Under the pieces are notes generated by a model. That model saw only the letters and a program-made list of their open reading frames with translations. It ran no database searches and was not told the DNA's origin. Positions 1 to 57,876 of a DNA stretch of 57,876 nt are shown one piece after another (the stretch's first letter is position 1; every line of letters begins with the position of its first letter). The position numbers and the translations under genes were made by a program. Source of the stretch: Acidimicrobiia bacterium (GTDB lineage: Bacteria > Actinomycetota > Acidimicrobiia > Spongiisociales > ZC4RG35); assembly GCA_035711995.1 (NCBI GenBank), contig DASTBQ010000085.1:1-57876 (forward strand), in the 5' to 3' direction.

Positions 1-1393
1 ATATTCCCTCGTCTCCCGCGAAGTGATCGCCGATTCCGTTGAGTTGGTGATGCACGCCGAACGCTTCGACGCTCTTGTGGCCATCGCAGGTTGCGACAAG
101 TCGCTCCCAGGAATGATGATGGCCGCGGCCCGGCTCGACCTGCCCTCCGTCTTCCTGTACGGGGGCTCGAGTCTTCCCGGGCACTACCAGGGGCGGGACA
201 TCTCGATAGTCGACGTTTTCGAGGGGATCGGTGCCGAGTCGGAGGGACGCATATCCCGCGAGGAGCTGGGACAGATCGAGCGTGCCGCGTGCCCCGGGGC
301 CGGCTCGTGCGCCGGGATGTTCACCGCCAACACCATGGCATCTGTAGGAGAGGCGATAGGCATCTCTCTTCCCGGCTCGGCCAGTGTCCCTGCGGTGGAT
401 CCGAGACTTCGTGACTATGCCCGTCAGTCGGGAGAAGCCGTGATGTCGTTGATCGAGGCTGGGATGACCGCCCGTCAGATCATGACCCGTCCCGCTTTCG
501 AGAATGCGATCACCACAGTGATGGCGCTCGGAGGGTCGACGAATGCGGTCCTCCACCTGATGGCAATCGCTCACGAGGCTGGGGTGGAGATCGAGCTGGA
601 AGACTTCGACAGGATCTCGCGGCGGACACCGCACGTGGGCGATCTCAAGCCGTTCGGACGTTTCCACATGGTCGATCTGGACAACGTGGGGGGAGTTCCG
701 ACCGTGCTTCGAGCTCTGCTCGACGAAGGGCTCCTTCACGGCGACGCACTCACGGTCACCGGTAAGACCATGGCCGAGAACCTCTCCGACGTGGGCCTCC
801 CCTCCAACGAAGAGGTGATACGCCCGTTCTCCACGCCCTTGGCATCCGAGGGTGGGATCGCAATCCTGCGTGGGAACCTCGCCCCGGATGGCGCTGTGGT
901 CAAGCTCGCCGGCATCGAGCTGGAGCGGAGAGAGGGTCCGGCGCGTGTGTTCGACGGGGAGCAGGATGCTCTCGCTGCGCTCTTCGCACATCAGATCGCA
1001 CCTGGTGACGTGGTCGTGATCCGCACTGAGGGTCCCAAGGGAGGTCCCGGGATGCGGGAGATGCTTCAGATCACGGCCGCGATCAAGGGCGCCGGCCTGG
1101 GCAAGGACGTCCTCCTGATCACGGACGGCCGATTCTCTGGCGGGACCACCGGATTGTGTATCGGCCACATCGCTCCCGAGTCGGAGGTCGGAGGGCCGAT
1201 CGGACTCGTCGAGGAAGGCGACATCATCAGGGTGGACGTCCCTGCGCGAACTCTCGATGTCCTCGTCGACGACGACACCCTGGCTGCGCGTCGTGCCGTC
1301 TGGAGACCGCGTGAGGCCCGTTATCCCACAGGTGCCCTGGCCAAGTACGCGCAACTGGTGGGCTCGGCGGCTGTCGGCGCCGTCACCGGGTAG
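1..1393 (+). CDS. ilvD: dihydroxy-acid dehydratase, 5' end cut by window edge
   Basis: Frame is open from nt 2, so the GTG at 23 is only the ORF-caller start. IlvD/Edd hallmarks are present: [41 protein letters not shown]. Confidence 0.9.
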
Positions 1394-1406
1394 CTAACTT
1401 CCAGGG

Positions 1407-2378
1407 ATGACCCGTCCCGAGCGCAGCGATAAAGGCATCTTCGGACGGATGGCGTCCGAGGCCAGCGACAGGGTGCTCGACATCGTCGACCCCAATCTCG
1501 TGCTCGATCACGTCGACGTCGACGCGCTGATCCAACGCATCGACATGAATGGGCTTTTGGATCGGATCGACATCAACGCTCTCCTGGGGCGGGTCGATAT
1601 CAATTCGTTGATGGACCGAGTCGACATCGACGCCCTGATGGAACGGGTGAACGTCGAGGCACTGGTGGATCGCGCCGGAATCCCGGAGATCGTCGCAGAG
1701 AGTACGAGTCACCTGACGGGTTCAGCCCTCGACTTCTTCCGGCGCCCCATCGTGGGCTTGGACGAAATCATCTTCCGTGCCCTCAACCGTCTCATCGGTA
1801 GGGAGCCTGGCGAGTTCCCGCAGGGTCCTGGTGACCTGCCCGAGAGGATGGACCACCAGCATGGTGCCACGGTCGCCATCAAGACCGGTCGCTACGCAGG
1901 CCCTCTGACCCGTCTCCTTGCATTCGTGGTCGACACCGCTGTGGTGACACTTGGATTCACCCTGCTCGTCGCCGGTGTGGTGTTCGTTATCCGACTCTTC
2001 GATCCCGAGTTCGCGGTCCCGGAGCAATCCGGTCTCATCTATTCGGTGAGCCTGGTGTTGTGGTCCTTCTTCTATCTGTGGGTGAGTTACGCCTTGTTCG
2101 GCAAGACGATCGGTAAGGCGATACTCGGGGTCAGAGTCGTCAGTAGTGACGGGCACATCGTGCTCAAGGGCCGACAACCCTTCCTGCGGGTTCTGACCTA
2201 TCCGCTCAGCTTCATCGTGTTCGGTATCGGTCTGCTGGGAGTCGGCTTCAACAGACAGCGTCAGGCATGGCACGATCGCTTTGCCAATACGGCCGTCGTC
2301 TACGACTGGGGCTCACGGGCTGCCGGAATGCCAACTCCGCTCGCCGACTACCTCGCGCGCAAAGGCGCCGAGGTCTGA
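1407..2378 (+). CDS. RDD-family membrane protein with N-terminal nonapeptide repeats
   Basis: ATG at 1407. The C-terminal half has several hydrophobic helices and ends with the RDD-type signature (QAWHDRFANTAVVYD). The N-terminal part carries repeats of [VI]-[DN]-[VIM]-[DNE]-x-L-[LMIV]-x-R. Confidence 0.7.
   Translation: MTRPERSDKGIFGRMASEASDRVLDIVDPNLVLDHVDVDALIQRIDMNGLLDRIDINALLGRVDINSLMDRVDIDALMERVNVEALVDRAGIPEIVAESTSHLTGSALDFFRRPIVGLDEIIFRALNRLIGREPGEFPQGPGDLPERMDHQHGATVAIKTGRYAGPLTRLLAFVVDTAVVTLGFTLLVAGVVFVIRLFDPEFAVPEQSGLIYSVSLVLWSFFYLWVSYALFGKTIGKAILGVRVVSSDGHIVLKGRQPFLRVLTYPLSFIVFGIGLLGVGFNRQRQAWHDRFANTAVVYDWGSRAAGMPTPLADYLARKGAEV
1485..1673 (+). repeat. about seven in-frame 27-nt tandem repeats (nonapeptide VD-x-x-x-L-x-x-R) inside the RDD gene
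   Basis: Translation reads VDPNLVLDH VDVDALIQR IDMNGLLDR IDINALLGR VDINSLMDR VDIDALMER VNVEALVDR. The gtcgac/atcgac periodicity is visible in the DNA and also keeps the antisense ORF 1383..1712 open. Confidence 0.75.
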
Positions 2379-2380
2379 AC

Positions 2381-3499
2381 TCAGCTGCTCCGAAACCGGT
2401 CGGGGCTGGTGCGCTCAGGGTCAACCCCTGCAGCTCTGAGCGGATCGGGAATGCCCTGGTCGGTGACGAGAGATGCGAGTAGGGCTCCATAGGCGGGGGA
2501 GGTCTGAACCCCGATGCCGCCCAGACCGACCAGCCAGAAGAATCCAGGTGCGGTGGGATCCTCGCCTATCACGAGATCGCGGTCTGGAGAGAAGGTGCGC
2601 AGACCAGTCCATTGGGAGTTGACGGTCCTGATGTCGAGCGTGGTGGCCAGGTTGATCCGTTCGATGGCCAGTGCGACATCCTCCATGCGGGGACGGACGT
2701 CCATCGGCTCGGACTCGACCTCCTCGGCCAGCGAACAGAGGAATTGGACGCCATCTGGTCGCAGGTACCACTTCTCGTGGGTCTCGACGACCATAGGCCA
2801 CATCGATGACTGCTCACTTCCCGGCACCATGAATGCGGTGCGACGGTAAGGCTGGAGTCCAAGCGCCTCGACGTCTGCCAGCCTCGCAAGCACGTCGCCC
2901 CAGGCTCCGGCGGCGTTGACAACGACCGGGCTCGACAGTCGGCGGTTCCCGCTGGTCACCGTCCAGCCGTCATTGCTTCGTTGTATTGCGGTGACCGGTG
3001 CCGAAGTGATTATCTCCGCTCCGTTCGATCGAGCGATTCGGACGAAGGCCTGATGTAGGGCGGCGACGTCGATGTCGGCTCCGGACGGTTCGAAGAGACC
3101 ACCTCCCACCCAGTCGGATCGGATGGCGGGGACCTTCTCGATGACGCCGTCGGCGTCCAAGATCTCGTTATCAGCTCCGTTGGCACGACCCGTCTCGGCC
3201 TTTACCTCCAGGTCGGCGAGACCCGAGGTATCCGCGACGAACAGCACAGGGCGTGGCGACAAGAGTGGTGAGTCGACGGCTCCGGGCGGTGGGTCTTCGA
3301 GGAAGGGACGAGCCGCCTTCACCAGGGGCCGAGAGCCTTGAGAGCCGTAGTTCTCGACGAGCATCGCCGCCGATCGCCCTGACGTGTGATAGGCGAGGCT
3401 CGACTCCATCTCGAGAAGGACCACCGAGCCATGCGGGGCCAGGTGTGCCGCAGCGGAGATCCCAGCGAAGCCACCGCCGATTACAACGAAGTCGGTCAC
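2381..3499 (-). CDS. FAD-dependent oxidoreductase (DAO / glycine-D-amino-acid oxidase-like)
   Basis: GTG at 3499 places the dinucleotide fold VTDFVVIGGGFAGISAA at the N-terminus and forms a GTGA overlap with the stop of the upstream gene (3496-3498). The ORF-track start at 3619 would overlap that gene by about 120 nt. Confidence 0.8.
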   Translation of the reverse strand: MTDFVVIGGGFAGISAAAHLAPHGSVVLLEMESSLAYHTSGRSAAMLVENYGSQGSRPLVKAARPFLEDPPPGAVDSPLLSPRPVLFVADTSGLADLEVKAETGRANGADNEILDADGVIEKVPAIRSDWVGGGLFEPSGADIDVAALHQAFVRIARSNGAEIITSAPVTAIQRSNDGWTVTSGNRRLSSPVVVNAAGAWGDVLARLADVEALGLQPYRRTAFMVPGSEQSSMWPMVVETHEKWYLRPDGVQFLCSLAEEVESEPMDVRPRMEDVALAIERINLATTLDIRTVNSQWTGLRTFSPDRDLVIGEDPTAPGFFWLVGLGGIGVQTSPAYGALLASLVTDQGIPDPLRAAGVDPERTSPDRFRSS

Positions 3500-4467
3500 G
3501 GGTTGACGATGATCCTTCCGATCGCCTTGCGATCGGCCACCCAATGCAGTGCCTCGGCTCCTTCGTCGAGCGGAAATCTGCGTTGAATGAGCGGAGAGAT
3601 CTCGCCGTTCGCCGCCCAATCGACGATCTTGCGAAAGTTGGAGGCGTGTTTCTCGGGTTCCTCCTGGGTGAAACGGCCCCAGAAGACTCCGACCAGCGAG
3701 TTGCCTTTCAGTAGCGGCAAGTTGAGCGGAATGGTCGGGATCGTGCCGGTGGCGAAACCGATGACCAGCAGTCGTCCGTTCCAGGCCGTCGAGCGGAGCA
3801 CCTGCTCGGTGAGGTCGCCACCGACCGGGTCGTACACGACGTCTACACCTTTGCCTTCGGTCAGTGCGCTAATGGCTTCCCGGATCGGCATCTCGTCATA
3901 TCGGATGACTTCACTTGCACCGGCGCCCCGGGCAGCTTCGGCTTTCTCGTCGGAGGAGACTGCGGCGATCACACGTGCCCCGAGGATCGCTCCGATCTGC
4001 ACCGCTGCCATCCCGACGCCACCCGAGGCGCCTAGAACGAGCAGGGACTCGCCCTCCTCCAGGCCGCCCCTGTCGACCAGGGCGTGATATGAAGTCCCGT
4101 AGCCTCCGGGCAGGGTGCTGCCAACGTCGCTCGGAACCCCAGCGGGCAATTTGGCCGCATTGTTTGCGGTCACAACTGCCCGCTCAGCCAGCCCACCACT
4201 GGAGGTGAATCCACAGATCCGGTCGCCTGGCGAGAACCCGGCTGCCTGGTTCGAAACCATCACCGTGCCAGCCAGTTCGTAGCCTGGGGCGAACGGCGGC
4301 TCGGGCCGGATCTGATACTGACCTTTGACCATGAGAGTGTCGGCGAAGTTCACGGTGACGGCCTCGACCTTGACCAGTATCTCGCCTGGGTCAGGGGATG
4401 GGTCCGGCAGCTCGCCGACTCGCAGCGATTCGATGCCGCCGTAGTCGTCACATATCAGTGCTCGCAT
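3496..4467 (-). CDS. NADPH:quinone oxidoreductase / zinc-type alcohol dehydrogenase superfamily (MDR)
   Basis: MRALICDDYGG..L.VGELPDP.P.PGEILVKVEAVTVNFAD and the LVLGASGGVGMAAVQIG Rossmann motif are typical of Qor-like MDR enzymes. Confidence 0.85.
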   Translation of the reverse strand: MRALICDDYGGIESLRVGELPDPSPDPGEILVKVEAVTVNFADTLMVKGQYQIRPEPPFAPGYELAGTVMVSNQAAGFSPGDRICGFTSSGGLAERAVVTANNAAKLPAGVPSDVGSTLPGGYGTSYHALVDRGGLEEGESLLVLGASGGVGMAAVQIGAILGARVIAAVSSDEKAEAARGAGASEVIRYDEMPIREAISALTEGKGVDVVYDPVGGDLTEQVLRSTAWNGRLLVIGFATGTIPTIPLNLPLLKGNSLVGVFWGRFTQEEPEKHASNFRKIVDWAANGEISPLIQRRFPLDEGAEALHWVADRKAIGRIIVNP

Positions 4468-4518
4468 CTTCGCAGACTATGACGGACGACTTCGATCTGC
4501 TTCTGACACAATCGTGAT

Positions 4519-5181
4519 GTGCCGATCGAGCCCCTTCCCTCGCGCTTCGACCTACCCGACCCTCGCACGGCAGACGGTGAGGTGGTGGCCGTGGGTGGAG
4601 ACCTCGCTCCCGGTACGATCCTCCAGGCGTACCGCCGTGGAATGTTCCCGATGGAGTTGCCAGACGGGCACCTCGCCTGGTGGTCGCCGGTCGACCGGGC
4701 GATCATTCCGCTGGGTGGTTTGCGTATCAGTCGCTCACTGCGCCAGTCGACCCGCCGTTTCGACCTAACCGTCGACCAAGACTTTCCGGCAGTTCTCGAC
4801 CAGTGCGCCCAAGTGGACAGGCCAAGCGGATGGATCACGGACGAATTCAAAGAGGCATACACCATCCTCCATCAACTGGGCTGGGCTCACTCGATCGAAG
4901 TGTGGGATAGAACCGGTGACCTGATGGGCGGGCTCTACGGAGTTGCCATCGGAGGCTTCTTCGCTGGGGAGAGCATGTTCCACCTGGCCCGCGACGCATC
5001 GAAGGTCGCCCTCGTCCACCTGATGGTGGTGATGAGTGATGGTGGCAGTCTCGTCGACGTCCAGTGGCAGACACCACACCTGGAGTCGATGGGAGCGATC
5101 GTCATAGGTAGGGATGAGTATCTGGATCGACTTCCGGTTGCACTCGATACGGCGGGACCTCACGTGTTTCGGGCTGGTTAG
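4519..5181 (+). CDS. aat: leucyl/phenylalanyl-tRNA--protein transferase
   Basis: ILQAYRRGMFPM, WWSP..RAIIPL, GGLYGVAIGGFFAGESMFH and the 220-aa size match L/F-transferase. Confidence 0.85.
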   Translation: MPIEPLPSRFDLPDPRTADGEVVAVGGDLAPGTILQAYRRGMFPMELPDGHLAWWSPVDRAIIPLGGLRISRSLRQSTRRFDLTVDQDFPAVLDQCAQVDRPSGWITDEFKEAYTILHQLGWAHSIEVWDRTGDLMGGLYGVAIGGFFAGESMFHLARDASKVALVHLMVVMSDGGSLVDVQWQTPHLESMGAIVIGRDEYLDRLPVALDTAGPHVFRAG

Positions 5182-5207
5182 AGTCGCCATGTGGTTCTGG
5201 GAGACAG

Positions 5208-6065
5208 GTGCCGCCAAGTGTCATAGCGGGTATCGACCTGACCGCAATGGGACGACGAGTAGCCGACCGGGCCAGGATCGTCGCCGAGAGCTCGGGGGCA
5301 GACCTGGCGTTGGTCCACGTCCTCGAAGCAGTCGGAGAGGCCATGATCCAACCATCGCTCGCCCGACTCATGCAGGAGCATCAGCGGGCCGAGGCGGGGC
5401 GCGTATCCGAATGGGTCGCGAAACGCACCACAGCCCGAGTAGATCTCGAGGTGATCAAAGGTTCCCCGGCTTGGGAGCTGGTGGCCCGGGCCAAGAAGGC
5501 CGATCTCGTGGTGTTGGGTTCTTCCACGGTCGACGCCTTCGCCGGTGGACCGGTGTCGCTGCGTGTCGCCCGGATGGCCACGAGCGACGTCTTGATCGTG
5601 CGTAGGCAACCACGGGCCCCCTATCGCAAGGTGATAGCCGCCGTCGACTTCTCGGAGGCTTCACGCAAGGCGGTGGAGAGGGCTCTCGAGGTGTTCCCCG
5701 AGGCAGAGCTCACCGTCATGTACTCGCTTCCGTCCCGCTTCGACCCCATCCTGTCCGAGGCCGGGCTGTTCGACGAAGAAGTAGATGCATCGCGGCGGAC
5801 CCGCATGGAGACAGCTCAGGATCGGATGCTGGAGTTCACACAGTCGTGGAATGGCCGGGTCAAACATCTGGTCACCGATGGTCCCCCCAACGAGAACATC
5901 GACGAAGCCGTGAGACGACGTAGTGCCGACTTGGTGGTGGTGGGCAGTCGCGGCGCATCGGCTACCCGTATGGTTCTGCTCGGCACGGTGCCCGAGGCCC
6001 TCGTCGGTCATGGCCCGTGCGACGTCTACATCGCCCGGTTCCCATCGACCTTCCGGAGACCGTAG
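5208..6065 (+). CDS. universal stress protein, tandem USP domains
   Basis: Two USP-like halves each end in a ...DL(V)V(L/V)GS(R)G... ATP-binding-like motif (ADLVVLGSSTVD and ADLVVVGSRGASA). Confidence 0.8.
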   Translation: MPPSVIAGIDLTAMGRRVADRARIVAESSGADLALVHVLEAVGEAMIQPSLARLMQEHQRAEAGRVSEWVAKRTTARVDLEVIKGSPAWELVARAKKADLVVLGSSTVDAFAGGPVSLRVARMATSDVLIVRRQPRAPYRKVIAAVDFSEASRKAVERALEVFPEAELTVMYSLPSRFDPILSEAGLFDEEVDASRRTRMETAQDRMLEFTQSWNGRVKHLVTDGPPNENIDEAVRRRSADLVVVGSRGASATRMVLLGTVPEALVGHGPCDVYIARFPSTFRRP

Positions 6066-6132
6066 ACGTCGTTTCCATCCTGGCCCCAACCCACCCCGAT
6101 GTTACGTGGCCTAAAGAAGGATCGGTTTGGAG

Positions 6133-6999
6133 CTATCCGGCGTTGGCTAGGGCTTGCTTGACGGCACGTGCTATGTAGACCTTGGCAAGGTGGGCCTTGT
6201 ATTCCTCGGATCCGTAGAGGTCTTCGAGGACCGTGATCCCATCGACCGCCTTCTCGGCTGCCGCCTTCACCGCGTCATCTGAACCGTCGGTCCCGATCAG
6301 TGCTTGGGCGACACCTTCGGCCAACTGTGGCTTCGTGCCGACCCCGGTGACGGCGATACGTGCCGCCTCGATCGAGCCGTTCGACTTCTTGACCCATGCT
6401 CCTGCCCCGGCGACCGCATAGTCGGAGCGACCGCCCCGGCGTCCCAACTTGTCGTAGGCCGATCCCTCACCCGCTCCTGTCTTGGGGATACGGATCGAGG
6501 TCAATATCTCGTTCGGCTCGAGAGCCGACGTCAACGAGTCGACGAAGAAGTCCGCGGCATCGATCTCCCGGGTGCCGCTGGCAGAGCCGACCACCATTAC
6601 GGCCCCACAGGCGAGAGCCCCGGCCGGTTGATCGGCGGCGACATCGGCGTGCGCCAGGGCACCGCAGGTGGTGCCTCTGTTCCGCACCTGGACATCTCCG
6701 GTGAGCGCGGCAGCCATCGCCAGCGCTTCGGCGTTGGCCTTGACCACGTCACTCGACGCGGTGGTGGCGTGTCTCACCAAGGCTCCGATCTCGATGTGGT
6801 CACCGCTGTCGTCGATCTGGTCGAGACCGCCGATGCGTCCGATGTCGACCACGAGGCCGGGGGAAAAGAGCCTCATCTTCATCAGCGGGATGAGACTCAT
6901 ACCACCAGCCATCACCTTGGAGTCGTCGCCGAGGGCGCTGTATGCCTCGTCGAGTGACGAGGGCGCCACGTAATCGAAGGTTCGTGGGTACATGGTCAA
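6133..6999 (-). CDS. molybdo-dehydrogenase FAD-binding medium subunit (CoxM/CutM-like)
   Basis: FDYVAPSSLDEAYSAL..KVMAGGMSLIPLMK is the FAD_binding_5 pattern, followed by a CO_deh_flav_C-like tail. It overlaps the large-subunit stop by 4 nt. Confidence 0.85.
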   Translation of the reverse strand: MTMYPRTFDYVAPSSLDEAYSALGDDSKVMAGGMSLIPLMKMRLFSPGLVVDIGRIGGLDQIDDSGDHIEIGALVRHATTASSDVVKANAEALAMAAALTGDVQVRNRGTTCGALAHADVAADQPAGALACGAVMVVGSASGTREIDAADFFVDSLTSALEPNEILTSIRIPKTGAGEGSAYDKLGRRGGRSDYAVAGAGAWVKKSNGSIEAARIAVTGVGTKPQLAEGVAQALIGTDGSDDAVKAAAEKAVDGITVLEDLYGSEEYKAHLAKVYIARAVKQALANAG

Positions 7000-9374
7000 C
7001 CCCTCGCTTCCTGGATCGCGGCCCAGACCCGTCTCGGTCTGAGCGGCATGTCTATGTGTTTCACACCCAGCGGCTCGAGCGCATCGACAACCGCGTTGAC
7101 GATTGTCTGCGCCGACCCGATCGTGCCCGCCTCGCCGATGCCCTTGGCGCCGAGGCTGTTGCAGAACGTCGGCGTGACGGTGTTGTTCAGCGAGAAGAAG
7201 GGCACGTCGGACGCGGTGGGGATCGGATAGTCGAGTAGGGAACCCGTCAGCAAGTTGCCGTCGGCGTCATAGATCGCCTCCTCGAACATCGCCTGACCGA
7301 TCCCTTGCACGACCCCGCCATGCACTTGCCCGGCGACGATCATCGGGTTCACGACGTTCCCGCAGTCGTCAACGGTGAAGTACTTGAGGATCTTGACATC
7401 GCCTGTGTCCGGGTCGACCTCGACCATCGCCAGATGAGCGCCGAAGGGCCACGTGGCGTTGGGCGGGTCGAAGATCACGTGTGACTCCAGACCCCCCTCG
7501 AGCGAACTCTCGCCGAGTCGATGAGGCAGGTAGGCGGCGGCTGCGATGTCGTCCCACGCCACAGCGCTGTCCGGAGATCCGGTGACGTGCCCACCGGCTT
7601 CGTCGAGTTCGATGTCGTCCGCCGACGCCTCGAGGAGGTGAGCGGCGATCTTGCGGGCCTTGTCAGCCACACGCTCGGCAGCGGTAAACGTGGCGCCACC
7701 GTCGACGGCGAGGGAACGACTCCCGAATGTGCCGGCCCCCATCGGAGACTCCTCAGTGTCCCCGTGGATCACCCGGATCTTGCCGACTGGGATCCCCAGC
7801 CGATCCGACACGATCTGGGCCCATGTGGTCTGGTGTCCCTGGCCACTGGGCCCGGTGCCGGTCACGACGGTCACTGAAGCGTCGGGGTTCACCCTGACGA
7901 GTCCCGTCCCATAGAACCCGGCTGGCAGCCCGTAGGTGGACCACGAGAACCCGAGCTCTGACAGGGCGGTCGGGGCGAAACCACACACCTCGCAGTATGC
8001 AGACACTCCGATCCCCAGGTAGCGGCCCTCTTCGCGGGCTCTGTCGCGTTCTGCCTTGAGTCCCTCGTAGTCCGCCACCTCGGCGAGCTTGTCGAGATTT
8101 GTCCCGTAGTCGCCGGTGTCGATGGTGAATCCGATTGGAGAGGTCGCTCCCTCGTAGAACTGTGGGATGAACGCCTTCTTGCGCACTTCGAACGGGTCGG
8201 CCCCGATCTCACGGCAATAGGCGTCGATCACCCGCTCCAAGTAATAGGCCGCTTCGGGTCGGCCGGCTCCCCTATAGGCGTCGGTGGTCATTGTGTTGGT
8301 GAACACACACGTCGCCTTCCAGTGGGTCGGGAACGTGTACTGGCCCGATCCGACGAACAAGCCGAGGAAGGGGATCGCTGCTGTGAAGTTCTGCTCGTAG
8401 GCTCCCATGTCGGCGATGGCGTCGAGCTCGTATCCGAGGATCTCGCCGTCCTTGGTGCCGGTGAGCGTCGCCGTCGCGGTCCAACCGCGGCCCTGGATCG
8501 AGGAGCTGGGAGCCTCCCGTCTCGTCTCGGTCCATTTCACCGGCCGTCCCAGCCTCTGGGCGGCGAAGCACACCAGGATCTCATCGTTGTAGATGTTGAG
8601 TTTCACTCCGAAGCCGCCGCCGACCTCCGGAGCGGTCACATGAACCTGGTTGGCGTCGAGGTTGAATGTTGTCTTGATCGCACCCATGAGAGCGTGCGCC
8701 ACCTGGGTGCTGGAGTGAACCCGGAATCGCTGGTAGCCGGCGTTCCATTCTGCGACAACGGATCTGGGCTCGATGGGCACCGGGATCAGCCGCTGGTTGA
8801 CGGCTTCGATCGTCACGCTGACGGTGTCGTCACGAGCCTTTGCGTCGGCAATGGTCTGCTTGGTCGCGGCAATTCCTTCCTCGTCACCCCACGGACCCGC
8901 TTCCCAGGTGACGACGACGTTCGTCTCGAGGTCGTCGTGGACAAGGGCTGCGTCGGCCGCGGCTTCTTTGAGATCGATCACCGCAGGTAGCGGGTCGTAA
9001 TCGACCTCGACGAGTTCCGCTGCGTCCCTGGCCTGGGTGGTCGTCTCAGCAATGACCATTGCCACGGCTTCACCGGCGTGGTTTACCTCGCCATTGGCGA
9101 GAAGGGGTCTCCCCCTCACGACAACCACCTGGGCGATGAGATTGCCGAGATGGGCTACGTCATCGTTGGTGTAGACCGCGACCACCCCGTCAGCAGTCTG
9201 AGCAGCCGACGTATCGATCGAATTGATCTTGGCGTGGGCGTAAGGGCTGCGAACGAAGGCCACATACGCGGTGCCGTGGGGCGTGATGTCGTCGACATAG
9301 TTGCCGAGGCCTTGAATCAGGGCCGGATCTTCACGTCGCCTGACTGAACCGCCGAGAGCGCTCTTGGTAGCCAT
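6996..9374 (-). CDS. molybdopterin-binding large subunit, form-II CoxL-like (aldehyde oxidase/xanthine dehydrogenase family)
   Basis: 792 aa. The N-terminal R.ED..L..G.G.Y.DD motif is present. The active-site loop reads TDAYRGAGRPE (form-II AYRGAGR), not the form-I AYxCSFR. Confidence 0.9.
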   Translation of the reverse strand: MATKSALGGSVRRREDPALIQGLGNYVDDITPHGTAYVAFVRSPYAHAKINSIDTSAAQTADGVVAVYTNDDVAHLGNLIAQVVVVRGRPLLANGEVNHAGEAVAMVIAETTTQARDAAELVEVDYDPLPAVIDLKEAAADAALVHDDLETNVVVTWEAGPWGDEEGIAATKQTIADAKARDDTVSVTIEAVNQRLIPVPIEPRSVVAEWNAGYQRFRVHSSTQVAHALMGAIKTTFNLDANQVHVTAPEVGGGFGVKLNIYNDEILVCFAAQRLGRPVKWTETRREAPSSSIQGRGWTATATLTGTKDGEILGYELDAIADMGAYEQNFTAAIPFLGLFVGSGQYTFPTHWKATCVFTNTMTTDAYRGAGRPEAAYYLERVIDAYCREIGADPFEVRKKAFIPQFYEGATSPIGFTIDTGDYGTNLDKLAEVADYEGLKAERDRAREEGRYLGIGVSAYCEVCGFAPTALSELGFSWSTYGLPAGFYGTGLVRVNPDASVTVVTGTGPSGQGHQTTWAQIVSDRLGIPVGKIRVIHGDTEESPMGAGTFGSRSLAVDGGATFTAAERVADKARKIAAHLLEASADDIELDEAGGHVTGSPDSAVAWDDIAAAAYLPHRLGESSLEGGLESHVIFDPPNATWPFGAHLAMVEVDPDTGDVKILKYFTVDDCGNVVNPMIVAGQVHGGVVQGIGQAMFEEAIYDADGNLLTGSLLDYPIPTASDVPFFSLNNTVTPTFCNSLGAKGIGEAGTIGSAQTIVNAVVDALEPLGVKHIDMPLRPRRVWAAIQEARG

Positions 9375-9889
9375 TACTCGCCTCCCTCCCAGTCAGGGGG
9401 TGGAGGCTCGACACCACGCATCTTGGCCCCGGCGTACTCGATGGCCCTCACGATGTTGTGGTATCCCGTGCAACGACAGAGGTTGCCCTCGATCCCATGC
9501 CTGATCTCGTCTTCTGTCGGATCGTTGTTCGAATCGAGAAGGGCCGACGCCGACATGATCATTCCGGGTGTACAGAATCCGCACTGGAGACCGTGCCGCT
9601 CCCAGAACCCTTCCTGAACCGGATGGAGTTCGCCGTTGTTCGCCATCCCTTCGATGGTCTTGATCTCGGTGCCGTCGGCCTGGACTGCAAGCATCGTGCA
9701 CGACTTCACAGCTTTGCCGTCGACGTGGACGGTGCAGGCCCCGCAGTACCCGGTCTCACATCCGACATGGGTACCGGTCAGACGGAGGTTCTCCCGGATG
9801 AAGTGGACGAGGAGTGTTCTCGGCTCGACATCGGCTGAGACGTTCCGCCCGTTCACGGTCATGGACACTTCCATCGCGAGCCCTTTCAC
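9374..9889 (-). CDS. (2Fe-2S)-binding small subunit (CoxS-like)
   Basis: Two cluster motifs are present: [12 protein letters not shown] and CGFCTPG...CRCTGY. The start is uncertain: GTG at 9889, ATG at 9874 or ATG at 9862. Confidence 0.85.
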
Positions 9890-9960
9890 TTGCTGACCAG
9901 TCCCCCCGAAGATATCAAAGGGGTAGGTGAGGTGTCGCCGAAAGCGATCTTCTCCCGGGG

Positions 9961-11313
9961 CTAGGAGGGAGTCGTGGGGATGCGCACGGTGAATGTCGTG
10001 CCATCGCTGCCAGTTCTCAGTGAAATGTCTCCACCGACACGAGTGACAATGGTGTGGACGGTGTGCATCCCGAGACCCGTCCCCTTCCCCGGTTCTTTGG
10101 TGGTGAAGAAGGGATCGAAGATTCGCGGTGCGACGTCATCGGGGATACCCGGGCCGTTGTCGGACACCTCGACAACGACGTCATCTCCGTCGTTGTGAGC
10201 TGTGACCGTCAACTTTCCACCGGCAGACAGGACGTCGGCAGCGTTGTCGATGAGGTTCGTCCACACTTGGTTGAGGTCACGGCCGGGTGCTTCGACCATC
10301 TGCAGGTCTTCGTCGAAGTCGAGTGTGACGTCGACGCTGCGCAGCTTGTGCTTGAGGATGATGAGGGTGTCCTTGATGCCCGCAGTGATGTCGACCTCTT
10401 GGATCGGGGCGCGATCGAGGAATGAGTATTCCTTGACCACCCTGACCAGCTCGGATATGCGGTGGGCGCCCACACTGAGTTCTTCCACCACCTGGTCACT
10501 TGCCGCCCGAAGGCCGATCCAGCGGAGTAGATGCGGTTTGAGGTCGTCGGGGGCGCTCGCAACCGTTTCGGCCAGCTCCTCGGTGGTCCAGCCCGCGTCG
10601 ACCATGGCCGGAGCGATGTCCCATGGGCCCTCTACAGACATCGACTCCAGCCAGGCGACCAGGGCTTCCTCGGCATCGCCACGATCGAGGGCGGAGAGTT
10701 CGGTCGGATTCTGTGGATCCAACTCGATGGTTCGGTCACCGAACGCTGTGGACAGTGTGACCGCTTCTTCCCGCAGTTCCGCCTGGAGTCGGCTCAGCTC
10801 CTGTGTGGTCCGCGCCACTGCCGCAGCCGGATTGTTCAGCTCATGCATGAGCTGGGCGGCCATCTTGCCCAAGGCCGCCATGCGTTCCTCATGCCGCAGC
10901 GTGTCTTCGATGCCACGGAGACGCGAGGTCACCGTCCTGAACATACGACGCACGACACGGGAGTCACTAAGCAGATCCTCGAACGCCGCCACCGGGACAC
11001 GGATTGCCTGAGTGGGAGCGATCGCCGAGACGGTTGCGGTTCTCGGGGCCTGGTCGAGAAGAGCAATTTCCCCTACGACATCCCCGGGCCCGATCCGTCC
11101 CAACTCGACCTCTTTGTCGCCGCTCCGCTTGGTCACCGCGAGTTGGCCCTCGACGACGACGTACATCTCCTCGGAGTCGGTGCCCTCGCGGATGATGACG
11201 GTTCCCTCATCGAGCTCGATCTGCTCGGAGGCATCGCACACTCTTTCGAGGAGGGCTTGGGGGAGATCGGAGAAATAGGGCAGACCCCGCAGGATCTCGG
11301 CTGTCGTTCTCAA
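9961..11313 (-). CDS. cyclic-nucleotide-binding domain sensor histidine kinase (soluble)
   Basis: The N-terminal CNB domain has [15 protein letters not shown]. The H-box reads [12 protein letters not shown]. HATPase motifs are NLIDNA, DNGPGIP and GTGLGM. No TM segment is present. The TTG start forms a TTGA overlap with the upstream stop. Confidence 0.85.
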
Positions 11314-12965
11314 AGGGTTGCCAGGTAGCTGTGGACGAAACGGATGGCGGTGGATCCTTCTCCGGTCGCACCCGCTACCCGGCGGATCGAGCCATGGCGC
11401 ACGTCCCCGGCCACGAATATCCCTGGAACCGAAGCCTCGAGTGGGAACGGGTCACGCTCGAGGTGCCAGTCCTTCAGGGGGCCAACGTCGCCCCCGGTGA
11501 GGACGAATCCGCGCTCGTCGACCTGTACCAGATCGCTCAGCCATTCGGACTGGGCACGTTGCCCGATGAAGATGAAGATGGCTCCGGCTTCTCGCTCGGT
11601 GATCTCATCGGTGTCCAGGTTCTTCAGCGTCACGGTGCTGAGATGACCGTTGCCAGATGCCTTGACGATGGCGGTCCTCGGTAGGAGACTCACCGCATCG
11701 TTTGCCTCGAGATTGTCGATGAGATAGCGAGACATCGTTTCATCGAGGCTGGCGCCTCGAATCACGATGTTCACGTCGTCACTGAACCGGCTGAGGAACA
11801 TCGCTGCCTGGCCCGCCGAGTTGCCACCGCCCACGACGTACATTGGCTTGCCACGGTGGTGCTCGGCCTCCATGCGCGACGTGCCGTAGTACACGCCCGT
11901 TCCCACGAGATCGTCGAGCCCTTCGGCTTCGAGTCGTCTGTAATCGACGCCACTTGTGACCACCATCGCCTTGGCGGCGACCGTGGAGCCATCGTCGAGG
12001 TGGACGATCTTGTACGGGTCCTTTCGCTCGATCTTGGAAACCCGGGCCGGGACCAGTAGCTCAGCGCCGAAGCGAGCTGCCTGCGCTGCCGCCCGACGTG
12101 CCAGATCGGCGCCACTGATGCCCTTGGGGAATCCGAGATAGTTCTCGATGAGGTTGGATTGGCCGGCCTGTCCCCCCGGCGCCGCTGCTTCGATCAACAG
12201 GGTCTTGAGCCCTTCGGACGCTCCGTAGACGGCTGCGGCGAGTCCAGCTGGGCCCGCGCCGACAATGATCACGTCGTAGGTCTCCGAGCTTGCCTGGTGC
12301 TGGAGACCGATGCGAGCGGCGACCTCGCCCGGTGAGGGACGGGACATCGGATCGCCGTCCGGGAAGAGGACCAACGGCAGACCGTCGTTGCCGACACCGG
12401 CTGCCTTCATCAGTGATTCCGCATCGGGGTGGGTGCCGACGACGATCGACATGTACGGAATCTGGTTGTTGGCGAGGAAGGCCCGCAGTTCGAATGCCTC
12501 CTTCGACCATTCGTGGCTGACCACCCGAATGCCGGAGAAGGTGGGCCTGTAATCGGCCTGCCAGTCGGTGAGGAGATCATCGAGGATCGGGAAGAGCCTC
12601 TCGTCGGGCGGATCCCAAGGCTTCATGATGTAGTGATCGAGACCTACGTCGTTGATCGCCGAAATTGCCGCCTCCGTGTCTGCATACGCGGTGAGCAGTG
12701 CCTTCTTGGCGTCGGGAAACAAATCGAGGGACGCCCTCAGCACATCTACCCCGGTTACGTGTGGCATGCGCTGGTCGGCCAGGATCAGCGCCACGGCATC
12801 ACCCCGGGTCGACAGTTCCGCCAGGACGTCGATTGCTTCCTGGCCGCCCCCAGCACCGATGATCCGGTAGTCCGTTGCATATCTGCCCCGGAGATCGCGT
12901 TGAACTGCGCGGAGGACCTCGGGCTCGTCGTCGACGGTGAGGATTACCGGAGGCGAGTCGCTCAC
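11310..12965 (-). CDS. fused response-regulator receiver / thioredoxin-reductase-like flavoprotein (no cysteines)
   Basis: The REC domain shows ILTVDDEP..., LILADQRMP and a KPWD tail. A central thioredoxin-fold-like linker follows. The FAD/NAD(P) folds are YDVIIVGAGPAGLAAAVY and YVVGGGNSAGQAA. The GTG start forms a GTGA overlap with the zf-UBP stop. Confidence 0.85.
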   Translation of the reverse strand: MSDSPPVILTVDDEPEVLRAVQRDLRGRYATDYRIIGAGGGQEAIDVLAELSTRGDAVALILADQRMPHVTGVDVLRASLDLFPDAKKALLTAYADTEAAISAINDVGLDHYIMKPWDPPDERLFPILDDLLTDWQADYRPTFSGIRVVSHEWSKEAFELRAFLANNQIPYMSIVVGTHPDAESLMKAAGVGNDGLPLVLFPDGDPMSRPSPGEVAARIGLQHQASSETYDVIIVGAGPAGLAAAVYGASEGLKTLLIEAAAPGGQAGQSNLIENYLGFPKGISGADLARRAAAQAARFGAELLVPARVSKIERKDPYKIVHLDDGSTVAAKAMVVTSGVDYRRLEAEGLDDLVGTGVYYGTSRMEAEHHRGKPMYVVGGGNSAGQAAMFLSRFSDDVNIVIRGASLDETMSRYLIDNLEANDAVSLLPRTAIVKASGNGHLSTVTLKNLDTDEITEREAGAIFIFIGQRAQSEWLSDLVQVDERGFVLTGGDVGPLKDWHLERDPFPLEASVPGIFVAGDVRHGSIRRVAGATGEGSTAIRFVHSYLATL

Positions 12966-13234
12966 TTGGACAGATAGTGGTCGGGGAAGCAGTAGCGCCA
13001 GGTTTCGCCGGGCTCCACCGATTGGATCAGCGGGTGTTGAGTCTCTTCCCAGTGCCGGCGGGCATGACGATTTGGAGAGTTGTCACAGCAACCCACTGCG
13101 CCGCATTCGAGACAAGCTCGAAGATGGACCCACTTGCTCCCGATGGCAACACACTGATCACACACCTTCGACGATGGTGTGGCTGGCTCGGTGAGTTGAT
13201 CGAAGTGGTTGCAGGTGCGAATAGCCATCGGCAA
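12962..13234 (-). CDS. UBP-type zinc-finger protein
   Basis: The CNH...C.QC....KWVHLR.CL.CG.VGCCD.S...HA..H...T.HP pattern is present. The start is TTG at 13234 or ATG at 13228. Confidence 0.8.
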   Translation of the reverse strand: MPMAIRTCNHFDQLTEPATPSSKVCDQCVAIGSKWVHLRACLECGAVGCCDNSPNRHARRHWEETQHPLIQSVEPGETWRYCFPDHYLSK

Positions 13235-13332
13235 GTCGCATCATAAGGGAGCCTTGCGGTCGAACGCTCTCCCCTGCGCGCTTCACGATTTGGTCTGGGT
13301 GCTTATCGTGTCACAGCCCTGAGGGTCGAATC

Positions 13333-14535
13333 ATGAGCGTCATCCGCATATCACCACCACAACTCAGGACCAAGGAATCCGAAGGACACCGGACCGCCAC
13401 CTGGTTGGAGTTGTTCTACGACCTGGTCTTCGTTGTCGCAGTTGCGATCGTCGCCGCCCGTCTTCTCGGAGACGTGACCTGGACCGGGATGGCCTCGTTC
13501 TTCGGCTACTTCGCCCTCCTCTGGTGGCTCTGGGCCAGCCATACGTACTACGCCGACCGATACGACACCGACGATCTCGTGTATCGCCTCCTCGCCGCAG
13601 GCCAGATGGTTGCGATAGTCGTGATCGCGGCCGCTCTCTCACCGGACGAAGCCGGTTCGACCCGGGCCTTCTCATTTGGGTACGCCGCCTCCCGCATCTT
13701 TCTCTTGGTCATGTATTGGCGGGCCTATCGTCACGTTGCCGAGACCCGGGTCCTGGTCAAGGGGTATCTCATCGGGTTCGGTGCGGCGGCGATTGTGTGG
13801 ACCGCTTCCGCCCTCGTGAGCGACGACGCCCGCGTCGCTTTGTGGGTGGTGGCTCTCGTCATCGATCTGGCCACGCCGTGGCTGATGCGTCAGGAGCAGG
13901 CTCGGGTGCCCCTCGACGTATCTCATCTTCCCGAGAGGTTCGGGTTGTTCACGATCCTGGTGCTTGGAGAAGCGATCGCCGCCGTCATCATGGGACTCGG
14001 TCACTCCCACTGGGCGGTTTTGACGACGCTTGCAGCCGCGCTCGGCGTCGGGGTCGCCACTGCGCTCTGGTGGCTCTACTTCGACAATGCTCGTGGCGCT
14101 GTCGTCCGTCGCGACGCCTCTGTGCGCCGGACCTGGCGACCGACGGTGTGGATCTACTCCCACCTGCCACTGGCTGCCGGTCTGGCGGCATCAGGCGTCG
14201 CTTTGGAGATGGCCGTGGCTGAGGCAGGGCACGGGGCCATGCCATTCACCGATAGATGGCTGTTGGTCGGATCCGTCTCGGTGGTATTCCTATGTCTGGC
14301 GACGATCCAGCTCGCCGCCACGGCTCCAGGACGCGGACCGGGTCGATCTATCGTTCTCTCGAGACTGCTCGGGATCCCGTTCCTCCTGATGATTGGTCTG
14401 TTCTCGGACCTCGAATCACAGTGGGTGGCGCTCGGTGTGCTTGGAGTGTGCATCGCCGAAATCGTTTCCGACATGTCCGCACCCGACGGAGCAGAAGCTC
14501 CGTCACTCGAGGAACCAGAGGTGATAGATGATTGA
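13333..14535 (+). CDS. low-temperature-requirement protein A (LtrA) family membrane protein
   Basis: ATWLELFYDLVFVVAV is at the N-terminus, and the protein is polytopic with about 10 hydrophobic helices. Confidence 0.8.
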   Translation: MSVIRISPPQLRTKESEGHRTATWLELFYDLVFVVAVAIVAARLLGDVTWTGMASFFGYFALLWWLWASHTYYADRYDTDDLVYRLLAAGQMVAIVVIAAALSPDEAGSTRAFSFGYAASRIFLLVMYWRAYRHVAETRVLVKGYLIGFGAAAIVWTASALVSDDARVALWVVALVIDLATPWLMRQEQARVPLDVSHLPERFGLFTILVLGEAIAAVIMGLGHSHWAVLTTLAAALGVGVATALWWLYFDNARGAVVRRDASVRRTWRPTVWIYSHLPLAAGLAASGVALEMAVAEAGHGAMPFTDRWLLVGSVSVVFLCLATIQLAATAPGRGPGRSIVLSRLLGIPFLLMIGLFSDLESQWVALGVLGVCIAEIVSDMSAPDGAEAPSLEEPEVIDD

Positions 14536-14857
14536 GATAGACGACTCTCGTATCGAGATACGAGACGAGGATTCGGAGGCTGCCTACTTGATCGTCGTCG
14601 ACGGTTCTCCGGTGGGAAGAGCCGAGTACCGGACCATCGAGGACCGTCGTGTCTTCACACACACCGAGGTCGACGAGGAATACTCCGGGATGGGTCTGGC
14701 GAACAGGCTGGTGAGGTTTGCGCTGGATGACATGCAAGAGCAAGGAAAGTCGATAGTCCCGATCTGCCCCTTCTTCGCCGCCTACATACGGCGCCATCCC
14801 GAATACGACGATCTAGTCGATCACGGTCTGGCTAGGCAGCTGAAGAAGAGTCGCTAG
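14528..14857 (+). CDS. small GNAT-family N-acetyltransferase (YjdJ-like)
   Basis: 109 aa. TEVDEEYSGMGLANRLVRFALDD and the CPFFAAYIRRHPEY tail are typical of this short GNAT group. It overlaps the end of ltrA by 8 nt. Confidence 0.7.
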   Translation: MIEIDDSRIEIRDEDSEAAYLIVVDGSPVGRAEYRTIEDRRVFTHTEVDEEYSGMGLANRLVRFALDDMQEQGKSIVPICPFFAAYIRRHPEYDDLVDHGLARQLKKSR

Positions 14858-14860
14858 ATC

Positions 14861-15688
14861 TCAGACGTCGATCGTGAGCTCGGCCACCCCCGGCTCGAGT
14901 GCTGTCCCGTTCAGCATCGAACGGAGCTCGGTATGCAGCTCGTCGAGCTGGACGTCGGAGTGGGCGGGGTCATGGTGGAACGTCACGAGACGGGGGGTCT
15001 CGGCCATCCGGGCGAAATCGACGAGTTGGCTGAACGAGGTGTGACCCCACCCGACACGGCGGGCGTACTCCTGTTCCGTGTACTGCGCATCGTGGATCAA
15101 CACGTCGGCGTTCACGGCTAGGTCGTATCCGGAGATCCACTCGGTCTTGCTCGGGACCGCCCCGATGCCCAGTGCCGGCTCATGATCTGATAGGTACGCG
15201 ACACTCTTGCCGTCCTCGGTTATCCGGTAACCCAAGGTCGATCCCGGATGGGTTATCAGATCGGCACGAATTTCGAGTTCGCCAATGTGAAATCGTGAAG
15301 GGGTCACATCGTGGAACGTCACACTTGGCAGGTCCCGAACTCGAACCGGGAACAGGGGAGGAGACAAGTAGCGCGAGATCCGTGAACGGAGGTCTCGGGT
15401 TGTCGAGATGGGACCCCAAACGTGGGTCTCCACCTCGGGGTTCAGAAGAGGTCGGAAAAAGGGGAGACCCTGCACATGGTCCATGTGCAGATGGCTGAGC
15501 AGGATGTCGACTCGTTCGTGGTCCCCTATGTGGTTACCGAGCTGGCGTATGCCACTCCCTGCGTCGAGCACGACAAGGTTGCCGTCGGAGGTGAGTAGCT
15601 CGACGGACGAGGTGTCACCGCCATAACGGACTGTGTCAGGCCCCGAGGCCCCGATCGAGCCCCGGGTGCCCCACAAGCGCAGCCTCAA
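14861..15688 (-). CDS. MBL-fold metallo-hydrolase
   Basis: LWGTRGS, VLDAGSG, the HxHxDH motif SHLHMDHVQG and a distal H/D set are present. The TTG start overlaps the PAS gene stop (TTGA). Confidence 0.8.
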   Translation of the reverse strand: MRLRLWGTRGSIGASGPDTVRYGGDTSSVELLTSDGNLVVLDAGSGIRQLGNHIGDHERVDILLSHLHMDHVQGLPFFRPLLNPEVETHVWGPISTTRDLRSRISRYLSPPLFPVRVRDLPSVTFHDVTPSRFHIGELEIRADLITHPGSTLGYRITEDGKSVAYLSDHEPALGIGAVPSKTEWISGYDLAVNADVLIHDAQYTEQEYARRVGWGHTSFSQLVDFARMAETPRLVTFHHDPAHSDVQLDELHTELRSMLNGTALEPGVAELTIDV

Positions 15689-16083
15689 TCGCCGATCTCC
15701 CAGAAAGTGGCGAACACGCCCGCAAATCGGGCGCCCTGACCTTCGACTGGCATGGCGGACACAGCCACGTCACGCCAGACCCCGTCGATCCCACAGAACC
15801 GGACCTCTCTGTGGTTGGGCTGACGTTTGGAGAGAGCGACGACCACCGGAAACTCGTAATCCTCCATGTGTGTGCCATCGAGATTGGTCAGCCGGAACAT
15901 GGCGCCCAGTTGCTCTGCATGGACCGGACCCACCTCGTCGAACTGAATCCCCAGCAGACCTTCGGCTGGCTCGTTGTAGTAGACGAGGTTGCCGTCGCTG
16001 TCCATCATCCAGATCGGGATGCTCAGATAGCTGGCCACCTGACGGAGGAGGATCATCTCCACCGGCTGCTGGGTTTGCATCAC
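15685..16083 (-). CDS. stand-alone PAS-domain protein
   Basis: 132 aa. The IWMMDSDGNLVYYNEPAEGLLG ... R.CGIDGVWRDV pattern is a PAS fold. It is coupled to the MBL gene. Confidence 0.65.
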   Translation of the reverse strand: MMQTQQPVEMILLRQVASYLSIPIWMMDSDGNLVYYNEPAEGLLGIQFDEVGPVHAEQLGAMFRLTNLDGTHMEDYEFPVVVALSKRQPNHREVRFCGIDGVWRDVAVSAMPVEGQGARFAGVFATFWEIGD

Positions 16084-16222
16084 TACAAACTACTTCGGTC
16101 GTGGAGTCTTCGGAGCCGCCGGGCAGTTATTCGATGACAGACCACGGGGAGTGTTGAGTGTTGCTATCGTTGTGATGTTCAACGGTAAGTGCCTCAGAAG
16201 GGGCGAAAGGGGTTGGGAGCCC

Positions 16223-17467
16223 ATGAATGGGAAAATACAAACACGTCTTGCGCTACTTGTCGGGGTCGCGGCCCTAGCCGCGGTTGTCGTACCGGCAACA
16301 CTTGCCCTCGGATCGCACCAAGGAGGAGAAACGGTTGAGGGCCCTGCCTCATACGTCTTTCTAGAGATGGGAAGGAACGATCGGGTGACCTTCGAGGGTC
16401 AGACGCAGCCGATTACCACACGCAACAACAACTGCACGGTGGTCACATTGGGTAGTCCGGAACTCCTGGTGCTCACCCCATTTGGGGGTGTCCTCGGTCA
16501 CACCAAGGATGCGTTAGGTGTGCAGAGCACCGGTGACGGAAGTGGCGAGCCATGCTCACGTGTCGATTCCGGCAAGAGTGAGGCGATCTCGGTCAGCCTT
16601 GGCTCAGCGATGGCCGGCTCAGTCATGACTGCTGTCGATGTCGATCTCGAACTGAAGAGCAACGCCACAGTTCAAGTGAGTTATCTCCACGAAGGTGTCC
16701 AGGTGGCTACGCATATGTTCAACCCGACCGATGCCTCTGACGATGGTCCCGATTCAGGTGATGGTGACAACTATCGCTACGCCCATCGGCCGATGAGTGG
16801 TGGCGAGCAGGTCTATTTCGACGAGGTGAAGTTCACACCGATCACGGGCATCCTCTCTTTGGAGGGTGGCTCTGACGGCACCGACGCCGGCAGTCTGGTC
16901 ACGACCAACAACTTCAGCCAGTTCGAGGTCATGCAGGGGTTCGATGGCGAGATCACGTGTGGCGACGAGGAGCCCATCGGGGCCGGGGGAACCACTTCCG
17001 GAGTCGTAACCATGCACTCCGAAGACAAGGGTGAAGGCTGGCTGCTCGATCCCAATTGCGATCTCAAGCCATATAACGCTTGGACCACGTCGGACTCGCT
17101 GGCCTTCGTGCCCGAGCTCGAGGGGACGACGGCTCGGTACACCATCGCGGTCACCGTGAAAGACCAGGCGATCGTGGTCGAGCCCGACGGCACCATCAGT
17201 TCGCTGATAGCCGTCTACGACCCGGCGCCGGCGCTGGCCTTCCCTGACGTGTCTGCCGACCTGCCACTTCCAGCCTGCGAAGGCACTCCGGAGCTGGTCC
17301 CGGGGGCGGCCTCTGACGCCTTTTGGACACAGGCAGACGTAGGTCTTCTCCCCGACGGGGCGACCGCGTGCTGGTATCACGCCTCGGTGGAGCCAACCGG
17401 CGAAGGTGAGGGAACCGAAATCTGGGGCATCTACTTCGAGGACGACCCCGGGTTCGGATTCAAGTAG
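16223..17467 (+). CDS. secreted protein of unknown function
   Basis: The ATG at 16223 gives a signal-peptide-like N-terminus, MNGKIQTRLALLVGVAALAAVVVPATLALGSHQ. I recognise no family motif. The product is Gly/Asp/Thr-rich. Confidence 0.6.
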   Translation: MNGKIQTRLALLVGVAALAAVVVPATLALGSHQGGETVEGPASYVFLEMGRNDRVTFEGQTQPITTRNNNCTVVTLGSPELLVLTPFGGVLGHTKDALGVQSTGDGSGEPCSRVDSGKSEAISVSLGSAMAGSVMTAVDVDLELKSNATVQVSYLHEGVQVATHMFNPTDASDDGPDSGDGDNYRYAHRPMSGGEQVYFDEVKFTPITGILSLEGGSDGTDAGSLVTTNNFSQFEVMQGFDGEITCGDEEPIGAGGTTSGVVTMHSEDKGEGWLLDPNCDLKPYNAWTTSDSLAFVPELEGTTARYTIAVTVKDQAIVVEPDGTISSLIAVYDPAPALAFPDVSADLPLPACEGTPELVPGAASDAFWTQADVGLLPDGATACWYHASVEPTGEGEGTEIWGIYFEDDPGFGFK

Positions 17468-20400
17468 CAGCGACTTGATCCTCGATGCCGAGCGTGGCGC
17501 GTTCGGCATCGAGGATCTCTTGCAGCGAGGAATCGACTTCGCCCATTGAGATGAGCGCCTCGGCCAGCTGAACTACGTCGAATTTGTTCCCGCTGTCCGT
17601 GACTTGTTGCAAGGCCTCCGTCACCGTTTCACGCGCCTTTTCTCGATCGCCAAGCCCGTCCCAGCGCACAGCGGAAGCGATGGCAAGTCGTGCCCTGAAT
17701 TCCCCTGTATCGGTTGATCCGGGCTGTTGGATCGCGTCAAGCAGGTCCTTGGCTCTCTCGAATTGACCGTCTCTAGCCAGCGCGTCTACGAGGGTCACCC
17801 GGCTTTCCAGGGACCATGCCGAGTCTGGCTGCGACTCGAGCGAACCTTCGAGACGTTCTATCGCGTCACTAAAGCGACTCTCTCCTGTGAAAAGACGTGC
17901 CCACTGCAGGTCGACGAGGGGCATGTAGTGACGTGCGTTAGACGCCCGATAGGTCCGCTCCGCTTCTCCGAGGGGTGAGCGAGCTTCGGAATACCGTCGT
18001 TGGCTGATCAGTATTTCCGCAATGTTTGCCCGGATGAGTGCAGCATAAAAAACGTCGCCCGATCTCTCCGCGGCGTTCAGACTCTGCTCATACCAATCGA
18101 TGGCCTGGTCCCATTGGTCTTCTAGGTAAGCGAACGCCCCCATATTGTTCATGATCACCGCCGCCCTCGAGATCGATCCGAGGCTCGTGTAGATCTCGAT
18201 CGCCTCCTCTCCATGACGTGGTTCGTCGACGCCCAACATGAAGTTCGACCAATCGAGAACGCCGTATGCTCGGGCGATGGCCTCACGCTCGTCGTAGTCT
18301 TGCCCCAGCGCAATCGCTTCTCGAGCGCAAGCGGCGGCGTGATGGGGCTCGCCGTCGGCAGCATGGACACTGGCTTCATACGCAATCAATCGGGCCAGGC
18401 TCGCTCCCTCTCGTGCTGAAAATGGAGAAGGCCCGACTGCTTTTCGGCCAAGAGTCAGGTTCCGTTTCGCCTGCGACAAGTTTCCCGTTCCCATCCAGGT
18501 CTCGGCTTGCTTCAGATAGATCTCAGCTATCCGTTCCGGATTGCCGTTCCCGGCATTGATCGCACGTCGGAACGCTTTTCGAGCTTCCTCATAGTCGCCA
18601 ATCATGTCGTGAACCTCGCCAAGGCTGGCCCAGGTGTCGGCAACAGATGCTGCGCTGACCCCGGGGAGATGCCTTGCCGATTCGAGCGCACGTTCGTAAT
18701 GAACGACAGCTTCGGAGTTCGAAAAGGCTGCTTGTGACTTGGCGGCAGCGATCCGGGAGTATTCCCATGCCTTTTCGTGCCGTCCTGCTTCGGAGAAGTG
18801 GTAGGCGAGGAACTCAGCCGAAGCCGCTGGATCGTGGCCCGACATTCGCTCGACGACCTCACCGGCCCTGCCGTGGAGTTCCCTGCGACGCCGATACGGA
18901 AGTCCCTGATAAGCGACGTCATGGACAACGGCATGCTTGAAGCGGAGCCGCGTATTGCCATCAGCCTCGATGAAACGTTCCAATGTCGTTCGGGTTGCCT
19001 CGTCGATCTCGATGGCATCGGGGGCCAAGAATTCGTCGAGCACCAATGTCGGGAAGCTGTTGCCCAAGACCGACGAGTAGCGGAGGGTTTGCCGCGCCAG
19101 GGGAGGGAGGGAGTCGATCTGGGTCGAAACGACGGCGTCGAGCGAGTCTGGAATATTCTCTGCGCTCCCGGTCTCGCGTATGACACCGATGATCTCAGAG
19201 AGAAATAGGGGATTACCACCGGCCCGATTCACGATGTTGTCGAGCTGATACGGTCGCAACGGCGCTGCGGATGTCGCCTCGATCGTGATCTGACGCATCG
19301 TTTGATCGTCGAGTGGAGCCAGGGCTATCCCATCACCAAACGAATTCACGTCGAGGCCCTCCAGATCACGCGTCGTTGCTATGACAGTCCAGGGCCGCGT
19401 CTCGGCGGCCGACCCGATGCGGAGCAGCAGGTTCCGGGACGCCTCGTCGAGCCATTGAGCATCATCAGCAACCACGGCGAACGGCTCATTGTGGAGTTCC
19501 GATAGCAGGTCGACTATTGCGGCCGCAGTCCGCTCGGGCCGAAAGCGCGGGTCGATGGCAGCTGTGGTCTCGTTGTCAGCGATATCGATGTGAAGCACGT
19601 CACCTAGCAGCGGAATCAGCGGGCGGAGGTCTGGGGCCGCCTTTCTGATTGCCGCGCTCAACCGACGAGTCATCGTTTTCGCGTCGCCACGCTCTATGCC
19701 GAGCTCACGTCGCAGAGGGTCGCGAAAGGCCCAATAAGCGTTGTCAGACCCGTTGGGCTCCGCCTTGATGGTAAGCGTCGCCAGACCGGGGCATCTTTCG
19801 ATCACTTCGGCGATCAGGCGGGTCTTTCCGATTCCGGTGTCACCCGCGATGGTCATCATCCCGCCTCGTCCGACCCGGGCACAGGTGGTGACGATGGAAA
19901 CGAGCATCTCCAACTCGGCCTCCCGACCATGGAACGGAAGTTCATGTTTGGTCTCTGGAGGACGCACCCCGATCTCCTCGAACACCTCGTAGGCAAGAAC
20001 CGGCTGCTCCTTGCCCTTGACGTGGAACGGCTCCAGTGCTTCGGTATGGAAGAGGCTCGAAGCTGCGTCGAGCACGCCGGGACTCGAGTACAACGACCCG
20101 GGTGGGGCCGCAGCCATGAGCCGTGCTGCGAGATTGACCGTGTCCCCCATCACCGTGAAAGTTCTGCGAAAATCAGTGCCGACATCGCCGGCGAACACAT
20201 GCCCCCGGTTCACCCCGACCTGAACTGACAGGTCGAGGTCGCTGTCGAGGATGGAACGGGCGGCGCGGAGAACGCTTCCCTCGTCGTCATGCTTGCTGGC
20301 GGGAACACCCCCGGCAATGATGACCTTTCCTCCGTCAGAATCGATGTCGGTGGCCAAGAAGGTGATCTCTTCTGCATCGACTGACCGCTGAATCGCACTG

Positions 20401-21230
20401 ATCAGTTGATGAAGCGCCGCTGCAACTGCATCCGACCCATGGGCTGCGAGCATGCCGTCGACGCCCTTGAACTTGACGAAACCAATCGTTGCTAGGCGGT
20501 GCTCGGAGTCGGAGATTCCGTAGGTGAGGTGGTCGCGGAGTTGACCTGGCACGAATGAGGATAGATCCGGGTCCTGACCTTGGTCCCTTGTCACGGGGCC
20601 GCATACGGGATGGTCGATCTTGTGTTTCTTCAGCAGCACGCCAGACCCCTTTGGCTCTCCGAAGAACGCGGCGGGCAATCGTTCCGCCACACTCCGGCTG
20701 ACCAGAATCTCCCCGGCTTCAGCCGTGGACTCCATCTCTGTTGTGTGAGATGCGACCGGCCCGGTCACGAGCAGCTCTCTATGCGACTCTCCCACCAAGA
20801 AGAAGTCGACCGGGCCGGTGTGGATACCCGAAGACATTTTCAGGTCGATACGGCCCACCGACGTTTTCTCCCTGGAGGCTTCTCTGAGGGCGGCTCTCAT
20901 TTCGACAGTCGCTGCAGTCGCCTGCCAGACATGGTCCTCGGTGTCGAAGAGCAGCAGAAGTGCGTCTCCTCCGAACTTGATCAGAGAGCCACCGCGGCTG
21001 AAGACGATCTCGAGCATCGCGCCGAAGACACGATTGAGAACCGCAGTCAATTCCTCCGCACCGATCCGGCCCCGTCGAGCCAGTCGTTCCGACAGGTTGG
21101 TGAAGCCTGATATGTCGACGAAAACCAGGGTGCCCTCGACGGCACGCCACAAAGAACCGGACGCGTGACGGTCCCACTCCGATGCCACTCTGGGCACATA
21201 TGGATCGAGCCCGCTCGCCCGATCAGCCAC
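17460..21230 (-). CDS. class III nucleotide cyclase (tandem cyclase-homology domains) fused to P-loop STAND-like NTPase and TPR array
   Basis: CHD1 has LVFVDISGFT and FGGDALLLLF. CHD2 has GVNRGHVFAGDVG and MGDTVNLAARL. Walker A is IAGDTGIGKTRL and Walker B is FAVVADDAQWLDE. The C-terminal 450 aa or so are TPR-like. The GTG start has AGGAGG 6 nt upstream. Confidence 0.9.
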   Translation of the reverse strand: MADRASGLDPYVPRVASEWDRHASGSLWRAVEGTLVFVDISGFTNLSERLARRGRIGAEELTAVLNRVFGAMLEIVFSRGGSLIKFGGDALLLLFDTEDHVWQATAATVEMRAALREASREKTSVGRIDLKMSSGIHTGPVDFFLVGESHRELLVTGPVASHTTEMESTAEAGEILVSRSVAERLPAAFFGEPKGSGVLLKKHKIDHPVCGPVTRDQGQDPDLSSFVPGQLRDHLTYGISDSEHRLATIGFVKFKGVDGMLAAHGSDAVAAALHQLISAIQRSVDAEEITFLATDIDSDGGKVIIAGGVPASKHDDEGSVLRAARSILDSDLDLSVQVGVNRGHVFAGDVGTDFRRTFTVMGDTVNLAARLMAAAPPGSLYSSPGVLDAASSLFHTEALEPFHVKGKEQPVLAYEVFEEIGVRPPETKHELPFHGREAELEMLVSIVTTCARVGRGGMMTIAGDTGIGKTRLIAEVIERCPGLATLTIKAEPNGSDNAYWAFRDPLRRELGIERGDAKTMTRRLSAAIRKAAPDLRPLIPLLGDVLHIDIADNETTAAIDPRFRPERTAAAIVDLLSELHNEPFAVVADDAQWLDEASRNLLLRIGSAAETRPWTVIATTRDLEGLDVNSFGDGIALAPLDDQTMRQITIEATSAAPLRPYQLDNIVNRAGGNPLFLSEIIGVIRETGSAENIPDSLDAVVSTQIDSLPPLARQTLRYSSVLGNSFPTLVLDEFLAPDAIEIDEATRTTLERFIEADGNTRLRFKHAVVHDVAYQGLPYRRRRELHGRAGEVVERMSGHDPAASAEFLAYHFSEAGRHEKAWEYSRIAAAKSQAAFSNSEAVVHYERALESARHLPGVSAASVADTWASLGEVHDMIGDYEEARKAFRRAINAGNGNPERIAEIYLKQAETWMGTGNLSQAKRNLTLGRKAVGPSPFSAREGASLARLIAYEASVHAADGEPHHAAACAREAIALGQDYDEREAIARAYGVLDWSNFMLGVDEPRHGEEAIEIYTSLGSISRAAVIMNNMGAFAYLEDQWDQAIDWYEQSLNAAERSGDVFYAALIRANIAEILISQRRYSEARSPLGEAERTYRASNARHYMPLVDLQWARLFTGESRFSDAIERLEGSLESQPDSAWSLESRVTLVDALARDGQFERAKDLLDAIQQPGSTDTGEFRARLAIASAVRWDGLGDREKARETVTEALQQVTDSGNKFDVVQLAEALISMGEVDSSLQEILDAERATLGIEDQVAAT
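17477..17517 (+). terminator. perfect 15-bp stem / 11-nt loop hairpin 10 nt after the stop of the secreted-protein gene
   Basis: gatcctcgatgccga (17477-17491) and tcggcatcgaggatc (17503-17517) are exact reverse complements. There is no clear U-tract. The hairpin lies inside the last codons of the convergent cyclase gene. Confidence 0.4.
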
Positions 21231-21236
21231 GCTCTA

Positions 21237-21242
21237 CCTCCT
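21237..21242 (-). promoter_or_regulatory. Shine-Dalgarno AGGAGG for the 1256-aa cyclase
   Basis: The plus strand reads cctcct at 21237-21242, 6 nt from the GTG at 21230. Confidence 0.5.
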
Positions 21243-21279
21243 GATCAGGGCTTCCCAGGGTAGACGGAAACAAGAAGAC

Positions 21280-23439
21280 TCATGCCGGAGGGTCGAGCCA
21301 TTGCTCGAGAGCCGACTTAGCTGCCTCGTAGCCACGCGTCGCAACTGAGACCGGGTCGGAGAAGTCCAGCATCGACACTCCTCGTATGTCGAGATTGAGA
21401 TAGAAGTCGGCCAGCCCGTCGCTCACCTGACGGTCCCGCTCCCGCATCGAGGCGGTGATCATGGATCGCATCAGGACGGCCGAGATGCCGGGGTAAGGCG
21501 AACGCTGACGCCCGGTTCTTGCTCGAAGAGCCTTCCATCCGGAGACTGCCAACCCGTAGTCCCCATGGGCTCCCGGGCCCCGTGGAGGGGCTACGTCAAA
21601 TGCAAGGACGCGGCCGATCGGAGCCTCGCTTCTGGCGATGTCGATCGGCAGGTTGTTGAGCACACCACCGTCGACGAGCAAGGCATCCTCAACGGGGACC
21701 GGGGGCATCACACCCGGTATTGCGCTCGTCGCCCTGATCGCAGTCACTAGAGACCCCCTGGTGTGCACATGAGGCCGCGACGTGGTCAGGTCGGTTGAAA
21801 CACATAGGAAAGTGGTCCACAGATCGGAGATCTCCCGGTCGCCGAAGTTCTCGAGAGCCAGCTTGGCGATCTTTTGCCCTTTGATCAACGAAACCACTGG
21901 AAGGGTGTAATCGAGTAGAGCCGAGAAGTTCTCACGCGCCAACACGAGGAGATCCTCGGGCGTGTTGCCGTCGGCGATCAGGGCCCCGAATACGCCACCG
22001 ATCGATGTTCCCGCCACGATGTCGATCGGGATCTCCAACTCCCGAATCGCACGGTAGGCCCCTATGTGGGCGAAGCCGCGTGCGCCGCCACCACCTATCA
22101 CCAGGCAATTGGCCCGTCCGGTCACTACACGAGCGGCGCGTGCCAAATCCGACACTGAGTCCCGAGCAACATGCAATGCGCTTCCACAGCCCAGGTCGCG
22201 TATCAAGCGAGCTGTGCCCGTCGGTCGGCTCGCACCGGCATGCTCGACGAGGAGAGTCCGGGGCACCCCGGAACGACAGCCCGACAACAGCGAGCCGAGT
22301 CGCGAGACTTCACTGGGGCTGAGCTCGTCCTGGGTGGCGACGATGACGTGGTCGGCTAAGTCCAACGCCCGCTGCGACCAGGGGCCGGCCACGTCGCCGA
22401 CGTCGAGAATCAAGTGATCCACGTTGAGCTCTAGCTCGTCCATCAATCTGGAGACCCTTACGTTGCCCACCTCTCCTTCGGCTGAGTCGGAGATTCCTGG
22501 GGTTTCCAGGAGTGCATCTACGCGGTCCGCCGACAACGACTCGACAGAACCCACTGTGGACAACTCGAAGCCGAACCCATCGACGATCCTCTCCCGGAGG
22601 GGGCTGGGTGCGACCAGCGCAACCACAGTTGCTGGGGCAGAACGCGCCGGGGCGTGCACGTACGCCGAGACCGCAGAACGCGCCATGTCGACAAGCACAC
22701 CAGGCTGACTCTCGGCAATACCCAAGAACGTGTCATCGGTCATCTCGGCCACCACGCTGTGACGAAGCGCAACGACTCGGCCCAGACGAGGCGTGTCCGA
22801 AAGGACTCCGAGGTCCCCGATCAGTCCTCCCTTGCCCACCGTCCCAATTGGGGCGTCGCTGTTCTGCTGTTCACGCCTGAGACGACCCCTGACGACGAAG
22901 TACACAGCGTCGGAGGGGTCGCCCTCATTGAAAAGGACCTCTCCTGCTTCGAGTTTGCGCCATTCGACAGCAGAACAGGCGGCGGCCACCCTCGACGGGT
23001 CGGTGACTCCGAGTCGTTCGACGATGATCTCGGCGAGCTCTCCCTCTTCCGCTCGTCGTACCGCGAGTGCTGAGAGGTGCTCCGCGAAATCACGGTCCGT
23101 CGTCAACAACGTCTGAAACATGGTCGCAGGTATCGAATAGAGCTCAGATGGTGCGTTCGTCTTCACGGTCGCCGTTCGAAGGCCCCCTCCAAGCGAGACC
23201 ATCTCACCCACAACCGTGCCTGGGGCGTTCAGCTCGGCCAGGACGGCGTCGTGGCCTTCGATCGTCTTGGTCACCACGAGAGAGCCCTCGATTAGAACGA
23301 AGACAGAGTCGGCTCTCTCGCCCTCCGTCACGACGATTTGGTCCTCGTCGACCCGTCTTATGACCATCTCATGATCAGCGGCTGCCAACGACCGCAACCG
23401 GTCGAGAAGCGGTACGGCTGGCCCGTCAGATGGCGTCAT
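21280..23439 (-). CDS. cyclic-nucleotide-binding (x2) patatin-like phospholipase, NTE family
   Basis: CNB1 has GEMVSLGGGLRTATV. CNB2 is degenerate (GDLGVLSDTPRLGRV). The patatin motifs are LVIGGGGARG, the GTSIG nucleophile elbow and LVDGGVLNNLP. The ATG at 23439 forms an ATGA overlap with the upstream stop. The ORF-track start at 23544 is an Arg-rich extension inside the upstream gene. Confidence 0.9.
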   Translation of the reverse strand: MTPSDGPAVPLLDRLRSLAAADHEMVIRRVDEDQIVVTEGERADSVFVLIEGSLVVTKTIEGHDAVLAELNAPGTVVGEMVSLGGGLRTATVKTNAPSELYSIPATMFQTLLTTDRDFAEHLSALAVRRAEEGELAEIIVERLGVTDPSRVAAACSAVEWRKLEAGEVLFNEGDPSDAVYFVVRGRLRREQQNSDAPIGTVGKGGLIGDLGVLSDTPRLGRVVALRHSVVAEMTDDTFLGIAESQPGVLVDMARSAVSAYVHAPARSAPATVVALVAPSPLRERIVDGFGFELSTVGSVESLSADRVDALLETPGISDSAEGEVGNVRVSRLMDELELNVDHLILDVGDVAGPWSQRALDLADHVIVATQDELSPSEVSRLGSLLSGCRSGVPRTLLVEHAGASRPTGTARLIRDLGCGSALHVARDSVSDLARAARVVTGRANCLVIGGGGARGFAHIGAYRAIRELEIPIDIVAGTSIGGVFGALIADGNTPEDLLVLARENFSALLDYTLPVVSLIKGQKIAKLALENFGDREISDLWTTFLCVSTDLTTSRPHVHTRGSLVTAIRATSAIPGVMPPVPVEDALLVDGGVLNNLPIDIARSEAPIGRVLAFDVAPPRGPGAHGDYGLAVSGWKALRARTGRQRSPYPGISAVLMRSMITASMRERDRQVSDGLADFYLNLDIRGVSMLDFSDPVSVATRGYEAAKSALEQWLDPPA

Positions 23440-26400
23440 CCAGGACCCAAGGCATAGACGAAGCCGTCCCCGCCTGCCACGAACACCACGCCGTTGGCTA
23501 CCGCAGGGGCGGCGCGCACGTGTAGATCGGTCTCCCACGTCCACAACGTCTCGCCCGACGTCGCATCCACTGCGCGGACCACGCCGTCTTCCGACGCGAC
23601 ATACACGACGTCAGCTGCCACGACGGGCGGACTCGATATCGGACTATCCGCAGTCACCTGACTTGCCGGCCACTGGTGCTCGTTGCTGGGAAGGTGGATC
23701 GAGTAGAGATAACGACCAGCTGGTAGGTACATCGTGTCACCGATGATGGCCGGGGGGACACGAACGGGGGTGTCTGCCACGTAGAACGGGAGGCGATTGG
23801 GGACGATCCCGGAGCAGGCGCCGACCGGAAGGGCCCAGATGTTCTGTCCAGTAGTACCGACGTACACGGCTTCGTCGGTGATGATCGGAGAGGTGACGAT
23901 GGGGGCCAGGGCGTCGAACTCACAGACAGGCGTGGGGATGTCCGAGCTGACGTCGATGAGGTGCAAAATGCTCGACTCGCTGCCCACGTACAGGATGCCG
24001 GAATGGAATGACAGATCGGCAGAGATCGGGCCCAACCCTTCGCCCTCGGCGGGAAACCGCCAGATCTCATCACCGCTGATCAGGTCGAGTCCATATACGA
24101 AGCCATCGTTGGTGGCCACGAACACTCGACCGTTGTCGACGACTGGAGAGGATCGGATTCGTTCACCCAATTGTGTGGACCATTGCACCCCGTTGGCCAC
24201 TGCGGCGTCCTGACCGCGAACCACTCCGTTGTCATCGACGACCACCAGCATCATGGGAGATTGGTTTTCCTCCATCTCACCCTGGCCCAAACCCGGCGCC
24301 GCCGCGATTCGCCCGTCAGGCGGCATCGTCCATATCTCCGAACCTGTGGTCTGATCCAAGTTGTAGAAGGTCCCTTCGGTGGTTCCGACGTAAACGCTCG
24401 AACCAAATGTGATCGGTCCTGCCTCGATGGGTCCCGCGGTCTCGAACCGCCAGTAATACCCGTCCACTTCACGTGGCCCGACCGCATCGACCAGACCGGT
24501 CCGTTCATAACTGCCCCGATAAACGCTGGTTCCGAAGAAGATGTCCACGTCGGCGGGGATCGCGATTTGGGTTTCTTCGAGCGATGATGGGGCGGCTGTG
24601 ACGCTGGGAACCGAACCCTCCTCGACTGAGATGGAGTTTTCAGTGGCGGTGGAGCCGCCAGTGACTTGGGAGACGGCCCAGGCGGTTCCGGCGGCCAGTG
24701 CGACGACGCCAAGCCCCGCAGCGATCGCCAACAGCCCCCGGCGTCGGCGTGACGGTCGTCTTTGTATCACCAGTCCCGACGAGCGCCGCTGCGCCGGACT
24801 GAGGGGCGAGTCAGCCGACAATCCGGCTGCAGCCAGGGAGGCCGACATCGCCCGGACAGCCGCCTCACGGTCAGGATCCTCCACCGGAGTGGGCATATCG
24901 AGAGCGGCGCGGATGTGCGGTTGTTTAGACCAATCTTCACGCCAGTCATGGGGAACACGCTTGTCGATCGCATGGATTGCAAGGATCACCGAAGCCGCTT
25001 CGCCACTGTCCCACTTGCCCGCGGCGTGTACGGCTCGCGCCGCCATGATGGGCTGCCCGGCATACAGGGCGATCGATATCGCGTCGGAGGCGGCAGAGTC
25101 AGCGCCGCCTCGCTCAGTGAGAGCGCACAGGGTCTCCGCAGCCCACCCGTACAGCTTTGCTTGGAGCAGTTGGTCGGCCAGGTCCTCCAGGTCTATGTCC
25201 GACCAGGTTTCTCCTGCCAGAGCCTGGGCCTCGATCGTCAGTGCGAGGCATCGCGTGCGCCAACGCCAACCGTCTGCACCCGGTGGCGTTGTCTCGAACG
25301 CGGCTGCAAGGTCTGCTCGTGCCAGCCCAACGTCGCCCGCTGCGAGATGAACTCGAGCGCGGGTTACCAAAGCCATGTTCTCCCAGGCGGGCAATTGACG
25401 CGTGACTAGGTCGAGGGCGCGCTCGGCCGCCTGGAGTGCCTCAGTGGTTCGACCGTAGAGCGTCGCACCCTCGGCCACGGCCAGATCGGTGAGGAAGAGT
25501 GGGGCCTCTACTCCCGTCTCGGCGGCCAAGGTCTCCGCAGTCGCGATCGCTTCCAGGCCTTCGTCTGGATGCCCGGACGGGAATAGCGACCGCGCTCTCC
25601 ATGCCTCCTTGTCCGCCAGGGAGTCTCTACCTTCGATGCGTTCGGCGTGGTCTCTGAGTCTGTTGAATTCCTTCTCTGCCCAGCTCATCTCGCCGCGATC
25701 GAAATGAACCCAGGCCCTGTTGAGCCCAACGGTGAAGTCCGCCGACTCGGCCCCAGATCTGGTCGCGATGCCCTCCGCCTTGGTCAGGGTGGCGTCGGCC
25801 TCTGCGGGAAAGCCCAGTCGGCTGAGAGTCCGCGCCTGAAATGCCAGCATCCGCGCCAGCTCGGATGGCGGCCCGTCGAACGCAGAGAGCTCCGCCATAG
25901 CGATCAGGTACTCAGCACGTTGCGGTTGCTGTGAGTCGTCGGCAATCGCGGCTGCGAGGTACAAAGCCTCGGAAAGCTGGTCGGGCGTGCACAGTTCGAC
26001 GGCACGCTCGGCGTGTGCCCGAGCTGCATCGGTGCGCCCCGCCGAGCGCAAGAACCTCGCACTGATGAGGTGCAGGGAGGCCAGGTCGCCCGGATCCCCG
26101 GCGTGACCGATCTCAGCGGCCGAACGCAGGGCGGACTCTGACATGCGGTGGGCCTCAGAGTTTGCTTGCGATGCCGCCGCACTTCGTGCCGCCTCGAGGA
26201 GAAGGGGAAATGCCAGGCCAGGTTGCCCCGCTTCGACACGGAGCTGGCCGAGACGTCCTGGACCGGTCGTGTTGGGATCCAAAGCATCTGCGAGACGCGC
26301 GGCGACATTCCCGACCCTTGCCTCTTGCACGGCAATGGCCCGGGTGCCGGCTGCCGTTGAAGAGAATCCACCCCGCCCCTGCTGGATGAGACCTTCACCG

Positions 26401-27035
26401 ACGAGGAATTCCCCCAAACGAAGTATCTCCTCCTCGGACCGTCCTGCCGCCCTCGCCGCCACACTCACCGGCAACCACCCGGTCGTAAGGCTGCATGCGG
26501 CGAGCAGATCGAGACTCTCGGGTGGTAGATGGGTGATGTCGACATCTGGGATGGCTTCGGAGGTTTTCAGTCTCTCGATACGAACCGAACCATCGAGTCG
26601 AGCGACCAGATCATCCGGATCCCAGGTGGCGTCTGCCGTGTTGGTGCGGAAAGCGAGGACCACTACCGATCCGGGTCCTTCAGACTTCATGATTCGCTCG
26701 AGACGCCCCAGCGAAGTGGCGTCTGCAGACTGAGCTTCCTCGATCACAATGGTCCGTGACGAGCTCGACTCCAGGTCCAAGACATCGGCGAGACGGCCGG
26801 GCTCACCGCCGCAGGATGACGCACAGACGACACGAGTGACAGCATTCGACAGCCCGGTCAGATCACTGCCCAACGTGCCATCGACACTCTCGAGGAGAAT
26901 GACTGTCGACCTGCCCTCGCCTCTGGCAGCGTTTCCATCCTCGATCAGATCCTGCACCAACGCGACGACACCGTCCGAATTCGACTTGCCCATTCGTCCC
27001 ACTTCTCCCGTGTCCCGGATGCGGAAAGGTATCAC
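23436..27035 (-). CDS. membrane protein: degenerate STAND-like NTPase + TPR (cytoplasmic), one TM helix, PQQ-like beta-propeller (extracytoplasmic)
   Basis: The N-terminus aligns by eye with the NTPase of the neighbouring cyclases but lacks GxxGxGK[ST] (VILLESVDGTLGSD). The Walker-B-like stretch is TIVIEEAQSAD. A long helical TPR-like region follows. RRRRGLLAIAAGLGVVALAAGTAWAV is a TM segment (about 24672-24737). The C-terminal 400 aa or so have repeated ..V(Y/F)V(G/A)..DG.(V/L)YA(L/V)D..(S/T)G...W motifs, as in BamB/PQQ propellers. Confidence 0.8.
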   Translation of the reverse strand: MIPFRIRDTGEVGRMGKSNSDGVVALVQDLIEDGNAARGEGRSTVILLESVDGTLGSDLTGLSNAVTRVVCASSCGGEPGRLADVLDLESSSSRTIVIEEAQSADATSLGRLERIMKSEGPGSVVVLAFRTNTADATWDPDDLVARLDGSVRIERLKTSEAIPDVDITHLPPESLDLLAACSLTTGWLPVSVAARAAGRSEEEILRLGEFLVGEGLIQQGRGGFSSTAAGTRAIAVQEARVGNVAARLADALDPNTTGPGRLGQLRVEAGQPGLAFPLLLEAARSAAASQANSEAHRMSESALRSAAEIGHAGDPGDLASLHLISARFLRSAGRTDAARAHAERAVELCTPDQLSEALYLAAAIADDSQQPQRAEYLIAMAELSAFDGPPSELARMLAFQARTLSRLGFPAEADATLTKAEGIATRSGAESADFTVGLNRAWVHFDRGEMSWAEKEFNRLRDHAERIEGRDSLADKEAWRARSLFPSGHPDEGLEAIATAETLAAETGVEAPLFLTDLAVAEGATLYGRTTEALQAAERALDLVTRQLPAWENMALVTRARVHLAAGDVGLARADLAAAFETTPPGADGWRWRTRCLALTIEAQALAGETWSDIDLEDLADQLLQAKLYGWAAETLCALTERGGADSAASDAISIALYAGQPIMAARAVHAAGKWDSGEAASVILAIHAIDKRVPHDWREDWSKQPHIRAALDMPTPVEDPDREAAVRAMSASLAAAGLSADSPLSPAQRRSSGLVIQRRPSRRRRGLLAIAAGLGVVALAAGTAWAVSQVTGGSTATENSISVEEGSVPSVTAAPSSLEETQIAIPADVDIFFGTSVYRGSYERTGLVDAVGPREVDGYYWRFETAGPIEAGPITFGSSVYVGTTEGTFYNLDQTTGSEIWTMPPDGRIAAAPGLGQGEMEENQSPMMLVVVDDNGVVRGQDAAVANGVQWSTQLGERIRSSPVVDNGRVFVATNDGFVYGLDLISGDEIWRFPAEGEGLGPISADLSFHSGILYVGSESSILHLIDVSSDIPTPVCEFDALAPIVTSPIITDEAVYVGTTGQNIWALPVGACSGIVPNRLPFYVADTPVRVPPAIIGDTMYLPAGRYLYSIHLPSNEHQWPASQVTADSPISSPPVVAADVVYVASEDGVVRAVDATSGETLWTWETDLHVRAAPAVANGVVFVAGGDGFVYALGPG

Positions 27036-27124
27036 GGGAGCATTCCGAGCGATGGTGAAACCACTTCAAACGAGGTGCCAATACCGACGGGTGACGACCG
27101 GCGGACACTTAGAGTCCTGGTGCA

Positions 27125-29740
27125 ATGGACGAACGGCGAGAACAGCTCGGGCTCCCCACTGGTGTCTTGACCTTCATGTTCACCGACATCGAGGGTTCGA
27201 CCCGGACATTGCAACAAATCGGGGACGTGGCGTTCGCCGAACTGATCAGACAGCATCATGAGGTGATCCGCGCTGCCCTCGAACACGGTGGTGGCATCGA
27301 GATCTCGACCGAGGGCGATTCCTTCTTCGCCGTCTTCCGAGACGTGATGGGCGCAGTTGACACTGCGGCTCGCATCCAGATCGCACTTGAGGAGCAGTCA
27401 GCTCACTGGTCGGCTCCCGTCAAGGTCAGGCTCGGTCTCCACACCGGAATGGGGATGCTGGGAGGGGACAACTATGTCGGGGTCGACGTACACAAGGCGA
27501 GCCGAGTTGCCTCTGCGGCGCATGGCGGCGAGGTGCTCCTCTCGGACGAGGTCGGCCAAGTCGTGCGGGCGATCCGTGGCGATGACGCCACGCTGAACCT
27601 GGGGAGATACAAGCTCGCCGGTTTCGCAGAGGCCGAGATGCTGCATCGCCTCTTGGCTCCCGGGCTCCCTTCAGCGTTCCCACCTCCGCGGGCGCGGCAC
27701 GCCGATTCGCGTCTCCCTGCACCCGCAACCGAATTCGTCGGACGTGAGGAAGAGATCGTCGAGGGGGTCGAGACCATCAGGACGGCGCGGCTCGTGACAC
27801 TCACCGGTCCGGGTGGAACCGGCAAGACTCGTCTCGCCATCGAGATCGCGAGACGTCTCGAGTTGGAGATACCCGATGGGGCGGCTTTCGTCTCGCTGGC
27901 GAGCCTCAACGACGCCGATCTGGTGATCGGTGCCATCCTCGAGGCCCTCGAGCTGCAGATTGCCGGAGGCGTGGATCCGACAGAGCGTCTGACGCGTTAC
28001 TTGTCTGAGCGTCGGGTGCTCCTCGTCCTCGACAATCTCGAGCAACTCCACGACGTCGGTGGGGTTGTGTCGCGACTCCTCGAAGCTGCACCCGGACTCA
28101 AGATATTGGCCACTTCGCGCGTTCCCCTTCGTCTCGGAGCCGAACGTGAGATTCAGGTGCCACCGCTCGAGGTGCCAAAGGACGGTGCTCCTCAAGAGGC
28201 AATTGCGCAAATGGCAGGGGTCCGTCTGTTCATGGCCCGTGCTGCGGCCGTGCGTCCCGGTTTTGAACTGACCCCCGAGAACATAACTGCCGTCGCTGGA
28301 ATCGCCAGGTCTGTCGACGGCCTTCCCCTCGCCATAGAGCTCGCTGCATCCCGAATGAGGTCGCTCACGCCCGAGATCATCCTGGAACGGCTGGGGAACC
28401 AGCTCCTGGCGGCGCCGTCGTCCGACCTGCCTGCGCGGCAGCAAACGATCGTCAACGCCATCGGATGGAGCTATGACCTTCTCACTCCCAGGGTACGAAT
28501 GGTTTTCGAGGAGCTCTCGGTCTTCAGCGGGTCTTTTGGACTTACTGAGGCCGAGGTGGTGTGTGGGCAGCAGGACGATGTGCTGGACTGCCTCATCGAT
28601 CTCGTGGAGCAGAGTCTGCTTCGTCAGTCCGAAACCAGCGGAGACCCACGTTTCCGGATGCTCACCGTCATCCGGGATTTCGGCTACGCCGCCCTGGTGG
28701 CGCGAGGCGACGAAGCCGAGGTGGCGGCGCGCCATTCCCAGGTCTATTCGGACATGGCTCAACGGGCAGGGCAGGAGATCCTGACTTCCCGGCAGCTGGT
28801 ATGGCTCAGGGGATTGGGCAACGATCACGACAACCTGCGTGCAGCGTTCGATCGTGCTCTGGCAGGTGACGATCAGGACACCGCTCTCACGATCGCCGGA
28901 TCGTTGTGGAGGTTCTGGCAGATCACCGGTCGTCTCGATGAGGCTGAGGATCGTCTCCGAGCTGCCCTCGGGGAGTCGGGGGGTGGGGATCCGCGAAAGA
29001 GGGCGCGAGCGCTGACGGGTCTCGGTGGGATCCTGTACTGGAAAGGTCTCTGGAGCGACACGATCGAGCCATACCGCGAAGCTCTGGAAATCCACCTCGC
29101 CATGAGCGATCAAGTGGGCACCGCAGAGGCTCTGTACAACCTGAGTTTCCCCCGGGGCTACACCGGCGACTACGAGGAGGCCGAGCGTCTCCTTCGCGAG
29201 TCGCTCGAGTTGAGCGAGGAGATCGGATGGACACTCGGCATAGGCCGTGCCTACTGGGCTCTGGCGAACATCGCTTCATACTCCCAGCAATGGGAGCTCT
29301 CGCTCCAATATGCCAACAGGGCCGTCGACATCTTCTCTGAGCTCGACGCTCCGTTCGACCTCGGCTGGGCTTGGTACATGGTGGCCCACGCATACATCAG
29401 ATCGAAGAAACCGGAGATGGCTCGGGATGCCCTGGCGGCGAGCCTGGAGATCTTCACCCGCGTCAGGGATGTTTCAGCACTCGCGCTGATCCTGGAAACT
29501 GTGTCCTATGTAGCTCTCGTGCTGGAGGACTCCGACGCCGTCTATTTCGCGGGCGTAGCGCAGAGGCTCAAGCAAGACACCGGAGTGCAGATCGGGGATG
29601 TCGAGGTGATCAGCTTTCCCGAGATCCGGGAACATCTCGTCGACATGACCGACGCCGCGCAGGGACGGTACGACACCGGTTTCCACGCCAACCTGGAAGA
29701 CGCCATCGAGAAAGCCCGGGCCGTTCTCGCTGTGGACTGA
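27125..29740 (+). CDS. class III nucleotide cyclase fused to NB-ARC/STAND-like NTPase and TPR array
   Basis: The CHD has LTFMFTDIEGST, TEGDSFFAVF and RLGLHTG. Walker A is LTGPGGTGKTRLA and Walker B is LLVLDNLEQL. The C-terminus has TPR-like repeats. The gene is divergent from the patatin operon. Confidence 0.9.
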   Translation: MDERREQLGLPTGVLTFMFTDIEGSTRTLQQIGDVAFAELIRQHHEVIRAALEHGGGIEISTEGDSFFAVFRDVMGAVDTAARIQIALEEQSAHWSAPVKVRLGLHTGMGMLGGDNYVGVDVHKASRVASAAHGGEVLLSDEVGQVVRAIRGDDATLNLGRYKLAGFAEAEMLHRLLAPGLPSAFPPPRARHADSRLPAPATEFVGREEEIVEGVETIRTARLVTLTGPGGTGKTRLAIEIARRLELEIPDGAAFVSLASLNDADLVIGAILEALELQIAGGVDPTERLTRYLSERRVLLVLDNLEQLHDVGGVVSRLLEAAPGLKILATSRVPLRLGAEREIQVPPLEVPKDGAPQEAIAQMAGVRLFMARAAAVRPGFELTPENITAVAGIARSVDGLPLAIELAASRMRSLTPEIILERLGNQLLAAPSSDLPARQQTIVNAIGWSYDLLTPRVRMVFEELSVFSGSFGLTEAEVVCGQQDDVLDCLIDLVEQSLLRQSETSGDPRFRMLTVIRDFGYAALVARGDEAEVAARHSQVYSDMAQRAGQEILTSRQLVWLRGLGNDHDNLRAAFDRALAGDDQDTALTIAGSLWRFWQITGRLDEAEDRLRAALGESGGGDPRKRARALTGLGGILYWKGLWSDTIEPYREALEIHLAMSDQVGTAEALYNLSFPRGYTGDYEEAERLLRESLELSEEIGWTLGIGRAYWALANIASYSQQWELSLQYANRAVDIFSELDAPFDLGWAWYMVAHAYIRSKKPEMARDALAASLEIFTRVRDVSALALILETVSYVALVLEDSDAVYFAGVAQRLKQDTGVQIGDVEVISFPEIREHLVDMTDAAQGRYDTGFHANLEDAIEKARAVLAVD

Positions 29741-29774
29741 AGTTGTCCCCCTCAACCGGTAGCCTGTTCCTCTC

Positions 29775-29849
29775 GGGCCCGTAGCTCAATCAGGTCAGAG
29801 CAGCGGACTCATAATCCGTCGGTTGCAGGTTCAAATCCTGCCGGGCCCA
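29775..29849 (+). tRNA. tRNA-Met (CAT anticodon; a lysidine-modified tRNA-Ile2 cannot be excluded from sequence alone)
   Basis: It folds as a cloverleaf. The acceptor is gggcccg/cgggccc, the D arm gctc..gagc, the anticodon stem-loop gcgga-ctCATaa-tccgt and the T arm gcagg-ttcaaat-cctgc. CCA is not encoded. It lacks the initiator features (no 1:72 mismatch, no GGG/CCC anticodon stem). Confidence 0.9.
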
Positions 29850-29997
29850 CAGTACTAATCGATGAACCGGGTCTGTTTCAACGTCGAGACTATGTGCAAC
29901 CGGACGGTAGCTCTAGGTCACTTTTAGTGACGCTGGGTAACGGACAGATGGCCGAATGCTTAGGGAGCGATAACGAGACTCACGATGAGCGTGATGT

Positions 29998-30456
29998 TCA
30001 GAGACCCACCATGTCCACGCCATAGGTGGCTTGTTCTCGAGTGAATCCTTCAAACAGCAATTGGTCGATCAGTCCGGAACGAGAGAAGCCCATGAAGTCG
30101 ATGTATTCCTGTGCCTTCTTCCAGGCTTGTTCGTTCCAGTCGACATTGAGGTAGTCCACGGCCTTCGTGGCCTCCGCGTTGGTAAATCCCTCGTATTCCA
30201 ACTGGTCGATGAGTCCCTCGCGGGAGAAGGAAATGAAGTCCAAGTAATCCCTGGCCGATTCGATGGCGTTCTCCTCGGACAGTGTGAATTGGGGAGGAGG
30301 CTCAGTCGTCGTGGTCGCCTGGGTCGTCGTTGTCGTAGGCGGCGTCATCACGGCCAGGCGAGGGAGTTCAGATCCATCGGCGCAGGTGCTCTCCAGCGCT
30401 TTCGATTGACCCCAGTCGCCTACGATTGGGGCATCCGTCAATTGGGATGGCGGCAA
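29998..30456 (-). CDS. Ltp-family repeat protein (phage-type surface lipoprotein family), apparently lacking its signal/lipobox N-terminus
   Basis: There are two internal repeats, AIESARDYLDFISFSREGLIDQLEYEGFTNAEATKAV and AWKKAQEYIDFMGFSRSGLIDQLLFEGFTREQATYGV, preceded by a Thr/Pro linker. No hydrophobic leader follows the TTG start, so this may be a 5'-truncated remnant. Confidence 0.6.
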   Translation of the reverse strand: MPPSQLTDAPIVGDWGQSKALESTCADGSELPRLAVMTPPTTTTTQATTTTEPPPQFTLSEENAIESARDYLDFISFSREGLIDQLEYEGFTNAEATKAVDYLNVDWNEQAWKKAQEYIDFMGFSRSGLIDQLLFEGFTREQATYGVDMVGL

Positions 30457-30470
30457 ACGGAGGTCGGGTC

Positions 30471-30971
30471 ATGAGGCGTACGGCTTTAGTGCTCGCCGTT
30501 GTGGCATTGTTGATGATGGTGACGGCAGCACCGGTGTGGGCGGGCAAGCCGGAGGTGTTCCCCCCGGAACCGGTTGACGAAGAAGGCGTCTTGGAGTCCA
30601 CTTTGTGCGGCTTCGAGGTGGGATTTCACCTTGAAGGTAAAGAAGGTGGAATCTTCTTTGAGGACCGGGCCATCCTCACCGCCCCCGGCGGAAAAGTGAA
30701 ACTGACCAACCTCGCCACTGGAGCGATGGTCTCGCTGAAAATCGCGGGCAGCTTTCACGACAACGTACTCGACGACGACGGCAACATTCGGACCGTCAAC
30801 GTCGGAAGAAACCTTCTCTTCGGCATCTTTGATGGTGAGCCGGGCCTGTTCCTCACCATCGGCAAAGTCGTGACCGACTGGAACATCAATGATCTTCCCG
30901 ACAACATCTTCGAGGTCATCGAGTCGGAGAGCCCCGGGAAGCTGATCGACGTTTGCGGCATGCTGTCCTGA
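30471..30971 (+). CDS. small secreted protein, unknown function
   Basis: The ATG at 30471 has GGAGG 8 nt upstream. The signal peptide reads MRRTALVLAVVALLMMVTAAPVWA/GK. No family is recognised. Confidence 0.55.
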   Translation: MRRTALVLAVVALLMMVTAAPVWAGKPEVFPPEPVDEEGVLESTLCGFEVGFHLEGKEGGIFFEDRAILTAPGGKVKLTNLATGAMVSLKIAGSFHDNVLDDDGNIRTVNVGRNLLFGIFDGEPGLFLTIGKVVTDWNINDLPDNIFEVIESESPGKLIDVCGMLS

Positions 30972-31416
30972 CAGCTTCGGAAGTCAAGCCGACGGAGAGT
31001 TGACCCTCCTCCAAGCGGGAGGCACTCGTGGCCGAGACCATGAGACGGGCCATCACTCAGGCTCATTGGGTCAAACCGCCTTTCATGGCCGGAGGCCCCG
31101 ATTGAGTTCGGATGGATGGATGCGAGAAAGGAGGGAGTCGAGGTTGCGATCCCCAGTTCGTGGAGCAGCCGATCTCTGTTCCTTGACGGTTGCTCGAAAT
31201 CGGTAAGACAGCCAAGCCAACATGACAGACACTGTGAGCGCCACAGCTGGGTGCAAGAATCCCGAGGTCCCGCGCCCTCGACTGGCTGGGCTGGCGGAGG
31301 AGCAGTTCCAGGGGGAGAGAGAATGGCCCATCTTGGTAAGGCTTCGCCTTTGGCCGGGCAACAAGCGCAACCAGTCAGTTGTGCTCTTATCACCCCAGGT
31401 CAGCGCTCGATAGAAG

Positions 31417-31465
31417 GCGGACTCATAATCCGTCGGCTGCGGGTGGAAATGCTGCCGGGCCCCAC
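31417..31465 (+). repeat. degenerate direct copy of the anticodon-arm-to-3'-end part of tRNA-Met (att-like scar / tRNA fragment)
   Basis: 31417-31436 is identical to 29803-29822 (gcggactcataatccgtcgg). The next 26 nt match 21/26. The T-loop ttcaaat has become tggaaat, so the copy cannot be a functional tRNA. Confidence 0.75.
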
Positions 31466-31488
31466 CCATTTCGGCCGCTCCGTGAGGC

Positions 31489-31635
31489 CTAAAAGGTCAG
31501 AGGCATCTCACTTCCCGCGCAGTCTGCATGACCGCAGAAACAACCTCCACCCGTGTCGCCGGTGCGACAGGAAGGCGAGCAGTATTCGCCGTCGACGGGG
31601 ACTGTGCAGGTACAGGGCTCGTGAGCGCATTGCAT
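31489..31635 (-). CDS. 48-aa Cys/His-rich metallothionein-like protein (not in ORF track, below size cutoff)
   Basis: Own translation: MQCAHEPCTCTVPVDGEYCSPSCRTGDTGGGCFCGHADCAGSEMPLTF, then TAG. It has 8 Cys and 2 His. AAAGGA lies 7-8 nt upstream of the ATG. It is on the same strand as, and 69 nt downstream of, the YcaQ-like gene. Confidence 0.5.
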   Translation of the reverse strand: MQCAHEPCTCTVPVDGEYCSPSCRTGDTGGGCFCGHADCAGSEMPLTF

Positions 31636-31704
31636 GGTGGATCCTTTCGACTGGTTGCGCTCAAGTACCCCAGGACCGCTACTGAGAAACGGCGAGCGAC
31701 GTCC

Positions 31705-32847
31705 TCAGGCCAGAACCCGCTTCTTCAAGCCCTCGGGCAGCCGGTCCCACCAGCGGCGATACCGGGAGTAGACGTTCGGATCACGTGGTCCGATCAGATC
31801 CAGCAGCCGTCGCGCTTCGTCCTCCAGTCCGTCCCAGTCCTGGTTGGTGAGCCGGTGGAACGGAGTCACCTCGATTCCAGCCTCGATCGCACGCCACACT
31901 CCTACGACCTGACCGTCGACCAGGACCGTGGGGAGTACGTCACCATTCCGCCGGATCGCATTAGAGCGGTATTCGTCGGAGATGACCCGTGTGCGGTTGA
32001 CATGAGCCAGCAGCACGTTGTCCCACATCCCGAGCAGGCGAGGCGGGGCGGGGGAATCGGGGTCCGCAATCTCGCCGTCATCGACGTCGAGCACTTCCCG
32101 GCCGTCCGGTGCTTGGAAACGGCGGAGCCGATCTGAGATCAGGTTGACGGCCGGCTCGATCTCGGACTGACGCAACAGTGCGAACTGACCGAAGTCCTGA
32201 CGTGTGGCCGGGCCAAAACCTCGGAGATACGCAACGAAGAGCTCCGCGATCGCATCCTGGTGATCGATCGCTTTGGACACGCCCGCGGCGACGAAAGACG
32301 GGGAGCGTCCGAACGACCAGGTCGAGTCCCCGGGAGCATGATGCAGGGGGGCGACCTGACGTAGAGCCCACCAGACACCTGGTTCGGGTATCTCACGACC
32401 AATCTCCGATCGCAGCATCTCTTCGAACTCGGTCTTGTCGCGGGCTTCCGCTGCGAATGCAACCACCTTCGGGATCAGGCTGTCTGCGTCGGCGACGGTC
32501 AAACCGGTGTCCAGAAAACGTCGGTCGTAGAAACGAGCAGCTCGCAAGGTGCCGCTCATCGCCTCATGAAAGATCGGGTAATCGACGCTACGGACCACAT
32601 GGAGGGTGACCCGCATCAGGGTCGCCTTGACGACGTTCCGCTCGGAGAAGGCGGTATCGAGCTCTTCGGGGTCAAACCCGTCGACCCGATTCCACATGGC
32701 CAGATACGGGGAAGCCGACTCCTGGGCTTGCAGTGCCATCGCCTGGCCCACCGCTTCGGTGACAGGGAGGCTCTGTCGTTTCAGGAGCATCTGGCGGTCC
32801 AGCGTGGACCGGTTGAGATGGCGGACGGTGAGGGTCGGGTCAGTCAC
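31705..32847 (-). CDS. winged-helix DNA-binding domain protein (DUF1006 / YcaQ-like crosslink-repair glycosylase family)
   Basis: The N-terminus LNRSTLDRQMLLKRQ...EAVGQAMALQAQ, VVKATLMRVTLHVV and the 380-aa size fit this family. Confidence 0.7.
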   Translation of the reverse strand: MTDPTLTVRHLNRSTLDRQMLLKRQSLPVTEAVGQAMALQAQESASPYLAMWNRVDGFDPEELDTAFSERNVVKATLMRVTLHVVRSVDYPIFHEAMSGTLRAARFYDRRFLDTGLTVADADSLIPKVVAFAAEARDKTEFEEMLRSEIGREIPEPGVWWALRQVAPLHHAPGDSTWSFGRSPSFVAAGVSKAIDHQDAIAELFVAYLRGFGPATRQDFGQFALLRQSEIEPAVNLISDRLRRFQAPDGREVLDVDDGEIADPDSPAPPRLLGMWDNVLLAHVNRTRVISDEYRSNAIRRNGDVLPTVLVDGQVVGVWRAIEAGIEVTPFHRLTNQDWDGLEDEARRLLDLIGPRDPNVYSRYRRWWDRLPEGLKKRVLA

Positions 32848-33544
32848 CGACGGACTGTGCCACCTCTGCTATCGCAGCTGCTAGATCGACCGGTCGGGAC
32901 CACATCGGCCAATGACTCGTGGGGAGGTCGACGTAGGTGACGTCGCGTAACTCGCTGAGACCCTTGACGAACGCGTAGCCCTCCTCGACGGCGTCCCGAT
33001 ATTGATCGGAGGTGAACGCGGTGCAGATCACCGTCGTGGGAATGTCGAGACGTGCGTCATTGGTCAGAGGAATCGTTTCGCGGAGAGCGGCTCCCGGTTG
33101 GGGCAACGCCCGTTCCCTGAAGGTGGCCAGTTGGTCGTCGCTCAACCCGTCGAGGTTCTCCTCCTCAGCCAGTTGCTCTGCGTCGGGAAGGGGATATTCG
33201 TCACCCTCGAAGTCTGGATCCATGGCTCCTACGCCCGGGCCGGTGTCGACGTACACCGCCGCTGCTATCCGGTCCGGCATCCTGTCGGTCACCGCATATC
33301 CGGGGAAACCGGAGCCGCTGTGAACGACGAGCACGACAGGGTCGGGCTTCGATCCGATGACTGAGCAGATCGCCTCTACCTGATCGGTGAGAGTGACGGC
33401 GGAGCGATCGACATCGAGGGACTCGAGGCCGGGGAGGGTCATAGCTTCTACATCGAAACCCTCGTTTCGAAGCAGACCCGCGACCTCGTCCCAAGCCCAG
33501 GCCCCGAGCCAGAATCCGGGAACTAGGACGATGTTGGTAGGCAT
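32840..33544 (-). CDS. alpha/beta hydrolase
   Basis: IVLVPGFWLGAWAWDEV and the nucleophile-elbow region VVLVVHSGSGFPG are present. 234 aa. It overlaps the downstream gene start by 8 nt. Confidence 0.8.
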   Translation of the reverse strand: MPTNIVLVPGFWLGAWAWDEVAGLLRNEGFDVEAMTLPGLESLDVDRSAVTLTDQVEAICSVIGSKPDPVVLVVHSGSGFPGYAVTDRMPDRIAAAVYVDTGPGVGAMDPDFEGDEYPLPDAEQLAEEENLDGLSDDQLATFRERALPQPGAALRETIPLTNDARLDIPTTVICTAFTSDQYRDAVEEGYAFVKGLSELRDVTYVDLPTSHWPMWSRPVDLAAAIAEVAQSVGD

Positions 33545-33579
33545 CGTCTCAACCTACCGCGAGTAGCGGACAGTGCATG

Positions 33580-34530
33580 TCACCGTAAGTCGTCGCCCGA
33601 GATCCAAGGAGGTTTCGGCGCTTCGATACGGGGAAGACCGGATGGCACGGCAGCGAACCTTTCCTCGTTGTGGTCACGCCAGTCACGCCACGCGTCGGTG
33701 ATCTCCTCGGTGCTCCGGGCTACGAAGTTCCACCACATCTTGACCTCCTCGCCAAGAGGTGCGCCCCCCAGAACCATCACGCGGGCCTGACCGCCTCGGG
33801 TTTCCAGCCGCATGCCTTCGTACCCCGGGGGAACGACCGCTAGTGCACCGGGTTCGACGATCGCGTCCTCAACACGGATCGGCCGATCGATCGGCACGAT
33901 CCCGTACTCGAACTCCGGGTTCGTCGCGAACGTGGTCTTGTCTCTGACCGCGATGTCGAGCCCGATCACGGGATGGTCGAACGTGGCTGACGACTCCTCG
34001 TCGTCGTATCGACCGATCAACAGTTGGGCGGTGCCGGAGTCGAGTTCGATCTCGGGCAGCTTCGCGACATGCTGGAAGAGCGATGAGCCGTTCCGGGTAA
34101 CTCCAGGCTGGGCCAGCCACATCTGCACGCCCATCACACCGTTGGTCTCGGAGGGGACCTCGGTGCTGAGTCCCTCCTCGGCATGAGCGATGCCATGGCC
34201 GGCCGTCATCAAGTTCAACTCACCCGGCTTGATCGGTTGCTCGGTGCCCAGGGAATCGGAGTGGAGCACCGAGCCTCCGAAGAGCCAGGTAACGGTGGCG
34301 AGACCGATGTGGGGATGGGGGCCGATCTCTAGTGGTGGTGGCTTCTCGACATCGTCGGGGCTCATAAGATCGACGAAGCACCATGGCCCGATGGTGCGTT
34401 TCTGCTTCGTTGGAAGCACCCGCATGATCCCAAGCTCACCGATGCGCGTGGATCTACCTTCCTTGACCTCGATGGTGCTGATCCCGAGGTCAGTGCTTTG
34501 TCTGTCGGCTTCCTCTACGGGTCCGCTCAT
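33580..34530 (-). CDS. pirin-family protein
   Basis: The ATG at 34530 is chosen because the longer ORF (to 35073) runs into otsA. The cupin metal motif is GPHPHIGLATVTWLF...H.DS.G, with MTAGHGIAHAE further on. Confidence 0.85.
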   Translation of the reverse strand: MSGPVEEADRQSTDLGISTIEVKEGRSTRIGELGIMRVLPTKQKRTIGPWCFVDLMSPDDVEKPPPLEIGPHPHIGLATVTWLFGGSVLHSDSLGTEQPIKPGELNLMTAGHGIAHAEEGLSTEVPSETNGVMGVQMWLAQPGVTRNGSSLFQHVAKLPEIELDSGTAQLLIGRYDDEESSATFDHPVIGLDIAVRDKTTFATNPEFEYGIVPIDRPIRVEDAIVEPGALAVVPPGYEGMRLETRGGQARVMVLGGAPLGEEVKMWWNFVARSTEEITDAWRDWRDHNEERFAAVPSGLPRIEAPKPPWISGDDLR

Positions 34531-34590
34531 CAGCTCCAACGCTACAGCAACCGATTCAGGCCTAGACCCGGCTTGCGATAGGTTGATCAC

Positions 34591-35970
34591 GTGCCGAGCC
34601 GAGACCGTCGTGTGGTAGTCGTCGCAAATCGTCTCCCCATTGCATACGACAGTGACACAGGGGAGTGGAGGACGAGTCCCGGGGGTCTGGTCTCCGCACT
34701 CACTCCCATCCTGCAGCGGACCAGGGGGAGTTGGGTGGGATGGAGCGGAATATCCGACGAGAAATTCGACCCTTTCACCCACTCGGACATCAACCAGGTT
34801 CCCGTGACGATGACCCAGGAGGAGTACGAAGACTTCTACGTCGGCTTTTGTAACGGGACACTGTGGCCCCTCTACCACGATTCGATCAGGGCCCCCCAGT
34901 TCCATCGTCACTGGTGGCGTCCCTACGAAGCGGTGAACAGACGGTTCGCCGAGACCGCCGCCGAGACTCTCGGTCGAGACGATGTCGCCTGGGTCCAGGA
35001 CTATCAACTCCAACTGGTGCCGCAGATGATCCGGCATGCAAAGGATGTCCATCGGATCGGTTTCTACCTGCACATCCCTTTCCCACCAGTCGAGTTGTTC
35101 GCCAAGCTGCCCTGGCGCCGCCAGGTGCTCGAAGGTCTTCTCGGAGCCGACGTCCTCGCGTTTCAGTCGCGGTCGAGCCGGACCAACTTCGCCGTCGCCG
35201 CCCGTCGGCTCGCCGGGGCCACGGGATCATCGTCGAGGCTCGAGTGGGACCACAGGACTGTCACTCTCCAGGTGGCTCCGATCGGAATCGATACCTCGGT
35301 CTTCGACGATCTGGCAATGTCAGAAGAGACGGCCCGCGACGCCGAAGAGATCCGGTCACAACTCGGTGACCCCGAGGTCGTGGTCTTGGGGGTCGACAGG
35401 CTGGACTACACCAAGGGGATCGACTTCCGGATGAGGGCGTTGCAGACCTTGTTCGAACATCGCCCCGAACTGATCGGCAAAGTCATGTTCGTCCAAATCG
35501 CCGTGCCCAGCAGGGAGGATGTCGAGGAGTATCGCCAGATTCGCGCCGACATCGAAAGGCTCGTCGGTCGTATCAACGGCGACTTCGCCGAGGTGGGGCG
35601 GCCTCCGATCCATTATCTCCACCGTTCTGTCCCCATCGAAGAGTTGGTGGCCTATTACCGGGCCGCAGACGTGATGTTCGTCACGCCGCTTCGTGATGGG
35701 ATGAACCTGGTCGCAAAGGAGTATGTGGCCACCCGATTCGACGAGACCGGCGCACTGATCCTCTCCGAGTTTGCCGGGGCTGCCGAGGAGTTCACCCAGT
35801 CGTACCTGGTGAATCCTTACGACCTGGAGGCTATGGCGCGAACACTCGCAGACGCGATCGAAACCGCTTCGGTCAGAGGAAACCGAAGGATGCGTGCCCT
35901 TCGACGATCGGTTGGATCACACGATGTGTTCTGGTGGGCCGAACAGTGTCTGGGAGCTCTGGGTCTTTGA
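34591..35970 (+). CDS. otsA: alpha,alpha-trehalose-phosphate synthase (UDP/ADP-forming)
   Basis: [40 protein letters not shown] and [13 protein letters not shown] are present. Confidence 0.9.
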
Positions 35971-36683
35971 GCCTCACCGATGCAGTCGATCGAGCCATGA
36001 GGAGGGGGAGAATCCTCGTGGCTGTCGACTTCGACGGCACGCTCGCGCCACTGGTGGACCACCCTGGCTCAGCGATTCCAGACTCAGGAGCGTTGGAGTA
36101 TCTCCGTCAATTGGTGGCATCAGAGCAGGTGCAGGTCGCCATCGTCTCCGGGCGCTCTCTGGCGGACTTGCAGCATCGTCTCGGTGAGTTTCCGGGTGCC
36201 ATCCTCATCGGGGAGCACGGCAACGATCTCGGCGAAGAAGTGGAGATCGATTACACCATCGAGGATGCCCGGCGATTCGTCGAGGCGCTTCGGGCCGGTC
36301 GTGAGATCGTCGTCGAGCACAAGCCGCGCAGCGTGACGTTCCACACCAGGACCTTGGAACCGGAGTCGAAGGCTGATGCTGTCTCTGCCTTGCGGACATG
36401 GGTGACCGAGCATCCCGACGTGACGATGCTGCAGGGCAAGGATGTCATCGAGTTGAGTGTCGCCGATCGGACCAAAGGTGACGCCGTCCTCGACCTCGCA
36501 TCGGACGTGGACGCGGTCGTCTACATCGGAGATGACACCACCGACGAGACCGTCTTCGCGGTTCTCGGTGTTGACGACGTCGGAGTGAAGGTGGGGCCTG
36601 GGCCTACCGCAGCGAAGTATCGGGTCGAAGACGTGAGCGGGGTTGTTGATGTTCTGCGAGTTCTCGCTCTAGCGTCCTCCTGA
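35934..36683 (+). CDS. otsB: trehalose-phosphatase (HAD superfamily)
   Basis: VAVDFDGTLAP, VSGR, and GDDTTDE are present. The start is uncertain: GTG at 35934, TTG at 35967 (TTGA overlap with the otsA stop) or ATG at 35997. Confidence 0.85.
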   Translation: MGRTVSGSSGSLSLTDAVDRAMRRGRILVAVDFDGTLAPLVDHPGSAIPDSGALEYLRQLVASEQVQVAIVSGRSLADLQHRLGEFPGAILIGEHGNDLGEEVEIDYTIEDARRFVEALRAGREIVVEHKPRSVTFHTRTLEPESKADAVSALRTWVTEHPDVTMLQGKDVIELSVADRTKGDAVLDLASDVDAVVYIGDDTTDETVFAVLGVDDVGVKVGPGPTAAKYRVEDVSGVVDVLRVLALASS

Positions 36684-38293
36684 TGGCGAGAACCTCAAGT
36701 TCGACGTGGTGGAAGCACGCCGTCTTCTATCAGATCTACCCGCTCAGCTTCGCCGACTCGAACGGCGATTCGTTCGGGGATCTCCAAGGACTCATCGCCA
36801 AACTCGACTACCTATCGGGGATCCTCGGAGTCGACGCGCTGTGGTTGTCGCCGTTCTTCAAGAGCCCAATGAAGGACTGGGGATACGACGTGTCGGATCA
36901 CACCGACATCGATCCGACCTTCGGCACACTCGACGATGCCAGACAACTGGTCGACGAGGCACACTCCCGCGGGCTGAAGGTGGTGATCGACTACGTGATC
37001 AACCACACGTCCGACGAGCATCCCTGGTTCAAGGAGTCCCGGTCCAGTCGGGACAACCCGAAGAGAGATTGGTACGTCTGGCGCGATGGGCGGTCGGAGG
37101 GGGAACCACCAACCAACTGGATCAGCGTGTTCTCCGGTCCGGCCTGGTCATTCGACGACGCAACCGGCCAGTGGTACCGGCACACCTACCTGAGTGAGCA
37201 ACCCGACCTGAATTGGCGGAACCCCGAAGTGGTGGAAGCGATGTTCGACGTGGCCAGATTCTGGCTCGACCTCGGCGTCGACGGCTTCCGTGTCGACGCC
37301 GCCCATCAGATGATGAAGGACCCCGAGGAGCGGGACAACCCGCCGGCGCCGCCCGACTACCCCCGGCCTTACAAGGACATGGGCGAATATGACGGTCTGA
37401 TCCATCTGTACGACTTCGGCCACCCCGATGTCCATGACATGCACCGCGAACTCCGGAAGGTGACCGAGAGCGTCGACAGGGAGATCTTGACGGTGGGTGA
37501 AGTCCACATCTTCGATCTGCCCGAATGGGCCTCCTATTACGGGGAGAATTTCGACCAGTTGAGCATGCCGTTCAACTTCCAACTCATGACTGCAGATTGG
37601 AATGTCCCCTCGCTGCGGGCGATCATCGAGGCGGTCCTCTGGAATGTCCCGGTAGGTGGATGGACCAATTGGACCCTGGGGAATCACGACGAGATAAGAC
37701 TCGCGACACGGCTGCCTGAAGGCCACACCGGACTGGCCGCACTCCTCCTTCTCACGATGCGAGGGACTCCGTTCCTCTACTACGGGGACGAATTGGGGAT
37801 GCGACAAGTGGCAGTTTCCCAATCAGATTCGCGAGACCCATGGGGTCACAACGTCGAATGGTTGAGTCGGGACGGGGCTCGCACCCCAATGCAATGGAGT
37901 GCCCAGCCCAATGCTGGATTCACCGCCGAAGGTGTGGTGCCATGGCTTCCCATCGATCCCGGATACAGCACAATCAACGTCGACACAGAACTCGAAGACC
38001 CGGACTCGACACTGAACCTCTATCGGCGATTGCTCCAGCTCCGCCGGGAGCACTCCGCCCTCAGGATCGGATCCTTTCTCACCCACCCGTCCTCCACTGA
38101 AGAAGTCTTCGCCTACCGACGTGAGTCGGACTCTGAGACGATGACAGTCGTACTCAACTTCAGCGACGAGGAGCGATCGGTCGAGGTTGGTCGCGGCGAC
38201 ATCGTCTTCTCGACTCTCGACCGCAATCGCCTGGGTCGGTGTCGTGCGGAGGTAGGTCTGGCGTCTCGCGAAGGGATCGTGATCAGCCACTGA
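36683..38293 (+). CDS. GH13 alpha-glucosidase (oligo-1,6-glucosidase / trehalose-6-phosphate hydrolase-like)
   Basis: WWKHAVFYQIYPLSF.DSNGD..GDL.G, DYVINHTS, GFRVDAAH, TVGEV and LGNHDE are the conserved GH13 regions. The ATG shares one nt with the otsB stop. Confidence 0.9.
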   Translation: MARTSSSTWWKHAVFYQIYPLSFADSNGDSFGDLQGLIAKLDYLSGILGVDALWLSPFFKSPMKDWGYDVSDHTDIDPTFGTLDDARQLVDEAHSRGLKVVIDYVINHTSDEHPWFKESRSSRDNPKRDWYVWRDGRSEGEPPTNWISVFSGPAWSFDDATGQWYRHTYLSEQPDLNWRNPEVVEAMFDVARFWLDLGVDGFRVDAAHQMMKDPEERDNPPAPPDYPRPYKDMGEYDGLIHLYDFGHPDVHDMHRELRKVTESVDREILTVGEVHIFDLPEWASYYGENFDQLSMPFNFQLMTADWNVPSLRAIIEAVLWNVPVGGWTNWTLGNHDEIRLATRLPEGHTGLAALLLLTMRGTPFLYYGDELGMRQVAVSQSDSRDPWGHNVEWLSRDGARTPMQWSAQPNAGFTAEGVVPWLPIDPGYSTINVDTELEDPDSTLNLYRRLLQLRREHSALRIGSFLTHPSSTEEVFAYRRESDSETMTVVLNFSDEERSVEVGRGDIVFSTLDRNRLGRCRAEVGLASREGIVISH

Positions 38294-38316
38294 TCGTCCT
38301 GGCATGATGTGGTGTC

Positions 38317-39867
38317 ATGGACTCACCCGACCGCCTGGGCGGGATACTGGGCACAGACCAATACCAGCTGGCGATGGCCCAGGTCTATTGGAAAGAGGGC
38401 CTGGCCGAGCGGTCGGCTCAATTCGACTACTTCTTCAGGCGTTATCCCGACTACGGGAATCATCAGGCTGGATACTGCGTCACCGCGGGTCTGGGTTGGC
38501 TTCTCGAGTGGATGGAAGACGTCCGCTTCGAGAGCGCTGACCTCGAGGTGCTCGCCGAGCAAAGAAGCGCAACTGGTGATTCGAGATTCGATCGGGGGTT
38601 CATCGACTGGCTTGGAGAGCACGGAGACCTCTCGGCGGTGACTGTCGAAGCCGTGCCCGAAGGTCGCGTGGTCCACGCCAATGCTCCGATTGCGATCGTC
38701 CGGGGTCCACTGGCGATGACTCAGATACTGGAGACACCGTTTCTGAACCGGCTCAACTATCCCTCACTCATCGCTACCAAGGCGGCCCGCGTCGACGACG
38801 CGGCCCGGGGCGGGGCGGTTCTCGAGTTCGGAATGAGACGCGGACCCCATACTGGTGTTCACGCCGGAGGTAGAGCAGCTCTGGTCGGGGGCGCCGACTT
38901 CACGTCGAATGTCGCCCTGTCACATGCAGTTGGTCTCGATCCCAAGGGAACTCATGCCCATTCGATGGTCCAGGCGTTCATGGCGCTCGGGGACACCGAA
39001 GTGGAGGCCTTCCGCCGTTTCGCCAACCTCTACCCGGACGAGTGCATCCTGCTAGTCGACACAATCGATGTGCTCAACTCCGGGGTGCCAAATGCGATCT
39101 CCGTTTTCGAGGAGCTGGCCAGTGCGGGCCACAAGCCGGTGGGGATCCGGATCGACTCGGGCGACCTGGCGTACATGACGATCCAGTCGGCGTTGCTGCT
39201 CGACGCAGCCGGTTTCAATGAGGTGTCGATCGTCCTCTCGTCTGACCTCGACGAACTGGTGATCTGGCAGATCCTGTCTCAACTCGAGGCTGAGGCTCCC
39301 AGGTATGAGTTGGATGCCGCCCATCTGGTGGCGCGGGTCACGTTCGGGGTGGGCACGCGTCTCATCACCTCGCATGGTGACCCGGCGCTCGGAGGGGTCT
39401 ACAAACTGGTTGCGATTCAGGGAAGAGAAGGTGACTGGCGACCTGCCATCAAGATCTCAGAGAACATCGAGAAGATGGCGGTCCCCGGTGAGAAGAGGGT
39501 CACCAGGGTCTATGACGCCCGCGGACTGGCGACGGTGGACATCATCGCGGGCGCTGACGAGGATCCACTCTCGGAAGACCAGATCGAGTTGTTCCACCCC
39601 CACAGGGACCTCAGACGGACGATCGAGAAGTCGAGTGTCTCTGACTCCGAGGACTTGCTGGACTCGGTTTTCGAGTCGGGGCGTCGCAACGACGGTTCAC
39701 CCGATCTCGAAACCTTGCGGCAGCGTCGGGTACGAGATCTGGACAGACTCGATCCGGGAGTCAGACGTCTGGTCAACCCCCACATCTATCACGTGTCGCT
39801 GACCCGCGGCGTCAAGGAACTACAGAAGTCCCTGGTCAGAGAATTAAGTCACGGCGACGCCGGCTGA
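38317..39867 (+). CDS. pncB: nicotinate phosphoribosyltransferase (long form)
   Basis: TDQYQLAMAQVYW, EFGMRRG, GTHAHS and IRIDSGDL are present. 516 aa. Confidence 0.9.
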   Translation: MDSPDRLGGILGTDQYQLAMAQVYWKEGLAERSAQFDYFFRRYPDYGNHQAGYCVTAGLGWLLEWMEDVRFESADLEVLAEQRSATGDSRFDRGFIDWLGEHGDLSAVTVEAVPEGRVVHANAPIAIVRGPLAMTQILETPFLNRLNYPSLIATKAARVDDAARGGAVLEFGMRRGPHTGVHAGGRAALVGGADFTSNVALSHAVGLDPKGTHAHSMVQAFMALGDTEVEAFRRFANLYPDECILLVDTIDVLNSGVPNAISVFEELASAGHKPVGIRIDSGDLAYMTIQSALLLDAAGFNEVSIVLSSDLDELVIWQILSQLEAEAPRYELDAAHLVARVTFGVGTRLITSHGDPALGGVYKLVAIQGREGDWRPAIKISENIEKMAVPGEKRVTRVYDARGLATVDIIAGADEDPLSEDQIELFHPHRDLRRTIEKSSVSDSEDLLDSVFESGRRNDGSPDLETLRQRRVRDLDRLDPGVRRLVNPHIYHVSLTRGVKELQKSLVRELSHGDAG

Positions 39868-40422
39868 GACCAAGGCCGCCACGGTTCGGAACCCATCACC
39901 GGGTTCGAGATTCACCGCCCGGGTTCCGTCGGCGAGCACCACAGTGTCGAACCGCTCAACTGCGTCGAGAGCTGTCTCCTTCACGCAGTAGTCGAGGGCC
40001 AGACCGACCACCACCACTTTGTCGATCCCTTCCAGACGGTCAGCCAGACCTGTGGGGGTCACTTCACCGGTGATCGGATCGCGCACGTTGAAAGACGAGT
40101 AGCCGTCTTCACCTCCGACCCCAGTCTTGATGAACAGGGCCTCGGCCCTGACGTCGAGTCCGGGGTGGAACTCAGCACCGGGAGTCCCGGCGACACAGTG
40201 GACGGGCCAGATCCCCCCATCCTTTTCGAAATGGGGGGTGACCGAAGGATGCCAGTCCTGGGTGTAGACCATGGTGCTGCCTGCGGCGACGGCCTCTTCG
40301 ATCTGTCCGTTTATGAACACGATCGTCTCATCGCCACCCTGCACATACAGACTGCCCTCGGGGTCGGCGAAGTCATTTTGGACGTCGACCACGATCAACG
40401 CGGTCGATTTGCTGTAGTTCAT
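39844..40422 (-). CDS. pncA: nicotinamidase / isochorismatase-family hydrolase
   Basis: The ATG at 40422 gives MNYSKSTALIVVDVQNDF, with TQDWHP, the WPVHCV metal site and the LALDYCV catalytic Cys. The ORF-track extension to 40884 is Pro/Arg-rich and antisense to the TauE gene. Confidence 0.85.
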   Translation of the reverse strand: MNYSKSTALIVVDVQNDFADPEGSLYVQGGDETIVFINGQIEEAVAAGSTMVYTQDWHPSVTPHFEKDGGIWPVHCVAGTPGAEFHPGLDVRAEALFIKTGVGGEDGYSSFNVRDPITGEVTPTGLADRLEGIDKVVVVGLALDYCVKETALDAVERFDTVVLADGTRAVNLEPGDGFRTVAALVSAGVAVT

Positions 40423-40453
40423 CGTCACGAACAAGACCCTAGGCTGAGAACGA

Positions 40454-41233
40454 GTGGACCAGTCGAAACCCGTGGATGTGTGGAAGCTGGCACTGTTGGG
40501 TCTGGCGGCCGGTGTCCTGGGTGGGGGTCTCGGCGTTGGAGGAGGCATCATCCTGGTGCCGCTCCTCGTATACGTCGGGATGGAGCGACATCGAGCCCAC
40601 GCCACCTCACTCGCAGCCATCGTCATGATCTCTATCGCGGGGGCGATCTCATTCGGCGTGTCAGGCGAGATCGACCTCACGATGGGTGTGATCCTCGGCA
40701 TCGGAGGGATCCTCGGCTCTGTGATCGGAGCCAGCGTCATGCACCGCGCGAGTCCCAAAGCCTTGACCATTGTCTTCGCATGTGTCCTTCTGGTTGCGGG
40801 TCTGCGACTCATCTTCAGTGGCGATCCGCTCCCAGGGTCGGCCGAGTTCTCGACGACGGCCCAGACCGCGATCGCCGTTGCCATCGGTTTCGTGGCCGGG
40901 TTCTTCGCCGGCCTCGCCGGGATCGGTGGGGGGGTGGTGATAGTCCCTTCGTCAGTCCTGCTGCTCGGTCTCGATCAGCACGAAGCCCAGGGGACGTCCC
41001 TGGTCGCCATCGTCTTCACGTCGCTGGCCGGGACGATCGTCAACCTCAAAAACAAGCGAGTCCGCCCTCGTGACGGACTCGCTGCTGGCGCCGGCGGCGT
41101 GGTCGGTTCACTGATCGGCTCACGCCTCGCCCTCATGATCGACGAACGCACCCTTGCGATGGTGTTTGGACTCCTGGTGCTCTTTGTCGCCGTGAGATCG
41201 CTATACGGAGCACTCCGACCGGTTCCTGCTTAG
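40454..41233 (+). CDS. TauE/SafE-family sulfite/anion exporter
   Basis: The membrane protein has two halves, each with GGGLGVGGGIILVP and GLAGIGGGVVIVP type motifs. Confidence 0.85.
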   Translation: MDQSKPVDVWKLALLGLAAGVLGGGLGVGGGIILVPLLVYVGMERHRAHATSLAAIVMISIAGAISFGVSGEIDLTMGVILGIGGILGSVIGASVMHRASPKALTIVFACVLLVAGLRLIFSGDPLPGSAEFSTTAQTAIAVAIGFVAGFFAGLAGIGGGVVIVPSSVLLLGLDQHEAQGTSLVAIVFTSLAGTIVNLKNKRVRPRDGLAAGAGGVVGSLIGSRLALMIDERTLAMVFGLLVLFVAVRSLYGALRPVPA

Positions 41234-41466
41234 ACCTGCTCGACCTCGGAATCCGACAGCGGGTCATCATCCTTACGGCCACTAGCCGCCGGGACGATGA
41301 TCGCTATACCGACCACCACCAGTAGCACTGGCCAGAACCAGGCTCCGAAGTCGTCCAGTAGAGCGACGATGTCGGTTGGGTCTGCGGGGATCAGGAATGC
41401 CAGTCCGATCACAGTGGCGATCAAGCCGGCGATGAAGGATAGAGGGTCGAATTTGTGGGGTTTCAT
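41230..41466 (-). CDS. small two-helix membrane protein
   Basis: 78 aa with two hydrophobic helices. Its start lies 2 nt after the PspC-domain gene stop, so it is co-transcribed. Confidence 0.5.
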   Translation of the reverse strand: MKPHKFDPLSFIAGLIATVIGLAFLIPADPTDIVALLDDFGAWFWPVLLVVVGIAIIVPAASGRKDDDPLSDSEVEQV

Positions 41467-41468
41467 GG

Positions 41469-42707
41469 TCAGCCTTCCCTGATGATCGTGATGTTGCCCA
41501 GATCGACATGTGCTTCGAGGAACACGGTTCCGTCGGGTCCCGGGTCGTTCCAGGTCAAGGTGGGGTCGCCGAGGCCACCAGTGGAGCGCCCAGGCTCAGA
41601 CACCCGGCCGACATCGACGGTGGCCGTGCCGATGATCCCAACGTCGTTGGGTATCACGATCTCCATGTTTCCGGCGTCCACTGCGGCCTCGATGTCGACC
41701 TCCTCGCCGTCCCAGGGGAGTTCGGTGAGGTCGATCCGCATGTTGCCGAGGTCGATCGCGTAGTCACTCTGGACCTCGGAGAAGCTCAGCGGTGTCGTGT
41801 TGAGGTTCAAGTCGCGTGACTCCCAGTTGTACGTCCAGAAGGACGAAAACGCCAGAGTCGGAACCAGGAGTACCGAGATCAGGATCAACCAGCGCGCTCT
41901 CCCCGCGAAGGCGCCTACCAGCAGCCCGATACCAATGATGGTGACAGCGAGCGCCACGTAGTGATACGGCTCCGGCTCAACGTCGACGCCAGGGAGGTTG
42001 TCCAGCAGAGCGAGGACACCCAGCCCGATCGCAACCACTCCCAGTGTCAGCCTGCCCAGTATCGACCGTTCACGCGGGGGAGCAGGTGGTCGAGGCGGCG
42101 GTGGCGACGCGGGGGTGGGTGGAGGTGTTGATCCGCCGGCGGGGGAGTCGCCAGAGGGCTTCTTGTCGAGGACGAGCGTGTCACTCGTCACGTCGGTACT
42201 GGTCATTTGTTGAACTCCCTCCTTTGACTCAGCCACATGTTCGGCGGTTGTCACGCTCCTTGGATCAGAACGGGACCACCCGGGGATGTAGCCGAGGTAG
42301 AGAAGGAGCCCGGCTACGAGGAGGACACCCGCCCACACGACTTCGCCTGCGAGAATCGTGAAGTTGGTCAGGAGTATCAATCCGGCGAGGACGATCAACC
42401 CGAGCCCGACCCACGAAGAGGGTCCGGCGGCACCGGAGAAGAATCTCTCAGCCGGGGAGGTGGATTCATCCTCCGAACGAATGAAGGCCCAACCGGCTGC
42501 GTACAAGGCGACACCGAGGCCGCCCATGAAGGCAGTGACGATGAAGAACAATCGAGGGATCCACCCGGAGATGCCGAAGTTGTCGGCGATCCCCTGTGAA
42601 ACGCCGGCGATCATGCGGCCGTTCAGTGGCCGCACCAACTCCTGACGCTCCTGGACCCGCTCCGATGTTCCCGTAGCGGACGTGTCTGTCTGTTCCATGT
42701 CATCCAT
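41469..42707 (-). CDS. PspC-domain membrane protein with LiaF-like C-terminal beta-domain
   Basis: The PspC motif is RPLNGRMIAGVSQGIADNFGISGWIPRLFF. Several TM helices and a Pro-rich linker follow. The C-terminal repeats (DLGNMRIDL.., AVDAGNMEIVIP.., HVDLGNITII) resemble the LiaF/DUF2154 domain. Confidence 0.8.
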   Translation of the reverse strand: MDDMEQTDTSATGTSERVQERQELVRPLNGRMIAGVSQGIADNFGISGWIPRLFFIVTAFMGGLGVALYAAGWAFIRSEDESTSPAERFFSGAAGPSSWVGLGLIVLAGLILLTNFTILAGEVVWAGVLLVAGLLLYLGYIPGWSRSDPRSVTTAEHVAESKEGVQQMTSTDVTSDTLVLDKKPSGDSPAGGSTPPPTPASPPPPRPPAPPRERSILGRLTLGVVAIGLGVLALLDNLPGVDVEPEPYHYVALAVTIIGIGLLVGAFAGRARWLILISVLLVPTLAFSSFWTYNWESRDLNLNTTPLSFSEVQSDYAIDLGNMRIDLTELPWDGEEVDIEAAVDAGNMEIVIPNDVGIIGTATVDVGRVSEPGRSTGGLGDPTLTWNDPGPDGTVFLEAHVDLGNITIIREG

Positions 42708-42737
42708 TAGGTCAGACCAGAAGGTTTTCGTGAATAG

Positions 42738-43991
42738 GTGACCACCCTGATTCGACCCTCATCGATCTCAGGGGGTTCCCCGATTGAGGTTCGTCTCGAG
42801 GACAGGCATCATTCCGTTGTGGAATCCGCATCGGAGCTCCGATCGTTCTACCCCCATCGTCGCAGGACCAACCGGGTGGTTGCCGGGGTCGCCGGGGGTA
42901 TCGCCGACACCCTCGGGGTGCGTGACGGCTATGTGCGTGCCGCGTTCATAACGCTTGTGGCTGTTTGGGGTCTCGGTCTGGTTCTCTATCTGCTCGCCTG
43001 GCTCGTCACCTACGAACGAGTCCAAGACTCGCCCGCCGAGATGGTCGAAAGCAGTCGGGCCGTCGGTCTTGGAATCGCGTTTGCGGGGCTCCTCTTCTTG
43101 CTGGGCGCTTTGGACATGTGGCCGCACCCTGTCTTCGTACTGGCCACCGCGGCTCTTTCGTTCGGCACCGCCGCCTTGACCGATCCTTCAAGCCCAGGTC
43201 CTCTCGTTGCCCTCGTCAACCCCGAGGTGGAACGGGTCAGCAAGGTCAGGCTCCTTCTTGGAGCCGCCCTGCTCGTAGGTGGCATCGTGATGCTGTCCGC
43301 CAGCGTCGGGAACATCTTCAGCGTGGGTACGGTCTTTCTCGCCGTATTGCTCACCGGTCTCGGGATTCTCATCGCCTTTGGGCCCTGGGTGAAGCGACTC
43401 ATCACTGATCTGGGAGCTGAGCGCAGTGAGCGGGTGCGTCAGGAAGAACGCGCCCAAGTGGCGGCGCACCTCCACGACTCGGTACTTCAGACTCTCGCCC
43501 TGATCCAGCGGAGTGACGACCCCCAGCGCATGGCGATGTTGGCGAGACACCAGGAGTCGGAGTTGCGAGACTGGCTGTATGGGACCTCGCCCCTGAATGG
43601 TGTCGACCTCCTTTCGACCGCCCTGAAGCAGGCGGCGAGCCGGGTCGAAGAGGACTTTCAGATCCCGATCGACGTGGTGACGGTCGGTGATGCGACTGTC
43701 GATGAGGGCACCCGTGCCCTCGTCGGTGCGGCTACGGAGGCCATGGTCAACGCGGCGAAGCACTCCGGGGCTCCCAGGATCTCGCTGTACATGGAGGTCG
43801 ACGAGGACGAAGCTGATGTCGAGGTCTACGTGACAGATCAAGGCAAGGGTTTCACACCCGAGGAGGTTCCCGATGACCGCAGGGGAATTTCGGACTCCAT
43901 CACCTCGCGAATCGACAAGGTGGGCGGATCGGTGGAAATCACCTCCGAGCCCGGTGAGGGCACCGAGGTGATGTTGAGGCTGGGCTTGTGA
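42738..43991 (+). CDS. PspC-domain sensor histidine kinase (LiaS/NarX-type, HisKA_3)
   Basis: The N-terminal PspC motif is RTNRVVAGVAGGIADTLGV, followed by TM helices. The H-box is AAHLHDSVLQTL. HATPase motifs are VNAAKHS, DQGKGF and GEGT. Confidence 0.85.
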   Translation: MTTLIRPSSISGGSPIEVRLEDRHHSVVESASELRSFYPHRRRTNRVVAGVAGGIADTLGVRDGYVRAAFITLVAVWGLGLVLYLLAWLVTYERVQDSPAEMVESSRAVGLGIAFAGLLFLLGALDMWPHPVFVLATAALSFGTAALTDPSSPGPLVALVNPEVERVSKVRLLLGAALLVGGIVMLSASVGNIFSVGTVFLAVLLTGLGILIAFGPWVKRLITDLGAERSERVRQEERAQVAAHLHDSVLQTLALIQRSDDPQRMAMLARHQESELRDWLYGTSPLNGVDLLSTALKQAASRVEEDFQIPIDVVTVGDATVDEGTRALVGAATEAMVNAAKHSGAPRISLYMEVDEDEADVEVYVTDQGKGFTPEEVPDDRRGISDSITSRIDKVGGSVEITSEPGEGTEVMLRLGL

Positions 43992-44623
43992 GCGTCTCGG
44001 TGTTCCTCGTCGACGATCATCGGCTTTTCCTCTCCGGTGTGAGAGCAGAGTTGTCCGAGGAGTTCACGATCGTCGGAACGGCCTACGACGTGGACACCGC
44101 GATCGAACTGATCAGGGGTCATGGGCCCGATGTGGTGTTGATAGATGTGCACATGCCCGATGGAGGTGGTATCGCAGTCGTGGAGAGTGTCGGAGAAACG
44201 AACCCCGATGTGAAGTTCCTGGCACTCTCGGTTTCCGACCAGGCAGAAGACGTGATCGCGATGATTCGAGCTGGTGCCCGTGGATACGTCACCAAGACGA
44301 TCGAGCCCGAAGAGCTCGCTGACGCCATTCGTCGCATCAATGCCGGAGATGCCGTGTTCTCACCTCGTCTGGCGGGGTTCGTCCTCGATGCCTTCGCCGG
44401 CGCGCTCCCTTCAGAAGACGACCCCGAACTCGACCAGTTGACCTCGAGAGAGAAGGACGTCTTGCGTTTGATAGCTCGAGGTTTTGCCTACAAACAAGTT
44501 GCCCGAAAGCTGAACATCTCGGTAAAGACGGTCGAAACTCACGTTTCTTCGGTACTCCGCAAGCTCCAGCTCACCAACCGCCACGAGCTGGCCAGATGGG
44601 CGAGCAAACGACGCATCGTCTGA
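43988..44623 (+). CDS. LuxR/NarL-family response regulator
   Basis: The REC domain has VFLVDDH and VVLIDVHMPDGGG. The C-terminal HTH reads LTSREKDVLRLIARGFAYKQVARKLNISVKTVETH. It overlaps the kinase stop by 4 nt. Confidence 0.9.
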   Translation: MSVSVFLVDDHRLFLSGVRAELSEEFTIVGTAYDVDTAIELIRGHGPDVVLIDVHMPDGGGIAVVESVGETNPDVKFLALSVSDQAEDVIAMIRAGARGYVTKTIEPEELADAIRRINAGDAVFSPRLAGFVLDAFAGALPSEDDPELDQLTSREKDVLRLIARGFAYKQVARKLNISVKTVETHVSSVLRKLQLTNRHELARWASKRRIV

Positions 44624-44666
44624 GCGTGTTCTTGGTCTACGTGTCGGCCGTGGTCATACTCCCTGC

Positions 44667-45578
44667 GTGACTCAGATTGTCAGGTCCCTGGTCGGGGGTT
44701 TTCTCATGGGGGCGGCCGATCTGGTCCCCGGGGTATCCGGCGGCACCATCGCCCTGGTGATTGGGATCTACGAGCGACTCATAGGTTCGATCAAGGAGGG
44801 GAGTTCCGCCCTCGGAGCACTCATCAAGGGGAGCTGGAACGGGTTCAAGGAGCACTTGGGCCTGGTCGAATGGCTGTTCCTGGTCCCGCTGCTCGTTGGG
44901 ATCCTCACCGCAGTCGTCTCTCTGGCGAGTCTTCTCGAGCACCAGCTCGAGACCAACCCGACGATCATGGCCGGAGCGTTCTTCGGGCTGGTTCTCGGTT
45001 CGGTGCTGATCGCGTGGCGTCTGGTCAAAGAGCCACGGGTCATGCACTATGTCATCGGCGCAGTCGTGGGAGTTGTTCTCTTCATCTCGCTGGGTCTGGG
45101 GGAGGAGACGACGGTGAGCGATCCTTCGCTTCTCGTGTTCTTTCTCTCCGGGGCACTCGCGATTTGCGCCATGATCCTTCCCGGGATCTCGGGCTCCCTC
45201 ATCCTTCTTCTGATCGGGATGTACCCGGCTGTGTTGGGGGCGGTCAACGACCGTGACCTTGCCGCGGTAGGTGTTTTCGTGTTGGGCGCGATCGTCGGTC
45301 TGGCCTTCTTCTCCCAGGTGTTGCATTGGGCGCTGGCCCGCCATCACGACGTGGTGCTGGCGGGTCTCGTCGGCCTGATGGCCGGGTCACTGCGTGTTCT
45401 CTGGCCATGGCCCGAGGGGGTGGAGAGCTCAGCCCTTGGCACTCCAGGTGATGACGTCGTGGCCGTCGTGATCGCAGCTGGGATTGGTCTGGTCTTGGTC
45501 TACGTGATTTCGTTCCTGGCGACCGGCAGAGAGAATGTCAGCGAGCCGCAGCCGATCTCCGGACGCTCGGTCTCGTGA
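44667..45578 (+). CDS. DUF368-family membrane protein
   Basis: GAADLVPGVSGGTIALVIGIYERL and a second PGISGSLILLLIGMY repeat are present. Confidence 0.8.
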   Translation: MTQIVRSLVGGFLMGAADLVPGVSGGTIALVIGIYERLIGSIKEGSSALGALIKGSWNGFKEHLGLVEWLFLVPLLVGILTAVVSLASLLEHQLETNPTIMAGAFFGLVLGSVLIAWRLVKEPRVMHYVIGAVVGVVLFISLGLGEETTVSDPSLLVFFLSGALAICAMILPGISGSLILLLIGMYPAVLGAVNDRDLAAVGVFVLGAIVGLAFFSQVLHWALARHHDVVLAGLVGLMAGSLRVLWPWPEGVESSALGTPGDDVVAVVIAAGIGLVLVYVISFLATGRENVSEPQPISGRSVS

Positions 45579-46515
45579 GGTGACGGTCCAGTCGCGACCA
45601 AACCTCGGGCCGGGCCAGGGTCCGCTTCATCGAGATGAGAGTGCGCATGAAGGTGGCCACTGCCCGTGAGGCGTCGAGGGGATTGGGGCGCATCGCGTTC
45701 TGGACAGACGGTGATGGGCTGAGCGTCACCACGTCGCAATCGGGCCAGGCTTCCTTGATCAGGGTTATCTCCTGAGAGAGGGAACGTATCCCGACCCTGT
45801 CGAACATCTTCTCGTGGAATCGAGCCCGCTGGCGCTGCACGTCGGCGGCCATCGGTGCGACGACCAACACCAGATCGAGAGGTTGGTGGTGGCCCAGTAC
45901 CACGTCGGCGTGGGTTCCAGAGGACACGCCCCCATCCACATACAGATCCTCGTCGATCGGATAGGGGCGAAAGACGAGCGGTACTGCCGAAGACGCGGCG
46001 ACGGCGTCAGCAAGGGTGACTTTGGGCGCACTGTTCGTCCCGAACACAGCTCGGGAGCCACTCCTGATGTCGTAGGCGACGATCGCGGTCGGCGCAGTGG
46101 GCCAGGAGTCGGCCGCTTTGTCCCCGATGTGTGTGCGAACCCAGTCGCCTATGCCATGGGCGTTGTAACGAGCAGGTCCGCCAAGGAACATCGTGAGACC
46201 CGGGCGCCGGATACCCGGCACCAGACCGTGTCTGACCCAATTGCCTCTTCCGGTTGAGGCGCCACGCGAATAGACATGCGATTTGATCCGGTGGGCCACA
46301 TCTTCACGCTCGTCGGTGTGACTGACCAGAGAGTCGAGAGAGAGGGCGTCGTGGCGCACCAGGGCGGAGACGAACGCACCCGAAGAAGTCCCAACTACGA
46401 CGTCGGCCCGATTGGGGTCCCAATCGGTGGCCATGCGTATCGACATGAGCGCGGCCATCTCGTAAGCAGCGCCGGTGATGCCCCCGCCACCGAGGACGAG
46501 TCCTACCCTGGTCAC
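45538..46515 (-). CDS. patatin-like phospholipase (stand-alone)
   Basis: LVLGGGGITGAAYE, VVVGTSSGAFV (GxSxG) and YVDGGVSS (DGG) are present. GTG start. Confidence 0.85.
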   Translation of the reverse strand: MTRVGLVLGGGGITGAAYEMAALMSIRMATDWDPNRADVVVGTSSGAFVSALVRHDALSLDSLVSHTDEREDVAHRIKSHVYSRGASTGRGNWVRHGLVPGIRRPGLTMFLGGPARYNAHGIGDWVRTHIGDKAADSWPTAPTAIVAYDIRSGSRAVFGTNSAPKVTLADAVAASSAVPLVFRPYPIDEDLYVDGGVSSGTHADVVLGHHQPLDLVLVVAPMAADVQRQRARFHEKMFDRVGIRSLSQEITLIKEAWPDCDVVTLSPSPSVQNAMRPNPLDASRAVATFMRTLISMKRTLARPEVWSRLDRHLTRPSVRRSAAAR

Positions 46516-46561
46516 GGAATCACCATATAGCGTGATGATCGCTTACGTAGCGAGAGTTCCC

Positions 46562-46771
46562 TCAGCCGAATGACCTACCACAGGCCCTGCAACGGCTGTC
46601 GTTTTCCTCGGTTGGGGCATAACACCAGGGACACGGGAGGTCATCGCCCCGCTCATCCCTCATAGAGACCACCAAACGAGGATCGATCTTGAACCTCTCG
46701 TTGCCTCTGACACCCTTAGCGAGTGCGAACAAACCAGTCGTAGCCGTGGCGACCACCAGAGCTTCAAACAT
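46562..46771 (-). CDS. small protein: N-terminal hydrophobic helix + C-terminal zinc-ribbon
   Basis: 69 aa with CPWC...N9...CRAC. AAGGAGA lies 6 nt upstream of the ATG. Confidence 0.45.
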   Translation of the reverse strand: MFEALVVATATTGLFALAKGVRGNERFKIDPRLVVSMRDERGDDLPCPWCYAPTEENDSRCRACGRSFG

Positions 46772-46843
46772 GTCCGTTCTCCTTGCCTAGCGAGGAGAGG
46801 CTAAGTCGGGGTCGCGCGAATCCTGTGGATTTACGGAACCGCT

Positions 46844-47677
46844 CTATGTGCCCATCACGGCTTCGGTGAGATCACCGACCAGGTAATGGAGATCGCCCAA
46901 ACGTCCTTCGCGGCGCTCGGCCGCCTCGAGCATCATCATCGCCGAGTGGTAAGCGACCCATGACCTATAGCGGCTCTCGGGCAACTCGGCCCCGTATCCC
47001 TGACGGAATGCTGCCGCGGCATCCTCGCCGTGGTTGACGGCGAACTGCCAAACCGCGAGCGTCAGGTCCCATTCCGGAGGGCCGAGAGTGGCCCACTCCC
47101 AGTCGACGAGAGTCACGGCGCCGGTGTCGCTCACAACGAACTTCGCGGGTGTCGGTCTGGTGTGGGCAGCCACCGGATCGGTTGCCAAAGGCGGTTCGAT
47201 ATCGAGAGCCCTGTCGAGCACGACTTGTTGCATTCCGAAACGGCGGCGAAATCTCCCAAGTCTTTCGATTGTCGACCGGTAGTGGCTCTTGACATACTCG
47301 GCGTCGATTCCGGCGACGAGGTTGGTGAGATGTTCGGTCGGGGCCTTGTGCACGTTGCGAAGCGTCCGGCCGGCAGTTTCGACTATCTCCAGGTTCTTGG
47401 GGAGACTGGAGAGATTCCAGTTGCCGGTGTCTGACATCTTCAGCCACGCCTGCTCGCCAACAACACCATGGTCGGCGACTGTCGGCACCCCTTCGACGCC
47501 TGTCAGAGCCTCGAGAGCGCGCAGTTCACGCTTCTGGCGCGACGCCACCGGGTAGACCTTGACGATCGAGAACTCGTCCTCATCCTCGGTGACCCGGTAG
47601 ACATGGTTGGCTCCCGCCCCCAGCTCGCGTATACGAGCCGACGGGTAGAGGTTTTCCACGAGAGCGCGTGATGTCAT
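46844..47677 (-). CDS. aminoglycoside/choline-kinase-type phosphotransferase-fold protein (atypical catalytic loop)
   Basis: The N-lobe has GAGANHVYRV and SIVKVY. The C-lobe has LVDWEWATLGPPEWDL. The expected HxDxxxxN loop reads HTRPTPAK. Confidence 0.7.
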   Translation of the reverse strand: MTSRALVENLYPSARIRELGAGANHVYRVTEDEDEFSIVKVYPVASRQKRELRALEALTGVEGVPTVADHGVVGEQAWLKMSDTGNWNLSSLPKNLEIVETAGRTLRNVHKAPTEHLTNLVAGIDAEYVKSHYRSTIERLGRFRRRFGMQQVVLDRALDIEPPLATDPVAAHTRPTPAKFVVSDTGAVTLVDWEWATLGPPEWDLTLAVWQFAVNHGEDAAAAFRQGYGAELPESRYRSWVAYHSAMMMLEAAERREGRLGDLHYLVGDLTEAVMGT

Positions 47678-47766
47678 CCCTACTCGACCCCTGTCGGACT
47701 ATGACGATGCCTATACGGGGGCACCCAATTACCCTGCCCGCAGGCTAGCGACAACAAGGCATATCC

Positions 47767-49692
47767 GTGCAGCTTCGTTTACCAGATCAGCGAGTTCTCA
47801 CTCGGGATCCCGGTGTCACCGGGGCAGAAGTGGCGTCCGAGATCGGCCCTGGGCTCGCTCGCGCTGCAATCGCTGTGAAAGTGGACGGCGTCCAACTCGA
47901 TCTGAACCGCCCGCTCTATATGGACGGGGACTTCGAGGTGATCACTCTCGACAGCCCCGACGGTCTGCACATCCTTCGTCATTCCACAGCCCATGTCATG
48001 GCCCAGGCCGTCCTCGGCCTCTTCCCGGGATCCACTTTCGCAATCGGGCCACCCATCGAGGACGGCTTCTATTACGACTTCGAAGTCGCAGATCCGTTCA
48101 CTCCTGAGGACCTGACACGCATCGAGCAGCGCATGCGGGAAATCGTCTCCGAAGACCAGGCGTTCGAGCGGGTCGAGATGTCGCGAGAAGCGGCACTCGG
48201 TGTCTTCGCCGATCACAAGTTCAAGGTGGAGATAATCGAGAACGTGGATCCGACTGAGGTCAGTACCGACGGAGAGGTCAGCGCATACAAGAACCTCCAC
48301 TTCATCGATCTCTGTCGTGGCCCACATCTCCCCTCCACGGGCCGAATCCCTGCTTTCAAGCTCCTCCGCAGCTCAGGTGCTTACTGGCGTGGCGACCAGG
48401 ATCGTGAGCAGCTGCAAAGGGTCTACGGGACGGCCTGGGGGTCGAAAGGTGACCTCGACGCCTATTTGCAGCGTCTCGAGGAGGCCGAGAAACGTGACCA
48501 TCGCAAACTAGGCGCCGAGCTCGACCTTTTCAGCTTCCCAAACGACCTGGGATCGGGTCTGGCCGTATGGCACCCAAAAGGAGGCATGTTGCGCAAGCTG
48601 GTCGAGGATCACTCCCGACGTTTACACGAGCGGTTTGGCTTCGACTTCGTCTTCTCGCCACACATCGGCAAGGAAGATCTGTGGCGCACCTCGGGTCATC
48701 TCGAGTTCTACGCAGAGAACATGTATCCGAACATGCAGTACGAAGGCGATCCAGGCTACCGGGTCAAGCCTATGAACTGCCCGTTCCACGTGCTCATATA
48801 TCAGAGCCAGCAGCGGTCATACCGGGAGCTCCCGATGAGACTCGGTGAACTCGGTGGGGTCTATCGGTACGAACAATCCGGGGTGGTGCATGGCATTCTC
48901 AGAGCCAGGGGCTTCACTCAGGACGACTCACACACGTTTTGCACTGAGGATCAGATCGCCGACGAGCTGCAGCTGCATCTCGACTTCGTCCTCACCTGGC
49001 TGCGCCACTTCGGTTTCGACGACTTCGAAGCCGAACTGTCTACCCGTCCCGAAAAGGCGATCCTGGACGAAGAGCATCGCTGGGACGTGGCGGAGAAGGC
49101 CCTGGCCGATGCCCTGGATGTCCACGGCGTCGACTATCGAGTCGCCCCCGGGGAGGGCGCCTTCTATGGGCCCAAGATCGACATCCACATCAGAGATGCC
49201 ATCGGCCGACGCTGGCAGTGCTCCACGATTCAGCTCGACGTGAACACGCCGAGACGCTTCGGGCTCGAGTACATAGACTCGACCAACTCGCCGGAAGTGC
49301 CCTACATGATCCATTGCGCCAAGGCTGGGTCACTCGAGCGTTTCATGGGGATTTTGGTCGAGCACTACGCGGGTGCATTCCCGATGTGGCTCGCACCCGT
49401 ACAAGTTTCGATTATTCCCGTGGCCGACCGTCACGACGAGTACGCCGGACAGGTCAGGCAGCGTTTCAGGGACAGCGGGCTTCGCGCCGAAGTCGACCTG
49501 TCCACCGAAACGGTGGGCGACAAGATCCGAAAGGCGCTCACCCACAAGCACCCGGCTGTGATCGTGGTTGGAGACGATGACGTCGCCAATGGGACGGTTG
49601 GTCTACGTCTATATGGTGAAGATCGTGACAGCAGAGGCGTTCCCCTGATCGAAGTCACCAATCGTCTCGTCGACATGGCCCAGCATCCCTGA
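47767..49692 (+). CDS. thrS: threonine--tRNA ligase
   Basis: The TGS-like N-terminus, the HSTAHVMAQA editing-domain motif, the class II motifs (FRGELGG-type LGELGGVYRYEQSG, GFTQDDSH) and the anticodon-binding tail are present. Confidence 0.95.
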   Translation: MQLRLPDQRVLTRDPGVTGAEVASEIGPGLARAAIAVKVDGVQLDLNRPLYMDGDFEVITLDSPDGLHILRHSTAHVMAQAVLGLFPGSTFAIGPPIEDGFYYDFEVADPFTPEDLTRIEQRMREIVSEDQAFERVEMSREAALGVFADHKFKVEIIENVDPTEVSTDGEVSAYKNLHFIDLCRGPHLPSTGRIPAFKLLRSSGAYWRGDQDREQLQRVYGTAWGSKGDLDAYLQRLEEAEKRDHRKLGAELDLFSFPNDLGSGLAVWHPKGGMLRKLVEDHSRRLHERFGFDFVFSPHIGKEDLWRTSGHLEFYAENMYPNMQYEGDPGYRVKPMNCPFHVLIYQSQQRSYRELPMRLGELGGVYRYEQSGVVHGILRARGFTQDDSHTFCTEDQIADELQLHLDFVLTWLRHFGFDDFEAELSTRPEKAILDEEHRWDVAEKALADALDVHGVDYRVAPGEGAFYGPKIDIHIRDAIGRRWQCSTIQLDVNTPRRFGLEYIDSTNSPEVPYMIHCAKAGSLERFMGILVEHYAGAFPMWLAPVQVSIIPVADRHDEYAGQVRQRFRDSGLRAEVDLSTETVGDKIRKALTHKHPAVIVVGDDDVANGTVGLRLYGEDRDSRGVPLIEVTNRLVDMAQHP

Positions 49693-50192
49693 TGACGGAG
49701 AGGAACCCTCCGGAGAACCCGAAGATCGACAGATCGGGCATCCACATCGAGCGCGATCTCGCCGACCGGATCGCTATCGAGGAAGAACTCGACTCGAACG
49801 TCGAGGGGACGTACATGTTTCCATCACCGATCCGGCGACGAATCGCAGTGTGGGTCTACCTCGTGGCCGCTCTCATATGCGGTCTCACATTCGCCGGTGG
49901 CTGGTTCGTGGCTGCCGGTTTCGTGCTCCTGGCAGGATGGCACTTCGCTTCGGCGTGGCCTCTGAACATCGACGAGCGCGAAGCGATGACGAGTGCTGCC
50001 GCAGCGGTTGATTTCCCGATCGGCCACGCCTCCGCATCGATCCGGTTCACCGGTTGGCGCTCCCGGCCGAACTGGTCGGTGGTCATGTACGCCGCCACCG
50101 AGCCTCCCGACCGACGTGGTCTGGTGGTGATCGACGCCGTAGACGGCACAGTCGTCGGATCGCCTTACGTCGAGCCGCTCAGCCCCGTTTAG
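49692..50192 (+). CDS. hypothetical two-TM membrane protein
   Basis: The ATG shares one nt with the thrS stop. Two adjacent hydrophobic helices read IAVWVYLVAALICGL and WFVAAGFVLLAGW. No family is recognised. Confidence 0.55.
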   Translation: MTERNPPENPKIDRSGIHIERDLADRIAIEEELDSNVEGTYMFPSPIRRRIAVWVYLVAALICGLTFAGGWFVAAGFVLLAGWHFASAWPLNIDEREAMTSAAAAVDFPIGHASASIRFTGWRSRPNWSVVMYAATEPPDRRGLVVIDAVDGTVVGSPYVEPLSPV

Positions 50193-51476
50193 TCAGCGCT
50201 CCTCGATGGGGCTCATGTCACGCTGTGTTGGGCCCACGTAGACCTGACGGGGGCGAAAGATCCGAGCCTGGGGATCCGCGGCGAGTTCACGCCATTGCGC
50301 CAGCCACCCGGGAAGACGACCTAGTGCGAAAAGGACTGTGAACATGTCGGTCGGAAAGCCCATGGCCCGGTAGATGATTCCCGAATAGAAGTCGACATTC
50401 GGATAGAGCTTTCGCTCGACGAAATAGTCGTCCGAGAGCGCTACCTCCTCGAGCTGGCGGGCGAGATCGAGGAGAGGATCCTCGATGCCAAGGGCGTCGA
50501 GTACATCCTCAGCTGTCCGCTTGAGGATTTTCGCCCTGGGATCGAAGTTCTTGTAGACGCGGTGTCCGAAGCCCATCAACCGGAACGGATCTTCCTTGTC
50601 CTTGGCTCTCTTGATGACTGTCTCGAGGTCGTCACCCGATGCGACGATCTCGTCGAGCATCTCGAGCACGGCCTGGTTGGCGCCTCCATGAAGCGGTCCG
50701 GAGAGCGCGGCGATCCCGGCGGCGACCGAGCTGAAGATGTTGGCCTGTCCGGAGCCGACCAACCGGACGGCCGATGATGAGCAGTTCTGACCGTGGTCGG
50801 CGTGGAGGATCAGGAGCAGATTCAGCGCCTTCGCCACCACCGGGTCGGGGGAGTACTCCTCGGCCGGCACGGAAAACATCATCTTCAGGAAGTTCGACGA
50901 GTAATCGAGGGAGTTGTCCGGATAGACGTATGCCTGGTGGACACCGTACTTGTACGACCAGGCGATCATCGTCGGGGTCTTGGCGATAAGCCGACGCGAA
51001 CTTATGTCGACCGCGTCCATGTCGAGTGGATCGAGGGCATCGGGGTAGTAGGTGGCCATCGCCGACGTCGCCGAGGCGAGAATCTGCATGGGGTGTGCCC
51101 GATGCGGGAAGGCCTCGAAGAGGTGCTTCATGTCCTCTCGAAGCAGCGTGTGATACGTGATCGACTCCTCGTAGGCCTCCATCTCGGTCTTCGTGGGAAG
51201 GTCCCCGTACTGGAGGAGATATGCCACCTCCAGGAACTGTGCCTTCTCTGCGAGCTGTTCGATCGGGTATCCCCGATAGCGAAGGATCCCTTCCTCCCCG
51301 TTGATGAACGACACCCGCGACATGCTCTCAGCGGTGTTCCCGAATCCACGGTCCAGGGTGACCATCCCGTATTTAGAGCGCAACTGAGATATGTCGAGAC
51401 CGAGATCCCCCTCCGTGCCCTCGTGGATTGGGAGGGTCAGTTCATCATCTCCGTAGCGGAGAACGGCGTCGGGCAT
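50193..51476 (-). CDS. gltA: citrate synthase
   Basis: LRYRGYPIEQLA, LILHADHGQNCSS, GPLHGGAN and MGFGHRVYK are present. Confidence 0.95.
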   Translation of the reverse strand: MPDAVLRYGDDELTLPIHEGTEGDLGLDISQLRSKYGMVTLDRGFGNTAESMSRVSFINGEEGILRYRGYPIEQLAEKAQFLEVAYLLQYGDLPTKTEMEAYEESITYHTLLREDMKHLFEAFPHRAHPMQILASATSAMATYYPDALDPLDMDAVDISSRRLIAKTPTMIAWSYKYGVHQAYVYPDNSLDYSSNFLKMMFSVPAEEYSPDPVVAKALNLLLILHADHGQNCSSSAVRLVGSGQANIFSSVAAGIAALSGPLHGGANQAVLEMLDEIVASGDDLETVIKRAKDKEDPFRLMGFGHRVYKNFDPRAKILKRTAEDVLDALGIEDPLLDLARQLEEVALSDDYFVERKLYPNVDFYSGIIYRAMGFPTDMFTVLFALGRLPGWLAQWRELAADPQARIFRPRQVYVGPTQRDMSPIEER

Positions 51477-51487
51477 CCCGGTCCTTT

Positions 51488-53542
51488 CTATCCCTGGTCG
51501 TCGTCGGATCTTGCGGCGATAACGGCCTGGGCTTCGTTGTGCGGGACCTCCTCGTAGTGGTCGAACTCCATCTCGAAGGTGCCCCGGCCTGATGTCAATG
51601 ATCGCAGCTCAGCTGCGTATTGCTGCATTTCGGACATCGGAACCTCGGCGTTGACTGTTCGGAGATTGCCCTCGCCGTCCATCCCCAGAACCTTGCCCCG
51701 CTTCGAGTTGATGTCACCCATCACATCACCGAGATGTTCCTCGGGCACAGTGACAGAGGCCTTCATGATGGGCTCGAGTAGTACCGGCTTGAGGTTTCCG
51801 GCTGCCGCTCGAACTGCCTGGATGCCCGCCATCCGGAACGACATCTCGTCCGAGTCGACGGCGTGGTACTTCCCGTCGTAGACCTCCGCTGAAACGTCGA
51901 CCACGGGATAGCCGGCGAGGATTCCTCGTTCCAGAGCCTCCCGGATCCCCTTGTCGACGGCCGGGATCAGCCCGCGTGGAATCGCTCCGCCTTTTACGGA
52001 ATCTACGAACTCGTAACCTGTGCCTCGCGGTCTCGGGGCGAAACGAACCGACGCGACTCCGAATTGACCGCGTCCGCCTGACTGCTTCTTGTGTTTTCCC
52101 TCGGCCTCGGCAGTAGCCATTATCGATTCCCGATAGGGAACCTTGGGAATCGTCGAGTCGACCTCGACGCCGTACATCCGTTTGATGCGGGCCAGCGTGA
52201 CCTCGAGATGTGTATCTCCAAGGCCGGCGAGGATCGTCTCCCCGGTCTCGCTACGTCGCTCCACCCGGATCGTCGGGTCGGCCTCTTCGATGCGATGCAG
52301 CGCCGTGGACATCTTCTCGTCGTCATGGTGGGAGTGCGGTGCAATGGCGAGTTCGGCCACCGGTCGCGAGAACTTGACAGGCTCGATCACCGCGTTCAGC
52401 CCGGGAGACCTCAATGTGTCCCCGGGGTGGAGCCCTTCCACTTTGGCGACGGCTCCGATACCACCCACCGGGAGATCTGTGACGTCGTGATGTTCTTTGC
52501 CCTGGAGCTTGAAGAGATTGTGCAGTCGCACCTTTCCACCCCGAGCCAGCTCGAGCTCCTGATCCGTCTTGGCACTACCCGAGTAGATGCGGAATAGGGC
52601 GATTCGACCGACGAAGGGGTCGGAGATGGTCTTGAAGACGTAGGCCAGGATTGGGCCATCGGCACTGACCTCCAACTCGTCGCCAGCACTGAGTCGTGGA
52701 ACTGGCCTCTCCAGTGGATTGGGCCCATAGTCGACTATGAACTCGAACAGCAGATCGATTCCGATGAGCTTTTCGGCCGACGTGACCAGGACGGGGTGTA
52801 TTTCACCGTTGATGATGCCGTGATGGATCGTGTCGACTATCTGGTCGCGGCTCGGTTCCGTCCCCTCGAAATAGGCTTCCATCATCGCGTCATCGGTTTC
52901 GACGACCGTTTCGATCAGACCGGTGTGAGCGGCGTGGACGAGTTCTGCCACCTCGTCGGGCAGATCGATCATGGAGCCCGTGGCAGATCCGCCCGAGTAC
53001 TCGTACGCCCGCTCCGTGGCGACTCTCACAACACCACGCAACCCCTCCTCAGACCCGATCGGGACCTGGATCGGAGCTACCGACTTGCCGAAAGCGGTTC
53101 GAAGCTCCTCCAAAACCCTCTCGTACGAGGCCCGTTCGCGGTCGAGCTTGGTGATGACGATCGCCCGTGGGATGCCCTCTTCCTCTGCCACCCGCCACAG
53201 CGTCTCGGTTTGGACCTCGACGCCATCTACGGCCGAGACTGTGAACAGGGCGAGATCAGCGGTCCTGAGAGCGATCCGTGCGTCTCCACTGAATTCGGTG
53301 GCTCCTGGGGAGTCGATGATGTTCACCCGCGTGCCGTTCCAATCGACAGTCGCCACAGCGAGACTCAGCGAGATCCCACGCTCGACCTCTTCCGGCTCGT
53401 AGTCGAGCGTCGTTGTTCCCTTCTCGACCGAGCCCATCCGGTTGACCGCCCCTCCCACGAACAGGAGCGCCTCGGCCAGAGTCGTCTTGCCACTTCCGCC
53501 ATGACCGACGAGGGCGATGTTGCGGACTTTCTCGGGAACCAC
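51488..53542 (-). CDS. elongation factor G paralogue (EF-G2-like)
   Basis: The five-domain EF-G layout is present. The G motifs diverge from canonical EF-G: GHGGSGKTT, IIDSPG and TKLD instead of AHxDxGKT, DTPGH and NKxD. Confidence 0.9.
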   Translation of the reverse strand: MVPEKVRNIALVGHGGSGKTTLAEALLFVGGAVNRMGSVEKGTTTLDYEPEEVERGISLSLAVATVDWNGTRVNIIDSPGATEFSGDARIALRTADLALFTVSAVDGVEVQTETLWRVAEEEGIPRAIVITKLDRERASYERVLEELRTAFGKSVAPIQVPIGSEEGLRGVVRVATERAYEYSGGSATGSMIDLPDEVAELVHAAHTGLIETVVETDDAMMEAYFEGTEPSRDQIVDTIHHGIINGEIHPVLVTSAEKLIGIDLLFEFIVDYGPNPLERPVPRLSAGDELEVSADGPILAYVFKTISDPFVGRIALFRIYSGSAKTDQELELARGGKVRLHNLFKLQGKEHHDVTDLPVGGIGAVAKVEGLHPGDTLRSPGLNAVIEPVKFSRPVAELAIAPHSHHDDEKMSTALHRIEEADPTIRVERRSETGETILAGLGDTHLEVTLARIKRMYGVEVDSTIPKVPYRESIMATAEAEGKHKKQSGGRGQFGVASVRFAPRPRGTGYEFVDSVKGGAIPRGLIPAVDKGIREALERGILAGYPVVDVSAEVYDGKYHAVDSDEMSFRMAGIQAVRAAAGNLKPVLLEPIMKASVTVPEEHLGDVMGDINSKRGKVLGMDGEGNLRTVNAEVPMSEMQQYAAELRSLTSGRGTFEMEFDHYEEVPHNEAQAVIAARSDDDQG

Positions 53543-53642
53543 GAGACCTCCTTGTGGAAAACGCCGATCCTAACCCTGGTTGAGACCGAGCAGGTAGGCG
53601 ACGATGTAGACGACCTTCCCCGACTGGTGCTACTTTCTCGCC

Positions 53643-54212
53643 GTGATCGACGCCCGGGTTCGACCCCATGTGACCCGATATCTGGACGCTATGGGGAGGG
53701 GGCTGTCCAAGATCGGAATGACACCTGCTGCAATGACGGCCCTTGGGCTGGCCCTGGTGCTGACAGGTGCTGTGATGGTCGGCATGGGACGTCTCGTCTC
53801 GGGTGGTTGGGTGATCGCGGTGGGATCGCTTCTCGACGGTCTCGACGGTGCCGTTGCCAGGGCTTCGGGCAATGTCACGGCAAAAGGGGCGTTCCTCGAC
53901 TCCGCTTTCGACCGGGTGGGGGAAATCGCTGCATTTGGCGGTCTAGCCTTCGCCATGGAGGGCAACGCCAGAGTCCTCCTGCTCATCGTGCTCGCGGTTG
54001 GCGGGGCGATGCTCGTGCCATACATGAGAGCCAGGGCCGAGGCCGAGGGTCTCTCCGGCAAGGGCGGGATAATGGGACGAACCGAGAGGCTCATACTGTT
54101 CTGCTCGGGCCTCGTGTTCGGGTTCGTCGAGGTGATGCTCTGGATCTTCGTTGTTCTGGTGTGGCTGACTGCCTTGATGCGCTTCCTTCGCACCTACCGT
54201 TCCATCGAGTGA
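53643..54212 (+). CDS. pgsA1: CDP-alcohol phosphatidyltransferase (phosphatidylinositol-phosphate synthase-like)
   Basis: The DGLDGAVAR...G.FLDS..DR motif is present. The position directly upstream of the PIM acyltransferase and pimA matches mycobacteria. Confidence 0.8.
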   Translation: MIDARVRPHVTRYLDAMGRGLSKIGMTPAAMTALGLALVLTGAVMVGMGRLVSGGWVIAVGSLLDGLDGAVARASGNVTAKGAFLDSAFDRVGEIAAFGGLAFAMEGNARVLLLIVLAVGGAMLVPYMRARAEAEGLSGKGGIMGRTERLILFCSGLVFGFVEVMLWIFVVLVWLTALMRFLRTYRSIE

Positions 54213-55090
54213 AGGACTATCTGGCGTATCTCGGGCTGCGTGCCGGCGTCGGTCTCGTCGGCCTGCTCCCTGATTACCTCATGCGTGGTCTGGGTCGGAT
54301 CTTTGGGTCATTGTGGGGCATCGTCGACACCCGTCGCAGGTCGATGGCGCGCCGCCACATGGACCGGGTTCTTTCCAACGGAGCTGACACCGAGGCCGCC
54401 GCACGAGAGATCATGAAATCCTATGGGCGCTATTTCGCCGAGGCGTTGTGGGCAAGGGCCGATCGAGTCGAAGCCATGTTGGCTGCGACTGAAGTCGAAG
54501 GGGTCGAGAACATCATCGCAGCGCGCGACGCAGGCAACGGAGCGATCTACGCGCTGCCCCACATGGGTAACTGGGAGGCGGCCGCACCGGTCTCCGGTCG
54601 GGTCGGGATGCCCGTCGTGGCAGTTGCAGAAGTTCTTCCCAACCAACGGATAACCGACTGGTTCACCGAGATGCGCTCCGATTTCGGCATCGAGATCGTG
54701 CTCGCAACTGGTCGTATCGAGGTGATGCGAAGGCTGGAGGAGGCCATCGCCCAAAACAAGGCAGTCGCCTTGCTCAGCGATCGTGACTTGAAGGGAAGGG
54801 GTGTCGAAGTCGACTTCTTCGGTGAACGGACGACTATGCCGCCCGGACCCGCATCCCTGGCACTCCGGACCGGGGCGCCGCTCCTGCCGATCGGTTGCTA
54901 CTACTCCGATGGCGGGTACAAGGTGGTCGTCGGGCCTCCGCTCGATGTGCCAAAGGAGGGCACGAAGACCGAGAAGGTGGCAAGACTGACCCAGTCACTC
55001 GCCGCTCAACTGGAGACACTGATCACCAAGGCCCCGATGCAGTGGCATCTTGTCCAACCCAACTGGCCGTCAGACAAACTGGAGGACTGA
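54209..55090 (+). CDS. lipid A-type (HtrB/PatA-like) acyltransferase, probable PIM acyltransferase
   Basis: The GTG at 54209 forms a GTGA overlap with the pgsA stop and is in frame with the last 293 codons of the 764-aa ORF. ALPHMGNWE (HxxxxD-type region) and LSDRD are present. Confidence 0.8.
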   Translation: MKDYLAYLGLRAGVGLVGLLPDYLMRGLGRIFGSLWGIVDTRRRSMARRHMDRVLSNGADTEAAAREIMKSYGRYFAEALWARADRVEAMLAATEVEGVENIIAARDAGNGAIYALPHMGNWEAAAPVSGRVGMPVVAVAEVLPNQRITDWFTEMRSDFGIEIVLATGRIEVMRRLEEAIAQNKAVALLSDRDLKGRGVEVDFFGERTTMPPGPASLALRTGAPLLPIGCYYSDGGYKVVVGPPLDVPKEGTKTEKVARLTQSLAAQLETLITKAPMQWHLVQPNWPSDKLED

Positions 55091-56119
55091 GTGCGCATCG
55101 GGCTGGTTTGCCCGTACGACATGGGTAAGCCGGGCGGAGTGCAGAATCAGGTGAAGGGCCTGGCCGGGCAGCTCGAGCAGATGGGTGACGAAGTCGTGAT
55201 CATGGCCCCCGGGCTCTCAGAGTCGGAACCAGGTCTTGATCTCGGACGGACCATCTCGGTACCGGGGAACCGCTCGAAGGTTCCCCTCTCGATGGATCCC
55301 AGGGTTGTCGGCCTCATCAAGGACGCGGCGGCCACCGTGGACCTGTTGCACGTTCACGAACCCCTCATGCCAGTCGTGTCTCTCGGTGCCCTGCGCGCCG
55401 GGCCCCCGGTGGTGGCTACGTTCCATGCCGCACCAGGAGATCTGTGGCGCCGGCTGTACAACGTGCTCGGCTCGAGATTCCGGCGGATCCTCGGCCCCAA
55501 TGTCAGGAAGATCACGGCCGTCTCGGCAACAGCATTCGCGCCGCTGCCCGAAGGGCTGGAGGTCGAGATCATTCCAAACGGGGTCGATGTCGCCGCCTTT
55601 TCGAACGGTCACCCCAGAGAACCGTTTCGGGTGTCATTCCTGGGACGTGATGAGAAACGGAAGGGTCTCGATGTCCTTCTCGACGCATGGGACCGTGTAA
55701 TTGCTACCTATCCCCAGGCCAGCCTCGAGGTGATTGGGTCCGACCGAGGAGTCGACGGAGTCAAATGGATCATGACGATCGGTGACGAGGAAAAGGCGGA
55801 GATCCTCGCTTCCTCGGCGATCTTCGTCGCCCCGAATCTCGGAGGAGAGTCGTTCGGGATCGTGCTGGTGGAGGGTATGGCTGCCGGCGCGGCTGTGGTT
55901 TCCTCGGATCTTCCTTCCTTCCGTGATGTCGGCGGCGAAGCGGTGCGCTACTTCGAGACGGGATCGAGCGACGACCTCGCCAGCACCCTCATCGACCTCC
56001 TCGGAAGACCTGATGAGGTGGCTCGTCTCGGATCCGCCGGCAGGGCCAGAGCGCAGCTGTACGACTGGGGCAACGTGGCCGTCCGCTACAGAGAGACCTA
56101 CGAGCAGGCTCTCTCTTAG
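55091..56119 (+). CDS. pimA: GT4 glycosyltransferase, phosphatidylinositol alpha-mannosyltransferase-like
   Basis: MRIGLVCPYDMGKPGGVQNQV and the E(S)FGIVLVEGMAAG EX7E region are present. Synteny with pgsA1 and the acyltransferase supports the call. Confidence 0.85.
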   Translation: MRIGLVCPYDMGKPGGVQNQVKGLAGQLEQMGDEVVIMAPGLSESEPGLDLGRTISVPGNRSKVPLSMDPRVVGLIKDAAATVDLLHVHEPLMPVVSLGALRAGPPVVATFHAAPGDLWRRLYNVLGSRFRRILGPNVRKITAVSATAFAPLPEGLEVEIIPNGVDVAAFSNGHPREPFRVSFLGRDEKRKGLDVLLDAWDRVIATYPQASLEVIGSDRGVDGVKWIMTIGDEEKAEILASSAIFVAPNLGGESFGIVLVEGMAAGAAVVSSDLPSFRDVGGEAVRYFETGSSDDLASTLIDLLGRPDEVARLGSAGRARAQLYDWGNVAVRYRETYEQALS

Positions 56120-56172
56120 GAGTCGCACCCGACGGGCGGTACAATTGAGGTCTTCCTCAAGGAGCTTCAAAC

Positions 56173-57054
56173 GTGGAGAAAGGCACCGACCGCGTCAAGC
56201 GTGGTCTAGCAGAGATGCTGAAGGGCGGCGTCATCATGGACGTCGTCAACGCCGAGCAGGCGAAGATCGCCGAAGAGGCCGGCGCCGTCTCGGTCATGGC
56301 CCTCGAGCGGGTACCCGCCGACATTCGCAAACATGGCGGCGTTGCCCGCATGTCCGACCCCAACATGATCGAAGAGATCCAGAACGCGGTGACCATCCCG
56401 GTGATGGCCAAGTGCCGCATCGGTCACTTCGCCGAGGCCGCCGTGCTCCAGTCACTGGGCATCGACTACATCGACGAATCGGAGGTGCTGACCCCAGCTG
56501 ACGAAGAGCATCACATCGACAAGTGGGCGTTCACCACGCCTTTCGTCTGCGGTGCCCGGAACCTCGGTGAGGCTCTACGACGCATCGGAGAGGGTGCCGC
56601 CATGATTCGCACCAAAGGTGAGGCGGGCACCGGCAACGTGGTCGAAGCGGTGCGTCACATGCGCACAGTCACCAACGAGATGCGATCTGTGGCCTCGATG
56701 GGCGAAGAGCAGCTCATGTCGGCCGCCCGCGACATGGGCGCTCCCTACGAGCTTGTCAAGGAAGTGGCGGAAACGGGGAGATTGCCCGTGGTCAACTTCG
56801 CCGCAGGTGGAATCGCCACACCCGCGGATGCTGCGCTGATGATGGGGCTAGGTGTCGACGGCGTGTTCGTCGGCTCCGGCATATTCAAGAGCTCCGATCC
56901 CGAGGGTTACGCCCGGGCGATCGTGGAGGCGACCACCTTCTGGAACGAACCCGAGGTGGTGGCCAAGGTCTCCCGTGGTCTCGGTGAGGCGATGCCCGGT
57001 CTGGAGATGGAGTCGCTGTCCGAGGCGGAGCAGCTGGCACGACGGGGCTGGTGA
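56173..57054 (+). CDS. pdxS: pyridoxal 5'-phosphate synthase lyase subunit
   Basis: [34 protein letters not shown] and TKGEAGTGN are present. The GTG start has AAGGAG upstream. Confidence 0.95.
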
Positions 57055-57055
57055 C

Positions 57056-57619
57056 ATGAGACGCGTCGGTGTCCTGGCGCTCCAGGGCGACGTGCGCGAG
57101 CATCTTCGCATCCTCGAGTCACTCGATGTCGAGACGCTTCCTACCAAGAAACCCGAGCACCTCGACGAGATCGACGGTTTGGTGATCCCCGGTGGGGAGT
57201 CGACCACGATCGGGAAGATGGCGGTCAGATTCGACCTTCTCGAGCCACTACGGTGCTCGATCGAACAGGGTCTGCCTGTGTACGGGACTTGTGCCGGAAT
57301 GATCTTCCTTGCGGGAGCCATCACCGAGGGCGACCAACCGCTACTCGGTGTGCTCGATGTCGTGGTGAAACGGAACGCATTCGGGCGGCAGAACGAGTCG
57401 TTCGAGGCCGACCTCGACATCACGGGTCTGGATGAGCCGTTTCACGCGGTGTTCATCAGGGCGCCCTGGATCGACAAGGTCGGTTCCGAAGTGGAGATTC
57501 TCTCTACCGTCGACGATCATCCGGTCATGGTGCGTCATGACAACGTCCTGGCTACGTCGTTTCACCCTGAGCTGACCGGGGACAGACGAATCCACCAGAT
57601 GTTTCTCGACTCGATCTGA
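57056..57619 (+). CDS. pdxT: pyridoxal 5'-phosphate synthase glutaminase subunit
   Basis: The ATG at 57056 gives MRRVGVLALQGDV. GTCAGMI (catalytic Cys) and FHPE are present. The ORF-track start at 56852 lies inside pdxS. Confidence 0.95.
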   Translation: MRRVGVLALQGDVREHLRILESLDVETLPTKKPEHLDEIDGLVIPGGESTTIGKMAVRFDLLEPLRCSIEQGLPVYGTCAGMIFLAGAITEGDQPLLGVLDVVVKRNAFGRQNESFEADLDITGLDEPFHAVFIRAPWIDKVGSEVEILSTVDDHPVMVRHDNVLATSFHPELTGDRRIHQMFLDSI

Positions 57620-57628
57620 GGGTTGGCG

Positions 57629-57876
57629 ATGGCCGGACATTCCAAATGGGCGAACATCAAGCACCGCAAGGGGCGTCAGGACGCGGCGCGGGGCAAGCTC
57701 TTCGGCAAATTGGCCAAGGCGATCGAGGTGGCGGCACGAGAGGGTGGCGGGAACGTCGAATTCAACCCGACCCTGGCCACGGCTGTCGAGAAGGCCAAGG
57801 CCGCCTCGATGCCGAACGACAACATCGACCGTGCCGTCAAACGTGGCACCGGTGAAGTCGAGGGGGCGCATTACGA
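57629..57876 (+). CDS. yebC: YebC/PmpR-family regulator, 3' end cut by window edge
   Basis: Own translation from the ATG at 57629: [42 protein letters not shown]... It is not listed in the ORF track because no stop lies within the window. Confidence 0.9.

What the first reader, a model, noticed from the sequence alone, without database searches (positions are those of the whole stretch)
17460..29740. Candidate undescribed system: STAND-type nucleotide cyclases + cNMP-gated patatin phospholipase + membrane beta-propeller pseudo-NTPase
Seen in sequence: a minus-strand operon runs 27035 to 17460. It encodes (A) a 1199-aa membrane protein with a degenerate NTPase-TPR cytoplasmic part and an extracytoplasmic PQQ-like propeller. 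(B) is start/stop-coupled to A (ATGA at 23436-23439). It is a 719-aa protein with two cyclic-nucleotide-binding domains and a complete patatin catalytic set (GGGxRG, GTSIG, DGG). After a 49-nt spacer with AGGAGG comes (C), a 1256-aa tandem-CHD cyclase fused to a P-loop NTPase and a TPR array. Transcribed divergently 89 nt away is (D), an 871-aa CHD + NB-ARC-like NTPase + TPR protein. Established knowledge: CBASS uses nucleotide second messengers to switch on patatin phospholipases (CapV). Pycsar pairs class III-like cyclases with CNB-domain effectors. Avs and other STAND defence proteins are NTPase + TPR sensors with N-terminal effector domains. Inference: here the STAND effector domain would be a cyclase whose product gates a membrane-degrading phospholipase, with the propeller protein as a possible envelope-side sensor or scaffold. 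I am not aware of this combination being described as a unit. The module abuts a tRNA-Met with an integration scar, a typical accessory-DNA hotspot. Alternative: housekeeping cAMP-controlled lipid remodelling. From memory, mycobacteria encode CHD-ATPase cyclases (Rv0386 type) and CNB-NTE esterases (Rv2565 type), though not known to be linked.
Basis: partly seen in the sequence, partly recalled or inferred. Interest (0 to 1): 0.8.

Follow-up and report, generated by a model that had tools for sequence, protein, structure and literature searches.

The report
Cyclic-nucleotide cyclases beside an NTE-type lipase
This stretch of an uncultured Acidimicrobiia chromosome holds two sensor-linked cyclic-nucleotide cyclases, a cyclic-nucleotide-binding lipase of the neuropathy-target-esterase type and a rare membrane sensor-like protein, and it looks like an ordinary, though undescribed, second-messenger signalling cluster rather than a four-gene anti-phage system.

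Summary

- Intact four-gene set: found only in this window. The nearest relative (L003, A 81% identical) has lost 1.6 kb of B.
- A (pseudo-STAND, TM helix, 8-bladed BamB-like propeller): has no adjacent cyclase or B in about 20 of 29 loci.
- B, C and D: recur together in three arrangements at the same chromosomal site, without A in L013 and in L113-L115.
- B's wider family (NTE-type CNB-CNB-NTE_Ploop-patatin): has a class III cyclase immediately upstream in 7 of 80 genomes from several phyla. Those cyclases carry MASE2 or STAND modules, or none. Its commonest other neighbours are further cNMP-binding proteins.
- C: resembles full-length mammalian soluble adenylyl cyclase (tandem CHD plus STAND P-loop plus TPR).
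- D: its cyclase domain is closest to mycobacterial Ma1120 and LipJ (Rv1900c); its CHD + NB-ARC + TPR layout recalls Rv0386.
- Context: core chromosome, no GC anomaly, no PADLOC system. The B family is absent from phages and small plasmids.

Best reading: a physiological cAMP/cNMP cluster in which the cyclases control an NTE-type lipase, with A as an optional envelope-side accessory. A defence role is not excluded (about 0.15).

The parts
17460..21230 (-). Gene C: sAC-like cyclase, 1256 aa. Tandem class III cyclase domains (CHD1 about res 30-190, CHD2 about 245-420), AAA_16 STAND NTPase (433-612; Walker A GDTGIGKT, Walker B VVADD) and a MalT-like TPR arm (826-1245).
   Evidence: Pfam. Best solved-structure match for both CHDs is human soluble adenylyl cyclase ADCY10 (E 8e-21 single sequence, 3e-35 family profile). 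CHD1 keeps both metal Asp (D39, D89) and the sAC Lys95 equivalent (K85). CHD2 keeps Thr357, Asn366 and Arg370, equivalent to sAC T405, N412 and R416. The C-terminal 450 aa are hypervariable between relatives.
21231..21279 (-). 49-nt B-C spacer with AGGAGG 6 nt upstream of the GTG start of C.
   Evidence: Read directly from the sequence.
21280..23439 (-). Gene B: NTE-family lipase, 719 aa. CNB1 (about res 27-132), CNB2 (161-243), NTE_Ploop-like middle domain (about 290-430) and patatin domain (446-602) with GGGARG, GTSIG and DGG.
   Evidence: Pfam. Homologues 51% and 37% identical to B (P0030, P0092) hit PF24179 NTE_Ploop above threshold. Catalytic motifs are invariant in 23 homologues. The CNB1 phosphate-binding cassette GE...RTAT is canonical. 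CNB2 deviates (GD...RLGR). ATGA start/stop overlap with A.
23436..27035 (-). Gene A: membrane pseudo-STAND/propeller protein, 1199 aa (probably 1185 aa from the ATG at 26993). Cytoplasmic P-loop-less NOD (about res 40-160), winged-helix and TPR solenoid (170-715), Arg-rich juxtamembrane motif LSPAQRRSSGLV, TM helix (766-792), and an extracytoplasmic 8-bladed BamB/PQQ-like propeller (860-1196).
   Evidence: Pfam and NCBIfam. Family alignment. hhalign to C's NOD-TPR, 97.9% probability. AlphaFold model and Foldseek hits to BamB. Remote relatives include AAA_16-TPR-TM-propeller proteins with intact or decaying Walker A, and AfsR-like SARP regulators.
27036..27124 (.). Divergent intergenic region between A and D (89 nt; 131 nt if A starts at 26993).
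   Evidence: Sequence. No sigma-70-like match was found (uninformative). The D|A divergent arrangement is also seen in L003, L008 and L097.
27125..29740 (+). Gene D: CHD + NB-ARC + TPR cyclase, 871 aa. Single CHD (res 15-166), NB-ARC/AAA_22 NTPase (203-451; Walker A GPGGTGKT) and TPR arm (561-820).
   Evidence: Pfam. The CHD best matches Mycobacterium avium Ma1120 and M. tuberculosis LipJ/Rv1900c. Metal Asp D21 and D65 are invariant. Ser61 and Asn116 sit at the substrate-specifying Lys and Asp positions, and His123 at the catalytic Asn position (Asn in the L003 orthologue).
16223..17467 (+). Gene 's': secreted protein of unknown function, convergent with C, with 3' ends overlapping by 8 nt. 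It travels with C in relatives. Membership in the module is uncertain.
   Evidence: Signal peptide read from the translation. No Pfam or PADLOC hit. A convergent secreted-protein gene abuts C in L013, L002, L003 and L113, in three unrelated sequence types.
9961..11313 (-). cNMP_binding + HATPase_c protein, followed by a response-regulator-FAD oxidoreductase gene at 11310..12965(-). A possible further cNMP output 6 kb from C. Not shown to belong to the module.
   Evidence: Pfam. The response-regulator-oxidoreductase gene is syntenic in L003 and L013.
29775..29850 (+). tRNA-Met (CAT), 34 nt after D. Context only.
   Evidence: ARAGORN and Rfam.
31417..31462 (+). 46-nt, 89% copy of the tRNA-Met 3' half. 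With the tRNA it brackets a 1.6-kb remnant (29851-31416) that carries an Ltp-like lipoprotein gene. Context only, on the far side from the module.
   Evidence: the repeat finder family D3. Lipoprotein_Ltp Pfam hit at 29998..30456(-).

Best explanation
This is a chromosomal cyclic-nucleotide (most likely cAMP) signalling cluster of an uncultured Acidimicrobiia bacterium. It is not a fixed four-gene machine.

Proposed mechanism.
1. C and D are class III cyclases held under the control of STAND NTPase-TPR modules. C is built like full-length mammalian soluble adenylyl cyclase. Its CHD1 supplies the two metal-binding Asp. Its CHD2 supplies Thr, Asn and Arg, which would form one pseudo-heterodimeric active site.
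2. D is a single-CHD, NB-ARC-TPR cyclase whose cyclase domain is closest to mycobacterial Ma1120 and LipJ (Rv1900c). It would need to dimerise.
3. Inferred: a ligand bound by the TPR arm, together with nucleotide-dependent NOD oligomerisation, brings or releases the cyclase domains and raises cNMP.
4. Inferred: the cNMP binds the tandem CNB domains of B (CNB1 has a canonical phosphate-binding cassette). This changes the activity or membrane targeting of B's NTE-type patatin (lyso)phospholipase domain and so remodels membrane lipids.
5. Inferred: A is a paralogue of C's NOD-TPR module. It has lost the P-loop and gained a TM helix and an external 8-bladed propeller. It couples an envelope or extracellular cue to the cyclases through NOD/TPR contacts. 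It is an optional accessory.

Shown here: domain make-up, catalytic-motif conservation, translational coupling of A and B, the synteny pattern, and the recurrent cyclase to CNB-patatin adjacency.
Not shown: the product, the direction of regulation, and A's partner.
For: 1. Domains and motifs are as stated.
2. B, C and D co-occur at the same site, between Pirin/cation-efflux genes and PAS/Lactamase_B/LtrA genes, in three arrangements. These are D|A-B-C (window), D|B-C (L013, B 66% identical) and C-D|B (L113-L115, B 59% identical).
3. Across 80 B-family loci from species-representative genomes, 14 carry a class III cyclase within 10 kb.
   - In 7 it is immediately upstream. These are the Bellilinea sAC-like cyclase with a 7-nt gap, three MASE2-CHD (CyaB-like) in Betaproteobacteria, and three Saccharospirillum loci.
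   - With crude gene calls the rate is 5 of 68 at position -1, against 6 of about 1070 elsewhere.
4. The partner cyclases carry MASE2 or STAND modules or none, and response-regulator and HAMP types lie two genes away. The most frequent other neighbours of B-family genes are further cNMP-binding outputs. These are an ABC ATPase-CNB fusion, CNB-SpoIIE, CNB-lipoxygenase, a CRP-type regulator, and here a CNB-HATPase_c protein.
5. C's catalytic pair is closest to human sAC. Full-length sAC has the same C1-C2 plus STAND P-loop layout (PMC12802110).
6. B belongs to the NTE/PNPLA6-7 family. PNPLA7 is a lysophospholipase whose localisation responds to cNMP analogues (PMC5704489).
7. All 10 cyclase genes seen in the 29 distinct A-family loci lie within two genes of A (8 loci, three cyclase types).
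8. A's remote relatives are actinobacterial signal-transduction STANDs, including AfsR-like SARP regulators.
9. The context is core chromosome, with normal GC and no defence hits.
Against: - No biochemical data exist for any of these proteins.
- Only 14 of 80 B-family loci have a cyclase within 10 kb, so most family members are not genetically linked to one.
- The three B-C-D arrangements are descendants of one ancestral locus. They are not independent events.
- CNB2 of this particular B departs from the family's phosphate-binding consensus.
- D has Ser and Asn at the substrate positions and His at the catalytic Asn position, so its activity and product are uncertain.
- Mammalian PNPLA7 activity did not change with cNMP analogues.
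- B was lost by deletion in the closest relative, and A, B, C and D come and go between relatives. That pattern also fits accessory or conflict genes.
- C's TPR arm is hypervariable, as in immune STAND sensors.
Confidence: 0.55

Rival explanations
1. Anti-phage or abortive-infection system. The STAND cyclases sense an invader through their TPR arms and make a cNMP. That cNMP switches on the patatin phospholipase B to destroy the membrane. A acts as an envelope-side co-sensor.
For: - The logic matches Pycsar (cyclase plus CNB effector) and CBASS-CapV (nucleotide-activated patatin). PADLOC gives domain-level hits to PycC, to the CNB part of PycTIR and to CBASS phospholipase effectors.
- A 2026 preprint predicts an 'immune clade 1' of cNMP cyclases fused to STAND NTPases (10.64898/2026.08.12.744502).
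- C's C-terminal TPR arm is hypervariable. Identity to L003 is 89-92% in CHD1 but 18-41% in the last 450 aa.
- The genes show presence/absence variation at one site, and B is pseudogenised in the nearest relative.
- A tRNA gene is adjacent.
Against: - No known defence gene lies in the 58-kb window. The flanks are ThrRS, EF-G, citrate synthase, NAPRTase, trehalose genes, Pirin and AlkZ.
- There is no GC anomaly.
- The tRNA scar brackets DNA on the other side of the tRNA.
- NCBIfam anti-phage and CBASS lipase models score 35 and 30 bits against cut-offs of 400 and 200.
- C's CHDs are closest to sAC, and D's to Ma1120 and LipJ. They are not closest to PycC.
- B-family genes pair with MASE2 cyclases, have response-regulator and HAMP cyclases within two genes, and sit among several other CNB output proteins.
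- The B family is absent from 50,697 phage records. It is found on 13 of 72,556 plasmid records, all 0.66-2.8 Mb replicons.
Confidence: 0.15
2. There is no dedicated unit. These are four independently acting signalling genes of a cyclase- and STAND-rich actinobacterial genome that happen to lie together at a variable chromosomal site. B responds to the global cAMP pool or to none, and A acts on something unrelated to cyclases.
For: - About 20 of 29 A-family loci have no cyclase or B nearby, and 66 of 80 B-family loci have no cyclase within 10 kb.
- The gene content at this site differs in almost every relative.
- A-only (L009), A-C and B-C-D versions all exist.
- B is dispensable in L003.
Against: - A and B are translationally coupled (ATGA), and C follows after 49 nt with its own RBS, so the three are probably one transcript.
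- Cyclases are strongly concentrated at positions -1 to -3 of B-family genes in unrelated phyla.
- All 10 cyclase genes seen in the A-family loci lie within two genes of A, and three different cyclase types are involved.
- A's cytoplasmic part is a paralogue of C's regulatory module.
Confidence: 0.2

Closest known systems
Full-length soluble adenylyl cyclase (sAC, ADCY10) and bacterial sAC-like cyclases
   Same: C has two unlike class III catalytic domains, followed by a STAND P-loop NTPase and a TPR region. This is the layout reported for sACfl (PMC12802110). sAC is the best solved-structure match for both CHDs. C keeps both metal Asp, the Lys95 equivalent, and Thr, Asn and Arg in the second domain.
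   Different: C is bacterial. The sAC bicarbonate-site Arg176 is Thr164 in C. The adenine-contact Lys is shifted by 2-3 residues in this clade. No haem-binding region was looked for. Regulation by bicarbonate or calcium is untested.
Mycobacterial CHD-ATPase cyclases (Rv0386, Rv1358, Rv2488c) and the LipJ (Rv1900c) and Ma1120 cyclase domains
   Same: D is a single CHD plus NB-ARC-type NTPase plus TPR. Its CHD is most similar to Ma1120 and LipJ. It has non-canonical substrate-specifying residues. From my own knowledge, Rv0386 (Gln/Asn) and Rv1900c (Asn/Asp, with His at the Asn position) are similar in this respect.
   Different: No C-terminal LuxR-type HTH was detected in D. D has Ser and Asn at the specificity positions. 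The comparison with Rv0386 itself was not run here.
Neuropathy target esterase family (PNPLA6/PNPLA7; bacterial NTE-family proteins such as Rv2565)
   Same: B has tandem cNMP-binding domains, an NTE_Ploop-like middle domain and a patatin domain with GxSxG and DGG. Sources name its homologues 'NTE family protein/lysophospholipid hydrolase'.
   Different: B has two CNB domains rather than three and no N-terminal TM anchor. It is encoded next to cyclases. Its substrate and cNMP response are unknown.
Pycsar (and the Pucsar offshoot)
   Same: A class III-like cyclase is encoded next to an effector that carries a cNMP-binding domain.
   Different: Pycsar effectors are CNB-TIR or TM proteins. Its cyclases are small, dedicated clades found in defence islands. 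Here the cyclases are large STAND fusions closest to sAC and LipJ, the effector is an NTE-type lipase, and the context is housekeeping.
CBASS with the CapV patatin effector
   Same: A nucleotide second messenger is proposed to control a patatin phospholipase.
   Different: None of the four proteins is a CD-NTase. CapV has no CNB domain. The CBASS lipase model scores 29.6 bits against a cut-off of 200.
AfsK/AfsR-type actinobacterial signalling (PQQ-propeller kinase; SARP-STAND-TPR regulator)
   Same: A's propeller scores against the AfsK model (64 bits, far below its 1300-bit cut-off), and D's TPR against the AfsR model (77 bits, cut-off 1430). An exhaustive search with A's cytoplasmic part retrieves Trans_reg_C+BTAD+AAA_16+TPR (AfsR-like) proteins.
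   Different: A has neither a kinase nor a DNA-binding domain and lacks a P-loop. Propeller and STAND are in one membrane-spanning polypeptide.

Membership tests
STAND NTPases (MalT/AfsR-like, AAA_16 + TPR) | Walker A GxxGxGK[ST] and Walker B hhhhDD/DE in the NOD | tested here: met
   C has GDTGIGKT and VVADD. D has GPGGTGKT and LLVLDN. Pfam AAA_16 and NB-ARC hits are above threshold.
STAND NTPases (protein A) | Intact P-loop in a NOD homologous to STAND, followed by winged helix and repeat arm | tested here: not met
   The NOD-TPR homology is supported (hhalign 97.9%). The Walker A position reads ESxDGxxG in all 11 family members, and Walker B is EE/EN. Remote relatives range from GxxGxGK[ST] through GSGR[ST] to none. 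A is therefore a pseudo-NTPase derivative.
sAC-like (ADCY10-type) adenylyl cyclase | Two complementary CHDs: C1 with two metal Asp; C2 with Lys/Thr specificity pair, Asn and Arg | tested here: met
   C has D39 and D89 in CHD1, and T357, N366 and R370 in CHD2, invariant in 6 relatives. The Lys position is ambiguous: K302 is shifted relative to sAC K334.
sAC-like (ADCY10-type) adenylyl cyclase | Bicarbonate site (sAC Lys95 + Arg176) | tested here: inconclusive
   The Lys95 equivalent (K85) is present. The Arg176 equivalent is Thr164.
sAC-like (ADCY10-type) adenylyl cyclase | C-terminal STAND P-loop module | tested here: met
   AAA_16 and TPR_MalT hits in C. sACfl is described with a predicted STAND domain.
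NTE / PNPLA6-7 family | cNMP-binding domains + NTE_Ploop + patatin with GxSxG Ser and DGA/G Asp | tested here: met
   2x cNMP_binding and Patatin are above threshold. GGGARG, GTSIG and DGG are invariant. NTE_Ploop is above threshold in homologues P0030 (29 bits) and P0092 (34.5 bits, cut-off 27), but was not reported for B itself.
NTE / PNPLA6-7 family | Lysophospholipase activity | not testable with these tools
   Needs an enzyme assay.
Pycsar | Dedicated PycC-clade cyclase | tested here: not met
   PADLOC PycC hits are domain-level only (53.7 and 20.9 bits). The best structural relatives are sAC for C, and Ma1120 and LipJ for D. No cyclase phylogeny was built.
Pycsar | Effector = CNB domain fused to TIR or TM domains | tested here: not met
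   B is CNB-CNB-NTE_Ploop-patatin. The PycTIR hit covers only the CNB part.
Pycsar | cCMP or cUMP product; phage protection | not testable with these tools
   Needs LC-MS and phage assays.
CBASS | CD-NTase (cGAS/DncV-like) signal synthase | tested here: not met
   None of the four proteins has such a hit in Pfam or PADLOC. The ten neighbours scanned against PADLOC gave only CNB-level hits in the CNB-HATPase_c protein, and flanking genes scanned with Pfam gave none. The window was not scanned exhaustively.
CBASS | CapV-type lipase | tested here: not met
   NF041079 CBASS_lipase scores 29.6 bits against a cut-off of 200.
Defence island / mobile accessory DNA | Neighbouring known defence genes, mobility genes, compositional anomaly | tested here: not met
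   The flanks are housekeeping genes. GC is 0.60-0.645 inside the module and 0.59-0.65 outside. The only scar lies beyond the tRNA. The B family is not in phages or small plasmids.

The most novel reading that the evidence does not exclude
The locus is a conflict or programmed-lysis system. STAND-gated cyclases, whose hypervariable TPR arm co-varies with an adjacent hypervariable secreted-protein gene, detect an invader or an envelope insult. A, the transmembrane pseudo-STAND/propeller protein, assists. The cyclases then fire a cNMP that turns an NTE-type patatin lipase against the cell's own membrane. That would be a Pycsar- or CBASS-like logic assembled from sAC-like and NTE-like parts.
Probability: 0.13. 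Interest if true: 0.8.

Novelty: new variant of a known kind. Interest (0 to 1): 0.45.

Why it matters
Two of the proteins are bacterial counterparts of mammalian enzymes whose regulatory halves are still unexplained.
- The function of the STAND P-loop and TPR tail of full-length soluble adenylyl cyclase is unknown. A 2025 study found no regulator specific to it (PMC12802110).
- The cNMP-binding domains of NTE/PNPLA6-7 have no established ligand-dependent effect on activity (PMC5704489).

Genes for the two architectures lie next to each other repeatedly, with a 7-nt gap in Bellilinea. This gives a simple, testable bacterial model: does the cyclase product bind the lipase, and what does the STAND arm sense?

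The A family is a rare membrane-spanning STAND derivative with an external propeller and a P-loop at every stage of decay. I found no description of it. It could show how STAND modules are recruited as non-catalytic partners.

For defence-system discovery the result is cautionary. 'STAND + cyclase + CNB + patatin' looks like immunity by domain logic, but the context here points to ordinary signalling.

Tried and rejected
- A clustering of all neighbours of A-family genes from stop-to-stop ORFs was swamped by shadow ORFs of the GC-rich DNA. It gave no universal partner. I used targeted HMM and phmmer surveys instead.
- The Foldseek search of the full A model returned only propeller matches. The N-terminal homology rests on hhalign and the exhaustive sequence search.
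- The promoter and terminator scan of 16000-30000 found fewer sites than shuffles, so it says nothing about operon limits.
- Literature searches for bacterial CNB-patatin plus cyclase pairs, and for Rv2565, found nothing relevant. The text of the 2004 actinobacterial cyclase survey is not held. Comparisons with Rv0386 and Rv2565 therefore rest on my own knowledge.
- I considered that the tRNA-Met scar marks the module as an island. I rejected this because the repeat brackets 29851-31416, on the 3' side of the tRNA.
- I considered bicarbonate regulation of C. It stays open because only one of the two sAC site residues is kept.
- Two Pfam calls failed on a residue limit and were repeated with fewer proteins.

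Full report
**1. What is there**

The region holds four large ORFs:
- A at 23436..27035(-)
- B at 21280..23439(-)
- C at 17460..21230(-)
- D at 27125..29740(+)

tRNA-Met(CAT) follows at 29775..29850.

- A has weak TPR hits and a PQQ_2/BamB-type propeller.
- B has two cNMP_binding domains and Patatin.
- C has two Guanylate_cyc domains, AAA_16 and TPR_MalT.
- D has Guanylate_cyc, NB-ARC and TPR.

The junction details also hold.
- A's TGA overlaps B's ATG (ATGA).
- The 49-nt B-C spacer carries AGGAGG 6 nt before C's GTG.
- D and A diverge across 89 nt. The gap would be 131 nt if A starts at Met15, as its family alignment suggests.

The window is an uncultured Acidimicrobiia chromosome. Homologues are named Acidimicrobiia. 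The rest of the window encodes ThrRS, EF-G, citrate synthase, NAPRTase, PspC proteins, xanthine dehydrogenase, Pirin and an AlkZ-like glycosylase. GC is flat across the module.

**2. Protein A**

- A profile of 11 A-family proteins aligns to a profile of C-type cyclases with 97.9% probability (E 4.9e-13). A residues 80-589 match C residues 570-1137. The alignment starts exactly at the Walker B strand (IVIEEAQSADATSL against AVVADDAQWLDEAS) and runs through the winged helix into the TPR arm.
- The Walker A position is ESxDGxxG throughout the family.
- The AlphaFold model (pLDDT 79) shows a five-strand alpha/beta domain, a long helical solenoid, a disordered Arg-rich linker with the conserved motif LSPAQRRSSGLV, one TM helix (766-792) and a propeller. 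The propeller superposes on 8-bladed BamB (TMt up to 0.81).
- An exhaustive search of 1.84 billion representatives with the cytoplasmic 770 residues found 108 clusters. Four architectures appear:
  - A-like proteins;
  - shorter forms without the NOD;
  - longer AAA_16-TPR-TM-propeller forms;
  - AfsR-like SARP regulators (Trans_reg_C + BTAD + AAA_16 + TPR).
- In the longer forms the P-loop ranges from intact GxxGxGK[ST], through GSGR[ST], to none.

A is therefore a P-loop-less member of an actinobacterial family of membrane-spanning STAND/propeller proteins. I found no description of that family.

**3. Proteins C and D**

C:
- Its two cyclase domains are most similar to human soluble adenylyl cyclase (E 8e-21; 3e-35 with the family profile).
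- CHD1 keeps both metal Asp (D39, D89) and the sAC Lys95 equivalent.
- CHD2 lacks the metal Asp but keeps Thr357, Asn366 and Arg370, equivalent to sAC T405, N412 and R416. These are invariant in six relatives. This is the pseudo-heterodimer logic of sAC.
- Full-length sAC also has a predicted STAND P-loop domain after C1-C2, and its function is unknown (PMC12802110). C therefore matches sACfl in layout.
- The bicarbonate-site Arg176 is Thr in C, so bicarbonate control is open.

D:
- Its single CHD is closest to M. avium Ma1120 and M. tuberculosis LipJ.
- The metal Asp residues are invariant.
- The substrate positions are Ser61 and Asn116.
- The catalytic Asn position is His123. It is Asn in the L003 orthologue.
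- Its product and activity level cannot be predicted.

Both C and D have intact Walker A and B motifs.

**4. Protein B**

B belongs to a large family found in many phyla. Sources label its members 'NTE family protein/lysophospholipid hydrolase'.
- Homologues 51% and 37% identical to B hit Pfam NTE_Ploop above threshold between the CNB and patatin domains.
- GGGxRG, GxSxG and DGG are invariant.
- CNB1 has a canonical GE...RTAT cassette.
- CNB2 of this protein, and of its L013 orthologue, deviates from the family consensus.
- The tandem CNB pair resembles PKA and PKG regulatory modules, and the patatin part resembles PlpD.

**5. Is the four-gene set conserved?**

No. I examined 29 distinct A-family loci and B's closest relatives. 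The same chromosomal site lies between Pirin/cation-efflux genes and PAS/Lactamase_B/acetyltransferase/LtrA genes. It holds the following:

| Locus | Content |
|---|---|
| window | D\|A-B-C |
| L003 (A 81%, D 89% identical) | D\|A-(B remnant)-C |
| L013 (B 66%) | D\|B-C, no A |
| L113-L115 (B 59%) | C-D\|B, no A |
| L002, L010 | A-C |
| L106 | C\|A |
| L008, L097 | D\|A |
| L001 | MASE7-cyclase then A |
| L009 | A alone |

- In L003 a clean 1.6-kb deletion (window 23099 to 21494) removes CNB2 through the patatin domain and breaks the frame.
- About 20 further loci have A alone, with up to 10 kb of flank free of cyclase or B.
- Sub-modules persist, however. B, C and D occur together three times. 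All 10 cyclase genes seen in the A-family loci lie within two genes of A (8 loci).

**6. Is cyclase to CNB-patatin a real pair?**

Yes, as a recurrent but not obligatory association. I examined 80 B-family loci from species-representative genomes.
- A CHD profile finds a cyclase within 10 kb in 14 of them.
- In 7 the cyclase is immediately upstream:
  - Bellilinea (Chloroflexota) has a sAC-like CHDx2-AAA_16-TPR gene ending 7 nt before the lipase gene;
  - three betaproteobacterial loci have MASE2-CHD (CyaB-like) cyclases 54-69 nt upstream;
  - three Saccharospirillum loci have a divergent stand-alone CHD next to a CRP-type regulator.
- Further STAND cyclases lie 3-4 kb away in L019 and L049. 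Response-regulator-CHD and HAMP-CHD cyclases lie two genes away in L022 and L059.
- With crude gene calls, cyclases make up 5 of 68 genes at position -1, against 6 of about 1070 elsewhere.
- The most frequent other neighbours of B-family genes are additional cNMP-binding proteins: an ABC ATPase-CNB fusion, CNB-SpoIIE, CNB-lipoxygenase and CRP. The window itself has a CNB-HATPase_c gene 6 kb away.

This is the signature of second-messenger regulons with varied environmental inputs and several outputs.

**7. Defence or physiology?**

For defence:
- The domain logic matches.
- A 2026 preprint predicts that STAND-fused cNMP cyclases form an immune clade.
- C's TPR arm is hypervariable. Identity to L003 is 0.89-0.92 in CHD1 and 0.18-0.41 in the last 450 residues.
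- Genes come and go at this site.

Against defence:
- PADLOC finds no system, only domain-level hits.
- NCBIfam anti-phage and CBASS lipase models score far below their cut-offs.
- The flanks are housekeeping genes and GC is normal.
- The tRNA-derived 46-nt repeat at 31417-31462 brackets a 1.6-kb remnant with an Ltp-like lipoprotein gene on the far side of the tRNA.
- The B family is absent from phage records. Among plasmids it occurs only on 13 replicons of 0.66-2.8 Mb.
- The paired cyclases elsewhere carry classical environmental sensor domains.
- A's relatives are AfsR-type regulators.

I put physiological signalling at about 0.55, 'no dedicated unit' at 0.2 and defence at 0.15.

**8. Mechanism proposed (inferred)**

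1. The TPR arms of C and D bind unknown ligands.
2. NOD nucleotide exchange and oligomerisation then position the cyclase domains. C works as an internal C1-C2 pair, and D as a dimer.
3. cAMP, or another cNMP, rises.
4. CNB1 of B binds it and changes the activity or membrane association of the patatin domain. In mammals, PNPLA7 localisation, but not its activity, responds to cNMP analogues (PMC5704489).
5. A is anchored in the membrane with its propeller outside. It modulates C and/or D through its paralogous NOD-TPR surface.

None of these steps has been shown.

**9. Novelty**

- Every domain family is known.
- The CHD-STAND architectures are known from sAC and mycobacteria.
- CNB-patatin is the NTE architecture.
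- I found no description of two things in the searchable literature: the recurrent genetic pairing of class III cyclases with NTE-type CNB-patatin lipases, and the pseudo-STAND-TM-propeller family.

Hence 'new variant of a known kind', with moderate interest.

Noticed in passing
window 16151/16223..17467 (+); L013 8820-10163; L003 10780-11883; L113 1353-2750: A secreted protein of unknown function (clear signal peptide, no Pfam or PADLOC hit) is encoded convergently with C, with 3' ends overlapping by 8 nt. A gene in this position accompanies C in every relative seen, even where C has moved to the other side of D (L113). It comes in at least three unrelated sequence types.
   Followed up: partly
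window 17460..18665 (C residues about 855-1256): The C-terminal TPR arm of C is hypervariable. Against L003, identity is 0.89-0.92 in CHD1 but 0.18-0.41 in the last 450 aa. The nucleotide alignment window vs L003 breaks at 18665 and resumes at 16080. The TPR end and the neighbouring secreted-protein gene therefore differ as one block.
   Followed up: partly
window 29851..31462: A 46-nt, 89% copy of the tRNA-Met 3' half at 31417-31462 brackets, together with the tRNA, a 1.6-kb remnant. The remnant carries a Lipoprotein_Ltp gene (29998..30456, -; Pfam: host cell surface-exposed lipoprotein, a family I recall from a phage superinfection-exclusion protein) and ORFs with no Pfam hit. No integrase gene is left.
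   Followed up: partly
window 9961..12965 (-): A cNMP_binding + HATPase_c protein (9961..11313) is immediately followed by a response-regulator fused to an FAD/pyridine-nucleotide oxidoreductase (11310..12965). This is a second possible cNMP output near the cyclases. The oxidoreductase gene is syntenic in L003 and L013.
   Followed up: no
L003 6405..6973: In the closest relative the B gene is a pseudogene. A single 1.6-kb deletion leaves residues 1-114 and 650-716 in two short ORFs, while A, C and D stay intact.
   Followed up: yes
L014, L015, L019, L050 (near position 10001 of each): In Ilumatobacteraceae and other Acidimicrobiia, the B-family gene is flanked by an ABC-transporter ATPase fused to a C-terminal cNMP_binding domain. 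L016-L018 and L024 fall in the same neighbour cluster but were not annotated. L059 (Gemmatimonas) has a CNB-lipoxygenase fusion directly upstream. L032 (Bellilinea) has a CNB-SpoIIE phosphatase directly downstream.
   Followed up: partly
proteins P0146-P0199 (remote relatives of A): The wider STAND-TM-propeller family shows every stage of P-loop decay. P0154, P0171 and P0175 have GxxGxGK[ST]. Many members have GSGR[ST], with Lys replaced by Arg. Others have no motif.
   Followed up: partly
window 24760..24795 (A residues 745-756): The cytoplasmic juxtamembrane motif LSPAQRRSSGLV is nearly invariant across the A family (S746, P747, Q749, R750 and R751 are invariant). It resembles a basophilic kinase site. 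Its function is unknown.
   Followed up: no
L001 8500..9804: In a distant A-family locus (A 43% identical), the gene directly upstream of A is a MASE7-Guanylate_cyc membrane cyclase. This is a third cyclase type found next to A.
   Followed up: no
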